A stretch of 64,000 nt of DNA from an uncultured delta proteobacterium (GCA_963745035.1 CAVUVW010000002.1:96001-160000); one strand, 5' to 3'. Positions 1 through 64,000 are shown, counted from the stretch's first letter. Notes: generated by a model not told the origin, from the sequence alone. Program-made: numbers and translations.

Positions 1-282
1 AGGATTGTTAAATACGAAGCCCGATTGCATCAGGCCGCTTTTGTAGTCGAGCTCTGTGCCGTCGAGATGAAGAATGCTCTTCGAGTCGAGCAAGACACGG
101 GCCCCGGTGTTTTCGAACACGTGGTCTTCGCTCTCGGGAGAATCAATACCCATCTTGTACTCAAAGCCCGAGCATCCGCCCTCGACAACCTGAACGCGCA
201 AGCCCTGCCCCGTTTTTGCGCCCACGAGAAGAGCCCGGATTTTTTCCGCCGCGCGATCGGTAATGGTTATTTCTCCAGACAT
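1..282 (-). CDS. A-type Fe-S cluster carrier (IscA/ErpA/HesB family), runs off window start
   Basis: Manual translation from ATG at 282: MSGEITITDRAAEKIR...GLRVQVVEGGCSGFEYKM...LDGTELDYKSGLMQSGFVFNNP. GGCSG and F.F.NP motifs. Absent from the ORF track. Confidence 0.92.
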   Translation of the reverse strand, partial: MSGEITITDRAAEKIRALLVGAKTGQGLRVQVVEGGCSGFEYKMGIDSPESEDHVFENTGARVLLDSKSILHLDGTELDYKSGLMQSGFVFNNP

Positions 283-315
283 AAAGGTGGATCTTGTTTA
301 GAGTGGCCGACCAGC

Positions 316-810
316 TCAGGTTGCCACCTGAGTATCTCTTACCAGCCACTTCTCTTGCATGATCTTGTCCTGGATTCTAAGCAGCCCCTCGGTCAGGGCT
401 TCCGGCCGCGGCGGGCAGCCCGGGACGTAGACGTCGACAGGAATGATCTTGTCCACGCCTTTGCAGACCGAGTAGGCGAGCTGGAAAAGGCCGCCGCAGT
501 TGGCGCAGCTTCCCATCGAGATCACGTATTTCGGATCAGGCATCTGGTCATAGAGGAGCTTAGTTCGCTTGGCCATTTTATAAGTCAGTGTGCCGGCGAC
601 AATCATCAAATCTGATTGCCGCGGCGTTGCGCGCGGCACCGCGCCGAAGCGATCGATGTCGGCGCGCGGCCCGCCCGTCTGCATCAATTCGATCGCGCAA
701 CAAGCCAAGCCGAATAGCATGTACCACTGCGAAGACGCTCGGCCCCAGTTGAGCAAGTCGTCTACCTTGGTCGTAAAAACCGTTTCCGGCAATTGGTTGA
801 GTAATGACGT
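316..810 (-). CDS. nuoB: NADH-quinone oxidoreductase subunit B
   Basis: [17 protein letters not shown] and [11 protein letters not shown] motifs. AGGAGG sits 5 nt before an in-frame ACG at 810; the ORF track starts at TTG 792. Confidence 0.95.
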
Positions 811-843
811 AAAAGCCTCCTGATTATTGTAGGCCGATGACCG

Positions 844-1053
844 TCAGTTGTGATCGATCCACTGCATCGCATCTTTCAAGGCGAACTCATCGGCTTCGTC
901 TTTCGACAAAAACACTTTGTCGAGTCGGTCGCGACCGGATAGAACATCGTCCTGGCGCGTCAGTTTAAATCGGGCAATCCAACCGCTGCTATGGGTCAGC
1001 TGATACGATTCAATGTGAATGAGACAGTTCCGATAGGGAATGTTATTTTGCGT
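844..1053 (-). CDS. Small hypothetical protein (Y...W...F..K.EA...A..WID pattern), similar to 5825..6070
   Basis: C-terminal 69 aa of ORF 844..1266. AAGGAG precedes an in-frame ACG at 1053. Start uncertain. Confidence 0.6.
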   Translation of the reverse strand, partial: TQNNIPYRNCLIHIESYQLTHSSGWIARFKLTRQDDVLSGRDRLDKVFLSKDEADEFALKDAMQWIDHN

Positions 1054-1322
1054 CTCGCTCCTTTGCTGAATGCCGAGAGACCCGCACAACTTCCGGAGCG
1101 CAATCTCCTGCGCTCGCCAGGTGTGCGTTGTGAAAAATTCTCGGGTGCACGGTGATGACGACTTCCTAGTTCCGGAGTTGAAAATGCTGACTTTCATGCC
1201 GTCTCTGGAATGATCGGTCACACCCACCTCGATACCGCATTGAAAGCGATCGCGTTGAACGGACAATTCTTGCCACGCCTTGGCCGGAGCTGACGGCCGT
1301 TTGCTTGGAGGGCTGAGAAAGA

Positions 1323-1374
1323 AGGCTTACTTGAAGGACTTCAGGTAACCGCGGTCGGGAACCCTGCGCATTTA
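1323..1374. repeat. ~52-nt non-coding inverted-repeat element, copy 1 (copy 2 at 23992..24043)
   Basis: AGGCTTACTTGAAGGACTTCAGGTAACC...AACCCTGCGCATTTA versus AGGCTTACCTGATAATTTCAAGTAACC...AACCCTGTGCCTTTA. Confidence 0.6.
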
Positions 1375-1482
1375 GAAATACTCATCAAGCCTAGGTCAAT
1401 TAAGCCCCTATAGCAAGGTGATACACACTCGACATCCATTGAGCTCAAGGCTCATCTGAATCAACCGATCTGCAGCGCAGAA

Positions 1483-2598
1483 TTATGCATTATCCGGGGC
1501 TCCCATCATTTTCGATCGTGTCGCCTGCAAGGAGCGAAAACCAACCAGTTGCTGGTTTTTTACATCGCACAAACTGAGTCGCAGAGAGCGGAAACTTGTC
1601 TTTAGCGTGATGGGCTTGACGGTCTGAAAGGCCGGGACGTCATCCTGGCATTGTTGCAGATTGTAGTTAGGGATGCTCGGTCGCACGTGATGAATGTGAT
1701 GCAGGCCGATGTTTCCGGTAAACCACTGAAGGATTTTCGGTAGCTTGAAATAGGAGCTGCCTTCAAGCGCGACTCGCATGGGATCCCAAGAGTCGTGTCG
1801 TACCCAATATGCGGTTTCGAATTGATGCTGCATGTAGAACAGCCACAACCCAACACTGCCGGCGATCACAATGATGGGCAATTGAATCAAAAGGTACGTC
1901 GGTAGACCGATGGTCCAGGTCGCGATTCCGACGATGACCAAGATCGCCAAGTTGGTGTAGAGCACGCTCGCGCGCTCTCTCTTTCCGGCCCCTTTGATAG
2001 GAAATCGGTGCAAGAATAGAAAGAGCAGCACCGAGCCTGGTCCGAGCAGAATAAAAGGATTACGGTAAAATCGGTAAGTGAGGCGCTTCGGTAGCGGCGC
2101 CGCCAGATACTCTTCTGTCGTCATCGTCCAGATATCGCCGACTCCTCGGCGATCCAGATCTCCCGCCGTGGCGTGATGCCGGTTGTGCACGCGGCGCCAG
2201 TCTTCAAACGCCGTGAAGGTCAAAACACCCGTGATGTAGCCGAGGATTGTGTTTGCTCGTCGTGACGCGAAGAAAGAACCATGACAACAGTCATGGAACA
2301 GAATGAAAACTCGTACCAGGACGCCTGCCGCAATAACGTTGAGCGCCAGGGTGATCCAATAGGGGTACGCCCCTTGGACAGTGCAGATCATCAGGGCCCA
2401 CAACAGACCGTACAGGCCTAACGTGTTGAGGATTTGCCAGATTGATTTCCGCAGATTTGGTTTTCGATACTTGGCGGAGATCCGATACCAATCGGGTTTG
2501 GCGGTTTCGGTTTCGGCGTACTTCGCGCCGGTGAGTTGTTCTCGTCTCGTGTTGACCAGAATAATATCCTTTTTTTTGGCGCTCCGCCGGAAGTTGAT
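1483..2598 (-). CDS. Membrane fatty acid desaturase (Bacillus Des-like)
   Basis: His boxes HDCCH, HNRHH, HHIHH. The frame stays open upstream of TTG 2403 through the conserved W..Y..P...SIWQ..NT segment to ATC 2598, which has GGAGGT 6 nt upstream. Confidence 0.93.
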   Translation of the reverse strand: MNFRRSAKKKDIILVNTRREQLTGAKYAETETAKPDWYRISAKYRKPNLRKSIWQILNTLGLYGLLWALMICTVQGAYPYWITLALNVIAAGVLVRVFILFHDCCHGSFFASRRANTILGYITGVLTFTAFEDWRRVHNRHHATAGDLDRRGVGDIWTMTTEEYLAAPLPKRLTYRFYRNPFILLGPGSVLLFLFLHRFPIKGAGKRERASVLYTNLAILVIVGIATWTIGLPTYLLIQLPIIVIAGSVGLWLFYMQHQFETAYWVRHDSWDPMRVALEGSSYFKLPKILQWFTGNIGLHHIHHVRPSIPNYNLQQCQDDVPAFQTVKPITLKTSFRSLRLSLCDVKNQQLVGFRSLQATRSKMMGAPDNA

Positions 2599-2622
2599 CG
2601 CTTGACCTCCGCGAGCCTCGTA

Positions 2623-2940
2623 CTACGCCGCGCTCGCAGCGGGCTTATGGAAGGTGGAGTCTAAGACGTCGAAAGTTTCTACTATAGGCAAACTTTCAAC
2701 TACCTTCGACAAAACTCTCAAGACATCGAGGTAAGCGATGTGATTGTAAGCGTCCGCATCTTCCTGGTTGTCCCAGAAACTAATGGCGATCGCCTCATTC
2801 CGCTTGGAGGCAACGAGAATAATCTCATCCTGAAATCCTTTTTGTGCACGCAACAGTGGAATGACCTTCTGCAAAAAAAGACGCCTGAACTCTTGGACGG
2901 TGTCGGCTCTAAGCTTGATTCTGAGCTTGCGCGTGTACAT
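2623..2940 (-). CDS. Antibiotic-biosynthesis-monooxygenase-like (dimeric alpha-beta barrel) protein
   Basis: V.PLLR.QKGF...AISFW....DA.AY pattern. Confidence 0.7.
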   Translation of the reverse strand: MYTRKLRIKLRADTVQEFRRLFLQKVIPLLRAQKGFQDEIILVASKRNEAIAISFWDNQEDADAYNHIAYLDVLRVLSKVVESLPIVETFDVLDSTFHKPAASAA

Positions 2941-2992
2941 TCATTGTCCCGCAGGGCGAACTAGGAGGGCAACTATATGCGATTGGACACAT

Positions 2993-3577
2993 TCAGCGCC
3001 CGCCAGACGTAAGAGCTGGTCGGGTATATTTGATATACCGGCGCCGGCGTGGCAACCCTACTCCGCCATCGGCGCTGTTCTTAAGCAGAGACCCTTTGCT
3101 TGCCAGGGCTCTGTCTATCTGTCCCTCCGCAGCATCTCTGCTCTCTGCCAGCACTTCGGAGATTTCGCAGATCAGGAACTTTCTTGCTTTCTCCAGGGCT
3201 TGCCGATCGCGCGGCAGGAGCACCTTGGCGCCGCTCAACTCAGTGAGGGACTGAACGATTTCGGCCAAGTCAAATGCCGACCCCGAGGCTAAAAGTTTCG
3301 CGTTGTCGATACCGCGCTGCTTCCAATTCTTCGCCGCTAGAGATGAATCTTGTAAATGACCGAGCAGTTTTGGAATCTCCGATTTAGCGAGCAAGTGCCG
3401 GACGTGGAGCGCCCTGAGTTTTTCGACAGGGACGAGAACCGCGTCACGCTTATCGTCCAACAAGGAAAGCCTATAGAAGTTAGACGGATCGCCGGCAATT
3501 GTTTTCGTAACCACTGCATCGATCAGGCACGGACCCTGAGATGGATAAACAACTTTATCGCCGATCATGAACGTCAT
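2993..3577 (-). CDS. CarD/CdnL family transcription factor
   Basis: F.IGDKVVYP..G N-terminus; NWKQR and L.SGS..DLAE motifs. Confidence 0.9.
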   Translation of the reverse strand: MTFMIGDKVVYPSQGPCLIDAVVTKTIAGDPSNFYRLSLLDDKRDAVLVPVEKLRALHVRHLLAKSEIPKLLGHLQDSSLAAKNWKQRGIDNAKLLASGSAFDLAEIVQSLTELSGAKVLLPRDRQALEKARKFLICEISEVLAESRDAAEGQIDRALASKGSLLKNSADGGVGLPRRRRYIKYTRPALTSGGR

Positions 3578-3698
3578 TTGTTTTCTTTCCGATTGGCAAC
3601 CTTACATACGGACCGAGACGGGCAAACCATCATCGGTGATCTCCAACACCACATTCCCCTCCGCACGATAGCCCTTGATCGTCAAACAACTCCATCCG

Positions 3699-4112
3699 TC
3701 ATAGCTTCGACCTCAGAGTTTGTGGCGACACGGCTAACCGAAACTCATCGAGCAATTCCACGAGCCGATCGACTTCTTGCAACGCTCCTTGAATGGTCTC
3801 CTGTATTACAGAAATATCGATATCCTTTTTCGCCAAACCATTCCGAGCAAGGCCTGCGAGATCCTTCAATGCAAATTGCAGGGACGCCGAGAGCCCGCTC
3901 AAAGGATCGGCGACTTCATGGGCAAACACCGCAGCCAGGTTATCCAATTCGGCGAATCGGTCGTGCCGCGTTCTGTTCTCGACGAGTTTGTCATAACGCG
4001 ATTGATCCTGATGGCCGTTGCAATACACCAGTTTCAACCGCCGATCGGCGTCCGCCTCATTGGCCTCCTGCTCGATACCGCTGGGGGCGGTTTCATCCGG
4101 TATTCGTTCCAC
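3699..4112 (-). CDS. Stand-alone HisKA (phospho-acceptor) domain protein
   Basis: H-box-like LAAVFAHEVADPL; no HATPase domain; GGAG before GTG start. Confidence 0.7.
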   Translation of the reverse strand: MERIPDETAPSGIEQEANEADADRRLKLVYCNGHQDQSRYDKLVENRTRHDRFAELDNLAAVFAHEVADPLSGLSASLQFALKDLAGLARNGLAKKDIDISVIQETIQGALQEVDRLVELLDEFRLAVSPQTLRSKL

Positions 4113-4278
4113 AGATTCTCCTATTTCGAATGGATAACTAGACCATGCCAGAGATCAGTCTTCCTGGCGGTCTGTTTGCAAGATAAACAACCAGGGTGCG
4201 GTAGTTGGCGTCTCTCAAAACACCTCGTTGCCTCTAATTCCATGATAGCCAATCGCGCGCCGATTAAGAAATGGCGAT

Positions 4279-4294
4279 TGTCTAATATTGAACA
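4279..4294. promoter_or_regulatory. Crp-like palindromic operator, site 1
   Basis: TGTCTAATATTGAACA; minus-strand -10 TATCAT at 4242-4247, gap 31 nt. Confidence 0.8.
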
Positions 4295-4308
4295 ACCCTG
4301 AATAAATT

Positions 4309-4728
4309 TTATTCAGCAGTATGAACAGGCGCTCCAAGCTTTGCCGACGTTGCGTCGAGGCGAGATGGCGTCCAATGCTTAAGCTTGTGCCGTATGTACT
4401 GGGGTTCCAACCCGAGTGCGTCGCAGACGGACAGAAAGGAGAAGAGCCGGCGAGAGTTGTCGCTGAAGAACCAATCCTCAGCTTCGTGCGCGCTCTGTAT
4501 GCGCGGCTGATCCCCTTCAAATTGGTTATGAAAGCAAAGAAATGCGTCTTCGAGCACGGCATACATCAAGGCCGTCTCCGGGCACACCTTAGTGAGCTTG
4601 ACTCTAGAGTCGAAAAACTGTTCGGGAAGCACGGCGTGTTCGAAGGGCCGATCATACGTTGCGACCCGGTGCGTCGACCCGCTCAGGCGCGCACGGCGGC
4701 GGTGGGTGGTGATATTGGTGTCGCGCAT
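4309..4728 (-). CDS. Hypothetical protein, paralogue of 28200..28772
   Basis: Shared core PE.ALM.A.L.DA...F...EAE.W.FSD.SR.LFSFLSVCDAL.L.PQYIR..LK.W. Confidence 0.8.
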   Translation of the reverse strand: MRDTNITTHRRRARLSGSTHRVATYDRPFEHAVLPEQFFDSRVKLTKVCPETALMYAVLEDAFLCFHNQFEGDQPRIQSAHEAEDWFFSDNSRRLFSFLSVCDALGLEPQYIRHKLKHWTPSRLDATSAKLGAPVHTAE

Positions 4729-4851
4729 TGCGCCCTCTCTAAAAGTTGCGGAACAGTGGGCGATGAAATGTCACATCCGAATGTTCGCGCTCGCACCCGC
4801 GTTGATGTCGGTCGCGGTTCAAACACGCTATGTTGTCTCGGCGCGGGTTAC

Positions 4852-4867
4852 TGTCTAATTCTGTACG
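4852..4867. promoter_or_regulatory. Crp-like palindromic operator, site 2
   Basis: TGTCTAATTCTGTACG; minus-strand -10 TAGCGT at 4825-4830, gap 21 nt. Confidence 0.6.
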
Positions 4868-4963
4868 CTTCTGCAAATATCGCGGATATTCTGTTGATTT
4901 ATTATCGCTAACGGAATGGCCCACATCTCGATAATCCGGAACCTAGCGCGCTGGTAGACGCAC

Positions 4964-5665
4964 TCATGCTGCTGTTCCGAAGAGGGCGCCAATCCCCGCG
5001 GTCACTCCCATCGCCAGCGCGCCCCATAGCGTGACGCGCAGCGCGCCTACCGTTACCGGCGCGCCGCCCGCGCGCGCGGCCAACCCGCCCAATAGCGCCA
5101 GGAAAACCAGTGAAGTTCCAGAGACGAGAGGGATTAGGCTCGCCTCGGGAACTAATGCCGCGGTCGCGATCGGCATCGCCGCTCCCACAGCAAAACTACC
5201 GGCCGACGCCAGCGCAGCTTGAATCGGCCGCGCATTGAGAGTCACGGAGATACCGAGTTCGTCGCGGGCATGCGCGCCGATCGCGTCATGGGCCATGAGT
5301 TGATCGGCGACCTGTTTCGCGAGCGCAGGATCGAGGCCGCGACCGACGTAGATCGCCGAGAGTTCCCTGTGCTCGCCGGGAGCGTCTAATTTTAGTTCCG
5401 TGCGCTCGAGCGCAAGATCGGCCTGTTCGGTGTCGGCCTGTGAATGGACAGACACGTATTCGCCGGCAGCCATCGACATAGCTCCGGCTACGAGTCCGGC
5501 GACTCCCGCGACCAGCACGCTGCTGTGAGTCGCATGCGCGGCGGCGACACCCAGCACCAGACTCGCCGTCGAAACGATACCGTCGTTCGCGCCCAATACC
5601 GTCGCGCGTAACCAGCCGATGCGTTCTGTGCGGTGTCGTTCTCTGTGTCTTAACGACATACTCAT
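4964..5665 (-). CDS. VIT1/CCC1 family Fe/Mn transporter
   Basis: WLRA.VLGANDGIVS and GAMSMAAGEYVSV motifs. Confidence 0.95.
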   Translation of the reverse strand: MSMSLRHRERHRTERIGWLRATVLGANDGIVSTASLVLGVAAAHATHSSVLVAGVAGLVAGAMSMAAGEYVSVHSQADTEQADLALERTELKLDAPGEHRELSAIYVGRGLDPALAKQVADQLMAHDAIGAHARDELGISVTLNARPIQAALASAGSFAVGAAMPIATAALVPEASLIPLVSGTSLVFLALLGGLAARAGGAPVTVGALRVTLWGALAMGVTAGIGALFGTAA

Positions 5666-5824
5666 CGTGTCCTCGCTGCGTCGAAAACAACCGCTTTACA
5701 AAGGCGGCACCTTCGCAACCGGAAAGTAGATCAGCGCGCCAAGATTACGAAACTGTCGAACAGCCTTTGGTCTCACGTGTCGGACGCACCGCGGTTCAGA
5801 TAAGCGATAACTCGTAAGGATTAC

Positions 5825-6070
5825 TTAGATGACGGAATTTTTAACTGGATGCCTATTCCGGAGGCGGTTATCAACCCATTCGCGGGCGATCTGGAAAGCC
5901 GAATTTTCAGCTTCCGCGGCGTGCAGAAAGCGATCTTGAGGATGACCTTTAATCGAGACCACCTGCTTCTTTCCTTCCTCGTTCCAACAAACACTGGCGA
6001 GAGGAAGCCAGAAGCAGTCCCCGGCATCGCGTCGAACGTCGATAAAGATCAGATGTTCTTTGTAAGTCAT
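5825..6070 (-). CDS. Small hypothetical protein, similar to 844..1053
   Basis: MTYKEHLI...W...RF..AAEAE..A..IAREWVD. Confidence 0.65.
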   Translation of the reverse strand: MTYKEHLIFIDVRRDAGDCFWLPLASVCWNEEGKKQVVSIKGHPQDRFLHAAEAENSAFQIAREWVDNRLRNRHPVKNSVI

Positions 6071-6273
6071 TCGCGCACCATCTCGCGTCGCGATTATTCG
6101 GGACTTCAGATTTCGTAGATTACGCTGCGGAGGCGCTGAGGACGCCGAGGAGAAAGGAAAAAAACAATCTCTACGAACTCTGTGCCTCTGCGGTGAGCGG
6201 TTTTCCTGCTTGCGGTCCTGTCGCGCTGAGCTCTGTGATAAATGCTCATCCTCAACAAACCGGAACGTATTCT

Positions 6274-7731
6274 CTAACCGACGCTGCCTTCGAGACTCAC
6301 GCTCAAGAGCTTCTGCGCTTCCACAGCAAATTCCATCGGCAGCTCGCGAAATACCTGTTTGCAGAAGCCATTGACGATCAAAGTTACGGCGTCCTCGGGT
6401 GAAATGCCGCGCTGCCGGCAGTAGAAAAGCTGATCCTCTCCGATCCTTGACGTCGAAGCCTCATGTTCCACCTGCGAGGAGTTGTTCATGACTTCAAGGT
6501 AAGGGAACGTATGCGCGCCGCACTTATCGCCGAGCAGCAACGAGTCGCACTGGGAGTAATTACGCGCACCGCTGGCGCCCCTCGCCACTCGCACGAGCCC
6601 CCGATAGGTGTTCTGTCCATGTCCTGCCGAGATGCCCTTCGAAATGATCGTGCTCTTGGTATTTTTGCCGATGTGGATCATCTTGGTGCCCGTGTCCGCC
6701 TGCTGGAAATTGTTGGTGAGCGCAACCGAATGAAACGCTCCGACTGAGTTATCACCCTGCAGGATGCAGCTAGGATATTTCCAGGTGATGGCCGATCCGG
6801 TCTCGACCTGGGTCCAGGAAATCTTGGAGTTGGTTCCCAGACATTTTCCCCGCTTGGTGACAAAATTGTAGATTCCGCCTTTGCCGTCCTTGTCGCCGGG
6901 ATACCAGTTCTGCACCGTCGAGTACTTGATCGTCGCATTGTCCAGCGCAACGAGCTCCACCACGGCGGCATGCAACTGATTTTCATCGCGCATCGGCGCG
7001 GTGCATCCTTCCAGGTAACTCACCGAGCTGCCCTCATCGGCCACGATCAACGTTCGCTCAAACTGGCCGGTTTCAGCGGCATTGATGCGAAAGTAAGTCG
7101 ATAGCTCCATCGGACAGCGCACGCCTTTCGGGATGTAACAGAACGAGCCGTCGCTGAAGACCGCGGCGTTCAAAGCGGCGAAGAAGTTGTCGCTGTAAGG
7201 CACCACCGAGCCGAGGTATTTTCTGACTAACACCGGATGCTTCTGTACAGCTTCCGAAAAGGAACAAAAGATGACTCCCAACTCCGCTAACTTTTTCTTG
7301 AATGTCGTCGCCACCGAGACGCTGTCAAAGACCGCATCGACCGCGACGCCGCTGAGCCACTTTTGCTCCGCTAAAGGGATGCCGAGCTTCTCATAAGTTT
7401 CGAGCAGTTTAGGATCGACTTCTTCGAGGCTCTTTAGGCTCCCGTTTGTTTTCGGCGCCGAGTAATAGATGAGATTTTGATAGTCGATCGGCGCATAGTG
7501 GACATTGGCCCATTTCGGCTCCGCCTCGGACTTTTTCAATTTCACCCAGTGGCGGTAGGCTTTGAGGCGCCAGTCCAGCATGAAGTTCGGCTCGTTCTTC
7601 TTCGCCGAAATCAAGCGAACGGTTGCCTCGCTCAGCCCGCGAGGCACGGCGTCGTTCTCAATGTCGGTGACAAACCCGTACTTGTACTCCTGGTTGACCA
7701 GCGCCTCCGTCGTCTGTGTGGCAGTATTCAT
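6274..7731 (-). CDS. sufB: Fe-S cluster assembly scaffold SufB
   Basis: Full length; [34 protein letters not shown] and EHEASTS motifs. Confidence 0.98.
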
Positions 7732-7869
7732 GACTTCAGCCTTCCTTCATTTGCCGGTTGCCAAAACCTGCCCAAAGGTCGCGTCGCCGAGAAAAGTGTC
7801 CTTTCTCAGGCTCGGAAGAACGCTCCCATGCCATAGTGCATACCCTATCCCGATCGTAACAGCTCGCTG

Positions 7870-8172
7870 TTAGTTCCTCGCTAGATGCCCGGCTAATTCG
7901 AGCGCCTTGAGACGATGGCCCAGCTTTTCTTGAAACCACGTATCCCTGGGCCAGTGCCACTTCGCATGCGGCAGCGCCTCGTCGCGGTATGAGCAGCCGT
8001 TCACCTTGCTCTGCAAGAATACGAGCTGCCAATAGCTCACCTTCTCCTCTTCCGCACTATCAGCAAGAGTTCTGCTCAAGACCTCATTGACTCGCGCTGC
8101 AAGCCCGCTCAAGGAATTTTGCGTCAAGAATCCAGGGAGAAACGATAGCTTTTCCGAATGATCCAACTTCAT
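7870..8172 (-). CDS. Hypothetical protein
   Basis: GGAGG before ATG 8172; lies downstream of operator site 3. Confidence 0.6.
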   Translation of the reverse strand: MKLDHSEKLSFLPGFLTQNSLSGLAARVNEVLSRTLADSAEEEKVSYWQLVFLQSKVNGCSYRDEALPHAKWHWPRDTWFQEKLGHRLKALELAGHLARN

Positions 8173-8344
8173 GACTGTCCTCCAAAATATTTCTTCGGGC
8201 TCCAAACTCTCACCTCACACACGAGACGGTATCCGCGTTCACGCCAAATGGAGAGACCGAGAAAACCATGGAAGTCGTCGCTTAACAGACCACTTCCCGG
8301 CGTCCTCTCTTTGATTCAATGTAAGGCGGCTTGTCAGAAGTTTC

Positions 8345-8360
8345 TGTCTAATATTGGACG
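8345..8360. promoter_or_regulatory. Crp-like palindromic operator, site 3
   Basis: TGTCTAATATTGGACG; minus-strand -10 TACATT at 8318-8323, gap 21 nt. Confidence 0.75.
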
Positions 8361-8579
8361 AGTCAACAATTAATTATCCAGGTCTGTTTTTATGTTACTT
8401 TCCATGAATTTTGCCTATTCACCACCAATTTCATTATGGATTTTCAAAGAGCGCGTGCCGGATGATGCAAGCCCTCGAAGATTTCTTTGACAAAGGTCCG
8501 ACGCGTACTTACCTATACCGTAGAGGCAGAAAATTTATCTTTTCAGATCACCTGCTGATTTCGAGCTAAGGAAGCATTC

Positions 8580-10994
8580 ATGAACACCGAAGAAGACGAA
8601 AAGGAAACCGCCAAAGCCAAGCCACGCCTCAATATCCCTGATGGAGCATTGGTCATCCTACCGATACGCAACCGGGTGCTCTTCCCGTCTATGATGATGC
8701 CGCTTACGGTCCGTGGCCGGGCCAGGCGCCACGCCGTCGAGGAGGCCGTTCGCCAACAAGTGCCCATTGGCATTGTTGTCCAACGAGATCCGAATGTAGA
8801 AAAGCCAAAACCCGAAGACCTTTACGAAGTAGGCACCACCGCCGATGTTGCAAGGATGTTTACTCTGCCGGACGGCCGGCGCCAGGTAATCGTGCAAGGC
8901 CGGCGCCGCTTTGAGATCGCCGAATTCCTGGAAACCGATCCCCTTCTCATTGCGCGCGTTACGATGGTGGAAGAAAAGATACCGCAGACCAAGGAATTCG
9001 AGGCAAGAATCTTACATCTGCGCCAAGAAGCGGCCAGAGCCTTATCGTTATTGCCGGAACCCACGAGCGAAATGAGAGGGATGATCGAAAGGATCGAAGA
9101 CCCTTTATCGGTCATCGATATGATCGCGTCCATCCTGGACCTGCCGACCGCCGAGAAGCAAGAAATTTTCGCGATCCTCGACCCGGAGTCGCGTGCCCAA
9201 AGGATTTCAGAAAAATTGGCGCGGCAGATCGAGCTGCTGGAGCTAAGCCAGAAAATTGGCGCCGAAACCAAGGAATCGATGGACAAATCCCAGCGCCAAT
9301 ATTTCCTGCGCGAACAATTAAAGGCAATCCAAAAAGAGTTGGGTGAAACGGATGGGAAAGGCCTCGAAGTTGAGGAACTCAGAAAAAAACTTTACGAAGC
9401 CAAAATGCCTCCCGAGGTGGAGAAGGACGTGCTTAAAGAGCTGGCTCGTTTAGAGCGCATTCCCGAGGCGGCGCCGGAGTATTCGCTGCTGCGGACTTAT
9501 TTCGATTGGTTGGTGGAGTTGCCCTGGAACATTTTTACCGAGGAACAGATCGACCTGCCGAAGGCGCGCGAGATTTTGGATGCCGACCACCACGGCCTGG
9601 AGAAAGTGAAAAAGCGGATCGTTGAATTTCTCGCCGTTCGTAAACTCATGCCGCATGGCAAAAGCCCGATTCTTTGTTTGGTCGGACCGCCGGGCGTCGG
9701 GAAAACTTCGCTTGGACAAAGCATAGCTCGGGCGATGAATCGTAAGTTCGTGCGCCAAAGTCTAGGCGGCGTTCACGATGAAGCCGATATTCGCGGGCAC
9801 CGGCGCACTTATGTCGGCGCGCTTCCGGGTAATATCATTCAAGGAATCCGCAAGGCCGGCAGTCGCAATCCCGTGTTCATGCTCGATGAGGTCGACAAGC
9901 TCAGCGCTAGTTATCATGGCGACCCGTCCGCGGCGTTGTTGGAAGTCCTCGATCCCGCGCAAAATGCGACTTTTCAAGACCATTACATCGCGCTGCCCTT
10001 CGATCTAAGCCAGGTGCTGTTCATCGCCACGGCGAACGTGCTCGATACCATTCCGGGCCCGCTGCGCGACCGCATGGAAATCTTGGAATTGCCGGGGTAC
10101 ATCGAGGAAGACAAGTTAGCCATCGCCAAGGGCTACCTCGTTCCCCGGCAGACCGCCGAAAACGGGCTGAAGCCGGAAAACATCAGCTTCACCGACGAGG
10201 CGATTCGGGAAATTATCCGATCCTACACGCGAGAAGCCGGGGTTCGCCAACTCGAGCGTGAGCTCGGCGCGGTTTGCCGGAGCGTGGCGACGCGCATCGC
10301 CGATGGCTCAAACGAATCGTTCACAATCAAGCCAGAATCTATCCCGGCCTACTTGGGTCCACAAAAATTCTTCAACGAGATCGCGCTGCGCACTAGTTTG
10401 CCAGGCGTGGCGACGGGATTGGCCTGGACTCAGTTTGGCGGCGACATACTGTTCGTCGAAGCGACGAAAATGGCCGGAGACGGCCGGTTGATTTTAACCG
10501 GCCAGCTCGGCGATGTGATGAAAGAAAGCGCTCAGGCCGCTTTGAGTCTCGTCAAGTCCCGCGCAGAAACGCTGGGAATCGATTCCAATATTTTCAAGAC
10601 CAACGACCTGCACATTCATATTCCCGCGGGCGCGATCCCGAAAGACGGTCCGAGCGCCGGAGTCACGCTTTTTGTCGCGCTCGTTTCACTGCTGACCGGG
10701 CGGCGCATCAGCAAAGATGTCGCCATGACCGGTGAGATCAGTTTACGCGGTTTGGTGCTCCCGGTGGGAGGAATCAAGGAAAAAATGCTCGCGGCAAAGA
10801 GAGCCGGGATTTCTACCGTCTTGCTACCCGAGTTGAACCAAAGAGACCTGGAAGAAATTTCCCCGGCGGGCCGCGAGGGGATTCGCTTTGAATTTTTAAA
10901 AACGGCAGACGAAGCGTTGCGGTTTGCCCTGGAGGCCGACGCGCCGAGCGGTTACTCTCCCGGTGAACGACTGGCGGCGCGATCGCTTTACTGA
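8580..10994 (+). CDS. lon: ATP-dependent Lon protease
   Basis: LON N-domain, Walker [10 protein letters not shown], Walker B MLDEVDK, catalytic PKDGPSAG and GGIKEK. Confidence 0.98.
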
Positions 10995-11112
10995 AAAATT
11001 AGTTGGACCGCATAACCGATGATGAAGTTATCCTCTGGCAGAAGAGCGGCCTTCCATGTCGTCATGCTCGCCCCTTCGACGCCCTTAGGATAACTCCTCC
11101 GCCATCCAGAAC

Positions 11113-11136
11113 GGGCGTAATGCCATACGCCCCTAC
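11113..11136 (-). repeat. GTAG-type REP-like palindrome
   Basis: GTAGGGGCGTATGGCATTACGCCC between convergent genes. Confidence 0.55.
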
Positions 11137-11242
11137 AAAGATTACTGAATTTTGGGTGCCCCCGGGCTTCGTCGCTGTTGCCCGGAATAACTACACCCGC
11201 CTATCAAAGCACAGATCCGCCCAGTCTGTTATTCCGCTTAAA

Positions 11243-11614
11243 TCAGCCCAACATCACGTCCGCTTGAATCAGCTCGCGGATCTTGGATCTTAAGTCTGCA
11301 AGCGAGAGCGGCTTGCTTATGCATACTACTCCCCGAGCCGGGGTCGCGCTCAGATTCGCGTAATAGTTGACCGTCATAATAATGAGGGGGACGGCTGGTG
11401 AAGTCGAGCGTACATGTGACAACAGATCGATTCCCTCGAGCCGAGGCGAGTGAACATCCGAAAGCACGAGATCAAATCGAAACTTATCTAGCAACCCGAG
11501 AGCTTCATCGCGGTCGCTTGCCTCGTGGACCTCATAGCCCTCTGCGCACAAAAACAGCTCGACACTTTGCCGAATGAGAGGATCATCGTCAATAACTAGA
11601 ATTTTCTTTGGCAT
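11243..11614 (-). CDS. Stand-alone response regulator receiver protein
   Basis: KKILVIDDD, FDLVLSD, IIMT and KP motifs; ATG at 11614. Confidence 0.9.
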   Translation of the reverse strand: MPKKILVIDDDPLIRQSVELFLCAEGYEVHEASDRDEALGLLDKFRFDLVLSDVHSPRLEGIDLLSHVRSTSPAVPLIIMTVNYYANLSATPARGVVCISKPLSLADLRSKIRELIQADVMLG

Positions 11615-11680
11615 ACGTCTTCCGAGAACGCACGTCGATCTAGGCTGACCCGGCCCTTGCATCCGGAGGTAGTCCACACG

Positions 11681-12424
11681 CTACCCAAGAAAACGCCTTA
11701 ACAATTCTACGGGCACCGGCACGATCATGGTGGAATTATTTTCCGCGGATACCTCAACGAGACTTTGCAGGAATCTCAAGTGTAAGGCCGCCGGATGTTT
11801 CGCAATGATCTCAGCCGCATCCGCCAACTTCTGCGAGGCTTGAAATTCTCCCTCCGCGTGAATGATCTTGGCGCGCCGCTCTCGCTCTGCTTCCGCCTGT
11901 TTGGCCATGGCCCGTTGCATGTCGGGCGGAAGATCGATGTCTTTCACTTCCACTAAAACCACTTTCATTCCCCACGGCTCTGTTTGGGAGTCGAGGATCT
12001 CCTGAATGCGCACGTTGATCTTATCCCTCTCGGCCAAGAGCTCGTCGAGCAGGGCCTGTCCACAGGTACTCCTGAGCGTGACCTGGGCGAGTTGAGAAGT
12101 GGCAAAGAGAAAATTTTGCACTTCCGTGATTGCTCGATTGGGATCGATTACCCTAAAGTAGAGAACCGCACTGACCTTGATGGAGACGTTGTCGCGTGTA
12201 ATCACATCTTGCGGAGGAACGTCCATGGTCACGGTGCGAAGATCCACTCGCATCATTTTCTCGACCCATGGTATCACGTAGATTATCCCGGGGCCGCGCG
12301 CGTGAACCAAACGCCCAAGCCTAAAGATCACTGCTCGCTGATACTCCTTTAAGATCTTGATCCCGCTGACAGTTAGCAAAATGGTGACGCCAAGAACTGT
12401 AGCGATAGCCGCAAAATCAAACAT
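11681..12424 (-). CDS. SPFH/band 7 (stomatin-like) protein
   Basis: [20 protein letters not shown] and [14 protein letters not shown] motifs. Confidence 0.95.
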
Positions 12425-12483
12425 GACTCTCCTTCGTCATTTCCCGGCTCTGCCCGTCGAAAACACAACCGGCGGTGTTCGCC

Positions 12484-14191
12484 CTATATCCCTTGCATGA
12501 ACGCCCGTTCGATCTCACGCAGAATGCCGTCCGGTTCACGGACCGCAAGTTCGACGATTTCATCGGCGCGCGCTTGCGAGTCGCTGTTGGCGTAGATGCG
12601 CAGCTGCGGCGCGTTGCCCGAAGGCCGGATATGCGCGACGTCGCCGTTGTGGAAATAAATGCGCACGCCGTCGAGAACATTGATGCGCGCGATTTCGTCG
12701 AACCCAAGCGCTGGAGTGAAGAAACGCGCTAACGTCGCTTTACATTGCCGCCAGTCTGCCGCGGGCTCTGGCGCGAGCGGCGCCGGCAGGGCATCCGCGC
12801 GGCTCCGATCTAGGACAGTTCCCGCATCGAACTCCACTTCGATCACATCGCCGGGCGGAATCAGATTTGCCAGGATCGTTCGACTCGCGGCGACGGGAAA
12901 ATTATCGATCAAACCAGCCCGTCCAAAACGCGCCGGGAGGCGGTCCCATAGAGCGGACAAGCTCATGCCGCGCTCCACTGCCGCCGACAAATTGGCCAGG
13001 ATGGGGAGCGTGGCATCGCGTGTCGGCAGCGCTGCCAACGTCGCCTTACCCAGCGCGATATCGCTGCCGGTCAAAAAGCCTCCGTTAGCTTCCCAGCCGA
13101 CGACACGGTGGTAAGTTCCGGCGCTGTGCAAATGGTCGAGGGCGGAGACGACGTAGGGCGAGCCGATCTTGGTCTTCTCCAGCAAAACTTTGCGCTCGCG
13201 CAGGCGGCGCTCGATCGCATCGTTGGCGCTGATGGGAACCGCCGCCGCATCCGCGCCCAGATACTCGGCCACGACGAGACCCAAAAGGTCGCCGGGCAAG
13301 AAGCGCACGCGCCGGCCGCCAGGCTTGATTTCGGTGGCAGGCTAGAACGGCCGTCACCAATGGCCGATCGGAATCACCGTCCGTGGACACGATCGCGTGG
13401 AGCGGCCGGCCGCTCGCTTCGGCGGCGACGGCGAGCTCCTCCAAACCATCGAGCTGTTCGGCGGTGATATTTTCGGTATCGATTGGAACGAACGTTTCGC
13501 TGCGCCCCGCGGCGAGCACCACGGCGCCAAGCTCCTGGAGTATCCGCGGCAAGATATCGCGCCCCACCGCCGAATGCTGATAGACGAGCACCCGGAGCCC
13601 GGAGAGACAGCCGCTATCAAAGCTGTCGAGATAACGACGGACGTAAGCTTGCTCCGCGGCGCGTTCGACAGGTGGCAGCTCGAAAGGAGATTTCAACATG
13701 CCGGAGGTATCGAACGCTGAAGTCGTCGCGTTATGGCTGTATTCTTCCGCGCGCACGCGCTCGACTTCGAGGGTAATGCCCGCTTCGTCCGACTTTAAAA
13801 TCTCGCCGGCGCTCTTATTGATTTTAATGCCGTTACGATCGAAGGGAATGTGGCTGCCGGTCACCATCACGCCGGCGCGTCCCTTAGAAAGGGAATGGGA
13901 TATCAAAGCGGGCGTGGGGATTTTGCCGGCATTCTCCACCTGAAAGCCCGAGTCGACAATCGCCTGAGCGCAGGCACGCATGATGCGATCGGTGCTCGGT
14001 CGCAAGTCGCCGGCCATAGCCACCGTGCTGTTCGGACGAACATCGCCGATGCTCAACAAATAGCGAAGCGTTGCTTTGACGTTGATATAGGCTTCGAGAT
14101 CGGTGATGTCTTTGACTAAACCACGCAGGCCGCTGGTGCCGAATGCAAGGGGATGCGGGGTGTAGTTAAGAAAAGAATCCACGGATATCAT
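12484..14191 (-). CDS. Phosphomannomutase/phosphoglucomutase, split by a frameshift near 13320-13345
   Basis: FGTSGLRG, TGSH and DGDSDR in ORF 13085..14191; GWEANGG and RPSGNAP in ORF 12484..13308. Confidence 0.9.
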
Positions 14192-14603
14192 GTTTTAGCA
14201 CTGAGAGGCCGCGTTCTTACGTCAGCGCCGGCGCGACTAAGTATCTTGGTGCTCATGAATATTGCCGCTAGCCGACTGAACGATTTTCGGCATTTTAGCC
14301 GGTCTTGCTAAATCGCACGACATTGTTGGGATTAGATCCCGGATGGATGTTTATCGATCCATTCCTTACCAAGGTTAACACCGCAGAGATCGGACTCTTG
14401 TTCGGATCGAAAAAACTGCGCGGTCATAACGATAAAAAACGGTTTAGGCTCGCCCCTCAGGCGGCGGATTTCTACAAGGTGTGAAGGCGGCCCACTTGCC
14501 GCTGGACCGTTCGGTAGACAACGGAAATATAGAACGTCTTGTAATTTAAGTCAGACACTCAACCCCAATGACATCGTTCAATAACGACACCTTCAATCGA
14601 AGC

Positions 14604-14840
14604 TTATTTGTTGCACTGAAAAGCCAGAATTGATGTAAGAGGCGCGGTGAGTGTGACCGTCGCGCCGACTGAAGCATGCGCGTGTTCATCCCAAACGGCG
14701 CATGATTTTCCGAAGTCGATGCCAGCAGACACGCCGGCGTGAAGCCGAATGTTGTCGATCGTAAATGTCCCTGTTATCGGGTGATGCCAGCCATCGTGCA
14801 AAAGCACGGCGCTCACGCTGTTTTCATTAATATCGAGCAT
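14604..14840 (-). CDS. Hypothetical protein
   Basis: AGGAG 8 nt before ATG 14840. Confidence 0.5.
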   Translation of the reverse strand: MLDINENSVSAVLLHDGWHHPITGTFTIDNIRLHAGVSAGIDFGKSCAVWDEHAHASVGATVTLTAPLTSILAFQCNK

Positions 14841-15172
14841 CGATGCAACTCCTGCTTCAAACGCCAAGGGTCCGTGATCAATCAACTGTTGCTAAATCAT
14901 AATCGTGGCTCACTGACGCGAGAAGTGGATAAAACCAGCTGATTGCCTGCTCTTCAGCAACGACGATCTTACTCAGTGCTGCAAATTTAATGGAGAAACG
15001 CCGGTAAGCGACTTATCCCGAAAGCGATGCGTTTCTCGGAATCTTAACCAAACCGCAGACCGCTGATGCGGCATTCAATTGTACCCAACAGTGCCTAGCA
15101 CTATGTTGTGAGAGCGGCATCGCCAAACGCTCCGTCGATGAGTGCTTGCTGTACTGTCATGCGCCGATACAC

Positions 15173-15376
15173 TCAACTCCGGTTTTGTCGATCGAGAACG
15201 CGCTCAGGCGACCGACCGCGTTGGCGTAGCCGCTCGCGAGCTACCCGGTGTGATTGTTCCTCTTCAGTAACAAGGTTTTCTTCCCGATGCTCGCCGAATA
15301 CGTTGGCCCATTGAAGATCGCTTCTGCCTCGGTATGGAGCTCGGTGACCTTCCGCTCGACGGTTGTATGAAGCCAT
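15173..15376 (-). CDS. Small Arg/Glu-rich hypothetical protein (67 aa)
   Basis: GAGGAGGT Shine-Dalgarno before ATG 15376; directly downstream of operator site 4. Confidence 0.6.
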   Translation of the reverse strand: MASYNRRAEGHRAPYRGRSDLQWANVFGEHREENLVTEEEQSHRVARERLRQRGRSPERVLDRQNRS

Positions 15377-15428
15377 AGGGACCTCCTCAACTGAGTGTCC
15401 AGCGTACACCGACTGCGATCGGGGTTTC

Positions 15429-15444
15429 TGTCCAATATTAGACC
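15429..15444. promoter_or_regulatory. Crp-like palindromic operator, site 4
   Basis: TGTCCAATATTAGACC; minus-strand -10 TACGCT at 15401-15406, gap 22 nt. Confidence 0.75.
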
Positions 15445-15536
15445 GGTCGTAAAGGGAGATTTCGGCTGAATCCGCTAGCACCTCAAGAGACACTCTGGCG
15501 GACTTAAGGGTGGTAAATGCGCAGACAACGGGAGAA

Positions 15537-16928
15537 TCAAGACGACTCCGAAGATCCTGATTCGGAATCTTCTTCTCGAAAACCATACTTTATCAATTTG
15601 TAACGCAGCCCCCGTTCACTCATTCCGAGCAGCTCGGCGGCGCGGGTTTGGACGCCATCGGACCGGGCCAGGGCGTCCTTGATCATACGCCGCTCCAGCG
15701 CTTCGACCGCGACCGTGATATTAGCTTCCTGATCACGGTCCGTTATTTCCGGTTCCTGAACGGTCAAAGGCAGGTCGCCGCTGCCGATAACTTCATCCCT
15801 AGTGAGAACCACTGCGCGCTCGATAATATTTTCCAGTTCCCGGACATTCCCCGGATAGTCGTAGCGCAAAAGAATATCGCGGCCCTCAGACGTAAGCCCG
15901 CGGATCGTCTTGCCGTTTTTCTCCGCGAAGCGCCGCAGGAAGTGGTCTATCAACAGTGCAACATCGGAGCGTCTTTCCCTCAGAGGTGGAATTGAGATCG
16001 TGACGACATTGAGCCGGTAGTAGAGATCTTCCCGGAGCTGCCCCGATTTGATGAGATCTTCGAGCGGTCTGTGGCTGGCCGCCAGGATCCTGACGTTGAC
16101 CTTCACCGGACGACTGGAGCCCACCTTCTCGTATGCGCGCTCCTGCAGGACGCGCAGGAGCTTCGCCTGCAAATGCAAAGGAAGATCGCCGATCTCGTCA
16201 AGAAAGATGGTCCCGCCGTTGGCTAATTCGAAGCGCCCTTGGCGCGAACTTATTGCGCCCGTAAAAGCGCCTTTTTCATGGCCGAATAATTCCGATTCGA
16301 GCAGCGCTTCGGGAAGCGCCGCGCAGTTGACCTTGACCAGAGGAGCACGCGCTCTTGGGCTAGCAAAGTGAATGGCGTTGGCAATCAGTTCTTTTCCGGT
16401 GCCGCTCTCGCCCCGGATCAAGACCGTCGCTTCACTCGGCGCCACCCGCCGCACCATGGAGAGGACTTCGAGCATCGGTCCGCTCGCGCCGATGATGCCT
16501 TCAATGCGATGGCGTTCCTGTAAGGCTTCGCGCAGCTCGCGGTTCTCGTTGATAATTCGATAGCGGTCGCTCACCTGTCGAATGCGATGAAGCAGCTCAT
16601 CCAAATTCAGCGGCTTGGTCAGGTAGTCGATAGCGCCTTGCTTGAGGGCGGCGACGGCCGCTTCGATGGTGCCGAAAGCGGTAATTAAGATGACCGGGGT
16701 TTCAGGGTTGATGGCGTGCACGGCTTGCAGCAGCTCCAAGCCCGACATGTGAGCCATCTTTTGATCGGTAAGAACCAGATCGAAGGCGTCCTGACGGAAG
16801 AGTTCCAAGGCTCTCTCGGCACTATCGGCCGCAACTACTTCAAAGCCTTGTTTTTTGAGAAACCCGCCGATCATTTCGCGCTGCACCGGTTCGTCGTCGA
16901 CTACCAGAATATGAAAACGATTGGGCAT
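15537..16928 (-). CDS. Sigma54-dependent response regulator (NtrC/ZraR/AtoC family)
   Basis: REC domain, GESGTGKE, GAFTGA, C-terminal Fis-type HTH. Confidence 0.96.
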   Translation of the reverse strand: MPNRFHILVVDDEPVQREMIGGFLKKQGFEVVAADSAERALELFRQDAFDLVLTDQKMAHMSGLELLQAVHAINPETPVILITAFGTIEAAVAALKQGAIDYLTKPLNLDELLHRIRQVSDRYRIINENRELREALQERHRIEGIIGASGPMLEVLSMVRRVAPSEATVLIRGESGTGKELIANAIHFASPRARAPLVKVNCAALPEALLESELFGHEKGAFTGAISSRQGRFELANGGTIFLDEIGDLPLHLQAKLLRVLQERAYEKVGSSRPVKVNVRILAASHRPLEDLIKSGQLREDLYYRLNVVTISIPPLRERRSDVALLIDHFLRRFAEKNGKTIRGLTSEGRDILLRYDYPGNVRELENIIERAVVLTRDEVIGSGDLPLTVQEPEITDRDQEANITVAVEALERRMIKDALARSDGVQTRAAELLGMSERGLRYKLIKYGFREEDSESGSSESS

Positions 16929-18676
16929 TTATACCTTCGCGCCGTAGAGCGGCAAACAAATCTCGAAGCGGCATCCACCGGCCGTTTCATTGGTAGCGGT
17001 AATTGTTCCGCCGTGAGCTTCGATAATCCTGCGAGAGATCGCCAGCCCGAGCCCGGTGCCCTTCGCTTTGGTCGTGAAGTAAGGCTCAAAAATTCGCCGC
17101 TGGTTTTCTGCGGCAATCCCGGTCCCGGTATCCGTCACGGCGATGAGAAAATTGCTGTTCGAAGTTTTTGCCTCCAAGGTCAAGGTTCCGCCTTCGGGCA
17201 TCGCTTGCAGACCATTAAGCATGAGATTCAGCAAGACTTGGGTAAGAAGATCGGGGTCGGCCTTGAGCGCCGGCAAGTTAGGCGCGGCGATGACCCGGAT
17301 TTGCACCCGTGATCGCTTAGCGTCGCTATCTTCCAACGAGGCTAACTCTTTCAGGACTTCCGGCAACGGCAACGCTTCGGCGTTGATTTCGATAGGGCGC
17401 GCCAGCGAGAGGAATTGCTCCACGATCGTGTTGAGGCGGTGCACTTCGCCGAGCATCAGTTCCGTAAGACGAGAGTAGTCCTCCTGATCATCGGCCGGCT
17501 GAAATTCCACCTTGAGACGTTGCAGTCCCATCGAAATGGCATTGAGCGGATTTCTGACCTCATGGGCGACGGCCGCTGCCATGTTTCCGAGCGCTGAAAG
17601 GCGCTCTCTGTGTAGACACTTCAGCCTCCAGGGCTTTAACCTCTAGCATATGATTCTGCTGGTTATGAAAAATCGCCGCCATGCCCAAAATACCCGCGGC
17701 CAGGATCGCCAACGCCGAGAACAAAGATGGCGCGCAGGCTATTGCGCCAGGCGATCTCCATCGATCCCAGCGACAGGCCGATCTTGAGGAAACCCAAATT
17801 GGATTCCTCCAGCGCAACAGGTTTCACCACCTCGAGGTATCGTTTTCCCGTACCGCTCTCGACAATTTGGCTGAAAAGCTGGCGGTCGACTTTGGCCCTC
17901 AAAACCAGGGGCTCGTTTTCCTGCTGTCCGATACGGCCCCGGTCGGTATGCGCTACGACATTCAGGTCGCTATCGAGAAACGAGACGAACTCACTGTCCG
18001 ATTGGCGGCCGAGATCCTCGATCTGACTTTGCACGCCGATCGCTTTCTCGAAGTTGAAAATATAGTCGGCGTTGGCGTGGATCGCGATGATGCCGGGAAA
18101 ACTGCGCGCGCCCACGGCGACGCCGAAGGCGCTGCCTTTCCAGAATTCTTTATCCTTGACGCCCGGCGGCGGTTCGCCCGTCTTTTCCTCAGCTTTTTCC
18201 GTGGGCAGCCGCCAGCGCTTTCCCCACGCGTAGCTTATCGTCGGCCCATGCGCCTGAACGGTTTCTTCTCGCGTTTTTTTTCTTGCTGCTATCATTGCCG
18301 GCAGCGCGGCAAGTTTCCAGGGCCGGCCCTGCTCATCGAGGAGATCGATTTTTTGCAGGCGGTTCATTGCGCTGAGCTCTTTAAGCAGCGCCTGATCGAC
18401 ATGACGAGAGAGCAGCAGTTGGTCGATCAGCCGGGCATTATCCACTAAACGCTGCCGGATCAGATCCTCCAACAGCGCGTTGCCGACGATAGCGTTTTTA
18501 ACACTGGTCTCCATGGCCTTCGCCAATGCCGTCCCCTTGTCCTCGGTCTGGCGCAAGAGTTCTTGCTGGAGCCTCTGGGCTTCAAAAAAAACATAGAGAG
18601 ACGCCAGGATGAGAAGTAGCAAGCCGGATGCAAGGAAGTGGCGCGGTAGGAAAACTCTTTGCATGAACGAACGCAT
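16929..18676 (-). CDS. Membrane sensor histidine kinase, split by two frameshifts (~17712 and ~17615)
   Basis: TM-periplasmic-TM in 17663..18676, linker in 17560..17817, AHEVRNPL and HATPase boxes in 16929..17582. Confidence 0.88.
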
Positions 18677-18808
18677 TATAACGAATCGAATTATATAGGT
18701 ACGATTCCGTGACGCACAACGACCCCCAGGCCGGTTGGTTCCCAGGGGTCGTCGTCGGTTTACTCTCTGGCTTTAGACTCGCTCTGCCAGAGTGATCGAT
18801 CTTGGCCG

Positions 18809-19869
18809 TTATCTGCTCGCTGTGGCGCCGGTACGGAATCCCACATCGACTCGCCGGTCGCGCTGCCAGCACGCCTCTGTGGATTCTTTGCACAGGGGCC
18901 GTTGCTCGCCAAAGGCGTCGGACTGGATCTTGTCACTCGCTATTCCCGCCTTAACCAGCGCATTACGAATGGAGTTGACGCGACGTTCGCTCAGAGCTTG
19001 GTTGTACGGGTCGGTGCCGCGCGGATCCGCATAGCCGTTAATGCCGACCTGGGAGAGTGAATTCTTCTCCATGTGCGCCGCGATGTCGGTGATCTTGCTC
19101 ATCTCGTTAGGTCGAATGTCCGACTTGTCGAAATCGAACAAGATGTCCCTGAAGTTGGCCGCGCGGTTATCCGGATTAGCCAGGGCTTGGGGACCTACCG
19201 AGCCAGCTGGTCCTTGCGCGCCTGCCGGGCCGGCTGGGCCCATCGGACCGGTTGCGCCCGCGGCACCCGTCATGCCGAAGGAGCTGCAGAATTCGCTTAC
19301 GCTGCCATACTGATCGACGCAAAGATTGCGCGTTTCACCCGCTGAATTTTTGAGGTCCATGGAATACTCGACAGAGTAGAGGACTAGCGGCCGTGCGGAT
19401 GACGAGTAGGCTGTCCGTTGGTCTGGCCTGTTCCCAGCGGGAGACGCCGAATCACCCCTCGACTGAGGCTGATTAGGCTGGTCGGTATCTTTCCCCACTG
19501 TGGTGCCGCTGTCCGGCTTTCTGTTCCCAGTTATAGGCGCCGCCGCACCGCTCTTCGATTGAACAGCGAGATACTGAACGGTCTGGTAGCACATAGTGGT
19601 ATAGCCGCCGCCGTAGCCCAGAGGCCTCTGTACTTTGAAGCCTGCCCAGTTTTTGTCCGCGAACTGTTGGGCCAAGTCCCGCGCTTCGTTCTCGGTTATC
19701 TTCTCCTTCGTAACCCTGGGCAGCGGACAGGGTGCGCTCGACAAAATTTCATGCGCCCTTGCGCTCGCTTCACGGTGTGACTGACTCGGCGTTTGAGCGA
19801 AGCCTACGCCGGACAGCGCAATGACACCCACTGCCGTAACTATCGGTTTTACAAATCCTGACTCTTCAT
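18809..19869 (-). CDS. Exported OmpA/Pal-domain protein with collagen-like repeat; 1-nt frameshift in the signal peptide
   Basis: ILFDFDKS, GYADPRG..YNQALSERR and DRRV motifs; (Gly-X-Y)10 at 19187..19276; GGAG before ATG 19869, which is 1 nt out of frame. Confidence 0.85.
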
Positions 19870-20160
19870 AACTTTTTTCTCCCTAAAATTTTTTGCTAGC
19901 CATCTATAGCGCAACAGCTGTGCCGCATCGCGGCGCCAGGCACAGGCGATCTTCCGCAAACATTCCGAGGCATACCTAGTGGATCGGCGCGGAGCGGACG
20001 CCGAAAGCGTCGAACACTTCGTCCAAACGGTCGCTCTGCCGATGCACAATCTTCACAGTCTTCGTCCTGTTTTGGTCGTCCTGCCAGTCCAAGCCCGACA
20101 GATCTCCAAGCCGAACTACCAGACTCGCTCAAAAGGATACGTCTAATCGGCAGGCAATAA

Positions 20161-20175
20161 TGTCAATATTGAACG
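20161..20175. promoter_or_regulatory. Crp-like palindromic operator, site 5 (1 nt short)
   Basis: TGTC-AATATTGAACG; minus-strand -10 TATCCT at 20134-20139, gap 21 nt. Confidence 0.6.
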
Positions 20176-20265
20176 CTCGATTTTGGCGTCGCAACTCGAC
20201 AAGCAGCGCCCCGACTCCCTGACTCTTCTCGGTCAGTGGCCGGGCGCTTGTCTTAGCGCGTAATC

Positions 20266-21378
20266 CTAGCGCAACGGCTGGAAATTGAGGACTTGCGACA
20301 AGACGTTATCGAACAGGGAATAATTGCCGTTGGCCAAACGACCATATCGATGGCGGCTGTTGTGACCATCTTCGTAACCGCGTCGAAACCCCTCGCGGAA
20401 GTAGTGGTTGTAGTCGGTCCGGTTTACATAATAGCCGCTGTACCCGAAGTTGGCGTCCCTATAAGCGTAAGAGTCTTTGTAATTGGCGCGCCAATGGTCG
20501 TCCCGGTCCGCCTTGCCGGCGCGGAAGCCTTCCTGATACCCGTGGTTCGCCGCCCACCGCAGCATTTTCGCGCCGTGTTCGTTGGTCTCGTAGTAGCGCC
20601 CGCCGCGATTGTAGCGATAGATCGAAGGCGTATAGAAATAGGGGTCGCGATCGTAGTCGAATCGATGGTCCCGGAGATGGATGTGCTGCTGACGCAGGCG
20701 CTCCAGATACTGTTCCTGAAAACGAAACTGCGCCGTGCGATTTTGTCGCTGGAGCAGCGCGCCATGCTGTTGCGCGAGACGCTCCTGCTGCTCCAGATGA
20801 TGAACGTACTGCGCCACGCGTTGCTGCTGTTGACTGATACGCTGTTGCTGCTCCCGCTGTGACAGCCGCTGTTCTTGTCTTTGATCTTGCTTACGTTCTT
20901 GCTGTGCGCGGTGTTGCTGTTGCTTGTGGTCCTGCTCTGCGTGCCGCTGCACGCGCTCTTGTTGCTGGGTCTGTTGTTTTACTTGTTGCTCCTGCTGTCT
21001 TTGGTCCTGTTTCTCTTGTTGCTGAACGTGCTTTTGCTGTTGTTTCAGGTCCTGCTCTGCGTGCCGCTGCACGCGCTCTTGCTGCTGGGTCTGTTGTTTT
21101 TGCTGTTGCTGGTGCTCTTTTTGTTCCTGCTTCTGTTCTTGCTGAACGCGTTGTTGCTGTTGCTTCTGATCCTGCTCGGCATGCCGCTGCACGCGTTCCT
21201 GCTGCTGCGTCTGTTGTTTTAGTTGCTGTTGCTGTCTTTGATCTTGCTTCTGTTCTTGCTGAGCGCGCTTTTGCTCTTTTTGCTCTTCCTGCGCGTCGGT
21301 CGGTAGGCTCATTCCCGCCACCGACAGAGTGCTGATGGCGACCCCCATCGCTATCCGGTTTAAAATATTAACTTTCAT
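20266..21378 (-). CDS. Secreted Gln-rich repeat protein with Tyr/Gly/Arg-rich C-terminal domain
   Basis: Signal peptide; QQTQQQERVQRHAEQD x3 at exact 120-nt spacing (20941, 21061, 21181); GYQEGFRAG and EGFRRGYEDG motifs. Confidence 0.85.
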   Translation of the reverse strand: MKVNILNRIAMGVAISTLSVAGMSLPTDAQEEQKEQKRAQQEQKQDQRQQQQLKQQTQQQERVQRHAEQDQKQQQQRVQQEQKQEQKEHQQQQKQQTQQQERVQRHAEQDLKQQQKHVQQQEKQDQRQQEQQVKQQTQQQERVQRHAEQDHKQQQHRAQQERKQDQRQEQRLSQREQQQRISQQQQRVAQYVHHLEQQERLAQQHGALLQRQNRTAQFRFQEQYLERLRQQHIHLRDHRFDYDRDPYFYTPSIYRYNRGGRYYETNEHGAKMLRWAANHGYQEGFRAGKADRDDHWRANYKDSYAYRDANFGYSGYYVNRTDYNHYFREGFRRGYEDGHNSRHRYGRLANGNYSLFDNVLSQVLNFQPLR

Positions 21379-21415
21379 TTGAAGTTCCTCTCTGGCACTG
21401 GGGCGCGCTGCGCGA

Positions 21416-21491
21416 CTACCTCAGTCCGAGGTAGCAGGCGATAACAATCACTAGCCACCACAACACCAACGATGTAGAAAATATTGCTCAT
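21416..21491 (-). CDS. Tiny membrane peptide MSNIFYIVGVVV.VIVIACYLGLR (1-nt insertion), paralogue of 27228..27293
   Basis: AGGAGG Shine-Dalgarno; manual translation. Confidence 0.65.
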
Positions 21492-21610
21492 GGCAGTTCC
21501 TCCTTTCTGGCCCGTGATCGATACCCTTGGCCAGCCGCCCATGACTGGGGAAAGAACGGCTGATGCCTCGCTTTTTTCTTACCGTCCGATGAGGCTAGAT
21601 GCGGTGATAC

Positions 21611-21651
21611 TTTCGGATCGGTTTCGGATCGGCTTTCGGATCGGCTTTCGG
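21611..21651. repeat. Tandem repeat TTTCGGATCGG(C) x~3.5
   Basis: Read directly from the sequence. Confidence 0.8.
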
Positions 21652-21807
21652 CACCTTTGGTGGCACGTGACCACAGATTGTGCAATAAAACTCCGGAACA
21701 ATATATTTTTCGCAGCGTGGACAAATCATAGTGTTAATTCGTTTCGTTTACATAGGCGTTGACCAAAAGCGCGAAATCAGTAAACATAAGTGCCTAGAAT
21801 TTTGTCG

Positions 21808-21942
21808 ATGAAAAAAGTCAGGATCTTCTGTACGCGTTGTCAAACTTTCTTCGTTATCCGTCTCTCCTCATTGAAAGAATTGGTTAAGTGCCCAAAATGC
21901 AAAAAGTCTGACATGTTGGAGTTTCCGGAGCGTCAAGAATGA
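21808..21942 (+). CDS. Small zinc-ribbon protein (44 aa)
   Basis: MKKVRIFCTRCQTFF...VKCPKCKKSDMLEFPERQE; two CxxC pairs; weak Shine-Dalgarno. Confidence 0.6.
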   Translation: MKKVRIFCTRCQTFFVIRLSSLKELVKCPKCKKSDMLEFPERQE

Positions 21943-22150
21943 ACCACTCGTCCAAATCATAAATTCGGGTTCCGTCACTCATTACACCCCTACTTTTCTC
22001 ATCAATGATCCGGAGATGGTCTTTTTTATCGCAGCGACAATTTCATCCTCTGACGGCGGGTGCTGGGACTCGACAAATACGAGCGAGGTAACGGTTTGAC
22101 CTCGGCTGTATGGATCGCGCCCACTGTGAAATGTCACGGGATAAACCATG

Positions 22151-22747
22151 CTATTCCCGTTTCACATGAGTGAGGGAAGAGGCCATTTGCCCTACGCTTG
22201 GATGAAATAGACCACCCGGTTTCCATGGAGTACCGATCATTGGCAGTAGCCACCGATCAAGCCCGATCCAACCTGCGTTGCGCCATGCCAGAACTAGCCA
22301 AGTTGCGATGGCGAAAAGGAGCCCGTTAGTTGATGCGGAGCCCGCCATGATGAAGCTCCAATTCATAAGCCCGCCGCCGAACGCCGCTAGACCGGTAAAT
22401 GCACCGAGAATCAAACACAAAGCCACCGCAAGCTCGCCAAAGACAATCACCTTGGAGAACCAAGTATGTGCTTCTGAATTGACGAGAAACTCAATGAACG
22501 ATCGATACCAATCGACCGCGATGACAGGCTTGGGTGTCATCTTGAGACCCCTAGTCCAGTAATCCAATAAAGCCTCGCCGGTTCCCATCCACCTCGGATC
22601 AACGAACTTATGCCAGCCAGCGGTTAACCACTCCCAACCAAGATAGAGCCGAAGTGGAAGCCAGAACCATCCGAACCGGCTATCTCCGAACAGTAGGCGC
22701 GCAAGTCGTGGCTCTTGGATGACCTTTTCCTCATTGCTTGTTGGCAT
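22151..22747 (-). CDS. DoxX/DoxD (TQO small subunit-like) membrane protein
   Basis: LRLYLG.EWL.AG..K, GEL..., AGS.STN and AG.IGLD motifs. Confidence 0.88.
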   Translation of the reverse strand: MPTSNEEKVIQEPRLARLLFGDSRFGWFWLPLRLYLGWEWLTAGWHKFVDPRWMGTGEALLDYWTRGLKMTPKPVIAVDWYRSFIEFLVNSEAHTWFSKVIVFGELAVALCLILGAFTGLAAFGGGLMNWSFIMAGSASTNGLLFAIATWLVLAWRNAGWIGLDRWLLPMIGTPWKPGGLFHPSVGQMASSLTHVKRE

Positions 22748-22785
22748 TTGCCTCTGGCCCTTTTCTATCTTTTGCCCAGTTGGGG

Positions 22786-23037
22786 TTATGTAGCACTAGA
22801 CGACATCACACATGGTGGAATTAAAGCCGAGTTCTCTTCTTCCGCGCTCTCCCAATGACATCGTTCGCCGATCTGCTCGGTGGCCATACGCTTCCTTCGC
22901 TCGAAGTCCGACGCGTCATGCGTCGCTTGTGTCGCGAGTACGGCCATGGCACGGGTGTCGCCAATCCAATACGTGCCGCATCCGTTTGTTCGGACGCCTT
23001 GTCCTCTGCACATTAACTTAAACGACGCGGTATTCAT
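22786..23037 (-). CDS. Hypothetical protein
   Basis: ATG ORF downstream of the promoter at operator site 6. Confidence 0.4.
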   Translation of the reverse strand: MNTASFKLMCRGQGVRTNGCGTYWIGDTRAMAVLATQATHDASDFERRKRMATEQIGERCHWESAEEENSALIPPCVMSSSAT

Positions 23038-23190
23038 CTTTGTCTCTCTTCGCGCCTGAGTAAGGCAACATAATACGAATTAGCAAATTCCAGATCGCCG
23101 ATAGCCCTGATCTACCTTTTAGCTTTGGATTGATGCTTTCACCCTTAACGCTGATGATAGCCAACCCTAAGCCGATTAAAAAACGGCGAT

Positions 23191-23206
23191 TGTCTAATAC
23201 TGAACC
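23191..23206. promoter_or_regulatory. Crp-like palindromic operator, site 6
   Basis: TGTCTAATACTGAACC; minus-strand -10 TATCAT at 23154-23159, gap 31 nt; flank nearly identical to site 1. Confidence 0.8.
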
Positions 23207-23249
23207 AATCTAGAAGCTTTGTTTTGAATCGGAGGATATAAGACGGGCA

Positions 23250-23928
23250 CTAGGCAATCTGCGCTAGGTAATCGGTGAGCTTGTGTTCCTTGATGATGAG
23301 AAAATGATCGCTGTTGGTTTCGATCAATCCCAGGTTGCGAAATCTTTGCATGAAGAAGCTGATCCGAGGCCGCGTCGTGCCCACCATCTCGGAGAATTCT
23401 TCATGCGAAATCTTCAGCTCGATGCGAATGCTGCGCGGGTCCTTCTTGCCCATGGTGCGGGCCAACTGCAACAACGTCTGGCCCAGCCTCTGCTCGCTAT
23501 CCACCGTCACTAGATTGGCGATGACCTGCTGTTGGTCGGCAACGCGCACCGCCAGGTAGCGCACGAACCCTTCGAATAGCGAGTCACGGCTAAGACGTGC
23601 AAAAAACTGCGAGCAGGGAATTCGCTTTAACTTCGTTTCAGTCATCGCCGTCGCGCTTTCGTGACGCGCCAACCCGGCTAGGCACAGCTCGCCGAAAATA
23701 TCGCCGCCGCCATGGATGGCCAGCAGGCATTCTTTGCCTTCGGGCGAGAGCAGGAGCAGTTTGATCTGCCCGGTCTCGATGAAATAGACCAGTCTCGTCC
23801 TGGTCGCCGCAGTTGTAAACACTCGCGTGCCGCGGGATCGTCACGGCGCGAGAGTTCAACGTCTCGTGCCGCAACGAATCGCGCATTTGCTGTTTGAACC
23901 GTTCCGCTTCGGGAGTCTGCTGGATCAT
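23250..23928 (-). CDS. Crp/Fnr family transcriptional regulator, copy 1 (1-nt insertion near 23793)
   Basis: ORFs 23638..23928 and 23250..23822 together align with the intact paralogue 45815..46495; HTH SEMVGTTRPRISFFM. Confidence 0.9.
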
Positions 23929-23991
23929 AGTTCACTTCTCTGACTAGCGCTGGGCCCAATCCCCGGGCGCTCTTTCGAGGCGGTCCCCCTC

Positions 23992-24043
23992 AGGCTTACC
24001 TGATAATTTCAAGTAACCTCGAGAGTAAAACCCTGTGCCTTTA
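23992..24043. repeat. ~52-nt non-coding inverted-repeat element, copy 2, upstream of Crp copy 1
   Basis: Similarity to 1323..1374. Confidence 0.6.
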
Positions 24044-24049
24044 ATTGAT

Positions 24050-24199
24050 TTAAAGCCGGCCGCTGAGCATCATAGCGACGACAATCAGCAGCACCACGCC
24101 CGCTATGCCCGACGGTGCAAAACCAAACTTGTGATAACCCCAGTTCGGCAGAGTTCCTACCAGAAACAGAACTAATAGGATCAACAGTATCAGGCTCAT
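24050..24199 (-). CDS. DUF3309-like small membrane protein (49 aa)
   Basis: MSLILLILLVLFLVGTLPNWGYHKFGFAPSGIAGVVLLIVVAMMLSGRL; AGGA Shine-Dalgarno. Confidence 0.85.
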   Translation of the reverse strand: MSLILLILLVLFLVGTLPNWGYHKFGFAPSGIAGVVLLIVVAMMLSGRL

Positions 24200-24433
24200 G
24201 TTAGCTTCCTTCTTTCAGTTCTCTCTTTTTTAACAGACATTAAGCGCACGTTATGTGCCAGTTCCAGCGCTTGGTAAGAAACTGAATTTCGCTAGAGATT
24301 CTTATCGAGCAGAAAGAGACCAAGGGACGGTTCGGCGAAAGAGTCGCAACGATCGACCATATGGTCGAGTTGCAGGGAATGAGTTGTGCGTTGGAACAAT
24401 GCCGACCGGCGTAGCCATAATTATTTTCGGGAA

Positions 24434-24449
24434 TGTTCAATATTGGACA
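24434..24449. promoter_or_regulatory. Crp-like palindromic operator, site 7 (oriented for the plus-strand gene)
   Basis: TGTTCAATATTGGACA; plus-strand weak -10 CAGCAT at 24471-24476, gap 21 nt. Confidence 0.75.
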
Positions 24450-24534
24450 GCAATGGTCGCTGCACCAGAGCAGCATGAGGCTTAAAAGAGGACAACCTGC
24501 GTGGTTCCAAACTTGTATTTAAGGGAGGTGTCTT

Positions 24535-24882
24535 ATGGATTGGGATAAAATCAAGCTGGGTTCGTGGAGTGCACTCGGCGGGGCGGTAGTATTGGCCCTC
24601 GTCGGATTCAACTACGGCGGATGGGTTACAGGCGGGACGGCAGCGGCAATGGCTAAGGAAACCGCCGCCGATAGCGTCGCCGAGCGCTTGGGATCGATCT
24701 GCGTCGCGCAGTTCCACCGGGACTCGGAGAAGGACCAGAAGCTCAAAGAAATGAAGGGCAAAGATACTTGGGACGTGGGCCGCTATATTGAAAAGCAGAG
24801 TTGGGCGATCATGCCGGGTGAAGATAAATCCGATAGTAAAGTCGCCGATTCGTGCGCCAAGCAGCTCGCAGCGAAGGCGTAA
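24535..24882 (+). CDS. Membrane-anchored conserved hypothetical protein (GF..GGWVT.GTA, two Cys)
   Basis: GGAGG Shine-Dalgarno; N-terminal TM helix. Confidence 0.85.
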   Translation: MDWDKIKLGSWSALGGAVVLALVGFNYGGWVTGGTAAAMAKETAADSVAERLGSICVAQFHRDSEKDQKLKEMKGKDTWDVGRYIEKQSWAIMPGEDKSDSKVADSCAKQLAAKA

Positions 24883-24958
24883 TCAGCCGCGGCAACGATC
24901 GCCGGTCAACAATGCATTTTTTTCGCTGACCCTATCAATCAAATAAGGAGTAATAATC

Positions 24959-25081
24959 ATGAGCAAAGGCAAGGACAGTAAAAAACAAGAGAAGAAGAAA
25001 CCCCTGAAGACCTTGATGGAAAAAAGAGCCGCGAAAAGGGCTAAGAAAGAGAACAAATCCTTTTCGCTCGTCGTCAAATGA
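24959..25081 (+). CDS. Small Lys-rich basic protein (40 aa)
   Basis: MSKGKDSKKQEKKKPLKTLMEKRAAKRAKKENKSFSLVVK; AAGGAG Shine-Dalgarno. Confidence 0.8.
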   Translation: MSKGKDSKKQEKKKPLKTLMEKRAAKRAKKENKSFSLVVK

Positions 25082-25255
25082 TTCGGTCGACGCAAGAGTC
25101 CGTAGAACTTAGATCGGTGCCCTCTCGCTCGATGGTAAACGCCGATATCTTCTAAAGGGTCATGCAGCTCAAAATAAAGAGCGGCTGAACAAAAGACGCG
25201 CTGCTCGCAACTGTTCCTCGGCATTGCCGGTGTGGCGCAGGAACGCGCATTTCCG

Positions 25256-25489
25256 CTAAGACGACTTGCTAGATCCGACCCCGACCAGCACAGCGCCGCC
25301 CATAAGCACCAACCCGATCAACAGCGGTGACATCGGAATGATCTTCCTGCTATTGACGCTGGTGTAAAGGGAGCCAACATCGATAACCTTCTCGCCGCTT
25401 CTGTAGGGAATGCCGCGATAAGCAAAAGCCACGATCCCAAGAACGATAAGAGCGGCTCCCGCAAGTGTTATTATCGAATTCATTCGCAT
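25256..25489 (-). CDS. DUF3185-like two-TM small membrane protein
   Basis: G..LIVLGI...Y.G..Y...EKVID.G...IP.SP pattern. Confidence 0.75.
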   Translation of the reverse strand: MRMNSIITLAGAALIVLGIVAFAYRGIPYRSGEKVIDVGSLYTSVNSRKIIPMSPLLIGLVLMGGAVLVGVGSSKSS

Positions 25490-25670
25490 GATATTGATTC
25501 CTTCGTTTCTTTGAGCCGATATGCTTCGAGTCCACTTGATACGGGCGCATGCGAGTTGACGATTACTGCAGAGTAAAACCGCAAGGAAACAAAAAATATG
25601 CTTCACAGATCCGTTGTCATCAATTTTCTCCTGTTCGGTTGGACTGAGCTAGGAGCGGTTAAGTCGGGCA

Positions 25671-25817
25671 CTATAATTTCTTCTTCACGGCGTCAGCCGC
25701 GTCCTGAGTCTTTTCGCCCGCCCGCTCAACATCTCGGCCAAAACCCTGGACCGTATTACAAGCCACGTTCGTGCCTAACAGGAGCAACATGAGTGTTGCG
25801 CAAATCATCGCGCGCAT
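25671..25817 (-). CDS. Entericidin A/B family lipoprotein
   Basis: Lipobox followed by ACNTVQGFGRDV. Confidence 0.88.
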   Translation of the reverse strand: MRAMICATLMLLLLGTNVACNTVQGFGRDVERAGEKTQDAADAVKKKL

Positions 25818-26227
25818 AAATGTGTTATCTCCATTCTTGGTCTTAATGATCGCACACCAATGATGAGGAGCACTATCTGTGCCGGACCTTGCGAGGAGAG
25901 AAACGCTGTGTTTCCGATAGCTTCGTGAGGCTGTTGGAGAGAAGCGAAGAAACGGCTCGTTAGACGAGTCGATACTTTCGACCAAAGAGTCGAATCAAGT
26001 CAGGGTGAAGGGCGAGTAGAACAGGCTCGCGCGAACATGTCCTGAGCAAATGTCGAAAGGGACGCAAGCTCGTCAAGGTGACGGGTTGAGACCCGTCATC
26101 CTGAGGATCTAAGAAAGATTCTCCCTTCAGTCGAAATGACAATGCGCACTCTCGGCTCGGCCAAGCGATCGGAACTGATGCGTCCCTTGGCGGAGTTTTC
26201 GCTCGTTCTGGCTTTTTAGCGCTCCGT

Positions 26228-27214
26228 TCAACTACGCGGCGTTGGCGTTTCCCCGGGGGTGGCTTTCGATCCGTATCGGGTCGCGTAGACTTGGGTCAGT
26301 TCGGCGCCGAAGAAAAACATGAGAGATGAATAGTAGACCCATAATAAAAGAGTAACGAGGGAACCGGCCGCGCCATAGACCGACGTGACCATGCTGTGGC
26401 CGAGATAAAACCCGATAAGAAATTTTCCGACCGAAAATAGCAGTGCAGCCGCGGCCGCGCCGATCCAGACATCTTTCCATGCGATTCGAACGTCGGGCAC
26501 GAATTTATAGATGAGGGCGAAAAGCAGTGTGATAAACGCAAACGAGATAGTGAGGTCCAAGATGTACCCCGTGGCAGCGTGGATCGGCAAAAAGCCGTTT
26601 ACTATTCCCGAAACCGCGGTTAAAAGCGCGCTGACAACCAGTGAGACGATTAATAAAAATCCCACCCCCAGTACCATGGAATACGAGATCAGGCGATCCT
26701 GCACGAACCCCATCAGGCCGCGACCGGTTTTGGACGCCACCCGCCAGATGGCATTGAGGGAGTCTTGCAGTTGTCCGATCACGGCTGCGGCCCCGAGCAA
26801 CAAGAGAATCATGCCGGCGGCAGTGGCAAAGAATCCTGCGTCCGGCCTTTGACCGGCGCTTTCGATCATCGCCAGGAGGGCGCGCGCGCTGTGAAATCCG
26901 ACGATGTCCTGAATTGCGCCGATGATCTGAACTTGGGAAGCTTCTCGCCCGAATACCGAGCCGGCCACGGCGATGGCGATCAGCAACAGCGGCGCTATTG
27001 AAAACAGCGTGTAGTAAGCCAGAGCCGCGCCCATTTGAAACGGGTTATCAGCGAACCACTGAAAAAACGCATCCCGCGTAAGCAGCCCGAACCCCTTCAG
27101 GGTCATGGCTTTCCCGGCCGAGCGAACGTCACCGGCCGAGCCTCCCGCGGAATGATCTATTTGACCATCCGCCGTTGCCGCGCCGGCCAGAGTGGGCGGG
27201 TCATTCCTAGACAC
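26228..27214 (-). CDS. YihY/virulence factor BrkB family membrane protein
   Basis: GAALAYYTLFS.APL, YGAAGSL..LLLWVYYS and FFGAE motifs. Confidence 0.93.
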   Translation of the reverse strand: MSRNDPPTLAGAATADGQIDHSAGGSAGDVRSAGKAMTLKGFGLLTRDAFFQWFADNPFQMGAALAYYTLFSIAPLLLIAIAVAGSVFGREASQVQIIGAIQDIVGFHSARALLAMIESAGQRPDAGFFATAAGMILLLLGAAAVIGQLQDSLNAIWRVASKTGRGLMGFVQDRLISYSMVLGVGFLLIVSLVVSALLTAVSGIVNGFLPIHAATGYILDLTISFAFITLLFALIYKFVPDVRIAWKDVWIGAAAAALLFSVGKFLIGFYLGHSMVTSVYGAAGSLVTLLLWVYYSSLMFFFGAELTQVYATRYGSKATPGETPTPRS

Positions 27215-27227
27215 AGAGGCGCCCTCG

Positions 27228-27293
27228 CTATCTCAGTCCGAAATAGCCGGCAATGAAAAGCACAACCACAATGACACCGATGATGTAAAACAT
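27228..27293 (-). CDS. Tiny membrane peptide MFYIIGVIVVVLFIAGYFGLR (21 aa)
   Basis: AAGGA Shine-Dalgarno; paralogue at 21416..21491. Confidence 0.7.
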   Translation of the reverse strand: MFYIIGVIVVVLFIAGYFGLR

Positions 27294-27576
27294 ATTATTC
27301 TTCCTTCTTTCGTGAATGGATCAACGTCGAACCGGATGCTGCACGACGGCCTCTGCCGGGTCCGGAATCACGTCTATGCGTTCAAAGCTTTTTTATAATT
27401 CCAAGCGCAGCATTCATCTTCGCTACCTGTAGGCAACGATCGATTGGGGCTGCTCGACCAGGTACGGCCTTCGTCCAGCCTGTACAGCTTAACGCGGCGG
27501 CCTTGGATTTCAGTTTCGTATTTCCGAGTCTTTCAACTCAGCTTGTTCGACGTGTTTTCTCCGCAATCGAACCGCG

Positions 27577-27657
27577 TTATCGGCGCCAACGAGAGTATCC
27601 CCAACCGCCGCCACCGAGCAAAACCAACACGAGAATAACGATCAATAAAGTATCCAT
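27577..27657 (-). CDS. Tiny membrane peptide MDTLLIVILVLVLLGGGGWGYSRWRR (26 aa)
   Basis: AAGGAG Shine-Dalgarno; hydrophobic helix plus GGGG-aromatic-RR tail. Confidence 0.75.
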   Translation of the reverse strand: MDTLLIVILVLVLLGGGGWGYSRWRR

Positions 27658-27802
27658 AAATTTCTCCTTTTGCTGTCTGTCATTGTTGATAGAGCAGCAT
27701 TATCCGGGCCAGGTCCCGTCCCGGAGGGAATGGCTGTGTTTCCAATGGCTTGTCGCAGACTGTCAGAGGAAAAAGAGGAGCGGCTCGTTAAGAGCGTCGA
27801 GA

Positions 27803-27955
27803 CTATCGACCGAAAGGTCGAATGACAATGCCGTAGAGCCATTTGCGGTTCCATCTCGCCTTCGCGGTAATAAACCGACGATCAACCATGAGGCCGAGTG
27901 AAAAAGCACCCGTCTGCAGCAGAATCATCACGACGATCAAAATGGTTGCGAGCAT
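27803..27955 (-). pseudogene. Degenerate DUF3309-like small protein
   Basis: MLATILIVVMILL..GA start with GGAGG Shine-Dalgarno; the rest diverges. Confidence 0.4.
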
Positions 27956-27990
27956 ATCGCTCCTCCGTAAAGGACTATCGAAACTGATGC

Positions 27991-28005
27991 GCAAGCCTTA
28001 TGCCG
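27991..28005 (-). promoter_or_regulatory. Putative sigma54 (-24/-12) promoter
   Basis: CGGCATAAGGCTTGC (GG-N10-GC) about 35 nt upstream of ATG 27955. Confidence 0.6.
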
Positions 28006-28199
28006 CAACTCTTCTTTGGAAAGGCTGAACGTTTTGATAGATTTTCTTGGCGGGTCAGGATGCGCAACCGGAGAAGGCTCGTCGAAAGCGTCGAGACTTT
28101 CGACTAAACGGTCGTGTTAGGCACGGCACGATGAAACGGCTGAATGAGGATACCGGGGAACACCGCCGGTCAACGATTTCTCTTTTGAGCGATTCGTCT

Positions 28200-28772
28200 T
28201 CAGAATCCATCGTGATGATGCGGATGCAGCCGGTCTTTCTTGTGTAACGACTTACGCTGACTCCGAGCCAATTTCTCTCTAAAACTGAACCGCTTTGAAA
28301 TAACCTGTGAGACTGACACATGCACTCGGCGATCCGCGCTACTAACCAGTATAGATTTCGGACTGGGATTCGAGACCTTGGAGTGGCCATTGGCCGGTTG
28401 TTTTCGGGGACCGTGTTCCTGCCAGTATTTGAGTCCCCGCCGGATATACTGCGGGCGTAAATCGAGCGCGTCGCAAACAGAGAGAAAGGAGAAAAGCCAC
28501 CGGGAGTCATCGCTAAACAACCACTCCTCGGCTTCCTCGCCCAATCGCCTGGCGCGCCGTGTGGCGGTAGAGACAAACTGTTCCTGAAAGGACTCCACGG
28601 CATCTCGAAGGATAGCGCACATTAACGCTGCTTCCGGCTGCCGCGCGGCGTGGCTGGCACGACCGTATAGCGCTTCCTCCGGAAGGAGACCGTCGCCTAA
28701 CCGCGCCCTATGGTCAGCGGGTACGACCCGCGTCGATGCATTTTGGTATGACTGTATCGGTGTAGCATCCAT
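28200..28772 (-). CDS. Hypothetical protein, paralogue of 4309..4728
   Basis: GAGGAGG before ATG 28772; shared core motif. Confidence 0.8.
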   Translation of the reverse strand: MDATPIQSYQNASTRVVPADHRARLGDGLLPEEALYGRASHAARQPEAALMCAILRDAVESFQEQFVSTATRRARRLGEEAEEWLFSDDSRWLFSFLSVCDALDLRPQYIRRGLKYWQEHGPRKQPANGHSKVSNPSPKSILVSSADRRVHVSVSQVISKRFSFREKLARSQRKSLHKKDRLHPHHHDGF

Positions 28773-28920
28773 ATTGCCCTCCTCGCTCCTAAAGACAAAT
28801 ATTTTCTTTTCCAGATTCCAGCTCGCGAGCCGCTCCATTCCCGGTCTGCCTATCCAACGTTCGCACAGCGGGTTCTTCCGCTCTTCTGCAACTAAAGTAT
28901 TCTGAATCGAAATGGAGTTC

Positions 28921-28936
28921 TGTCTAGAATTGGACC
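28921..28936. promoter_or_regulatory. Crp-like palindromic operator, site 8
   Basis: TGTCTAGAATTGGACC; minus-strand -10 TACTTT at 28894-28899, gap 21 nt. Confidence 0.7.
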
Positions 28937-29305
28937 GATGAAAGCTCACGCGTAAAAGTGTTTCGCTGATGTCGAGGAAAATATGTGGGCCGAGCGGTAG
29001 CGCGCTTTCTAGCTCGGCCTCGAAGGAGCCGTCTCAACCCCAAGACGCGAAGCGATCCTCGGCTTGAGGCGGGTCACTTCAGTGCATAAAAAGAAACACG
29101 CTATTTACAATTTTGCCCTATTCAGACAGCAGACGCTTGGACTTTCGCCGAAGCTTCCGTCCGCTGAAATAACAAACCTTACTTCTTTTGGACCTGCAGA
29201 TTATTCACCACTTTTATGTACAGCCGGGGGGAATGGGTATCCGAGAAGCACTCGGAGTAGTACCCATCATTCCCCGGCCTTGTCTGTTGCTCGCGATTGC
29301 CCTCG

Positions 29306-29869
29306 CTACACGCGATCGCGATATCCTGGCGCGGAATCCCTTTTGTCTTTGTCGGGGACGCTTTCTTCTCCGGTGGAGGAAACGTCGTGCGCGCCAGCAT
29401 GCTCAAAAATGTCCTTTGCGCGTCTAACTTCATCGCTGTTTTCCGAGTGAACGGAAATGAGAACGTTGCCCTCTTTGATTTTTCCCTCATACTGCTTGGC
29501 TTCATATTCCGGAATACCCAAACCGATCAACGCCCCCGAAAGCCCGCCAACCGCCGCGCCGAGACCAGCTCCGGCGAGCGCGGCCATGATCGGTCCCGCC
29601 GCGATAAAGGGTCCGACGCCAGGAATTGCCAATGAGCCGATGCCCACAAGCCATCCGAACACTCCGCCCATGACTCCCCCGGTACCCGCACCTGCAGCCG
29701 CGCCTTCCGGCGCTTTGGTATTCTGTTCGTGCGCAAAATCCCTCGTTCCCGATTTATCGGGGAACAGGACCGAAATATCGTTATTGGAGAAGCCGGCAGC
29801 CTTGAGGCCATCGACAATCCGTTCCGCCTGAGCTTCACTATCAACCAAACCAAAAACTGCTTTAGCCAT
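29306..29869 (-). CDS. General stress membrane protein (Gly-zipper)
   Basis: GF..NDISVL, TKAPEGA..G, IPG.GP..AAGP and GIPEYEAK.YE motifs. Confidence 0.88.
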   Translation of the reverse strand: MAKAVFGLVDSEAQAERIVDGLKAAGFSNNDISVLFPDKSGTRDFAHEQNTKAPEGAAAGAGTGGVMGGVFGWLVGIGSLAIPGVGPFIAAGPIMAALAGAGLGAAVGGLSGALIGLGIPEYEAKQYEGKIKEGNVLISVHSENSDEVRRAKDIFEHAGAHDVSSTGEESVPDKDKRDSAPGYRDRV

Positions 29870-29885
29870 AATTTTCTCCTTTACC

Positions 29886-30269
29886 TTAGCTTGCGATCTC
29901 TAATTGGTTATCGACTTTCCTTACACCTGCGATCTGTTTCGCTTTCGCTTCGATCTCAGATTTCTCCTTCTCGCTCTTCACGGGTCCCCGGAGCGTCACC
30001 GTGCCATCGTTGGTGATGATTTTGACATTCTTCCCGTTGGTAGAAAGAGCGTCGTCAGCCGTAATGGCATCTCTTATATTTTGCGTAATCGTGCGGTCGG
30101 CTTCGCTCTCCGACTGATCTCCTGCGGTCTTATTTTGATCGTCACGGTCTCGAACGTTGCGGCCGGAGTTGTCCGGCTCTACGGCGGTTTGAGAGACTTG
30201 TTTGTCCTCGGACTTTGAACAACCGGTGATGACGAACGCCGAGAACAGCAACATAATAAGAATTTTCAT
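29886..30269 (-). CDS. BON-domain (OsmY-like) lipoprotein
   Basis: Lipobox ITGC; D..IT..IR, G.VTLRGPV and VDNQL motifs; GGAGG before ATG 30269. Confidence 0.9.
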   Translation of the reverse strand: MKILIMLLFSAFVITGCSKSEDKQVSQTAVEPDNSGRNVRDRDDQNKTAGDQSESEADRTITQNIRDAITADDALSTNGKNVKIITNDGTVTLRGPVKSEKEKSEIEAKAKQIAGVRKVDNQLEIAS

Positions 30270-30752
30270 TCGACCTCCTAGGTTTATCTCAGCTAAGAGG
30301 AGCGAGGAGCATGCCAGCGTCGCGGGCGCATATTCGTGAACGATTCCAAGCCACGAAATTTGACCTCGTCCCAAAACGGAGAAGGCTTTTTGTTAACTTC
30401 CCATATGTGGGTGCGTCGTCTAGATACGTAGCCGCCCGGCAGTTAAGCGCGGCACACTTCGAATTGTGCCCGCGGCGGACGAGTAACATTGCCGCGCACC
30501 GACGAATGACGGTAAGCACGGGGTTTGTTTCGATGAGCCACGACGTGTCGTCGCCCACGGGGTAGGCGCACGAAGATTATGCGATCTGTGAAGATCATTC
30601 TGAGAGTGGAACAGTGCCGCCCAGGCCGCACGTTAGCGGGATTGCACGAGACTGACTAGGAGAAAATACTTAAACCGCGGCGACAAATCGCGCTCGATTA
30701 CGGATAGTAAACAGCCTTGGAGAGCAAGCAGGAGCGGATCCTCGGCTGACCT

Positions 30753-31049
30753 TTACTCGGATACTTCCAACTCGCCGATGTCTTTCATTGGCTTGTTGAG
30801 ATGTACGTTTACGGCGTCAAGGAAGCGCGCGCGAAAGGCAAGATTATCGAACTTCAGCCAGCTAACATACCCAAGACCGTCCATTTCTACCATCAGAAAA
30901 CATCGATTGGACTCTCGAGCATCCAAAGTAACAGCACGCAAGATTCCGAACTCCTTGAGGAGTTCCTGACTATGGTCGCGGGTTAAGTAAGAGGGCGGCC
31001 AATTTGGCACGTTGTGATATTTCATGAGCGGGTGGTCTTTTAACTTCAT
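30753..31049 (-). CDS. Hypothetical protein (HPLM...NWPP motif)
   Basis: ATG ORF of 98 aa with GAGG Shine-Dalgarno. Confidence 0.65.
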   Translation of the reverse strand: MKLKDHPLMKYHNVPNWPPSYLTRDHSQELLKEFGILRAVTLDARESNRCFLMVEMDGLGYVSWLKFDNLAFRARFLDAVNVHLNKPMKDIGELEVSE

Positions 31050-31061
31050 TCCCTCAGTACA

Positions 31062-31616
31062 TCAGTTTGCGAGGTAAAAGGGAAATCGGACTGGACCCCA
31101 CACGATGTTACATCTTTCCCGTTGAGCTCTATGCGAGCGAGAAGCGAATGGATCGCTTCGCATCAGCATCTCTCTGATCTCATCGCGATGCTTTTTCTGC
31201 TCTTGGGAAATTTGTTGCAGGAATTGAAGCACGTCGTGATGGTCGGATTCGAGGCTACGGAGCTGCTCTGCCAAATGCTCGTCGCTGCGATAATCTTCCT
31301 CCAGCGCCGTCAGCAACTGCCGCCAGCTGTTTTCGTCGGTTGGCGGAATGTCCGGCACGCCCGGCAGTTGGCCGCCGAGCGCGTGGATCTTTTGCGCAAT
31401 CCGTTCGGCGTCATTCTTGTTCTCAGCCGCGAGCTGAAGAAGTTTTTCGCGAAACTGCGGATAGCGCATCTTCTCAGCATGCTGTTCAAGCCGGTCGTAC
31501 TGCTGCATCTCCACGACGTAACGCTGGCGCAAAACGTCGACAACCCGATGAGAGTTATCCCGGGAAAGATCGAAAAAGCGGCGCCACCATTCCGACCAGT
31601 TTTGGCGAAGGTTCAT
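31062..31616 (-). CDS. Ferritin-like four-helix-bundle protein
   Basis: Helical L..RY..E, A.KM.YPQFRE.L..LA and I..LGG pattern; possible 3' frameshift. Confidence 0.7.
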   Translation of the reverse strand: MNLRQNWSEWWRRFFDLSRDNSHRVVDVLRQRYVVEMQQYDRLEQHAEKMRYPQFREKLLQLAAENKNDAERIAQKIHALGGQLPGVPDIPPTDENSWRQLLTALEEDYRSDEHLAEQLRSLESDHHDVLQFLQQISQEQKKHRDEIREMLMRSDPFASRSHRAQRERCNIVWGPVRFPFYLAN

Positions 31617-31708
31617 AAATTCTCCCCGACAAGATCATCATTGCATGCTCATAGGCATTTCTCGTACACCATTTCGAAAATTCGTTTCTTTGGGAACATT
31701 TTACCTGG

Positions 31709-34700
31709 TTAGCTTTCGGCCGCTCGACCCTTATCTCTAGCCCCAAGGATAACGCGCACATGGTGCGCGGCGCCGTCGTCAACAAGCTGAACGTGCATAC
31801 CGGCGTTCGCGAGCGCTGCGCCGTCGAGCTCAACAGAGACCACGCCCTGCGCGACCCCTTGAGGGTTCTGCACGACGATTTCATAGCGCGCCGAGTGATA
31901 GCGGAAGGTGATTTCAAAGTTCCGCCACGCCCGCGGTATGCACGGATCGAAATAGAGAACCGTGCCGCGCAACCGAAATCCCAGGATCCACTCGACCCCG
32001 GCGCGATACATCCAACCCGCCGAGCCCGTGTACCAGGTCCAGCCGCCGCGGCCGACGTGCGGCGGCTCGGAATAAATATCGGCGACGACGACGTAGGGCT
32101 CGACTTTGTACCGGGAAACGCCGGCGCGCGTATTCGCGTGATTGATCGGGTTCAAGAGCGAGAAAATCTCAAATGCCTTGTCGCCTTCGCGGAGTGCCGC
32201 GAAAGCGATAACGGACCAGATCGCCGCATGAGTATATTGGCCGCCGTTTTCACGGATGCCGGGCGGGTACCCTTTGATGTAGCCGGGGTCGGGATTGGCT
32301 TGGTCAAACGGCGGGCTGAACAGAAGCATGAGACCCTCGGCGCGGCGCAGGAGATGTTTCTCAGCGGCCGCCATGGCACGCACTCCACGGGCCCGCTCTG
32401 CGGCGCCGGAAATGATCCCCCAGGATTGGGCGATTGAATCGATGCGGCATTCGGCGTTCCCGGCGGAGCCGAGCGGCGTGCCGTCATCGAAGTAAGCGCG
32501 CCGATACCATTCGCCGTCCCAACCTTCTCGTTCCAGCGCGGCTTTTAGCGCGCTGACATGCAGTCGCCACTTCTCAGCGCGCTGGTGCTCGCCACGGGTA
32601 TCGGCCAGCCGGGCAAATTCCCAGAGTACCGTGTGAAGAAACCAAGCAAGCCAGACACTCTCGCCTTTTCCTGCGGCCCCGACCAGGTTCATCCCATCGT
32701 TCCAGTCTCCCGTGCCAATCAGCGGGAGCCCGTGGCTTCCCACCCCGAGACTGCGATCGAGCGCGCGCGCGCAGTGCTCGAACAAGGTCCCGCTTTGCGC
32801 GGACACGCGCGGCTCGAAATAAAAATCTTCCTGCCCCGCCGCGAGCGCAGGCCCGTCGAGAAAGGGAACGACCTCCTCGAGAACTCCGAAATCGGTAGTG
32901 ACTTCCAGGTATTGAATGACCACATAGGGCAACCAGAGCAGATCATCGGAGACCCGGGTGCGCACGCCGCGGCCTGATGGAGGATGCCACCAATGCTGCA
33001 CATCTCCTTCGACGAATTGACGCGCGGCGGCGCGCAGCAACTGCGCCCGCGCAACATCTCGTTGCGCAATCATCAGTGCCATGACGTCTTGAAGCTGATC
33101 GCGAAAGCCGTACGCGCCGCCCGCCTGATAAAACGCCGAGCGCGACCAGACGCGGCAAGCGAGTGTCTGATAGAGCAGCCAACGATTGAGCATGAAGTTC
33201 ATCGCCCGATCGGGGGTTTTCAGCTGCACTGTGCCGAGAACGTCATTCCAGTACTTGGTGACCGCGCGCAGGACCTCTTCAAGATCGGCGCCGCGGTAAA
33301 GCGCAACCAATGTTCGCTCTTCTTCCACGCTCGCCGCCTCCCGAGAAAAAAAACGATCTCGGCGCGATCCCCCGCACGCAGCTCGACCTTCGTTTGCAGA
33401 GCAGCGCACGGATCCAGGCCGGCGCCCACTTTACCGGACAGGCGATCTCCTCGTTCGAGACATGCCGGATGATCGGCTGTCCCGTTGCGACCGAGAAACT
33501 CGGTCCGATCGCTGGTCCACTCGGTTTGGCGCCCGCCTAAATCGGCAAACGCGACTCGGCCGGCGAACTCGCTGTTCCAAGCATTGCGCGCGAGCATCGC
33601 CCCAGTTTCCTCGTCCATCTCGGTGACAACGAAGGGAGCGGACCTACTCCGTGAAACGCCGAGAACCCAGTCGACATACGCGGTCACTGAGAGAGTTCTG
33701 GACCGACCGGAGTGATTCTTGATAGTGAGCCGAGAGATTTTAATTGGGTCCTTGAGCGGTACGAACTGGAGGAGCTCGAGGAAAACGCCGTGTGACTCGT
33801 GCTCGAAGCGACTGTACCCCTGGCCGTGTCGGGCGATATAAGGCCAAGTTTCCTCGCGGATCGGCAGCACCGTCGGGGTCCACAACTCGCCAGTGTCTTC
33901 ATCGCGCACATATATCGTCTCGCCGGGCGGGTCGGTGACCGGATCATTCGACCACGGAGTGAGCTGGTTCTCCCGGCTGTTTAACGACCAGGTGTAACCC
34001 GAGCCCGACTCGGAGACTTGAAAGCCAAAAGAAGGATTCGCGATCACGTTGATCCAGGGCGCCGGCGTCCATTGGCCCTCGCCGAGAATCGTCACGTATT
34101 CATCGCCGTCGGTGGTGAAGCCGCCCAGGCCATTGAAGAACTCGAGTTGCGGCCGCGGCGGCAAATCATCGGTTGCCTTCATTGCGGGCGAGCGCCGTGG
34201 CGCCGACAACGCGGGCTTTTGCGCTCGTTGCTGACGTTCTACTTGCTCGGCCAGAGTGCCCCGGCGGCTCAAAAGCACGGCTCGGGCCGCGCTCTGGAGC
34301 AGCGTGCGCTCCTCGGCCGAGATGAGATCTCCCCTGAGAATAAACACGCCGCCGAACGATCCCGGACCCTCGTGCTGCACACGCGATTGGCTGGCCCGCA
34401 CTTGGGCCTCCAACGCTTCCTGAAGGTTTTGCGCATAGGATGCGCCCTGTTCGTTCAAGATCACGAGATCGACCGCCAACTGCTTGATGCGCCAATATTC
34501 GTGGGCGCGGAGCAATTGCCGAACAATATTCTGGTCTTCAGTTTCATCGATGCGAACGAGCACGATTGGCAGGTCGCCGGAGATCCCGTGTCGCCAGAGT
34601 CCCGAAGGCCCCAGGTCATTACCCGTCAGCACCGCAGATGACGGCCGCAATGCCGGGTCCGAGTACAAGATCCGGCTGGCTAACTCTTGAAATAGGTAGG

Positions 34701-37700
34701 CTTCATCGACCTCGATACCGAGATGACGCAACTGCACCTGCGCTTGCGTCCAGGCGAGGGTCGCCGCCCGCTCAAAGGTTGCTGGATTATTATATTCGTC
34801 GGCCAAAGCGAGCGCCTGATCGCGCGATGATGCAATGAGCGTCGAGAACGTGACGCGCGCGGAAGCGCCCGGTCCAAGCCTTACACAACGTCTAAGGCTC
34901 ATAATCGGGTCGAGCACCGTCCCAGCGGTTTTCGAGAGCGGGTGGCCGTCGATCACCGACATCGGCGTGCGGATGCCGCGACCGCGGCCGAGAAAGCGCA
35001 CGCGGTCGGTCTCGTATTCCGTCTCACCGACGGTTTCTCCTTCGGCGACCACCACGTGCACCGCCCAAATCTGCGGCTCGCCGTGCGATCGTGGCCGGCG
35101 GGTCGCCAGCACAGCGCCGAGGTCGGCAACATACTCCGTCTGTACAAACAGATTTGAAAAAGCCGGATGGGCCGCGTCCGCCGCCGGCGTCGCCAAGACG
35201 ATCTCCGCGTACGAGGTCAGCTCAATTTCGCGCGTTCGTGCTCCGAGATTGGTGATCGACACCCGGCGCACCTCGGCATCGTGCTCGGGCGAAACCACGA
35301 TTTCTAGAGTGCTAGCGATCGCGCCATCGCGCCGCCGAATCTCCACGCGATCTTCGGAAAAAGCCACGTCATAAGCATCCGGTTCGACGCCGCTTGGCTG
35401 ATAGGCCGCCGACCAAACGCGTCCGGAAGATCTATCGCGCAGGAAAAAATACGTGCCATAGGCGTCGCGCGTGCGGTCCTCGCGCCACCGCGTAACCGCA
35501 AGGTTGCGCCAATGGCTGTATCCGGAACCCGCCGTCGTAATCATTGCCGCATAACGCCCGTTGGAGAGGATATGAACAGCGGGAGCCGGATCGTACGGCG
35601 AGTTGAATCGACGAAGCACCGGAGGAACGAGATCGCGGACGTTCGCGACGGCTCGCACTTCCTCGACCCTCGGCCGGGTTATCAAGACGTTGCGCGGTGT
35701 GCGTTCCTGCAGCAGCAACTCCGTGGCTTGCATGCGCGGCTCAGCGTGAAAACGCGCGCGCATGACGCCATCGTGGAGGACATTGGCGAGGGCGACGAGC
35801 GACATTCCCTGGTGATGCGCCATATAAGCATGCACAACCCCGACCGCTTGATTCTCGGGAAGGCGAGTGGCGGTATAATCAAGTGCCTCGTAAAAGCCAT
35901 ATCGACCCTGCGCGCCGGCGGCGGCAAGACGCGAGAAATTCTCTGCCGCCGCTTTCGGATCAATCATCGCCGCCAGCGCCGTGGCGTAAGGCGCGACGAC
36001 CACATCTTCGCTCAAGCCGCGTTTGAGACCCAATCCCGGCACGCCAAAATTCGAGTACTGGTAGGTTAGCTGCAAATCGCGGGCGTTGTAGGCCGACTCC
36101 GAGACTCCCCAGGGAACGCCCCGCTCGGCTCCATACTTCTTCTGACGGCGGACGACGAAAAGACATGTCTGGCCGAGCAGACTCTCGGACGGTGAATGCA
36201 TCACCAGCATCGGCATAAGGTACTCGAACATCGACCCGGACCAGGAAACCAGTGCAGAGCCGCGATCGACGGGCGTCAAAGCGCGGCCGAGGTGGAACCA
36301 ATGTGACGAAGGGACGTCCCCCTTGGCGATGGCGACGAAGCTTGTAAGTCGCGCCTCCGAGGCCAACAGATCGTAACAACTTGGATCGAGACTGTGGTCG
36401 GGAACGCGATAGCCGATCGAGAAGAGTTTACGGGTCGAATCGAACAGGAAGCCAAATTCCATTTCTTCGAATAGCGTTTCGGTGAGCCGCACAAGCGTCG
36501 AAAGGCGGCGCCGCAGTGCCACGCAACCGGCGGCAGACCGTGCGAGCCCCTCGATAACCATATCGATTCGACCAACGGTGCCGCTCGGTGCGGTGTTTTC
36601 CGGCGCCGAGCGTTCGCGCAACGGCGTGAGTTCGGATAGGACGTCATCGTAGCGCTCCGGCGCATCACCTAGAGTGGGTATGGAAAGCAAAGATCTCTCC
36701 ACCGTCGAAACCAAATGATGTCCGGCAATTTCGCTGCGACCTAACAAAGCACTGCCGAAGACAGCCTCAGCCCAGGGCATTGCCGTGTGAAAATCGCGCG
36801 CGTGACTCGCGATCCCCGCACGCACAGCTTCGGCCCAAGCAAGCAACTCCACATCGGCGCCGTAATCCTGCTCCGCCGTCAATGTGCGCGCGATGTCGGT
36901 CATAGTTTGAGCCCGGCTCTCGAGTTCCTCGAGGCGCTGGAGCCACTCGTCTGGAATCTTAGGAATCGGGCGGAGCACGGCGGTCAGAGCATCGATGGCT
37001 TCATCCAACTGTTTCCGAGTAACGGTTTGAGTGCGCCGGTCGTCGGCAATCTCGCGCCTGGATTGACGGAGCAACACAATGGCGTCGGCAATCCCTGAGA
37101 GCACGCGCGGGCCAAGCAGCGGTCGATCGAGGATCTCCCGGCAGGCCTGTCCAAGCGCGATAAGGTGGCCGGCGAGGTTTCCGCTATCGACCGAAGATAT
37201 ATATTTGGGATCGAGGGGGCGGAGGTCTCGCGTATCATACCAGTTGTAGAAGTGGCCTCGGAACCGCTCGAGTCCGTTCATGGTTGCGAGCGTCGCTTCC
37301 AGCCGTTCGATGGCATCCACCGTGCCGATCCACCCGAAATCATGTGCGGCGACGATGGAGAGCAGATACAGCCCGAGGTTGGTGGGCGAGGTGCGATGGG
37401 CTACGACTGGCGTCGGCTCTTCCTGAAAATTATCCGGCGGAAGCGCGTGATCTTCAGGCCCAACAAATTTCTCAAAAAATAGCCAAGTCCGGCGCGCGGT
37501 TAACCGCAGCGTACGAGCCTCGCGTTCGGAAAGGGGTTCAGCTACAGCCTCTCGCGCCGGCAGGCTGATCCAATAAGCCACTAGAGGCGACAGCACCCAG
37601 AGAAGCGTGAACGGCACCGCAACCGGCCACACCGCCGGCGCGCGCAACACAACAAAAATACCCGCGGCAGTGGCTAGAATAACCGCGGGCATCATTCGCC

Positions 37701-40557
37701 GATAGGAGTTTGTTAGGCTATGATCCGAATCGATTTTCGCTTCCGCTGCTGTCACCCACTCCAGCAGCCTACGTCGTGTCCCATAGACGCGCGCGACGGT
37801 CCGCACAATCGCATCGGCCATCAGCCGTGCTTGATCGGCGAGGAGTATAATGGTCAATACGATATGCGATAGGGCGAGAGCCAGGTCTGTGGCGACCGCC
37901 CGCGCGTAGCTGCGTTTTGAAATTCCGCGGCGGCGCGGGATTGCGCCGATCAATACGTATAGCAGCGGAGGAATAGCGATGCATCCGAGTACGAATGCGG
38001 TCCATCTCAAAGGCGAAGCGAACGGCAGAGACCAACCGGCTATTAAGGCCAAAAAAGCCGCCGGTGCGAACAGGGCGCGCCGCAGATTGTCGAGCATTTT
38101 CCACCGACCGATGAGCGGAATCGAGACGCGAACAGGAGCGCCCTTCGTGCGTCCGATGATCCACGGCAGCAATTGCCAATCACCGCGAACCCAACGGTGT
38201 TGGCGCACCCGGGCGACCTCGTAACGCGACGGAAACTCCTCGAAGAACTCGATATCCGTGACAAGCCCAGCGCGCGCAAAAATTCCTTCAAAGAGGTCAT
38301 GACTCAATAGAGCATTCTCTGGGACTCTTCCCTCGAGCGCAGCCTCGAATGCGTCGACATCGTAGATTCCTTTGCCGATGTAGGAACCTTCGCCGAAAAG
38401 ATCCTGATAAACGTCCGAAACGGCAGAGGCATATGGATCAATACCGGCCGGTCCCGAGGAAATCCGTTGGAAGAGAGAACCCTCCCGATCGGTCGGCAAT
38501 GTCGGTGTAACGCGCGGTTGAAGCAGCGCATAGCCCTCAACGACTCGGCCGACCCTAGGATCAAACCTGGGCCGATTGAGGGGATGCGCCATGGTGCCGA
38601 CCAATTTGCAGGCTGTCCCCCTGGGCATTCGCGTGTCGGCATCAAGCGTAATGACGTAGCGAATACCCGCGGGCACGGTAGGATTTTTGCCGTCGGCCGC
38701 GATGAACGTGGTATCCGTGGCTCCACGCAATAAGCGATTCAGTTCATGAAGCTTTCCACGCTTGCGTTCCCACCCGATCCAACTTTGCTCGCTCTCATTC
38801 CAGCCGCGCCGCCGATGAAAAAGAAAAAAACGCGCGTTTCCGTCCGATGCGGGTCCCTGGCGACGGTTCAATTCATCGATGCCCTTGACTGCTGCCTCCA
38901 GCAAATCGTCGTCTCTCGGCATAGTTTCGTGCGGTGCGTCGATCCAATCGGTAACCAGCGCGAAACGGAGGTTGTCATCTGGATTTGCTAGGTGATGCAC
39001 TTCCAGGCGCTCTAGCTGCTTCGCAACCTGAGTCTGGTCAATCAGCAGCGTGGGAATGGCAACCAGGGTCCGTAAATCCACGGGTAGCCCATCAAGTAAC
39101 GCAAGCCTCGGCAGCACCCGTGGTCCTAGCAGCTCCGTGACCTCTCGATTTACTAATGCGATCGCCAGATCTGAAGCCGGCACGAGAGCGAGAAGCCCGG
39201 CGAGCAACAGACCGATAACCCCAGCCTCTGCTGCACCCGAGGTAAACAAGAACAAGGCCAGAATGATGCCGCTGACGATCGCGATAGTTGCGAGGTACCG
39301 CGATGTGGCATTCGTCACATAGGCGCGGCGCAGCCACGTCTTGACCGGCATGCGAAAGCCAAGTTCTTGCTCGAAGGGAATGCGGCCGTTCCCTATAAGG
39401 TAGTATCCCGGATAGCCGCGAGGGTCCGCCGTTGAGTCGCTGGCCTTCTCGGCTTGGGCCAAAAAATATTTCGCTTTATAGACCGCACGCCGGGCGACTT
39501 CACGCTCGTCGTGTGGTGAGCAGCGCGACAGGTCTTCGACCGCACGCCGGTAACGATCGCGTGTCGCGAAGTCCGGCGCGGCAAAACCGGAATCGCCCCA
39601 GAGTATGGCGTCCACAAGACTCACGCTCTCGAAGAATTCGGCCCAATCGAAAGCGGAAATCAGGCGCATGCTCGTAATCACGTTGCGTACGGTCACGTTC
39701 AACGCTGCCTGACGCTGGTGTTCGTGCCTGACGATCTCGGTCGTGGGGCCTTCCGCCGCCAGGCGTTGCTCGAGCCACTGAAGAGCAGGCGTTATTGCAG
39801 GGTCCTGATCGCGTAGACGTTGGACGAGCTGCACGGCAAACGCAGGCGCCAGCGGGCCGCCCTCGAACTGCCGCAGGATCGTTGCCGCGGGTTCCATCGA
39901 ACGGTTGGCCAGCTCCAGCAGTCGGTCGGCAAGCGCATCAGCCTCTTGCCGTGCGGACCGGTCATGCACAACGCGCTCCGCCAAGCGGCGCAGGTTTTCC
40001 ACCAAAACAATGCGCACCGTGATCGCTACCGCCCAAAGCTCGCCGATAGTCAATGGCTGGACGCGCTGGTAAGCACGCACGAAGCGGCGCAATATTTCCG
40101 GGTCAAACCTGCTGTCGGTGTGGGCAACAAACGCCCACGCCAGACCATAGACGCGGGGAAATCCGTCGAGTGGACCGTCGGCCAACTTGGGCAGGCCTCG
40201 ATAGTAACGGGGTGGAAGGTCGTCATGAATTTCGCGCAGCTGTTCGTCGACAATGTGGTAATTGTCGACGAGCCATTCCGCCGCCGGTGTGATGGCGCGC
40301 TCCTGACGCATCGCCCGGGAAATGGCGCGATACGATTCAAGCAGCACGCGGCCATTGTCGACCACGCGCGGCAAGAGCGGACGCCCCTTGCGCGGAGTCT
40401 CCGTCACACGCTGCGCCAATGCGAGGGATTCGGCGTGCTGCTCGAGACGCTCGGCGCTGAACAGTTCGGCCCGAATGGGATCTTCGAGTCGCGGCAGGGC
40501 AATGGCTTGTGACGTTTTTTTTCGGACTCGTAGAGCCTGCGGTATTGCCGAATTCAA
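31709..40557 (-). CDS. ndvB: Cyclic beta-1,2-glucan synthase (GT84 plus GH94 phosphorylase), 1-nt deletion near 33341
   Basis: GWERKRGK, YIGKGIYD, LLSHDLFEG, RQHRWVRGDWQ, SWSGSMFEY; C-terminal GFRDQLQD, GDWNDGM and ENGGQYTH. Confidence 0.93.
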
Positions 40558-40951
40558 TCCATACCTCTACACGATCGTGTTGCAGGGCGCACAACCAAGT
40601 TAGCAAGTTCAATCAGCAGGAGAAATACGTGCGTCGCGCACGGAACAAAAAATGCCGACAAGCAAGCGTGGGCCGTAAAATGAAACAGGAAAAGCGCACT
40701 GGGACTCACCGAGCCGATAAGGCAGCCCTGGAAGAGCGTTGGCTTGGCTCGCTCGTGGCGTGAATCTTACTGATCGTTAGGGAACGTGAGGCGGATTGGT
40801 CGGGAATGGAACGTCTCAGTATCGAAGACGGTGGGATCCATCGCTGTGCGGCGACAGCGTTGCTCGGCGAGCGCATGAGCCAGCCTCGAAGCTCATCCTT
40901 GCCGCGCACCGGCTGATTGATGAGCCCGCTCGTCGATTTCACCGCATCATT

Positions 40952-41251
40952 CTAGCCGCCCAAATTTTCACGCTTGTCTTCCTGATACGTCCGCTTTTCG
41001 GCTTCCGTGTCGGCCTTGGGCGAATCCTCAGGCGGGCCGACAAAATCTTTAACCCTTTTTGCGATCTCATCGGCAGCTTCGCGCAGCTTGGCCGCCTGAT
41101 GATTCAGATAATCAAGACTTTTTCTGCTGCGCTCGCGAACCAAATCGCGCGTCTCTTTACGCGCCAGCAGCGCAGCGAACAGCGCGATGCCTGCGCCAAG
41201 GCCGATGCCGAATAGAAGGGAAGTAAATCGGTCAGATTCTCTGGTTCTCAT
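40952..41251 (-). CDS. YtxH-like protein
   Basis: N-terminal G.G.GA..A.L hydrophobic segment followed by a coiled coil. Confidence 0.7.
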   Translation of the reverse strand: MRTRESDRFTSLLFGIGLGAGIALFAALLARKETRDLVRERSRKSLDYLNHQAAKLREAADEIAKRVKDFVGPPEDSPKADTEAEKRTYQEDKRENLGG

Positions 41252-41344
41252 GGTTTCAATCTCCTTGTCATTCTTTGCTGCACGACGCTGTCTCTAGACT
41301 TATGAATGAAAACAAGCAACCGGTACCGATACAAGAGGCGCCCG

Positions 41345-43295
41345 TTATTTGCTTTGGATCGCCTGCTTGACTATGGTCAGAACTTCCTCGCCAAGATAGG
41401 GCTTTTGAAGCACGCCGGTCAGTTCCCCACTGGCGACGCGCGATTCGGCTTCGGCGGACACATAACCGCTGGCGAGGATTCCTTTCAGCTTCGGATTGAT
41501 TTTTCTCATCCGTTGAAAAGCTTCCCACCCACTCAGCTTTCCCAAGCGCGAATCAAGCACCGCTAGCGTGATCTCGTCTCGGTGCCGATCATGCACTTCC
41601 ACCGCTTCGACTCCGTTTTGCGCCGTCAAGACTTTGAATCCTTCCTTTTCCAGCAGCCGTTGCATCAAACCGGAGAGCCTGGCATCGTCCTCGGCATAGA
41701 GAATCGTCTCACGCTGCGGCGACTCGATCTTCTATTTTGTTTTGCGCCAAAGCAGGGGTTATGTCCTCTGCCGCGGCCTCGTCTCCTGGAATCGGCAGAT
41801 AAATATGAAAGGTCGAACCGCGGCCGGGTTCACTGGTTACCTCGATGAAGCCCGCATGTTCACTGACGATATCGTGAACTATTGACAGTCCGAGACCGGT
41901 CCCTTGGTCCGGCTTCTTAGTGGTAAAATAGGATTCAAAGACGCGACTCCTGACGTCTGCCTCCATGCCAACGCCGGTATCCGCGACGCTGATGTAGACA
42001 TATTGCTCTGCTCCGGCTTCGGGAAAATGCTGGCGCAGCACGGCACCTGCAATGATTCGAGTCTGCAAAACAATTTTCCCGCCGTCCGGCATCGCGTCCC
42101 GCGCGTTGATGCAGAGATTGAGGATGCTCTGATATATGAAACCGGCATCGATCATAATCATCGGCACACGCGGACCGAGATCTGCGGCGATGACAACGGC
42201 CGCCGGAAACAGCGGAGTCAATGATCGAGTCGTTCGTAGGAGCAAATCATTGATATCCGCAAGTTCGAACTTTGCCTCCGTCTTTCGCCCAGCCGTAAGC
42301 AGTTGCCGCGCCAGCGCCACGCCCTCCTCGACGGTTACCCTGATCACCTCGGCGTTCTCGACAACCCTCTGTTGCTCGCCCGGATGGCTCATGATCAGTG
42401 CCGCATAGGCCTGGATCACATTTAAGATGTTGTTGAAATCGTGCGCTATGCCGGCCGTCAGCTTACCTATCCGTGAAGTCATTTCTGAATGCGGTAGTTG
42501 CTTGTGAAAATCCTTGCCGTCTTCGATAAATCTCACGAGATCGGCGTTCGCCTTGATTAAGTCCGCGGTTTTTTCCGAGATTCGGGCCTGCAACTCTCTA
42601 TTGAGCTGCTGCAGCTGTTCTTCCACCTTCGTCCTGCTATCGATGTTACCCTTCAACGCCTCGTTGACGGCGGCTAAGTCCAGGACGTGTTGCCGTTCGT
42701 TTCTGGCTGCGGCTTCGGCGCCGACCCGTGCTTGCCATAGTTGCCATGAGGCCGACGCGAACTGACCCAATGTCTTGATGATCCGCTCATCTTCCTGATC
42801 GAATTTCCGGCGCTCGTCATGGGCGACGACCCACACCGTGCCGATCGGTTTCTGCGCTACGTGAAACGGGATGAGCAAGGCCTCGACGACGGGCGGTTCC
42901 GATTTTAGCGCCGGGAAAACGCGCTCCGCCATATACATGAGCTGAGTTGCGTTGCGATCGATCGTGGTACCGCAAGGACTTGCGTCTCTAGGCATCGTAG
43001 CGTTGAGGCGGCCGCTGAACACTCCCGCCAGCGCCTCCCAGCGGAACACCTCCGCGCCATCCTGTCGCTCCAACAGGCTGATCCCGGCCGTATCGGCACG
43101 GCAAAGTTGCAAGGCCGTTTCGGCCAGCCTTTGCAAGATCATATCGGGCGCATCAGCGAGGGTCTGCGCCAAAGCGATCAAAGCGTGATTTTCGGCTTCA
43201 TAGTCGGGCTCTCTGGAAGGCCTATTTAGAAGCTGGGAATTGATGACGACGTCTTTCAATCCCACTTCGGAAAATGGCAATGGGTTTAAATCCAT
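41345..43295 (-). CDS. GAF-HisKA-HATPase-REC hybrid histidine kinase, frameshift near 41712
   Basis: GAF domain, AGIAHDFNN and G boxes; receiver (ILYAEDD...KPY) in the next frame; GGAGG before ATG 43295. Confidence 0.88.
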
Positions 43296-43382
43296 ATGGC
43301 CCTCCGTTCGGGATTTCTCCGTGATAAACAACAGCTCTTTGTTCAAAAAACTCAATTTTACTGGTCTCCTAATTAAAAACTC

Positions 43383-43398
43383 TGTCTAAAATTGAACA
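43383..43398. promoter_or_regulatory. Crp-like palindromic operator, site 9
   Basis: TGTCTAAAATTGAACA; minus-strand -10 TAAAAT at 43355-43360, gap 22 nt. Confidence 0.8.
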
Positions 43399-43470
43399 AA
43401 TCGGCGAAAAAATTGGCGACGATTTGAAGCTTGCACTTGAAGCGTTGTTGTTGCCGCGCATCGTGCAGCC

Positions 43471-43595
43471 TCAAGACTGTTTTTCCTTCATCGTCCGAAC
43501 GAGCTCGGCGAAGGAGGAGCGGGCGATGATGCGATCGAACGGGAGCGGTAGTTACCGACTACGCTGATGTCCTCGATCACCAGATCGTAGATTTT
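43471..43595 (-). pseudogene. mlaC: C-terminal remnant of MlaC/Ttg2D phospholipid-binding protein
   Basis: KIYDLVIEDISVVGNYRS/FDRIIARSSFAELVRTMKEKQS* with one frameshift and no start codon. Confidence 0.7.
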
Positions 43596-43690
43596 TAATC
43601 GACAAGGAGAACCAGTTTCGGCGATGCGCAACCGCAAGACCTTAGCTTACTTTGTTTTCGGTGAGCTTAATTGAATGACCGCTGGGTTAC

Positions 43691-43706
43691 CGTCTAATAT
43701 TGAACA
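43691..43706. promoter_or_regulatory. Crp-like palindromic operator, site 10
   Basis: CGTCTAATATTGAACA; minus-strand -10 TAAGCT at 43644-43649, gap 41 nt. Confidence 0.7.
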
Positions 43707-43877
43707 CTTGTGAAAGAAGTTTGGCATAAACACCAGGTTACACGGCGAACCGTTCAATGTCCCGTCCCTAAACTCCTGGCAAATCCAGAGTTGCGACTTA
43801 AGATCCCGAATCAAACTCTCGAACGGGGCGATGCCCTTTAAAGCTCAAGAAACAACGTGCACACTCCTAAACATTCC

Positions 43878-44137
43878 ATGACCGACCAATTTCCGGGGAT
43901 GCAGCGCAGCCGGCAAGCTGATGCCACGCTTGCGCGCCTCCCTACCGAACTCGTCGACCGGCTGACAAGGCCGTTTGCACAGTTCTTGCGCGTCGAGGCC
44001 GCAAGCGGCGTCTTGCTGTTGCTATCCACCGTCGCCGCTATAGTCCTTTAGAACTCTCCATGGGGCCCCGACTTTTTGAAGACTTGGAACATTCCGGTTG
44101 GTTTTCAAATAGGCTCCTGAAGTTCGCCCACTCATTG
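43878..44137 (+). pseudogene. nhaA: N-terminal remnant of Na+/H+ antiporter NhaA
   Basis: RLP.E.VDRLTRPF..FLRVEAASG.LLL...A..L*NSPW; internal stops and truncation. Confidence 0.75.
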
Positions 44138-44308
44138 ACACCCTCAATGCGGATGGATGAGCCACCTTTCACGGACCGCTAGACAACGTTTCGCACGGCG
44201 ACTGTCCTTAACGGGGAAAAATTGCATTCCTGAGAGCCGCCCTTTAAAGCCTAACGAACAAAGTGCATACTTGAACGTATCGCCGTACTGATCGTAGGGA
44301 GGCAAGTC

Positions 44309-44782
44309 ATGATCAAACGCATTATCGGTCCGGACACTATGGACTTATCGTCCGGCGGAGAGCGATGGTTAAATCTAGATACGTTAGCGCAGGTGGAGGT
44401 AACCTCGGAGGACGCGGCATATCCGGTGGAAATGGGATTGCTACCGCCAAGCAAATCCGGTTGGCGAGCCGCACAGCCGGGACCGCAGACCGTGCGTCTC
44501 GTTTTTGACAAACCGCAGAGAATTAAGCATGTGCAATTGCGGTTTCACGAAGATGAGTCGCCCCGCACTCAACAGTTTGTGTTGCGTTGGTCCGCAAACG
44601 GCGGGCGTACCTATCGTGAAATTGTCCGCCAGCAATACAATTTCAGTCCTCCCGACACGACGGACGAGCGCGAGGATTATACTCTTGATCTTGACGCCGT
44701 GACCAATCTTGAACTGAGCATCGTTCCGGACATCAGCGGCGGATCTGCCCGCGCCTCGCTCGCGCAGTTACGCCTGGCGTGA
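44309..44782 (+). CDS. Galactose-binding-like (discoidin/carbohydrate-binding) domain protein
   Basis: VEVTSED, GWRA..PG.Q..RL.FD.PQ and REIVRQQYNFSP motifs. Confidence 0.75.
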   Translation: MIKRIIGPDTMDLSSGGERWLNLDTLAQVEVTSEDAAYPVEMGLLPPSKSGWRAAQPGPQTVRLVFDKPQRIKHVQLRFHEDESPRTQQFVLRWSANGGRTYREIVRQQYNFSPPDTTDEREDYTLDLDAVTNLELSIVPDISGGSARASLAQLRLA

Positions 44783-45140
44783 GTACTGGAGGGCTTTCGC
44801 CTGATAAAGAAAATAAGTATGGGATGATCCATCGGGTGGCCCGCAAGCGGGGCACGGTCTCCGGCTGAGCCATGAATAATAGCGTTAAAATACCGCAACG
44901 CAATTCCACTGCACGTTTTGCCAAGCTCGTAGCAACCTCACGCGAGCTTGCAAAAAAGTCGGACGGGCTTCGCCGCAAGAGCGAGAGCCTGCTGATTTAC
45001 TCCGGGCAACTCAGACTGGATTCCCAAAGCTTAGTCGCCGTTGCGGCTTCAACTTCGAGCATCTCAGACAGGGACGCCGTCCTCTTACGCGAAAGGCAAA
45101 ACTTTGCATTGGGGGACCCTTCGCCTATCTCGCGTTAGTT

Positions 45141-45485
45141 CTAGCTCTTTTTCGCGTTTTCAACTTTAGCAAAACAACGCTCGATAAAGGCTCCTAACGG
45201 CCCTCCCGCTTGACGCCGCAAAATCTCAGCGAGGTCGCCCTTATTGAGCCAGATTCCTTCGCAACTTTCACAACGTTCGACAACAACGCCCTTGACTGTG
45301 TGCTGCGCCAGATTGCCAAGGCACTTTGGACAAGTCGCCATCAGCGCTTGTCGTTTGGTGGCGTCGGCCCTCTGATGCTCGCTCTTCATCCGTTCGACCA
45401 GTTCATGTTCGTGCACGGCAAAATAGCTGTCTTCATTGGTGCGCTCGTCGAAGGGTTCGCCGGGGCGATTGGTTTCGTTCTTCAT
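45141..45485 (-). CDS. zf-TFIIB-like zinc-ribbon protein
   Basis: CPKC...V.VE.C..C.GIWL..G.L; N-terminal E..YF motif. Confidence 0.85.
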   Translation of the reverse strand: MKNETNRPGEPFDERTNEDSYFAVHEHELVERMKSEHQRADATKRQALMATCPKCLGNLAQHTVKGVVVERCESCEGIWLNKGDLAEILRRQAGGPLGAFIERCFAKVENAKKS

Positions 45486-45636
45486 GAATTGGCCTCCTGA
45501 ATTTCGCGTTCACGCTCGAAGCACTTGGATTACCTAGGGCTTTCGACCGGAGTCAATTTACAAATGGCTGCTTCAGCCAAACCGTCGTCTTTCCTCTCAA
45601 TAGTAACCAGCGGCGGCGCGATTCAAAAACGCAGAT

Positions 45637-45652
45637 TGTCTAAAACTGAACA
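45637..45652. promoter_or_regulatory. Crp-like palindromic operator, site 11
   Basis: TGTCTAAAACTGAACA; minus-strand -10 TACTAT at 45600-45605, gap 31 nt. Confidence 0.78.
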
Positions 45653-45814
45653 CTCTGAAATCGAGTTATCGGCGATCACGGAGGCTGGATGACCCGGCGA
45701 GATTTCCGCTGTGCCAGTGCGGCGCACATGATGGAAGGGCGGTGAAAGGCGGAGTGATGGGCCTTCTAAAAGATGCTGCCGCAATCGGAAGATTTGTTTA
45801 GCGCCGGAAAGTAC

Positions 45815-46495
45815 CTACGCGATCTGGGCCAGATAATCGCTCAGTTTTTTTTCTTTGATGATGAAGAAGCGATCTTCGTTGGTTTCGATCAATCCCAGGT
45901 GATGGAAGCGCTGCATGAACAAACTGATCCGCGGCCGCGTCGTGCCGACCATCTCGGACAGCTCTTCATGGGTGATCTTGAGCTCGATGCGGATGCTGCG
46001 CGGATCTTTCTTGCCCATCGTGCGCGCTAACTGCAACAGCGTCTGGCCCAATCGCTGCTCGCTGTCCACCGTCACAAGATTGGCGATGACCTGCTGCTGA
46101 TCGGCGATCCGCACGGCCAGGTAGCGCACAAAGCCTTCGAACAGGGAATCCCGTTTCAGACGCGTAAAAAATTGTGCGGAAGGTATGAGCTTTAAGATCG
46201 TTGCTTTCATCGCCGTAGCGGTTTCCAAACGCGCTCCCAACCCGGACAGACACAGCTCGCCGAAAATATCGCCGCCGCCATGGATGGCCAAAAGGCATTC
46301 TCTGCCTTCAGACGACAGCATCAGCAGTTTGACCTGACCGCTCTCGATGAAATAGACCATCTCGTCTTGATCGCCGCTGTTGTAGACACTGGCATGCCGG
46401 GCGACCTTGATCGCCCGAGTGTTGAGGGTCTCACGCTGCAAAGAATCACGCAGTTGTCGCTTGAATTCGTCGGCTTGAGGAGTCTGTTGAATCAT
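45815..46495 (-). CDS. Crp/Fnr family transcriptional regulator, copy 2 (intact)
   Basis: cNMP-type barrel (VYFIESG.VKL, FGE) plus HTH ITHEELSEMVGTTRPRISLFM. Confidence 0.95.
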   Translation of the reverse strand: MIQQTPQADEFKRQLRDSLQRETLNTRAIKVARHASVYNSGDQDEMVYFIESGQVKLLMLSSEGRECLLAIHGGGDIFGELCLSGLGARLETATAMKATILKLIPSAQFFTRLKRDSLFEGFVRYLAVRIADQQQVIANLVTVDSEQRLGQTLLQLARTMGKKDPRSIRIELKITHEELSEMVGTTRPRISLFMQRFHHLGLIETNEDRFFIIKEKKLSDYLAQIA

Positions 46496-46850
46496 GTTCG
46501 TGGCTCCTTTCCGTGACGATATTGCGAGAAGTAAACGTCCTTTAGCACCGTCCCCTATTCCGCGGCTCCGTCCTTGGCAAGGAAATCCTCGTTGACCAAG
46601 AGGCCGGGGTGCTCGGTGGGCAGACCGCGATTCTGCCCCTTCGTCTTATATACCAAGACGCTTGGAAGGGTTCCACATCGACGGGGTGTCACGTTTAAAG
46701 TTACCGAGGACGCGCCATGGAACTTCATTTTGAATCACCCCCGGGTTCCTGCTTTTATCATAACCTTCAACTCGGTCAGACTCCTGCATTGTGACCGTAA
46801 TCTTACGAGGACGGAGCGATTCTGGCCGAAATTGACCAATTCAATCTTTC

Positions 46851-47793
46851 TTAGGCGTCATTATTCAACCGATCCAGGCAAGCACGAACACTGCCGGTCG
46901 CCATGGCGATGCTCGTGTCGGAGGCGCCGTAGTAGAGACGCAGGGTATCGCCATCGGGCGCGAGGGTCGTTCCGCAAGGAAAAACCACGTTGTCAACGTC
47001 ACCGCGCTGCTCATAGATCTTTTTGCGGACCGAAGACCCATTCATCGCTGCGTTTCAAGCAGCGCTCGGGCGCTTCCAAAGCAAACAATGCAAGGCCCAG
47101 TCGATAAATCGCGCCGGCAGCCGTCTGACGCACGCCGTGATAGATCACCAACCAGCCTTGCGGCGTCAGTATGGGAGGTGGAGATAGGCCTATTTTGTTG
47201 GCGTCCCACCAGGCGCCGCGGCGTGCTTCGAGCATCAGCTTGTGGTTGCCCCAGTGGCATAGGTTCTCGGAAAAAGAGATCCACATATGCGCGCGGGGCG
47301 CGCTCACCGGGCGGTGAACCAAAGCCCACTGACCGCGGATCCGATGGGGAAGCAGCGCGGCGTCTTTGTCTTCGGGCGGCATGATCACGCCATAGCGCTC
47401 GAAGTCGCGAAAATTCTCCGTGAGCGCCAACGAAACCCCCGGGCCGTCGCGCGTGTACGCGGTGTAGACCACTGCGTATTTTTTTAGTTCTTCGACGTAA
47501 GTGATGCGCGGATCCTCGATACCCCATAATTCTTCCGGATAACGTTCCGGATCGGCGGGCATCGTCGGCTGGGACTCGATCTGCCAATGATCCACGCCAT
47601 TTACAGAGCGCGCGACGCAAAAATGAGAATGTCCCCGGCGATCTTCGACGCGGCATAACAAGAGCGTGGTGCCGTCGGGCAGCAATGTGGCGCCCGGGTT
47701 GAAAACGCTGTTTACCGGATAAGGCCAATCGGCGGCGCTTAAAATCGGGTTGTGTGTGTGACGTTGAAAGAGCTCGACATGATGATTGGCCAT
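46851..47793 (-). CDS. GH130-family glycoside phosphorylase/hydrolase, frameshift near 47020
   Basis: VFNPGA, GIEDPR, DKDA, HRP and YHG; C-terminal GDV.NVVFPCG and YYGA.D in the next frame. Confidence 0.88.
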
Positions 47794-50085
47794 TTAAGAT
47801 CCTGCCTCCACGGTCAGGAGTGTATTTTCAGCCAGGCGCAGTTCCAGGACGGCCTGGAGAAAGGCCAGGGAAGACTCCGCGCCCTGATTTTCGTTCGGAC
47901 GGTCGGCATGCAAGCCGTCCCGGCAACCACCCGTCGTCGGGTCGTAAATAGGAAGGTCAAGATCGTTGCGGCCGAGAAACCAGTCGAAAGCGCGGCGCGC
48001 TTCCTTGTACCAGTTCTTGTCGCCTGTGACTCGATGCGCTTCGAGGCAAGCAGACACCATGGCTTGAGCTTCCACCGGCTGCTGATCGAAGCGAGCGCGT
48101 TCACCGCCGCGCTTGTAAAAACCGTTGGAGCCGATGGGCACAAAATGACCGCCGTTGGTCTTGTCGCGCTGAAGATCAGCAAGCCACGTGAGAGACTCGA
48201 GCGCGGCGTCGTTAATGGTTCTGTTCGGTATCGATTGACCGCACATCAGAAATGCGTGGGGCAGCGCGGCGTTGCAATAACTCAGACTCTTTTCAAACCA
48301 GCGCCATTCATCCGAGCGATTTGCTTGATACAACGTGAGCAGCCGCCCAGCCAATTCCTCGCGCACCTGACTGGCCCGTCGGTCGCCGTCGTAGCGGCGC
48401 AGATATTCGTGAATGCCGATCAGCGCGAAGGCCCACGCCCGAGGACTGGTGGTCGTGAGAATCGCGGGCAATGCTTGCTCGAATAGCCGTCCCGCCATGC
48501 TCTGGAGACCGGGTGTGTTAGAGCGGCCCAACAGCGTGCCCAACGCGCATAGGGTGCGGCCGTGGCTGTCGTCTGAACCGCTCGCCTCCAACCAATTGCG
48601 CTGGTAATCCATAAAATTGCGAAAGCGTTTGGTCTCGCCGTTGAAGGCGTAGCAGATGAAAGCGAGATAGCGCGAGGTCATCTCGGAGACTTCGGAGTGG
48701 CCCAGTTCATTCGCTAAAACACTTACCATCAGCGCTCTGGCATTGTCGTCAACGGTGTAACCTTCCCGGTAGTTGGGCAATGTGAAGAGCGCGTGCTGCA
48801 ACATGCCGGTATCATCGGTCATGCGCCGCAGGTGATCCAGCTTGAGCGGCGGAAGCTCCGCCGGCCGCTTGTCGAGCGGCTTCACCGCGAAAACGCTCGG
48901 TGTGAAATTGCGTTTCTCGGCTCTCGCGCGGGCAAAACTCTCGAGATAGCGCCGCGCCACCTGCGGCCAAATCATCTCCCGTCCGAACATATAAGCGCGC
49001 TTGCGCATCGCGTGGCGCTTGGACTCGTTGTCCAGCAGGTCGATGACTTGCGCGCCTAACGCCGGCGGATCGCGGAACGGCACCAACACGCCGCGTTCGT
49101 CGGCCAACATCTCTTCAGCGTACCAATAAGGCGTCGAGATGACGGCCTTACCCGCGCCGAGCGTATAGGCCAGCGTGCCCGAAACGATCTGTGCAGGATT
49201 CTGATAGGGTGTTACGTAAATATCGGCCGCGCCGATGAATTCGACCAATTCTTCCAACGTGACAAACTGATTGTAAAAAATAACTTGGCCTTCGACGCCT
49301 TTTTCCTGCGCCAGTCGCTGCAAGGACAAACGATAGGTTTCACCGTCCTGCTGCTTGACGTGGGGATGGGTGGCGCCGACGATGAAGTACACGACGTTTG
49401 GATGCTTGGCGAGTATCGCCGGCAAAGCCGCGATAACATTTTCGATCCCTTTGTTCGCGGACAGCAAGCCGAAGCTGAGCAAGACGATCTTGCCCTCGAC
49501 GCCGAAGAGATCTTTATGGAATCCGGGGTCGACGAAGGCTAGATCGGGAATGCCATGCGGGATGAGATCAATTTTCGCCTGTGGGACCCGGTAAATCTCG
49601 CGCAAGAACGTTGCGGCGCGCTCGCTCATGACGACCACGCGATCGGATAACGCCGCCACTTCCTCCAAGACCCGGCGCTGGTGCGTATCCGGTTCGCGCA
49701 GAATCGTGTGAAGCGTGGTTACGATGGGCATGCGCAATTCTCGCAGCAGTGCCAAGATATGACTGCCGGCACGGCCGCCGAAGATGCCGTACTCGAACTG
49801 CAGCGACACGACATCCACGCTATTGATATTCAAGAAATCAGCGGCGCGACGGTAAGAGTCGATGTCCTTTTCAACCAGTTCGAAACGCACCCTGGATGGG
49901 TACGCATAGCCCGATTCGACGTCGTTTACCGGCAGGGCGATGCACGTTGCGCCGGGGTGCTCGACGGCAACCGCCTCACACAAGTCCGTCGTAAACGTGG
50001 CAATACCGCATTGGCGCGGCAGGTAGTTGCCTATAAATGCAATGCGATCGCTGTCTGATTGGTTCGAATGCCGATCCATGAACAT
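47794..50085 (-). CDS. GT4 glycosyltransferase fused to a C-terminal (alpha/alpha)-barrel-like domain
   Basis: PRQCGIATFT, EYGIFGG and SGTL; DDTG..QHA, DDNARAL, FDQQP.E and NQGAES. Confidence 0.9.
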   Translation of the reverse strand: MFMDRHSNQSDSDRIAFIGNYLPRQCGIATFTTDLCEAVAVEHPGATCIALPVNDVESGYAYPSRVRFELVEKDIDSYRRAADFLNINSVDVVSLQFEYGIFGGRAGSHILALLRELRMPIVTTLHTILREPDTHQRRVLEEVAALSDRVVVMSERAATFLREIYRVPQAKIDLIPHGIPDLAFVDPGFHKDLFGVEGKIVLLSFGLLSANKGIENVIAALPAILAKHPNVVYFIVGATHPHVKQQDGETYRLSLQRLAQEKGVEGQVIFYNQFVTLEELVEFIGAADIYVTPYQNPAQIVSGTLAYTLGAGKAVISTPYWYAEEMLADERGVLVPFRDPPALGAQVIDLLDNESKRHAMRKRAYMFGREMIWPQVARRYLESFARARAEKRNFTPSVFAVKPLDKRPAELPPLKLDHLRRMTDDTGMLQHALFTLPNYREGYTVDDNARALMVSVLANELGHSEVSEMTSRYLAFICYAFNGETKRFRNFMDYQRNWLEASGSDDSHGRTLCALGTLLGRSNTPGLQSMAGRLFEQALPAILTTTSPRAWAFALIGIHEYLRRYDGDRRASQVREELAGRLLTLYQANRSDEWRWFEKSLSYCNAALPHAFLMCGQSIPNRTINDAALESLTWLADLQRDKTNGGHFVPIGSNGFYKRGGERARFDQQPVEAQAMVSACLEAHRVTGDKNWYKEARRAFDWFLGRNDLDLPIYDPTTGGCRDGLHADRPNENQGAESSLAFLQAVLELRLAENTLLTVEAGS

Positions 50086-50135
50086 CTCCTACTCTTTGGC
50101 TGCTCTTTGCTCGCTCTTTCCGGGTGCAGAAACGC

Positions 50136-50167
50136 AAAGAGGCGGTACCCATGGGAACCGCCTCTTT
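50136..50167 (-). terminator. Terminator-like hairpin in the leader of the GT4-GH130 operon
   Basis: AAAGAGGCGGTTCCCATGGGTACCGCCTCTTT followed by GCGTTTCT on the minus strand. Confidence 0.55.
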
Positions 50168-50385
50168 AAGACCCGGTCAAGATTGGACCGAGCATGCGCT
50201 GATTGGACTTTGGGATACCAACAATTACATCGATCGTGAGTATATCAGAGTTTGTTCCTAAAGATAGCTTCGGTCATATCGCCAGAATACTTTTGTCAGG
50301 GCTCGCAACGAGCCTAGCAGCGCCGATGAAAAATGTCTAAACTCCTAGTCAGACCAATAACATCGGCTTTTGCAGAAAAGGATGC

Positions 50386-50667
50386 ATGATGAAGCTCGGA
50401 CTACTCGCTGTGATGTTGCTGATTGTGGCCTGCGCTCCGTCTCAACCCTACCGCCCCGGACCAGCTCCCTACTCCGGAAGCTCAGGAAGCGGAACTAGCG
50501 CCGGAACGAGCAGCAGCGCCGTCACCACCCAGACCAAGCCTGCCACCAGCTATAGCCAAGACACAGTCGAATGTGAACGCAAGGCCGCGCTCTCTCAAGC
50601 CGGCAGCAAAGGGGAAGCCTTCGCGAAATGCATGCGGGAAAAGGGGCACTCGCCGGGCCGAAACTAG
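50386..50667 (+). CDS. Small lipoprotein
   Basis: Lipobox IVAC, Ser/Gly/Thr linker, EC...CM..KG motif. Confidence 0.75.
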   Translation: MMKLGLLAVMLLIVACAPSQPYRPGPAPYSGSSGSGTSAGTSSSAVTTQTKPATSYSQDTVECERKAALSQAGSKGEAFAKCMREKGHSPGRN

Positions 50668-50838
50668 TTTGAGAGATTCCGGCGCCCGTCGCTAAATCCT
50701 CGCAGCGCAGACTTGGCGCCTCGAGATCCAACATGCCGGTCGTCGCGCTACACCGCATTTGACAGTTGACACGCCCGCACCAGGTTCATTAGTGTTCGGC
50801 TGCTGGCGGTATACATTTCCCAGAAGGGAAACTCGCTC

Positions 50839-52134
50839 GTGAAGAGAGTATTGGCCATAATCTTGGGTGGCGGCGCCGGCACCCGGCTCTATCCGCTCAC
50901 CAAGCTCCGTGCCAAACCGGCGGTTCCGCTCGGCGCCAAGTACCGGCTGATCGATATTCCGATCAGCAACTGCATCAATTCTGAAATCCAAAGAATCTAC
51001 GTCTTGACCCAGTTCAATTCCGCCTCGCTCAACCGCCATATCGCGCGCACCTATCATTTGGCGGGAGCCGGCTTCTCTCAGGGATTCGTCGAGGTGCTGG
51101 CCGCCCAACAAACTCAAGATAACCCGAGCTGGTTCGAAGGAACCGCCGACGCGGTGCGCAAGTATTTGTGGCTGTTCGCGGAGTTGGATGTCGATCAATA
51201 TCTGATTCTCTCCGGCGACCATCTGTACCGGATGAACTACGCGGATTTCATCTATCGTCATCGCCAGACTCGGGCCGATGTCACGATATCGGTAGTGCCG
51301 ATGGATGAGCAGCGGGCGTCCGACTTCGGATTGATGAAGATCGACAAGCAGGGGCGAGTAACCGCTTTCAATGAAAAACCGAAAGGCGCTGCGCTAAAGA
51401 AGAGCCAGGTGGACACAACCGTTCTCGGACTGCCGCCGGAAGAAGCGCAGAATTCACCTTATATCGCGTCGATGGGCATTTATGTTTTCGAGAAGCAGGT
51501 ACTGCACCATCTCTTGACCCGGGCGCCTGACTGCACCGATTTCGGCAGAGAAATTCTGCCCGCGGCCTTGAGCAGCCACAACGTCCAAGCCTACCTCTTC
51601 AACGATTACTGGGAAGACATCGGGACCGTCGAATCGTTTTACAACGCCAATCTTGCGCTGACGGAACAGCCCGACCCGCCCTTCAGCTTCTATGACGAAA
51701 AGGCGCCGATCTACACGCGCTCGCGCTATCTGCCGCCGACGAAGCTGCTCGACAGCAAGGTCATCGAATCCATGATCGGCGAGGGCTGCATCCTCAAAGA
51801 GTGCACGGTCAAACGATCCGTCATCGGCATCCGCTCGCGCATCGAAACCGGCTGCGTCATCGACAATGCTTTGTTGATGGGATCGGACTTTTACGAATCG
51901 CCCGCGGAGCGCGCGCAGTGCCTGGAAAGCGGCAAGGTTCCCCTCGGAGTCGGCGCCCATACGACGATTCGCAAAGCGATCATCGACAAAAATGCGCGCA
52001 TCGGCCGCAACGTTCAGATCGTGAATCAAGACGGCGTGATCGAGTGCAGCCGGGAAGATCTCGGCTTCGTGATCCAGAACGGCATCGTCGTGATCATCAA
52101 AAACGCCACGATTCCGGACGGGACGATCATCTAG
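50839..52134 (+). CDS. glgC: Glucose-1-phosphate adenylyltransferase (ADP-glucose pyrophosphorylase), cyanobacterial/plant type
   Basis: [34 protein letters not shown] and YWEDIGT; C-terminus [17 protein letters not shown]. Confidence 0.97.
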
Positions 52135-52175
52135 TCAGACTCTGCGGCTCTTCACCCAATTGGCCTTTGGCAGAT

Positions 52176-52913
52176 TCACGGCTCGCGAGCGCGTCCTTGA
52201 TTGCCGCTCTCGATCTCGCCGCGCCGTTGAAGAGCGAGGGCAATACGCCAGCATAACGTCGCCCAGGCCGCGCCGGCGCACCAACCGGCGAGCACATCTG
52301 TCGGCCAGTGAACTCCAAGGTAAACCCGGCTCACGCCCACCAGGAAAGTGAGCAGAATAGCGACGCTCAAAATGTAGATCTTAACCCGGGGCGGTCCCTC
52401 GACTCGTGACAGCAGGGCGCCGAGCGTCAGGTAAACCACGGCCGAAAGCATGGCATGACCGCTCGGGAAGCTGGCCGAGCTTACTTCGACGAGGTGAGGC
52501 ACGACCGTGGGGCGCGGTCTGGCAAAAATGAGCTTTAAAATTGTGCTGAGCAAACTGCCGCCCGCAACCGAGGCGAGCACGAAATTCGCGGCGGCCTGCT
52601 TGCCGTCGATGAACAAGAAACCAATGACGGCCGCCGTCATCAAAATTAGTATCGTGCTGCCACCGAGGCTGGTGATGTCACGGAACATGAGCTCGACCCA
52701 ACCGGGACCTACAGGGTCCGAGCTGTCGGTGGGACTGCGCAAAGCCAGCAGCACGAACCGATCAAACGCATGCGGTTCGCCTTCGATCATCTCCATCAGT
52801 TCGGAAAAGATGAGCACGCCGCCCGCAACGATAAGAATCGAAACCAGAGTTCCTGCCTCGACAGCGGGCCAAGAGATAGTTAGGCGGCGGATATCGAACC
52901 AGCGAGAGGCCAT
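52176..52913 (-). CDS. PAP2 family phosphatase
   Basis: K....RPRP, SFPSGH and SRVYLGVHWPTD motifs. Confidence 0.93.
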   Translation of the reverse strand: MASRWFDIRRLTISWPAVEAGTLVSILIVAGGVLIFSELMEMIEGEPHAFDRFVLLALRSPTDSSDPVGPGWVELMFRDITSLGGSTILILMTAAVIGFLFIDGKQAAANFVLASVAGGSLLSTILKLIFARPRPTVVPHLVEVSSASFPSGHAMLSAVVYLTLGALLSRVEGPPRVKIYILSVAILLTFLVGVSRVYLGVHWPTDVLAGWCAGAAWATLCWRIALALQRRGEIESGNQGRAREP

Positions 52914-52969
52914 AGATACTCACTCTACCACGACGTGCGAAAAACGGTGACGGCAACCGGACCGAGGAC

Positions 52970-54131
52970 TCATTGATCAATCTTCGCCTTTTTCTTCCTC
53001 ATGCTACCTTCGACCAGCTTGTACTCGAACAACCGGCATTCGAGCGCACCGTTGATAAAGCGGCGTGCGCTTGGAGGCGGCGAGGTGAATGAGCTTGGGT
53101 AGCTGCATGTCGGCGCTGAGCAGATATGCGCGCCAGCCGGTGAATTGCTTCTTCAATACATCGCCGAGCTTGGGATAAAAATCCGCCAGCTCTTCCTGCT
53201 CTCCGAGCCGCACGCCGTAGGGCGGATTGGTAACGATGATTCCCTCATTTTCCGGCGCGGTGAGTTCCAGTACGTCGGCTTTCTTGAGATTGACGATCTT
53301 GTCCATGCCCGCCGCCGCAAGGTTCGTTCGCGCCGCGTTCACTGCGTCGAGGGAAAGATCGCTGCCGTAGATCGCCAGTCGCCTCTTTGCCCGTCTGCAC
53401 GCCGCCGCTTGTTGGGTCAGCTCGCGCCAGCGGCGCGAGTCGAAATTCTTGAATTTTTCGAAGGCAAAATGACGCCCGAGGCCGGGCGCGATATCGAGCG
53501 CCATGTGCGCCGCTTCCAGCAGTATGGTGCCGCTGCCGCACATCGGATCGAGCAAGGGAATGCCCGGAGTCCAGCCCGCAAGGCGGAGGATGCCCGCGGC
53601 GAGATTTTCCCTGAGTGGCGCTTCACCGGCAGCCAAGCGCCGGCCGCGCTTGAATAGCGGTTCGCCGCTGGTGTCGAGATACAAAGTGAAATCGCGCTCC
53701 GTCAAATGCGCTTGCAGCGGCACGTCCGGCGCGCGCGTGTCGACACTCGGACGCCGGCCGGAGAGACTGCGCATCTTGTCGCACACCGCGTCCTTGATTT
53801 TCAGGGTGGCGAAATTGAGGCTCGCGAGCGGGCTTTTGGTCGCCGAGACATCGACGCGGATCGTGCGCGCCGGTTCGAAGAAATCGGTCCAGCGCGGCGC
53901 CTGGGAGATGCGGTAAATATCGGCCTCGCTCGAATAGCCGCCGCTCGCCACCTGCCAAAGCACCCGGCTCGCCAGGCGGCTTTCGAGATTGATGCGATAG
54001 CAGAGAAAAAAATCGCCGGCGAACTGAACGCCGCCGCCGACCGCGTGGACCTTCTCGGCGTTGAGGCCCCGCAATTCGTCGGCGAGCAGCAGTTCGAGCC
54101 CGCGCGGACAAGTGGCGAAGAACCTGTCCAT
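52970..54131 (-). CDS. THUMP-domain rRNA methyltransferase (RlmL-like), frameshift near 53055
   Basis: LDTSGEPL.KRG, APLRE, DPMCGSGT and NPPYG; tail NGALECRLF in a shifted frame. Confidence 0.9.
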
Positions 54132-54160
54132 GAAAATTGGTTATGCTACTTTCTCGAAAC

Positions 54161-54194
54161 AAAAAAAAGGGCAACCGGATCGGTTGCCCTTTTT
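54161..54194. terminator. Bidirectional intrinsic terminator
   Basis: A8-GGGCAACCG-GAT-CGGTTGCCC-T5 downstream of the RRM gene. Confidence 0.9.
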
Positions 54195-54216
54195 CCGAGG
54201 TCGATGCGCTACAAAA

Positions 54217-54552
54217 CTACCAGCGGTTGCCTCTGCCGCCGCCGTCGCGATTGCCGCGACCGCTACCGCTACCGCGGCTGCCGCCGCCGAAATTATCGCG
54301 CTTGGCCATCGGCTTGGCTTCGTTGACCGTCAACGTGCGCCCGTCGAGCTGCGTGCCGTTCAGGGTGTCGATCGCTTTCTGAGCCTCGTCGCCGGAGCTC
54401 ATTTCCACAAAGCCGAAACCCCGGGATTGCCCGGTGAATTTATCGGAAATCACGCTGGCCGACTCGACGGTGCCATGCTCCGAAAAGATTTCCTGCAACC
54501 GGTCGTTGGTCACCGAATATGGCAAACCGCCGACATATAATTTACTACCCAT
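54217..54552 (-). CDS. RRM RNA-binding protein with Gly-rich tail
   Basis: RNP2 LYVGGL and RNP1 RGFGFVEM. Confidence 0.96.
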   Translation of the reverse strand: MGSKLYVGGLPYSVTNDRLQEIFSEHGTVESASVISDKFTGQSRGFGFVEMSSGDEAQKAIDTLNGTQLDGRTLTVNEAKPMAKRDNFGGGSRGSGSGRGNRDGGGRGNRW

Positions 54553-54869
54553 GTTCTCCTCCTATAGAGAATGTTATTGTCTTTTACCCTGAGAAATGAA
54601 CTGCTAATAGGAGCCGAACATGAGAAGCTGGTCGGATTTTCCTTTAGAAATTGTTCGCAAGGAGAGAGACTGACGTTGGCCTTCAACCTTTTTAATGTCC
54701 TCTATCAGAAGGCCGTATACTGACGAAGATGATTTACCTTAATGACAAATCTTGCGAAAGTCAATGTATCGAGGCAATTTCCGTTTGCGCCGAGAAATGA
54801 CTTGGGTAGTTTTGGCAAGCTGCAAGACGATGCCGCGACCAGAAAAGATTGGCTAAACACGGAGGAATT

Positions 54870-55850
54870 ATGAAGAAACTTGGACGCTCCACTCTGCTCG
54901 TTCTCGTTTTCCTCGCCGGCGGGTTTCTGCCACCCAGCAGCTTCGGCCAAGATCGCATCCGCATCGGCGTGCCGCTCTTCCCGACCGTATCGTATCCGGT
55001 CTTCATCGCTCACGAGCGCGGATTCTTTGACAAGAACGGCATCAAAGCCGAAATCATCCGGATCAACAGCGAGCCGACAACGTATCAGGCGCTTATCTCC
55101 GGCGACATCGACGCCACTTCCGGCGCGCCGACGGGTCTGGTGCAGTCGAACCTGCAAGGAATTCCGGTCGTATCGCTCGGCAGCTGGGATAATCTCGTTT
55201 CCTACACGATGACGACCAAGGAGAAGATCGACGACCTAGCTCAACTCAAGGGCAAGAAAATCGGCATCAATCGTCTCGGCGGCAAATCGTCCCTGATTCT
55301 TCGGGTCATGCTCGAAGACGCGGGGCTCAACACCACCAAGGACGTTACCCTGCTGCAGCTCGGCGGCTCGCAGGAAAGACTCGCCGCCCTCGTTCGCGGC
55401 GGCATCGACGCCGCGCCGGTGGACTTCGCCTTTGAGCCGAAGATGAAGCAGATGGGCTTTCATCTGGTGCAGGGCAAGAAAACACCCTTCATGAACGGAC
55501 CGATCGTCGTCACCGCGGCTTCACTTAAAGCCAACCGCGGCAAGTGGGTGCGTTTCGTCAAGGCTTATATGGAAGCGACCCATTTCATGACGATTAACAA
55601 GGAAGGCTCGATGCAGGTGCTCCGGAAAATTATCCCGGGCGATGAGAAGGAAATGCTGGAACATGCCTATGAAGAGATGCGCGCCCGAGCCACGGTGGAT
55701 CTGGTGCCGCCCGACGCCGCTGTCGAAAATTTGATAAAAATGATGATTTATGTCGATAAGCGCTCGGCGACCGTGGACCGGAGCAAGCTCGCCGACTACT
55801 CGATCGCGAAAGAGCTGGCCCAAAGCAAAACCGTGCCGGCCAGAAAATAA
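54870..55850 (+). CDS. ABC transporter substrate-binding protein (NMT1/SsuA-like)
   Basis: Signal peptide, A.ERGFF.K.G and LKGKKIG motifs; GGAGG before ATG 54870. Confidence 0.9.
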   Translation: MKKLGRSTLLVLVFLAGGFLPPSSFGQDRIRIGVPLFPTVSYPVFIAHERGFFDKNGIKAEIIRINSEPTTYQALISGDIDATSGAPTGLVQSNLQGIPVVSLGSWDNLVSYTMTTKEKIDDLAQLKGKKIGINRLGGKSSLILRVMLEDAGLNTTKDVTLLQLGGSQERLAALVRGGIDAAPVDFAFEPKMKQMGFHLVQGKKTPFMNGPIVVTAASLKANRGKWVRFVKAYMEATHFMTINKEGSMQVLRKIIPGDEKEMLEHAYEEMRARATVDLVPPDAAVENLIKMMIYVDKRSATVDRSKLADYSIAKELAQSKTVPARK

Positions 55851-55880
55851 AAATTGGAGTGTTGGCCTCGCTCCCACAGC

Positions 55881-55910
55881 ACTCCAATACTCCACTACTC
55901 CATCACTCCA
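55881..55910. repeat. 9-nt tandem repeat (ACTCCAnnn) intergenic element
   Basis: actccaatactccactactccatcactcca, preceded by the complementary ttggagt. Confidence 0.7.
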
Positions 55911-55926
55911 ACTGAATTCATTACCC

Positions 55927-57402
55927 ATGTCTGAGATTCGCTTTATCGATACCACTTTGCGCGATGGACAGCAGAGTCTCTGGGCGCTCGGTATGAAGAC
56001 CGACGCCATGCTCGGCGCCGCGGCGCAAATGGATCGCATCGGCTTCGAGTCGATGGAGTTTTTCGTCTCCATCATGATCAAAAAGTACGTTCGCGAGCAC
56101 AAGGAAAATCCTTGGATCTGGCTGCGCGAGGGCACCAAACGTTTTCGCCACACCCGGCTGCGCAATCACGGCGGGCTGCACGGCTCCGGCGCCTTTGAAA
56201 AGCTTCCGCATGCCGCGCTGACCCTCCTCGCCGAGCGCGTCGTCTCTTATGGAATAACCCTCACCCGCACCTCGAATTGCTGGAACGATTTCGATGAGAT
56301 GAGAGACGAAGTGCGCGAGCTAAGCGCGCTGGGCATGGAGACCGTCGTCAATCTGATCTACACGGTTTCGCCGCGCCATGACGATGGGTATTACGCCAGA
56401 AAGGCCAAGGAGGCGGCGGCGATCAAGCCTTATCGAATTTGTTTCAAAGACGTGGGCGGCCTGCTAACGCCCGAGCGCGCGCGGACCTTGCTGCCGTCGA
56501 TCTTGCAGAACGCCGGCGACGTTCCCGTGGAATATCACGCCCACTGCAACAACGGCCTCGCCACCTTGTGCTATATCGAGGCGGCAAAGCTCGGAATCAC
56601 GTCTTTCCACACCGCGGTGCCGCCGCTCGCCAACGGCTCTTCGCAGCCGTCGCTTCTCAACGTCGCGAGAAATCTCCGCGCACTTGGTTACAGCGCGGCT
56701 GTGAACGACGAAGAAGTAAAACCGGTGGAAGAACATTTTACCGCCGTCGCCAAAGCTCAAGGACTCGCCATCGGCAGACCTTTCGCCTACGACGAATCGC
56801 AATACCTCCATCAAGTTCCCGGCGGCGTCATTTCCAACTTGCGCCATCAGCTTCGCCTGATCGGGAAAGAAGACAAGTTGGCCGAGACTCTCGAAGAAGC
56901 CGCCCGCGTGCGCGCCGACTTCGGCTATCCGATCATGGTCACGCCGCTGTCTCAATTCGTCGTCAGCCAGGCGGCCATCAACGTCATCGTCGGCGAGCGC
57001 TACAAAGAAGTGACCGATCAGGTGATCCAGTACGCGCTCGGCATCTGGGGCAAGGAAGCGCCTGAGATCATGAATCCCGATGTAAAGGACAGAATCCTGG
57101 GCCGCAGCCGCGCCAAAGATTGGCAGGGCTGGCACGCCCCCGAGCTCACGTTGGATCAACTGCGGCAGAAATACGGCGCGACGATCGCGGACGAAGAGTT
57201 GCTGCTGCGGATCTACGCCGGCCCGGACGCGGTGGATGCGCTCCTCGCCAACGGAGTCTCCCGGCCCCACGCGAGCGGCAAACAATCTTTACTCGAATTG
57301 ATTGCGCAGCTCAGCCAGAGAGATTGCCACCACGTCTATATTCGTCGTAAAGATTTTTCGCTTACGCTGAAAAAGCCGACCTTTCCCGCACGTGTCCGGT
57401 AG
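55927..57402 (+). CDS. Carboxyltransferase subunit (pyruvate carboxylase B/oxaloacetate decarboxylase alpha-like), no biotin carrier
   Basis: DTTLRDGQQSL, FKD.GG, HAH, HQVPGG..SNL and GYPIMVTP.SQ motifs. Confidence 0.88.
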   Translation: MSEIRFIDTTLRDGQQSLWALGMKTDAMLGAAAQMDRIGFESMEFFVSIMIKKYVREHKENPWIWLREGTKRFRHTRLRNHGGLHGSGAFEKLPHAALTLLAERVVSYGITLTRTSNCWNDFDEMRDEVRELSALGMETVVNLIYTVSPRHDDGYYARKAKEAAAIKPYRICFKDVGGLLTPERARTLLPSILQNAGDVPVEYHAHCNNGLATLCYIEAAKLGITSFHTAVPPLANGSSQPSLLNVARNLRALGYSAAVNDEEVKPVEEHFTAVAKAQGLAIGRPFAYDESQYLHQVPGGVISNLRHQLRLIGKEDKLAETLEEAARVRADFGYPIMVTPLSQFVVSQAAINVIVGERYKEVTDQVIQYALGIWGKEAPEIMNPDVKDRILGRSRAKDWQGWHAPELTLDQLRQKYGATIADEELLLRIYAGPDAVDALLANGVSRPHASGKQSLLELIAQLSQRDCHHVYIRRKDFSLTLKKPTFPARVR

Positions 57403-57427
57403 GGGCGGGTTTGAAACCCGCCCCTAC
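57399..57427. repeat. GTAG-type REP palindrome
   Basis: GTAGGGGCGGGTTTGAAACCCGCCCCTAC. Confidence 0.85.
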
Positions 57428-57466
57428 TCCGCGGTAGCGGAGCCCGCCGCCTCTAAGGAGATCCTT

Positions 57467-58906
57467 ATGAACTACAACGGCCTGCGCGATTGGTTGGCGA
57501 AAATCGACGAGCGTGGCGAGCTGCGTACGGTCGATAACGTCGATTGGAACCTCGAGATGGGCGCTATCGTCGACGTGCTCTATCGCGAGCACCCGCCTTA
57601 TCCGCCGGCGTTGATCTTCGACAACATCAAAGGACACAAATCAGGTTACCGCGCGCTTTTCGGCCACTTCGCCTCGCCCAAACGCATCGCGCTCACTTTG
57701 GGCATGAGCGAGGACTTCGACCATGTGTTGGAATTCACCCGCACCTATCACGACAAAATGAAAAGCTGCGCGCCGATTCCCATGACGGAAGTGACCAGCG
57801 GCCCGGTGCATGAAAATGCGCAGGAGGGCGAGCAGGTCAACTTATTCGACTTTCCCGCGCCGCTGCTCCACGAAAAAGACGGCGGCCGCTACATCGGCAC
57901 CGGCCATCTGGTGATCACCAAAGACCCCGATTCGAATTGGATCAACGTCGGCACCTACCGCATCATGCTGCAAGATCAAAACAGCGCGGGCATCTATATC
58001 GGACCCGGCAAGCACGGCTACATTCACAAGCAAAAATATTTCGAGAAGAACCGGCCGATGCCGGTCAATATCGTGCTCGGCAGCGATCCGCTCGATTGGT
58101 TCGCGGCGTCCTGCCCTGTGCCCGCGGGCACGAGCGAGTTTGATTTCGCCGGCGGCCTTCGAGGTGAGCCGACCCGAGTCATTCGCAGCGACATTACGGG
58201 CCTTCCCTACCCGGCCGATGCCGAGATTGTTTTAGAGGGCGAGATCCGGCCCGGCGAATTGCGCGAGGAAGGCCCATTCGGCGAGTGGCCCGGCTACTAC
58301 GCCAGCCCGAAGAGCCTCGAGCCCTTCATCCGAGTCAAACGCATTCTTCATCGCAGCGATCCGATCGTCTCGTGCGCCAATCCCGCGCGCCCGCCGCATA
58401 CTCTGACCTTGCTGCGCGCGATCACCCGCTCGGCGCACGTGTGGGAGGAGTTGGAAAAAGCCGGCGTGCCGGAGATCCGCGGCGTATGGTCGCACGAGCC
58501 CGGGCCGCGCCAATTCACCGTCGTTGCCATCAAGCAGCGCTATCCCGGGCATGTCAAACAAGCGGGCATGATCGCGTCGCAGTGCTTTTCCGGCGGCTAT
58601 CAGAATCGCTTCACCATCGTCGTCGATGACGACATCGATCCGACCCGCATCGACGACGTCGTTTGGGCGCTATCCACGCGCTGCGATCCCGAGACGGACA
58701 TCGACATTCAACGGCGCTGTTGGTCGAGTTCGCTCGATCCGATGATTCACCCGGACTCCAAAGCGCTGATGAATTCCCGCGCGGTGATCGACGCCTGCCG
58801 GCCGTATGAATGGATGAGCAGATTTCCCGAAGTCGCAGAAACAAGCCCGGAGCTTAGACGAACCGTTGTGGGAAAATACGGCCGGCCTTTTTTCGGTCTA
58901 AGATGA
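57467..58906 (+). CDS. UbiD family (prFMN-dependent) decarboxylase
   Basis: DGGRY, N.G.YR, EIVLEG, EGPFGEW.GYY and VDDDID motifs. Confidence 0.95.
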   Translation: MNYNGLRDWLAKIDERGELRTVDNVDWNLEMGAIVDVLYREHPPYPPALIFDNIKGHKSGYRALFGHFASPKRIALTLGMSEDFDHVLEFTRTYHDKMKSCAPIPMTEVTSGPVHENAQEGEQVNLFDFPAPLLHEKDGGRYIGTGHLVITKDPDSNWINVGTYRIMLQDQNSAGIYIGPGKHGYIHKQKYFEKNRPMPVNIVLGSDPLDWFAASCPVPAGTSEFDFAGGLRGEPTRVIRSDITGLPYPADAEIVLEGEIRPGELREEGPFGEWPGYYASPKSLEPFIRVKRILHRSDPIVSCANPARPPHTLTLLRAITRSAHVWEELEKAGVPEIRGVWSHEPGPRQFTVVAIKQRYPGHVKQAGMIASQCFSGGYQNRFTIVVDDDIDPTRIDDVVWALSTRCDPETDIDIQRRCWSSSLDPMIHPDSKALMNSRAVIDACRPYEWMSRFPEVAETSPELRRTVVGKYGRPFFGLR

Positions 58907-59041
58907 TCCTGAGCTCTAGCGGTGCTGGCCTGTAGGAATTCTTCCCCTTCGCGGTTGAGCGCAGATTTTCTAAATCGCGCGATTTCCACTACTTGCGAAT
59001 GGCCTGACACTTGCTCGTTCTTCATAGCGGGAGAAGAAATT

Positions 59042-59317
59042 ATGAAATACCGCTATGCCACATTTACGCTGGTTTGCGCGCTCGGTGCCGTTCCCGCTGC
59101 CGCGTTCGAAGTGAAGGATGATCCCAATCGCGAGAAGCCGCAGTTGAAGATCGAGCTTGAGCCCACGCCGTCGCAAGTGCAGCGCGACTTCGATCAATAC
59201 GTGCAAGAACTCGCCAAGGAGGCGCACCGCGACGCGGTGTCGCCGCCGGAAAAGAAAGACAGGATCAAAGAGCTGCAAGCCAAGGCTATGAATCCGCTCG
59301 TTCTCTTTCGCTGGTAA
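59042..59317 (+). CDS. Secreted hypothetical protein
   Basis: Signal peptide; C-terminal FRW; GGAG Shine-Dalgarno. Confidence 0.65.
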   Translation: MKYRYATFTLVCALGAVPAAAFEVKDDPNREKPQLKIELEPTPSQVQRDFDQYVQELAKEAHRDAVSPPEKKDRIKELQAKAMNPLVLFRW

Positions 59318-59329
59318 ACGCCAGCGCAA

Positions 59330-60335
59330 CTAGCGCAGAAAAATCTTGCCGAATTCCTTCTTCTTTTCTTCGAACGCTTTCGCCTCCAGCACTTCCATCT
59401 GCACGTACTGAATCTTCTCCGCTCCGGGCAGCGGCGGATAGATTCCCCGGCGATTGGCGAATTCGCCGCTCTGGGCGAGGATCTTCATGCTCTCGTCGTC
59501 CAGATAATAATCGATGAAAGCTTTGCCTGCGCTCGGCCGCGGCGCTTTATTGCTCAGAACCGCGAAGTGGCTGTCGCCGAGCATTTTATCGATACGCACA
59601 TAGTCGAGCGGCGCGCCGCTACGCGCGGCGGTGTACGCATATTTCACGAACGTCAACCCGATGGGGATTTCGCCCGTGGCGACGCGCTCGGAGACGGGCA
59701 GCATCGACTCCACGAGAGTCGGCTTCATCGCCGCGAGATCGCGGATGAATTTTTCCGTCCTTTCCTTGGGCATGATTCGATGCAGGCTCGAAAGCCACTG
59801 GATGGTCGTCACGTGCAAGGTCGGATCGGCCATCACCAGCATGCCCTTGTACTTCGGATTGACCAGATCCTCGATCGACTTGGGCGCGTCTTCGGGTTTC
59901 ACAAGACCCTTGTGATAGAGAATCGCCGACGATACCGTAGCGGCTGATCGCTCCGAGGCGTGCATCGATCTGATCCTTGGGATATTTTGCCGCCGTCGGC
60001 GAATCGTACTTGGCGATCATGCCTTCGTTCGCCATGATCAGCAGCGGATCGGAGTTGTTGAGCACGACGTCGAAGAGCGGATTGCCGGCGCGATACTCGC
60101 CCATCGACCGATTCATCACGCTCATCGCCGAGGCGCGCCAATATTCGGCATTGAGGCCGGTCTTTTTGCGAAACGCCGCAATGACTGCGTCGACCACCGG
60201 CGTTTCCAGCGAGCCGTAGAGCACGACCTTGCCGCCTTCTTTCTTCGCCGCCTCGATCAGCTTGGCATCCTGCGCCATCGATGGACTGCCAAAAGCGAGA
60301 GCCGCGAGAATCGGCAATATGTAGATTGGATTCAT
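59330..60335 (-). CDS. ABC transporter extracellular solute-binding protein (iron/AfuA-like class), frameshift near 59915
   Basis: AAKKEG.V.LY and P....DL..PKYKG motifs across ORFs 59619..60335 and 59330..59965. Confidence 0.85.
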
Positions 60336-60494
60336 TTTGCTCCTCCGTCCCCTGCATCACGCTACTAACATGGGAAGATTTTTCCGGTCAACACGAGACC
60401 CAAGACCCGAGACTCTGAAACCAACTCGATCGTTGACAGCCACAAAGCCCGCTTGTTATAGCCGTCTAAGACTCGAGGCGAAAGGAAATAGACA

Positions 60495-61597
60495 ATGCAG
60501 ATCATCGACGCCGACGGGCATGTGAACGATCGGCCGTGCATGGACGAAATTTCGAAATACATGCCGCCGGGAAATCGCACCCAGGTATTTCCGTCGTTCG
60601 ATCATATTCATTTTCATTATCTGGAAGGCGGCGACAAGCGCTCGCGCACCGGCGACGTCGGGCCGCAGGAATGGATCGACTTTCTCGATGAGACGGAGAT
60701 CGCTTGGACCGCGGTTTACCCGACTGCGGGCTTGGCGGTCGGCCGAATCATCGCCGAAGATTGGGCCATCGCCGCATGCCGCGCGTACAATAACTGGCTC
60801 TACGAGAAATTCACCAAGGTCACGCCCGCGCATCAAGGGAGTGGCGCTGATCCCGATCCAGGACACCGAAGCGGCGGTCGCCGAGTTGCGCCGCGCGGTG
60901 AAAGAGCTCGGCATGGTCGGCGCCATGCTGCCGTCCAACGGCGAAGGCATCAAAGGCCACTATCGGCGCGAAGATCTATTGGCCGATCTACGAAGAAGCG
61001 GAAAAGCTCAACGTGCCGCTCGCCGTCCACGTCGGCGCATTGCATCATCTCGGCATGGACACCATCGGCGTTTACTATCCGGTGCATGCGCTCGGCCATC
61101 CTTTCGGCATCATGGCGCAGGCCGCGGCGATGCTCTCCTACGGCGTGTTCGACCGCTTTCCCAAGCTGCGCGTCGGTTTTCTCGAAGGCGGCGCGACCTG
61201 GGTGCCGTTTTTCATGGACCGCCTCGACCGCTCCTATCCGCATCATTTGCAAGTCGACATCGACGGCGAATTTCTATCGAGCTCGCAGCCCGATGTGATG
61301 GCGAGCGAATATTTTCGCCGTCACGTAAAGGCGGGCAAGATCTTCGTCGGCTTCGACGGCGACGATCACGGATTGGGCTACGCGGTGAAGGAGGCAGGCA
61401 ACGACTCCTTCGTTTTCGCCACCGACTTCCCGCATGAAAGCTTCGACGCCAAGTCATGCCGCATCGAGATCCAGCACATACTGAGCCGCGAAGACCTGAC
61501 CCAAGCCGACAAAGAAGCGATCCTCGGCAAAAACGCCAAGAAAGTTTTACGGCATCAATTGATCGGAACTTTGGCGGAGCAAAGCCTGACGTCTTGA
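60495..61597 (+). CDS. Amidohydrolase_2 family protein, frameshifts near 60830 and 60963
   Basis: IDADGH, AYNNWL, AVH, FLEGG..W and FATDFPH across three frames. Confidence 0.87.
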
Positions 61598-61632
61598 ACG
61601 ACTTGAACGTTTTGAACGAAAGGGAGAAGTGA

Positions 61633-62568
61633 ATGGCCGAGAACTCATCCAGTGCAGAGACTACGATCCAAGCACCGTTGAAGGTCAAAGGCCCGCTCGT
61701 CTGGCTCGATATGGATCAAAAAGAGCTCGACGACGCCTACGACCAAAGCGTCTACGCGCCCAACCAACAATTGGTAGCGGCACGCCGGCGCTTGGCCAGC
61801 GAAGCGCTGCTCAAACGCATAACTCCCGAGCGCGTCGCCTATGGTCCATCCGAGGACGAGCAGCTCGACATCTATCGAACCTACCGTGCAAACGCGCCGA
61901 TCAATGTCTACGTCCACGGCGGCGCGTGGCGCAACGGTCAATCCAAGGAATTCGCCTTTCCCGCGGAAGTGTTCATGAACGCCGGCGCAAATTTTGTCGT
62001 GCTCGATTTCGTGCAGGTGCAGAACGCCGGCGGCAATCTGATGCCGATGGCGCAGCAAGTCCGCAGCGCCGTTGCCTGGGTCTACAAGAATGCCGCGCGC
62101 ATCGGCGGCGACGCGGAGCGCATCTATATCACCGGCCATTCTTCCGGCGCTCATCTCTCCGGCTGCGCTCTCGTCACCGACTGGCAAAAAGATTTCGGCC
62201 TTCCCGCAAACTTGCTCAAAGGCGGTCTATTGATCAGCGGCATGTACGATCTTAAACCGGTCCGGCTTTCCAAGCGCAGCCAGTATGTGAAATTCACCGA
62301 CGAGATCGAGCAGGCGCTCAGCTCGCAGCGTCACTTGGATAAGCTCAACGCGCCGATCATCGTCGCCTACGGCACTCAGGAAACCCCCGAGTTTCAGCGC
62401 CAGAATCGCGAGTTCGCCGCGGCGGTGAAAGCCGCGGGCAAACCGGTGGAGCTGATCGTCGGCGAAGGCTTCAATCACTTCGAGATGCAGGAGACGCTCG
62501 GCAATCCCTACGGCATCGCCGGCCGCGCCGCGCTGAAGCTCATGAACCTGTCGATGAATTTGGGGTGA
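61633..62568 (+). CDS. Alpha/beta hydrolase (arylformamidase-like)
   Basis: HGGAW, GHSSGAHL, SG.YDL and NHF motifs. Confidence 0.9.
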   Translation: MAENSSSAETTIQAPLKVKGPLVWLDMDQKELDDAYDQSVYAPNQQLVAARRRLASEALLKRITPERVAYGPSEDEQLDIYRTYRANAPINVYVHGGAWRNGQSKEFAFPAEVFMNAGANFVVLDFVQVQNAGGNLMPMAQQVRSAVAWVYKNAARIGGDAERIYITGHSSGAHLSGCALVTDWQKDFGLPANLLKGGLLISGMYDLKPVRLSKRSQYVKFTDEIEQALSSQRHLDKLNAPIIVAYGTQETPEFQRQNREFAAAVKAAGKPVELIVGEGFNHFEMQETLGNPYGIAGRAALKLMNLSMNLG

Positions 62569-62578
62569 GGAGGAAACG

Positions 62579-63118
62579 ATGGCTCGCATTCCACGCGCCA
62601 AACGCGAAGACCTTTCGGCCGAGCATCAAAAAATCTGGGACCACATCCACGCCGCCCGAAGCGGCGGCGGCGGTCCGTATTCGATGCTCATGCACTCGCC
62701 GGCCATGGCGCAGCACATCGCCGCCACCGAGGATTATTTCCGCACCAGCTCCCTGCTGCCGGACGCCGACCGCGAGATCATTATTCTAACCGCCGCGCGC
62801 GAAGTCGATGCGCGCTATGCCTGGGCGCGCCACGAGGTTCGCGCCAACAACGTCGGCGTACGCCCCGAGGTCATCGAGACGCTGCGCGCCAAAGCTCCCG
62901 TTGACAAATTCACCGGCAAAGAACGGTTGCTCGTCGAATTCACCCGCACACTGATGCGCGAGCATACGCTGCCGGATGAGTTGTTTGGGCAAATGGAGAG
63001 AGAATTCGGCCGCGCAAAATTCATCGAGGCCGTCGGCCTGCTCGGCCACTACATCACCATCGGCACGGTGATCCGCATGTTCGATGTCGATCCGCCAGAG
63101 GGCACCAAGACCTTCTAG
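62579..63118 (+). CDS. Carboxymuconolactone decarboxylase/AhpD-like protein
   Basis: GP....HSP and RE..IL..AR....YAW..H motifs. Confidence 0.85.
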   Translation: MARIPRAKREDLSAEHQKIWDHIHAARSGGGGPYSMLMHSPAMAQHIAATEDYFRTSSLLPDADREIIILTAAREVDARYAWARHEVRANNVGVRPEVIETLRAKAPVDKFTGKERLLVEFTRTLMREHTLPDELFGQMEREFGRAKFIEAVGLLGHYITIGTVIRMFDVDPPEGTKTF

Positions 63119-63136
63119 CCCTAGCGACGCTAGGAA

Positions 63137-63604
63137 CTATTCTTCCTCTTCTCCCAACATGGTGCCGCGGCAGCGCCGCGCCTTGCAGAAACAGGCGTGC
63201 TCGCGCTTCGCCTTCTTCGTGTGCTTCTCGCCGATCTGCAGATTGTAGTCGTACGTGAGCTCCTCGCCGGCGCGAATATTGCGCGCGGCCTCGATGAACA
63301 CGCGCCGCCCCTCTTCCTCGATCTCGCAGTTGGGCGCGCACGAGTGATTGATCCAGCGCGCCGAGTTGCCGCGCCGCGTGGCGTCGATCACCCAGCCGCC
63401 GTCCAGCGAAAACAGCATCGTGTGCGGCGAATTCTCGTGCATGCGGCTGTAGCGCCGGTCGGCCTCTTTATCGGTGATCAAGGTGCCCTTGTATTCGATG
63501 ATGCGCGTTCCTTTGGCGATCGGTTTCAGCGCAAACACGCCGCGGCCGTGGATCGACGACTGGCGCGCGGCGATGCGTCGGTGGTTCTTTCCTGTTTGCG
63601 GCAT
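63137..63604 (-). CDS. SET-domain protein-lysine methyltransferase with post-SET
   Basis: G.GVFA, R.INHSC.PN, GEELTYDY and C.C....C motifs. Confidence 0.93.
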   Translation of the reverse strand: MPQTGKNHRRIAARQSSIHGRGVFALKPIAKGTRIIEYKGTLITDKEADRRYSRMHENSPHTMLFSLDGGWVIDATRRGNSARWINHSCAPNCEIEEEGRRVFIEAARNIRAGEELTYDYNLQIGEKHTKKAKREHACFCKARRCRGTMLGEEEE

Positions 63605-63623
63605 GACGACTCCGTTGAAAACT

Positions 63624-64000
63624 TTATTTTTCCGATGCGAGCCCGGCGCCCCGGTCCATGCTCCTGACCAAATCGAGCATGCGCTCGGCCGGGCGCGGGT
63701 CTTTGTAGCCGGCGAAAAGCCGCTGGCGCATCCGATCGACCTCACCGCTCTGCAGGCGCTCATAGAGCTGGCTGCGCTTGCCGAACGGGCTCATCACCAT
63801 GTCAGCAGCGACGGCCATCAAACGCAAGTGGTTTTTTGTATCCGGCGCGCCGCCGCGAAAATAGCGCTCGATGAACGGGCCGATTTCCTCGCTGGCGAGG
63901 TCGGAAGCGCCGCCGCTCAGCATCAAGGTGCTGGTCAACAACCCCTCCAAAGTTCGCTCGGCGCGGTCCGAAGCCTCGATGCTGTGCACCCGGTAGGCGG
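63624..64000 (-). CDS. 4-hydroxyphenylacetate 3-hydroxylase (HpaB)-like C-terminus, partial
   Basis: I..YF.G and D...S.FG.R..LYER motifs. Confidence 0.65.
   Translation of the reverse strand, partial: AYRVHSIEASDRAERTLEGLLTSTLMLSGGASDLASEEIGPFIERYFRGGAPDTKNHLRLMAVAADMVMSPFGKRSQLYERLQSGEVDRMRQRLFAGYKDPRPAERMLDLVRSMDRGAGLASEK

Follow-up and report, generated by a model that had tools for sequence, protein, structure and literature searches.

A 16-bp palindrome as the probable operator of a conserved Crp/Fnr subfamily in an uncultured soil bacterium of the class Binatia

At class II promoters of Escherichia coli, the CRP dimer is centred near position −41.5, where it contacts RNA polymerase. 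General stress regulons such as those of SigB, RpoS, and EcfG/PhyR are driven by alternative sigma factors. Several Crp-family proteins with stress-related regulons have also been described. In Mycobacterium tuberculosis, Cmr (Rv1675c) has Pro209 in place of Glu189, prefers 4C/13G, recognizes a 16-bp motif built on a GT/AC core (positions 2, 3, 14, and 15 being the motif core shared in that organism), lacks a canonical cAMP pocket, and overlaps with the dormancy (DosR) regulon (PMC5758884). SdrP (TTHA1359) of Thermus thermophilus and DdrI of Deinococcus radiodurans are presented as effector-independent regulators of stress and stationary-phase genes (PMC8465061, PMC11253593). According to the same SdrP source, the protein activates in class II fashion from sites that lie at the −35 box or overlap it, and a 1-nt change in spacer length abolished its binding (PMC8465061).

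This work concerns a 64,000-nucleotide stretch (the window) from the genome of an uncultured soil bacterium of the class Binatia, which carries about 20 copies of one 16-bp palindrome (consensus YGTCCAATATTGGACR, core GTYYAATATTRRAC). Approximately half of the copies lie within a 42-kb region of stress genes beside two Crp-type regulator genes. An initial annotation of the window had proposed a regulon spread across this island; the concentration of sites is real, but about half are found elsewhere in the genome. We consider it probable that the palindrome serves as operator for a separate and highly conserved Crp/Fnr subfamily, one that governs a general-stress/dormancy regulon by class II activation. 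Our literature search returned no paper on such a palindrome or Crp regulon.

Enrichment of the palindrome was gauged by pattern matching and by a position weight matrix (PWM). Allowing at most one mismatch, TGTYYAATATTRRACV occurs at seven places in the window (4279, 8345, 15429, 23191, 24434, 43383, and 43691) against 0.02 expected from 100 dinucleotide shuffles, none of which reached the 13 rows obtained over both strands. At three or fewer mismatches, 10 places are found versus 0.82 expected, the gains being 28921, 45637, and 44700, the last of which was left out as a site. Across the 7.43-Mb genome there are 11 matches with at most one mismatch, 6 of them inside the window, and 20 with at most two. 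A PWM threshold of at least 12 bits gives 27 sites genome-wide (nine inside the window) and no match in 2 Mb of simulated first-order Markov sequence; PWM scores are partly circular, because the training sites were chosen with the pattern of the initial annotation, and the shuffles and a reversed pattern serve as the independent controls. These counts bear out the enrichment over background that the annotation presupposed. When the whole window was scored, no PWM match of at least 5 bits was found before 4279 or beyond 50174, in agreement with the annotation's eye scan of the 53- to 64-kb part. At 50174 itself (8.6 bits), a hairpin comes after the match and a promoter-like flank is missing. 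At position 4, 74% of the sites have C and 23% have T, such that boxes read GTC or GTT rather than GTG, and the AATATT centre, nearly invariant, is the best-conserved part of the palindrome.

The initial annotation listed eleven 16-mers, nine of which are solid (16.5 to 28.6 bits). The strongest, at 4279..4294 on the minus strand (28.6 bits), belongs to a variant promoter in which a 31-nt spacer with a second palindrome precedes TATCAT; it faces the gene for a 137-aa HisKA-only protein (3699..4112, minus strand; AGGAG precedes its GTG start codon), the first gene behind the box. Downstream are a CarD-like gene (2993-3577, minus) and a desaturase gene (1483-2403, minus), both of which are also found behind boxes in other genomes. 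The neighboring box at 4852..4867 (minus) is weak but plausible: its 10.1 bits fall in the range where simulated background yields matches too, with TAGCGT at +21 and the flank gtaaccc kept. It precedes p4309 (4309..4728, minus), whose 139-aa product fits no known family and is a paralogue of p28200, and p28200 itself follows the site at 28921; 4852 is probably a real site, although a weaker one. Box 8345..8360 (minus, 28.2 bits, TACATT at +21) faces an ORF of about 100 codons (7870-8172, minus) and then sufB (6274-7731, minus); at a locus in another genome (L037), SufB lies directly behind a box.

For the next two sites, the proposed targets required revision. Box 15429..15444 (minus, 26.1 bits, TACGCT at +22) lies 93 nt past the stop codon of the sigma54 regulator gene and faces a 67-aa ORF (15173-15376, minus), with PGM/Band7 genes next, not the collagen-OmpA/sigma54 operon that the initial annotation listed among the likely targets. 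The only candidate box before the OmpA/sigma54 operon is the 15-mer at 20161..20175 (minus), whose half-sites are 1 nt too close; the promoter-proximal half is kept and TATCCT can be read 21 nt after the ACA end. We regard this site as doubtful, because a spacer change of that size abolished SdrP binding (PMC8465061), an argument by analogy.

Box 23191..23206 (minus, 21.3 bits), 44 nt past the Crp1 stop codon, is again of the 31-nt-spacer type and faces an 83-aa ORF (22786-23037, minus) followed by DoxX (22151-22747, minus). The flip in asymmetry reported for 24434..24449 (plus, 27.7 bits) holds, as this is the only site in the window whose AT-rich upstream tract and downstream GCAAT face a plus-strand gene, p24535 (24535-24882, plus). 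Orthologues of p24535 in genomes G056 and G038 are likewise preceded by boxes. Box 28921..28936 (minus, 18.1 bits, TACTTT at +21) faces p28200 (28200-28772/28838, minus). Two boxes stand in tandem before a GAF histidine kinase gene (41709-43295/43355, minus): 43383..43398 (minus, 24.1 bits, TAAAAT at +22) and, 308 nt upstream of it, 43691..43706 (minus, 22.9 bits, TAAGCT at +21), with only a 49-aa ORF between them. This kinase had been taken for a hybrid kinase; the receiver is encoded by a separate gene (41345-41668, minus). GAF kinases are also found behind boxes in other genomes (L010, L041, L060, and G020). Finally, box 45637..45652 (minus, 16.5 bits), 163 nt past the Crp2 stop codon, has a 31-nt spacer and TACTAT and faces a zinc-ribbon protein gene (45141-45485, minus). 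In general, the target families reappear behind boxes of other genomes.

Contigs from four soil RNA libraries, which may contain DNA, cover much of the 12- to 32-kb part of the window. Two such contigs from different studies start at 24497 and 24512, just past the start predicted for box 24434 (approximately 24483); contig starts are not proof of transcript ends, and they lend weak support to that prediction.

The position of the box relative to a −10-like hexamer was surveyed in 208 flanks of 104 sites. TANNNT occurs at an offset of 21 nt in 52 flanks, compared to 5 at offset 20, 9 at offset 22, and 0 to 7 at each remaining offset. In G000, 13 of 27 sites have TANNNT at 20 to 22 nt, versus 2.9% of random positions. 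With a −10-like hexamer 21 nt past the box, and presuming a start about 7 nt beyond the hexamer, the box centre would therefore lie near −41.5, the position of a class II activator; most sites have this 21-nt spacing and no recognizable −35 element at 17 nt. The 16-bp TGT-N10-ACA form is also that of E. coli CRP class II promoters. At boxes 4279, 23191, and 45637, on the other hand, the −10 element is found at +31; the box centre would then lie at −51.5, a non-classical activating position. Conservation extends beyond the box, with AatTtTTTTCaAaat upstream and G.AAtCC and GTCaGc in the spacer, and these flanks are conserved more than a simple class II model requires. By analogy, the alpha C-terminal domain could make use of the AT-rich stretch that precedes the box.

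Crp2, the protein proposed to bind the boxes, is an intact 226-aa member of the Crp/Fnr family (45815..46495, minus strand). Its paralogue Crp1 (23250-23928, minus) is 84% identical to it over residues 46 to 226. Both paralogues named in the initial annotation are present in the window, but in this assembly a surplus base near codon 46 shifts the reading frame of Crp1; at this point, RNA-library contigs from two runs continue in frame. They are the only genes of their subfamily in the genome (tblastn, E ≤ 1e-5), and one further Crp/Fnr gene, on C20, was retrieved by a Pfam HTH_Crp_2 search. Crp2 matches PF00027 (2e-13) and PF13545 (3e-14), as expected for an N-terminal beta-barrel of the cNMP-binding type joined to a C-terminal HTH_Crp_2 domain, and Crp1 carries both domains. 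The AF2 model of Crp2 has the Crp/Fnr fold, with MtbCRP and GlxR as the best Foldseek matches (about 1e-16); GlxR and MtbCRP are also the best PDB sequence matches (about 1e-22) among the 60 best listed. Crp2 meets no NCBIfam equivalog cut-off, scoring 57.5 bits against the CRP model (cut-off, 266) and 48.5 bits against the Fnr model (cut-off, 228). Assignment as FNR was rejected, since residues 1 to 66 contain no Cys and the box is unlike TTGAT-N4-ATCAA. Assignment as CRP proper was likewise rejected: an R-E-x-x-x-R/K helix reads TGTGA (R-E-T-V-G-R in E. coli CRP), whereas the Crp2 helix reads R-P-R-I-S-L and the boxes GTC/GTT.

Across 80 crp copies, the recognition helix (TTRPRIS) hardly varies. 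Aligned to SRETVNK of GlxR, it keeps the Arg that reads G2 and has Pro where GlxR reads position 4 through Glu; together with the rule from Cmr, this alignment predicts GTC rather than GTG (PMC5758884). R-P-R of Crp2 aligns to R-E-T, and, in keeping with Cmr, the boxes combine C or T at position 4 with a conserved GT/AC. The pair accordingly matches the Cmr-like recognition type, in which Pro at the position of CRP Glu181/Glu189 goes with a 4C/13G preference. Cmr is absent from the 60 best PDB matches listed for Crp2, and the likeness is therefore one of recognition code rather than close kinship; the centre of the Cmr motif is unconserved, unlike AATATT. SdrP and DdrI, in turn, belong to other phyla, keep an RE..(R/K) helix, bind TGTGA/TGTRA-type boxes, and have regulons that are not clustered with paralogous regulators, unlike here. 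Of the cAMP contacts, the alignment to GlxR retains the Arg (GARLETA versus GPRTSSA) but has Leu for the Thr/Ser that follows and Gln for the Thr of helix C. As most of these residues are lost, a cAMP-independent mode of action, as in Cmr, SdrP, or DdrI, appears likelier. No box is present upstream of either regulator gene in this genome (best PWM scores of −1.8 bits for Crp2 and −3.9 bits for Crp1). Some other genomes have boxes of an autoregulatory type, located 57 to 141 nt upstream in three crp copies, as well as operons in the order box, p4309-like gene, crp.

Linkage of box and regulator was assessed in 78 foreign loci (428 kb in total) picked solely by similarity to Crp2 (77 to 94% identity), which contain 93 palindrome matches with at most two mismatches. 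A box lies within 300 nt past the crp stop codon in 42 of 78 evaluable copies, 37 of these at 15 to 61 nt and frequently starting at about 45 nt; a box lies within 1 kb upstream in 16 of 77 copies. Among 151 genomes of the class Binatia, three have both the motif and the regulator, one the regulator only, one the motif only, and 146 neither. The exact 14-mer is found in G000, G056, G038, and G011 and a Crp2 orthologue in G000, G056, G038, and G020, where relaxed sites are present; neither occurs in 142 genomes of 18 other families. Within the Acidobacteriota class of G153, hand tabulation of 121 genomes gave 37 with both, 8 with the regulator only, 3 with the motif only, and 73 with neither, and 152 exact sites versus 16 for the reversed control pattern. 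Genome G266 has six exact sites and no Crp2 orthologue at E ≤ 1e-60. The third Crp/Fnr gene, on C20, does not track the motif: homologues occur in 36 of the 151 genomes, 33 of which lack the motif, and G056 has the motif but not this paralogue. Co-occurrence is patchy and among related genomes, and other genes of the island would co-occur with the motif too.

That last point bears on whether the box is instead bound by another protein inherited with the island, such as the p4309 family or the zinc-ribbon protein, with the crp genes as mere neighbors. Co-inherited genes are inseparable by co-occurrence; of the 78 loci, 15 have a p4309-like gene immediately before crp and 8 a zinc-ribbon gene in that place, and neither protein has a known family. 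Yet a TGT-N10-ACA-type 16-mer at −41.5 is a Crp/Fnr signature, most box-bearing loci have no p4309 or zinc-ribbon gene within 3 kb, and the Pro-for-Glu exchange predicts exactly the base observed at position 4 (PMC5758884). We judge another binder quite unlikely. Simply unlikely is the option that the Crp paralogues, once on the boxes, mainly repress or act dually, at least at 31-nt-spacer promoters. Repression is within the capability of the Crp family, the 31-nt arrangement, with its centre at −51.5, recurs at L001, L005, L006, and L025, and a second, GCCGnTTCnGAAnCGGC-like palindrome, seen only beside boxes, fills the −35 region of such promoters. At most sites, however, 21-nt spacing without a −35 element is an activator-dependent arrangement, and no box overlaps the −10 element or the start.

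Two further explanations dispense with a dimeric regulator or with regulation altogether. The conserved flanks could mean that an alternative sigma factor uses a unit of approximately 65 bp as its promoter, with the palindrome as part of the −35 region, and the proximal half, TTGGACA, does resemble TTGACA. Under this view, neither the dyad symmetry nor the distal half would be accounted for; the 21 to 22 nt from proximal half to −10 is too long for a −35/−10 pair, and no sigma-factor gene was seen beside boxes in the loci examined, making the explanation very improbable. Hardly credible at all is the view that the boxes act as hairpin terminators or belong to a small repeat element: the sequences are palindromic and many lie about 45 nt past a stop codon, but no T-run follows, the would-be loop is their most conserved part, the flanks of the copies differ except for promoter features, the −10 element lies at a fixed distance, and the motif tracks the regulator gene across genomes.

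Activation by the Crp paralogues, which the initial annotation had suggested as the basis of a stress programme, fits all of the computational tests. A dimer of the subfamily, represented in this genome by Crp2 and Crp1 only, would bind the box, which at most promoters would have its centre some 41.5 bp before the transcription start and stand in for the −35 element, and would recruit RNA polymerase to the TAnnnT hexamer. The regulon would comprise about 20 promoters in this bacterium, half of them in the 4- to 46-kb accessory region, with general-stress and dormancy functions. Its predicted members are small unknown proteins, the p4309/p28200 family, the HisKA-only protein with the CarD-like factor and desaturase, SufB, DoxX, the GAF kinase with its receiver, and the zinc-ribbon protein; in other genomes, YflT, CsbD, superoxide dismutase, and crp itself would join them. 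The stress-type content near boxes (CsbD, YflT, BON, ferritin-like, entericidin, small membrane proteins, superoxide dismutase, and chaperonins) resembles that of the SigB, RpoS, and EcfG/PhyR regulons, from which this one would differ in that its driver is apparently a Crp-type activator. As many soil Acidobacteria carry the same regulator and palindrome, the pair most likely represents an undescribed stress-response switch.

The 16-bp palindromes of the window (here called boxes and named by their start coordinates) mark a real, conserved, and apparently undescribed predicted regulon of a new Crp/Fnr subfamily. Crp2, the Crp/Fnr paralogue encoded at 45815-46495 on the minus strand, would bind the box YGTCCAATATTGGACR and activate transcription. 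The regulon is known in kind, being that of a class II Crp-type activator; its operator, distribution, and content are new. The motif was tested by pattern and position weight matrix scans, with shuffled sequence, simulated sequence, and the reversed pattern serving as controls. At up to 1 mismatch, the pattern proposed in the initial annotation occurs at 7 places in the window versus 0.02 expected from 100 dinucleotide shuffles, bearing out the claimed enrichment over background; at up to 3 mismatches, it occurs at 10 places versus 0.82 expected. The matrix, made from 93 foreign-genome sites, has GTYYAATATTRRAC as its informative core, with a weaker Y at one end and a weaker R at the other. 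Across the host genome (7.43 Mb in 28 contigs, 58% G+C), 27 sites score at least 12 bits, 9 of them in the window, and 2 Mb of first-order Markov sequence contained none.

Nine of the eleven sites originally listed are the nine window sites of at least 12 bits; the remaining two are less secure. Site 4852 is weak (10.1 bits); it keeps the usual flank and a correctly spaced -10-like hexamer, and the genes behind sites 4852 and 28921 are paralogues. Site 20161, the two halves of which lie 1 nt too close, is by analogy a doubtful box, because binding by the Crp-family protein SdrP is reported to be abolished by a 1-nt spacer change (PMC8465061). The reported lack of sites at 53-64 kb holds: within the window, the matrix finds no match of at least 5 bits outside 4279-50174. 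A weak match at 50174 was not accepted, being followed by a hairpin and devoid of promoter flanks, and one at 44700 (3 mismatches) was left out because it scores below 5 bits.

The box is linked to the Crp subfamily across genomes. In 78 public-genome loci retrieved solely by similarity to Crp2 (77-94% identity), 428 kb of sequence contain 93 matches with at most 2 mismatches; the whole 7.43-Mb host genome contains 20. A box lies within 300 nt after the crp stop codon in 42 of 78 evaluable copies, at a distance of 15-61 nt in 37 of these 42 (most commonly 45-49 nt), and within 1 kb upstream of crp in 16 of 77 copies, 3 of them at 57-141 nt. In the window, boxes lie 44 nt after the gene for the second paralogue, Crp1 (23250-23928, minus strand), and 163 nt after that for Crp2; in other genomes, boxes are again grouped near crp paralogues. 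Among 151 sampled Binatia-class genomes, the exact 14-mer occurs only in the host (7 copies), G038 (3), G056 (2), and G011 (1), and a Crp2 orthologue (E≤1e-40) only in the host, G056, G038, and G020; neither was found in the 142 genomes of the other 18 Binatia-class families. G020 carries boxes of relaxed sequence, including one 30 nt past its crp gene, and the assembly of G011 is fragmented (260 contigs), with pieces of the island on short contigs. For the Acidobacteriota class of genome G153, hand tabulation of 121 genomes gave box and orthologue (E≤1e-60) in 37, orthologue only in 8, box only in 3, and neither in 73, with 152 exact boxes versus 16 occurrences of the reversed control pattern; such co-occurrence counts are patterns rather than statistics because related genomes are not independent.

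Other Crp/Fnr proteins of the host were weighed as well. A tblastn search with Crp2 at E≤1e-5 returns only the Crp1 and Crp2 genes from the genome, and a search with Pfam HTH_Crp_2 adds one further, distant Crp/Fnr gene on contig C20. This third gene has homologues in 36 of the 151 Binatia-class genomes, 33 of which are without the box, and it is missing from G056, which carries the box; across the 151 genomes, it does not track the motif.

The Crp2 subfamily itself is nearly invariant, with a mean column identity of 88% over 29 copies. Its best matches among solved structures are GlxR and Mycobacterium tuberculosis CRP (E of ∼1e-22), and a structure model (pLDDT of 77.5) confirmed the Crp fold by Foldseek comparison with the same two proteins (∼1e-16), giving no hint of a ligand. 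Crp2 reached no NCBIfam equivalog cutoff. Only an Arg of the cAMP contacts aligns with GlxR, and the Crp2 sequence has no N-terminal Cys cluster. The recognition helix, TTRPRIS(L/M/V)FMQRF, is nearly invariant in 80 copies; aligned with SRETVNK of GlxR, it retains the Arg and has Pro in place of Glu. In a study of M. tuberculosis (PMC5758884), the same difference, Glu189 to Pro209, distinguishes Cmr from CRP; Cmr prefers 4C and 13G, and positions 2, 3, 14, and 15 form a core shared with CRP. In the matrix sites, these core positions are invariant GT/AC, and position 4 is C (74%) or T (23%). Thus, the helix with Pro for Glu, read by the experimentally established rule from Cmr (PMC5758884), predicts the observed type of box.

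Relative to Crp2, the Crp1 gene has one extra base near codon 46 (window position 23792). Because contigs from two soil RNA libraries read in frame at this point, the frameshift may reflect either strain variation or a mistake in the assembly. Other window genes are also split, namely, the phosphoglucomutase gene (12484-14191) and the GH94 gene (31709-40557, two overlapping ORFs), which together with the extra base in Crp1 suggests indel errors in the assembly.

The boxes sit in a promoter of fixed architecture. In 208 flanks (104 foreign sites, both orientations), the hexamer TANNNT peaks at offset 21 downstream of the 16-mer, with 52 occurrences, versus 5 and 9 at offsets 20 and 22 and 0 to 7 at each remaining offset. 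In the host genome, it lies at 20-22 in 13 of the 27 sites, versus 2.9% of random positions, and solely at 30-32 in four further sites. This orienting rule (TANNNT at +20 to +22) is unfit for many sites of G153, where GATCAT-like hexamers were read by eye. Fifty distinct oriented promoters give the consensus AatTtTTTTCaAaat-tGTCCAATATTGGACA-G.AAtCCcTcCC.aGTCaGc.-TAt..T. If transcription starts 7 nt after the hexamer, the box would be centered at -41.5, and no -35 element lies at the normal distance. An activator centered near -41.5 without a -35 element represents the class II arrangement of Crp/Fnr proteins. SdrP is described as acting in the same class II manner (PMC8465061). The conserved spacer (G.AAtCC, then GTCaGc immediately before the hexamer) and the T-rich tract upstream of the box exceed the needs of a plain class II promoter; the tract might act as an UP-like element.

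In a second promoter type, the spacer is 31 nt long, as found at boxes 4279, 23191, and 45637 and in foreign loci L001, L005, L006, and L025. The spacer, from box to -10, is filled by a second, imperfect, GCCGnTTCnGAAnCGGC-like palindrome (window 4295-4330, 23155-23190, and 45600-45636, minus strand). Searched alone with 4 mismatches, it returned mostly noise, with close matches solely beside boxes, and it may therefore be the operator of a second regulator. Two pairs of boxes on different host contigs have near-identical flanks (C19:287609 with C26:68262 and C13:1782397 with C5:94991); these are either duplicated box-plus-gene modules or assembly redundancy, the contamination estimate being 5.8%.

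The box-linked gene content is that of a general stress response. The putative targets include, behind box 4279, a HisKA-only gene and, next in line on its strand, genes for a CarD-like protein and a desaturase; behind box 8345, an ORF of ∼100 aa and then sufB; and behind box 23191, an 83-aa ORF and then DoxX. Boxes 4852, 24434, and 28921 precede p4309 (a protein of no known family), p24535, and p28200, respectively, box 15429 precedes a 67-aa ORF, and box 45637 precedes a gene for a zinc-ribbon protein; boxes 43691 and 43383 form tandem promoters before a GAF kinase gene and its receiver. In the protein atlas, p4309 matched only unnamed Binatia-type clusters, and the small target proteins had no match in NCBIfam. 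Contigs from four soil RNA libraries cover 26, 20, 14, and 24 of 30 bins (667 nt each) at 12-32 kb. Two RNA-library contigs from different studies start at 24497 and 24512, a little downstream of the predicted start of ∼24483 for box 24434, which is only a weak hint because DNA may be present in such libraries and transcript ends cannot be established from contigs.

Elsewhere in the host genome, boxes face genes for a SnoaL/DUF4440-like protein and several unknown proteins. In other genomes, where ORF calls are heuristic and include spurious ORFs, the genes behind boxes encode the p4309 family (5 cases), GAF kinases (4), desaturases (3), YflT (3), Crp itself (3), and superoxide dismutase (2), as well as SufB, CsbD, and small membrane proteins. 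Conservation upstream of orthologues was seen for p24535, before whose orthologues in G056 and G038 the box is kept. The box-rich regions of G153, judged by gene content near sites, contain Crp paralogues, sensor-only paralogues, STAS, CarD-like, GroES/GroEL, FtsH, desaturase, and RRM protein genes, and one CarD-like gene directly follows a box that lies after crp. A gene for a CarD-like RNA-polymerase-binding protein turns up repeatedly in predicted box-controlled operons of both phyla (window 2993-3577, L109:3802-4332, and L110:4757-5299). The sensor-only paralogues of G153 are Crp sensor domains of ∼170 aa without a DNA-binding domain (L103:2126-2641, L105:11142-11657, and L110:1652-2200), which adjoin genes for STAS-domain proteins and full-length copies of crp; by pairing with the regulator, they might modulate it.

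Pfam domains in the long window ORFs outline an accessory region with stress-type genes: VIT1, SufB, Lon, Band7, and phosphoglucomutase; an OmpA-collagen protein with a Cache sensor, kinase, and sigma54 activator; DoxX, entericidin, BrkB, YflT, BON, and a ferritin-like protein; a GH94 cyclic-glucan-synthase-like giant; and the GAF kinase with receiver, the zinc-ribbon protein, and the two Crp/Fnr regulators. DNA comparison with five same-family genomes shows a syntenic core at 50.8-60 kb and island genes that are dispersed, rearranged, or missing in the relatives; the segment at 31.7-40.5 kb is matched by none of the five. "Island" is therefore a fair term if taken to mean a variable accessory region, and both Crp/Fnr genes that the initial annotation placed in it are present. 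The GH94/cyclic beta-1,2-glucan-synthase-like gene (31709-40557; ∼2,900 aa) has no DNA-level match in these five genomes. Beside some boxes outside the island lie integrase, DDE transposase, IstB, and HNH genes (L079:2221-2817, L083:3370-4575, L108:272-637, and L106:801-1907), which is compatible with mobility of box-carrying segments.

In a quick tree of 81 Crp sequences, rooted only at the midpoint, the Binatia-type sequences form one clade of 61 (SH-aLRT of 98), outside which the Acidobacteriota-type sequences form a grade. Together with the one-family distribution in Binatia, the tree suggests that regulator and regulon were transferred between the phyla long ago. Literature searches agree with the view of the regulon as undescribed: the box, in six literal forms, had no full-text occurrence; nothing relevant was found on Crp in Binatia or on a Crp/Fnr regulon with a binding motif in Acidobacteria; and a broader search gave nothing relevant among the matches listed. 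The box presumably resembles the MrpC box, for which a literature search likewise returned nothing relevant.

We tentatively offer a joint reading, which we regard as possible rather than probable: the subfamily would be the master activator of a general stress/dormancy response in a large part of soil Acidobacteriota, independent of cAMP and acting at a composite promoter of ∼65 bp; regulator and target promoters would have moved as a unit, a portable regulon, into one Binatia family; and the sensor-only paralogues, p4309 family, CarD-like, and HisKA-only proteins would be its built-in modulators. We know of no such master stress regulator in soil Acidobacteriota. Acidobacteriota and Binatia are abundant in soil and can be cultured with difficulty or not at all, and, to our knowledge, almost nothing is known of their regulatory circuits. 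Here, a sharp operator, a fixed promoter architecture, a near-invariant regulator, and recognizable stress genes make a regulon readable from sequence alone. From the box, members of the regulon can be predicted in any metagenome, in vitro tests of the regulator require no culture of the host, and the regulon can serve as a stress marker when metatranscriptomes are reread. The subfamily is also a further natural case of the rule by which a Crp recognition helix with Pro for Glu is paired with C at position 4. For Acidobacteriota and Binatia, the regulon gives a direct handle on entry into stress-tolerant or dormant states.
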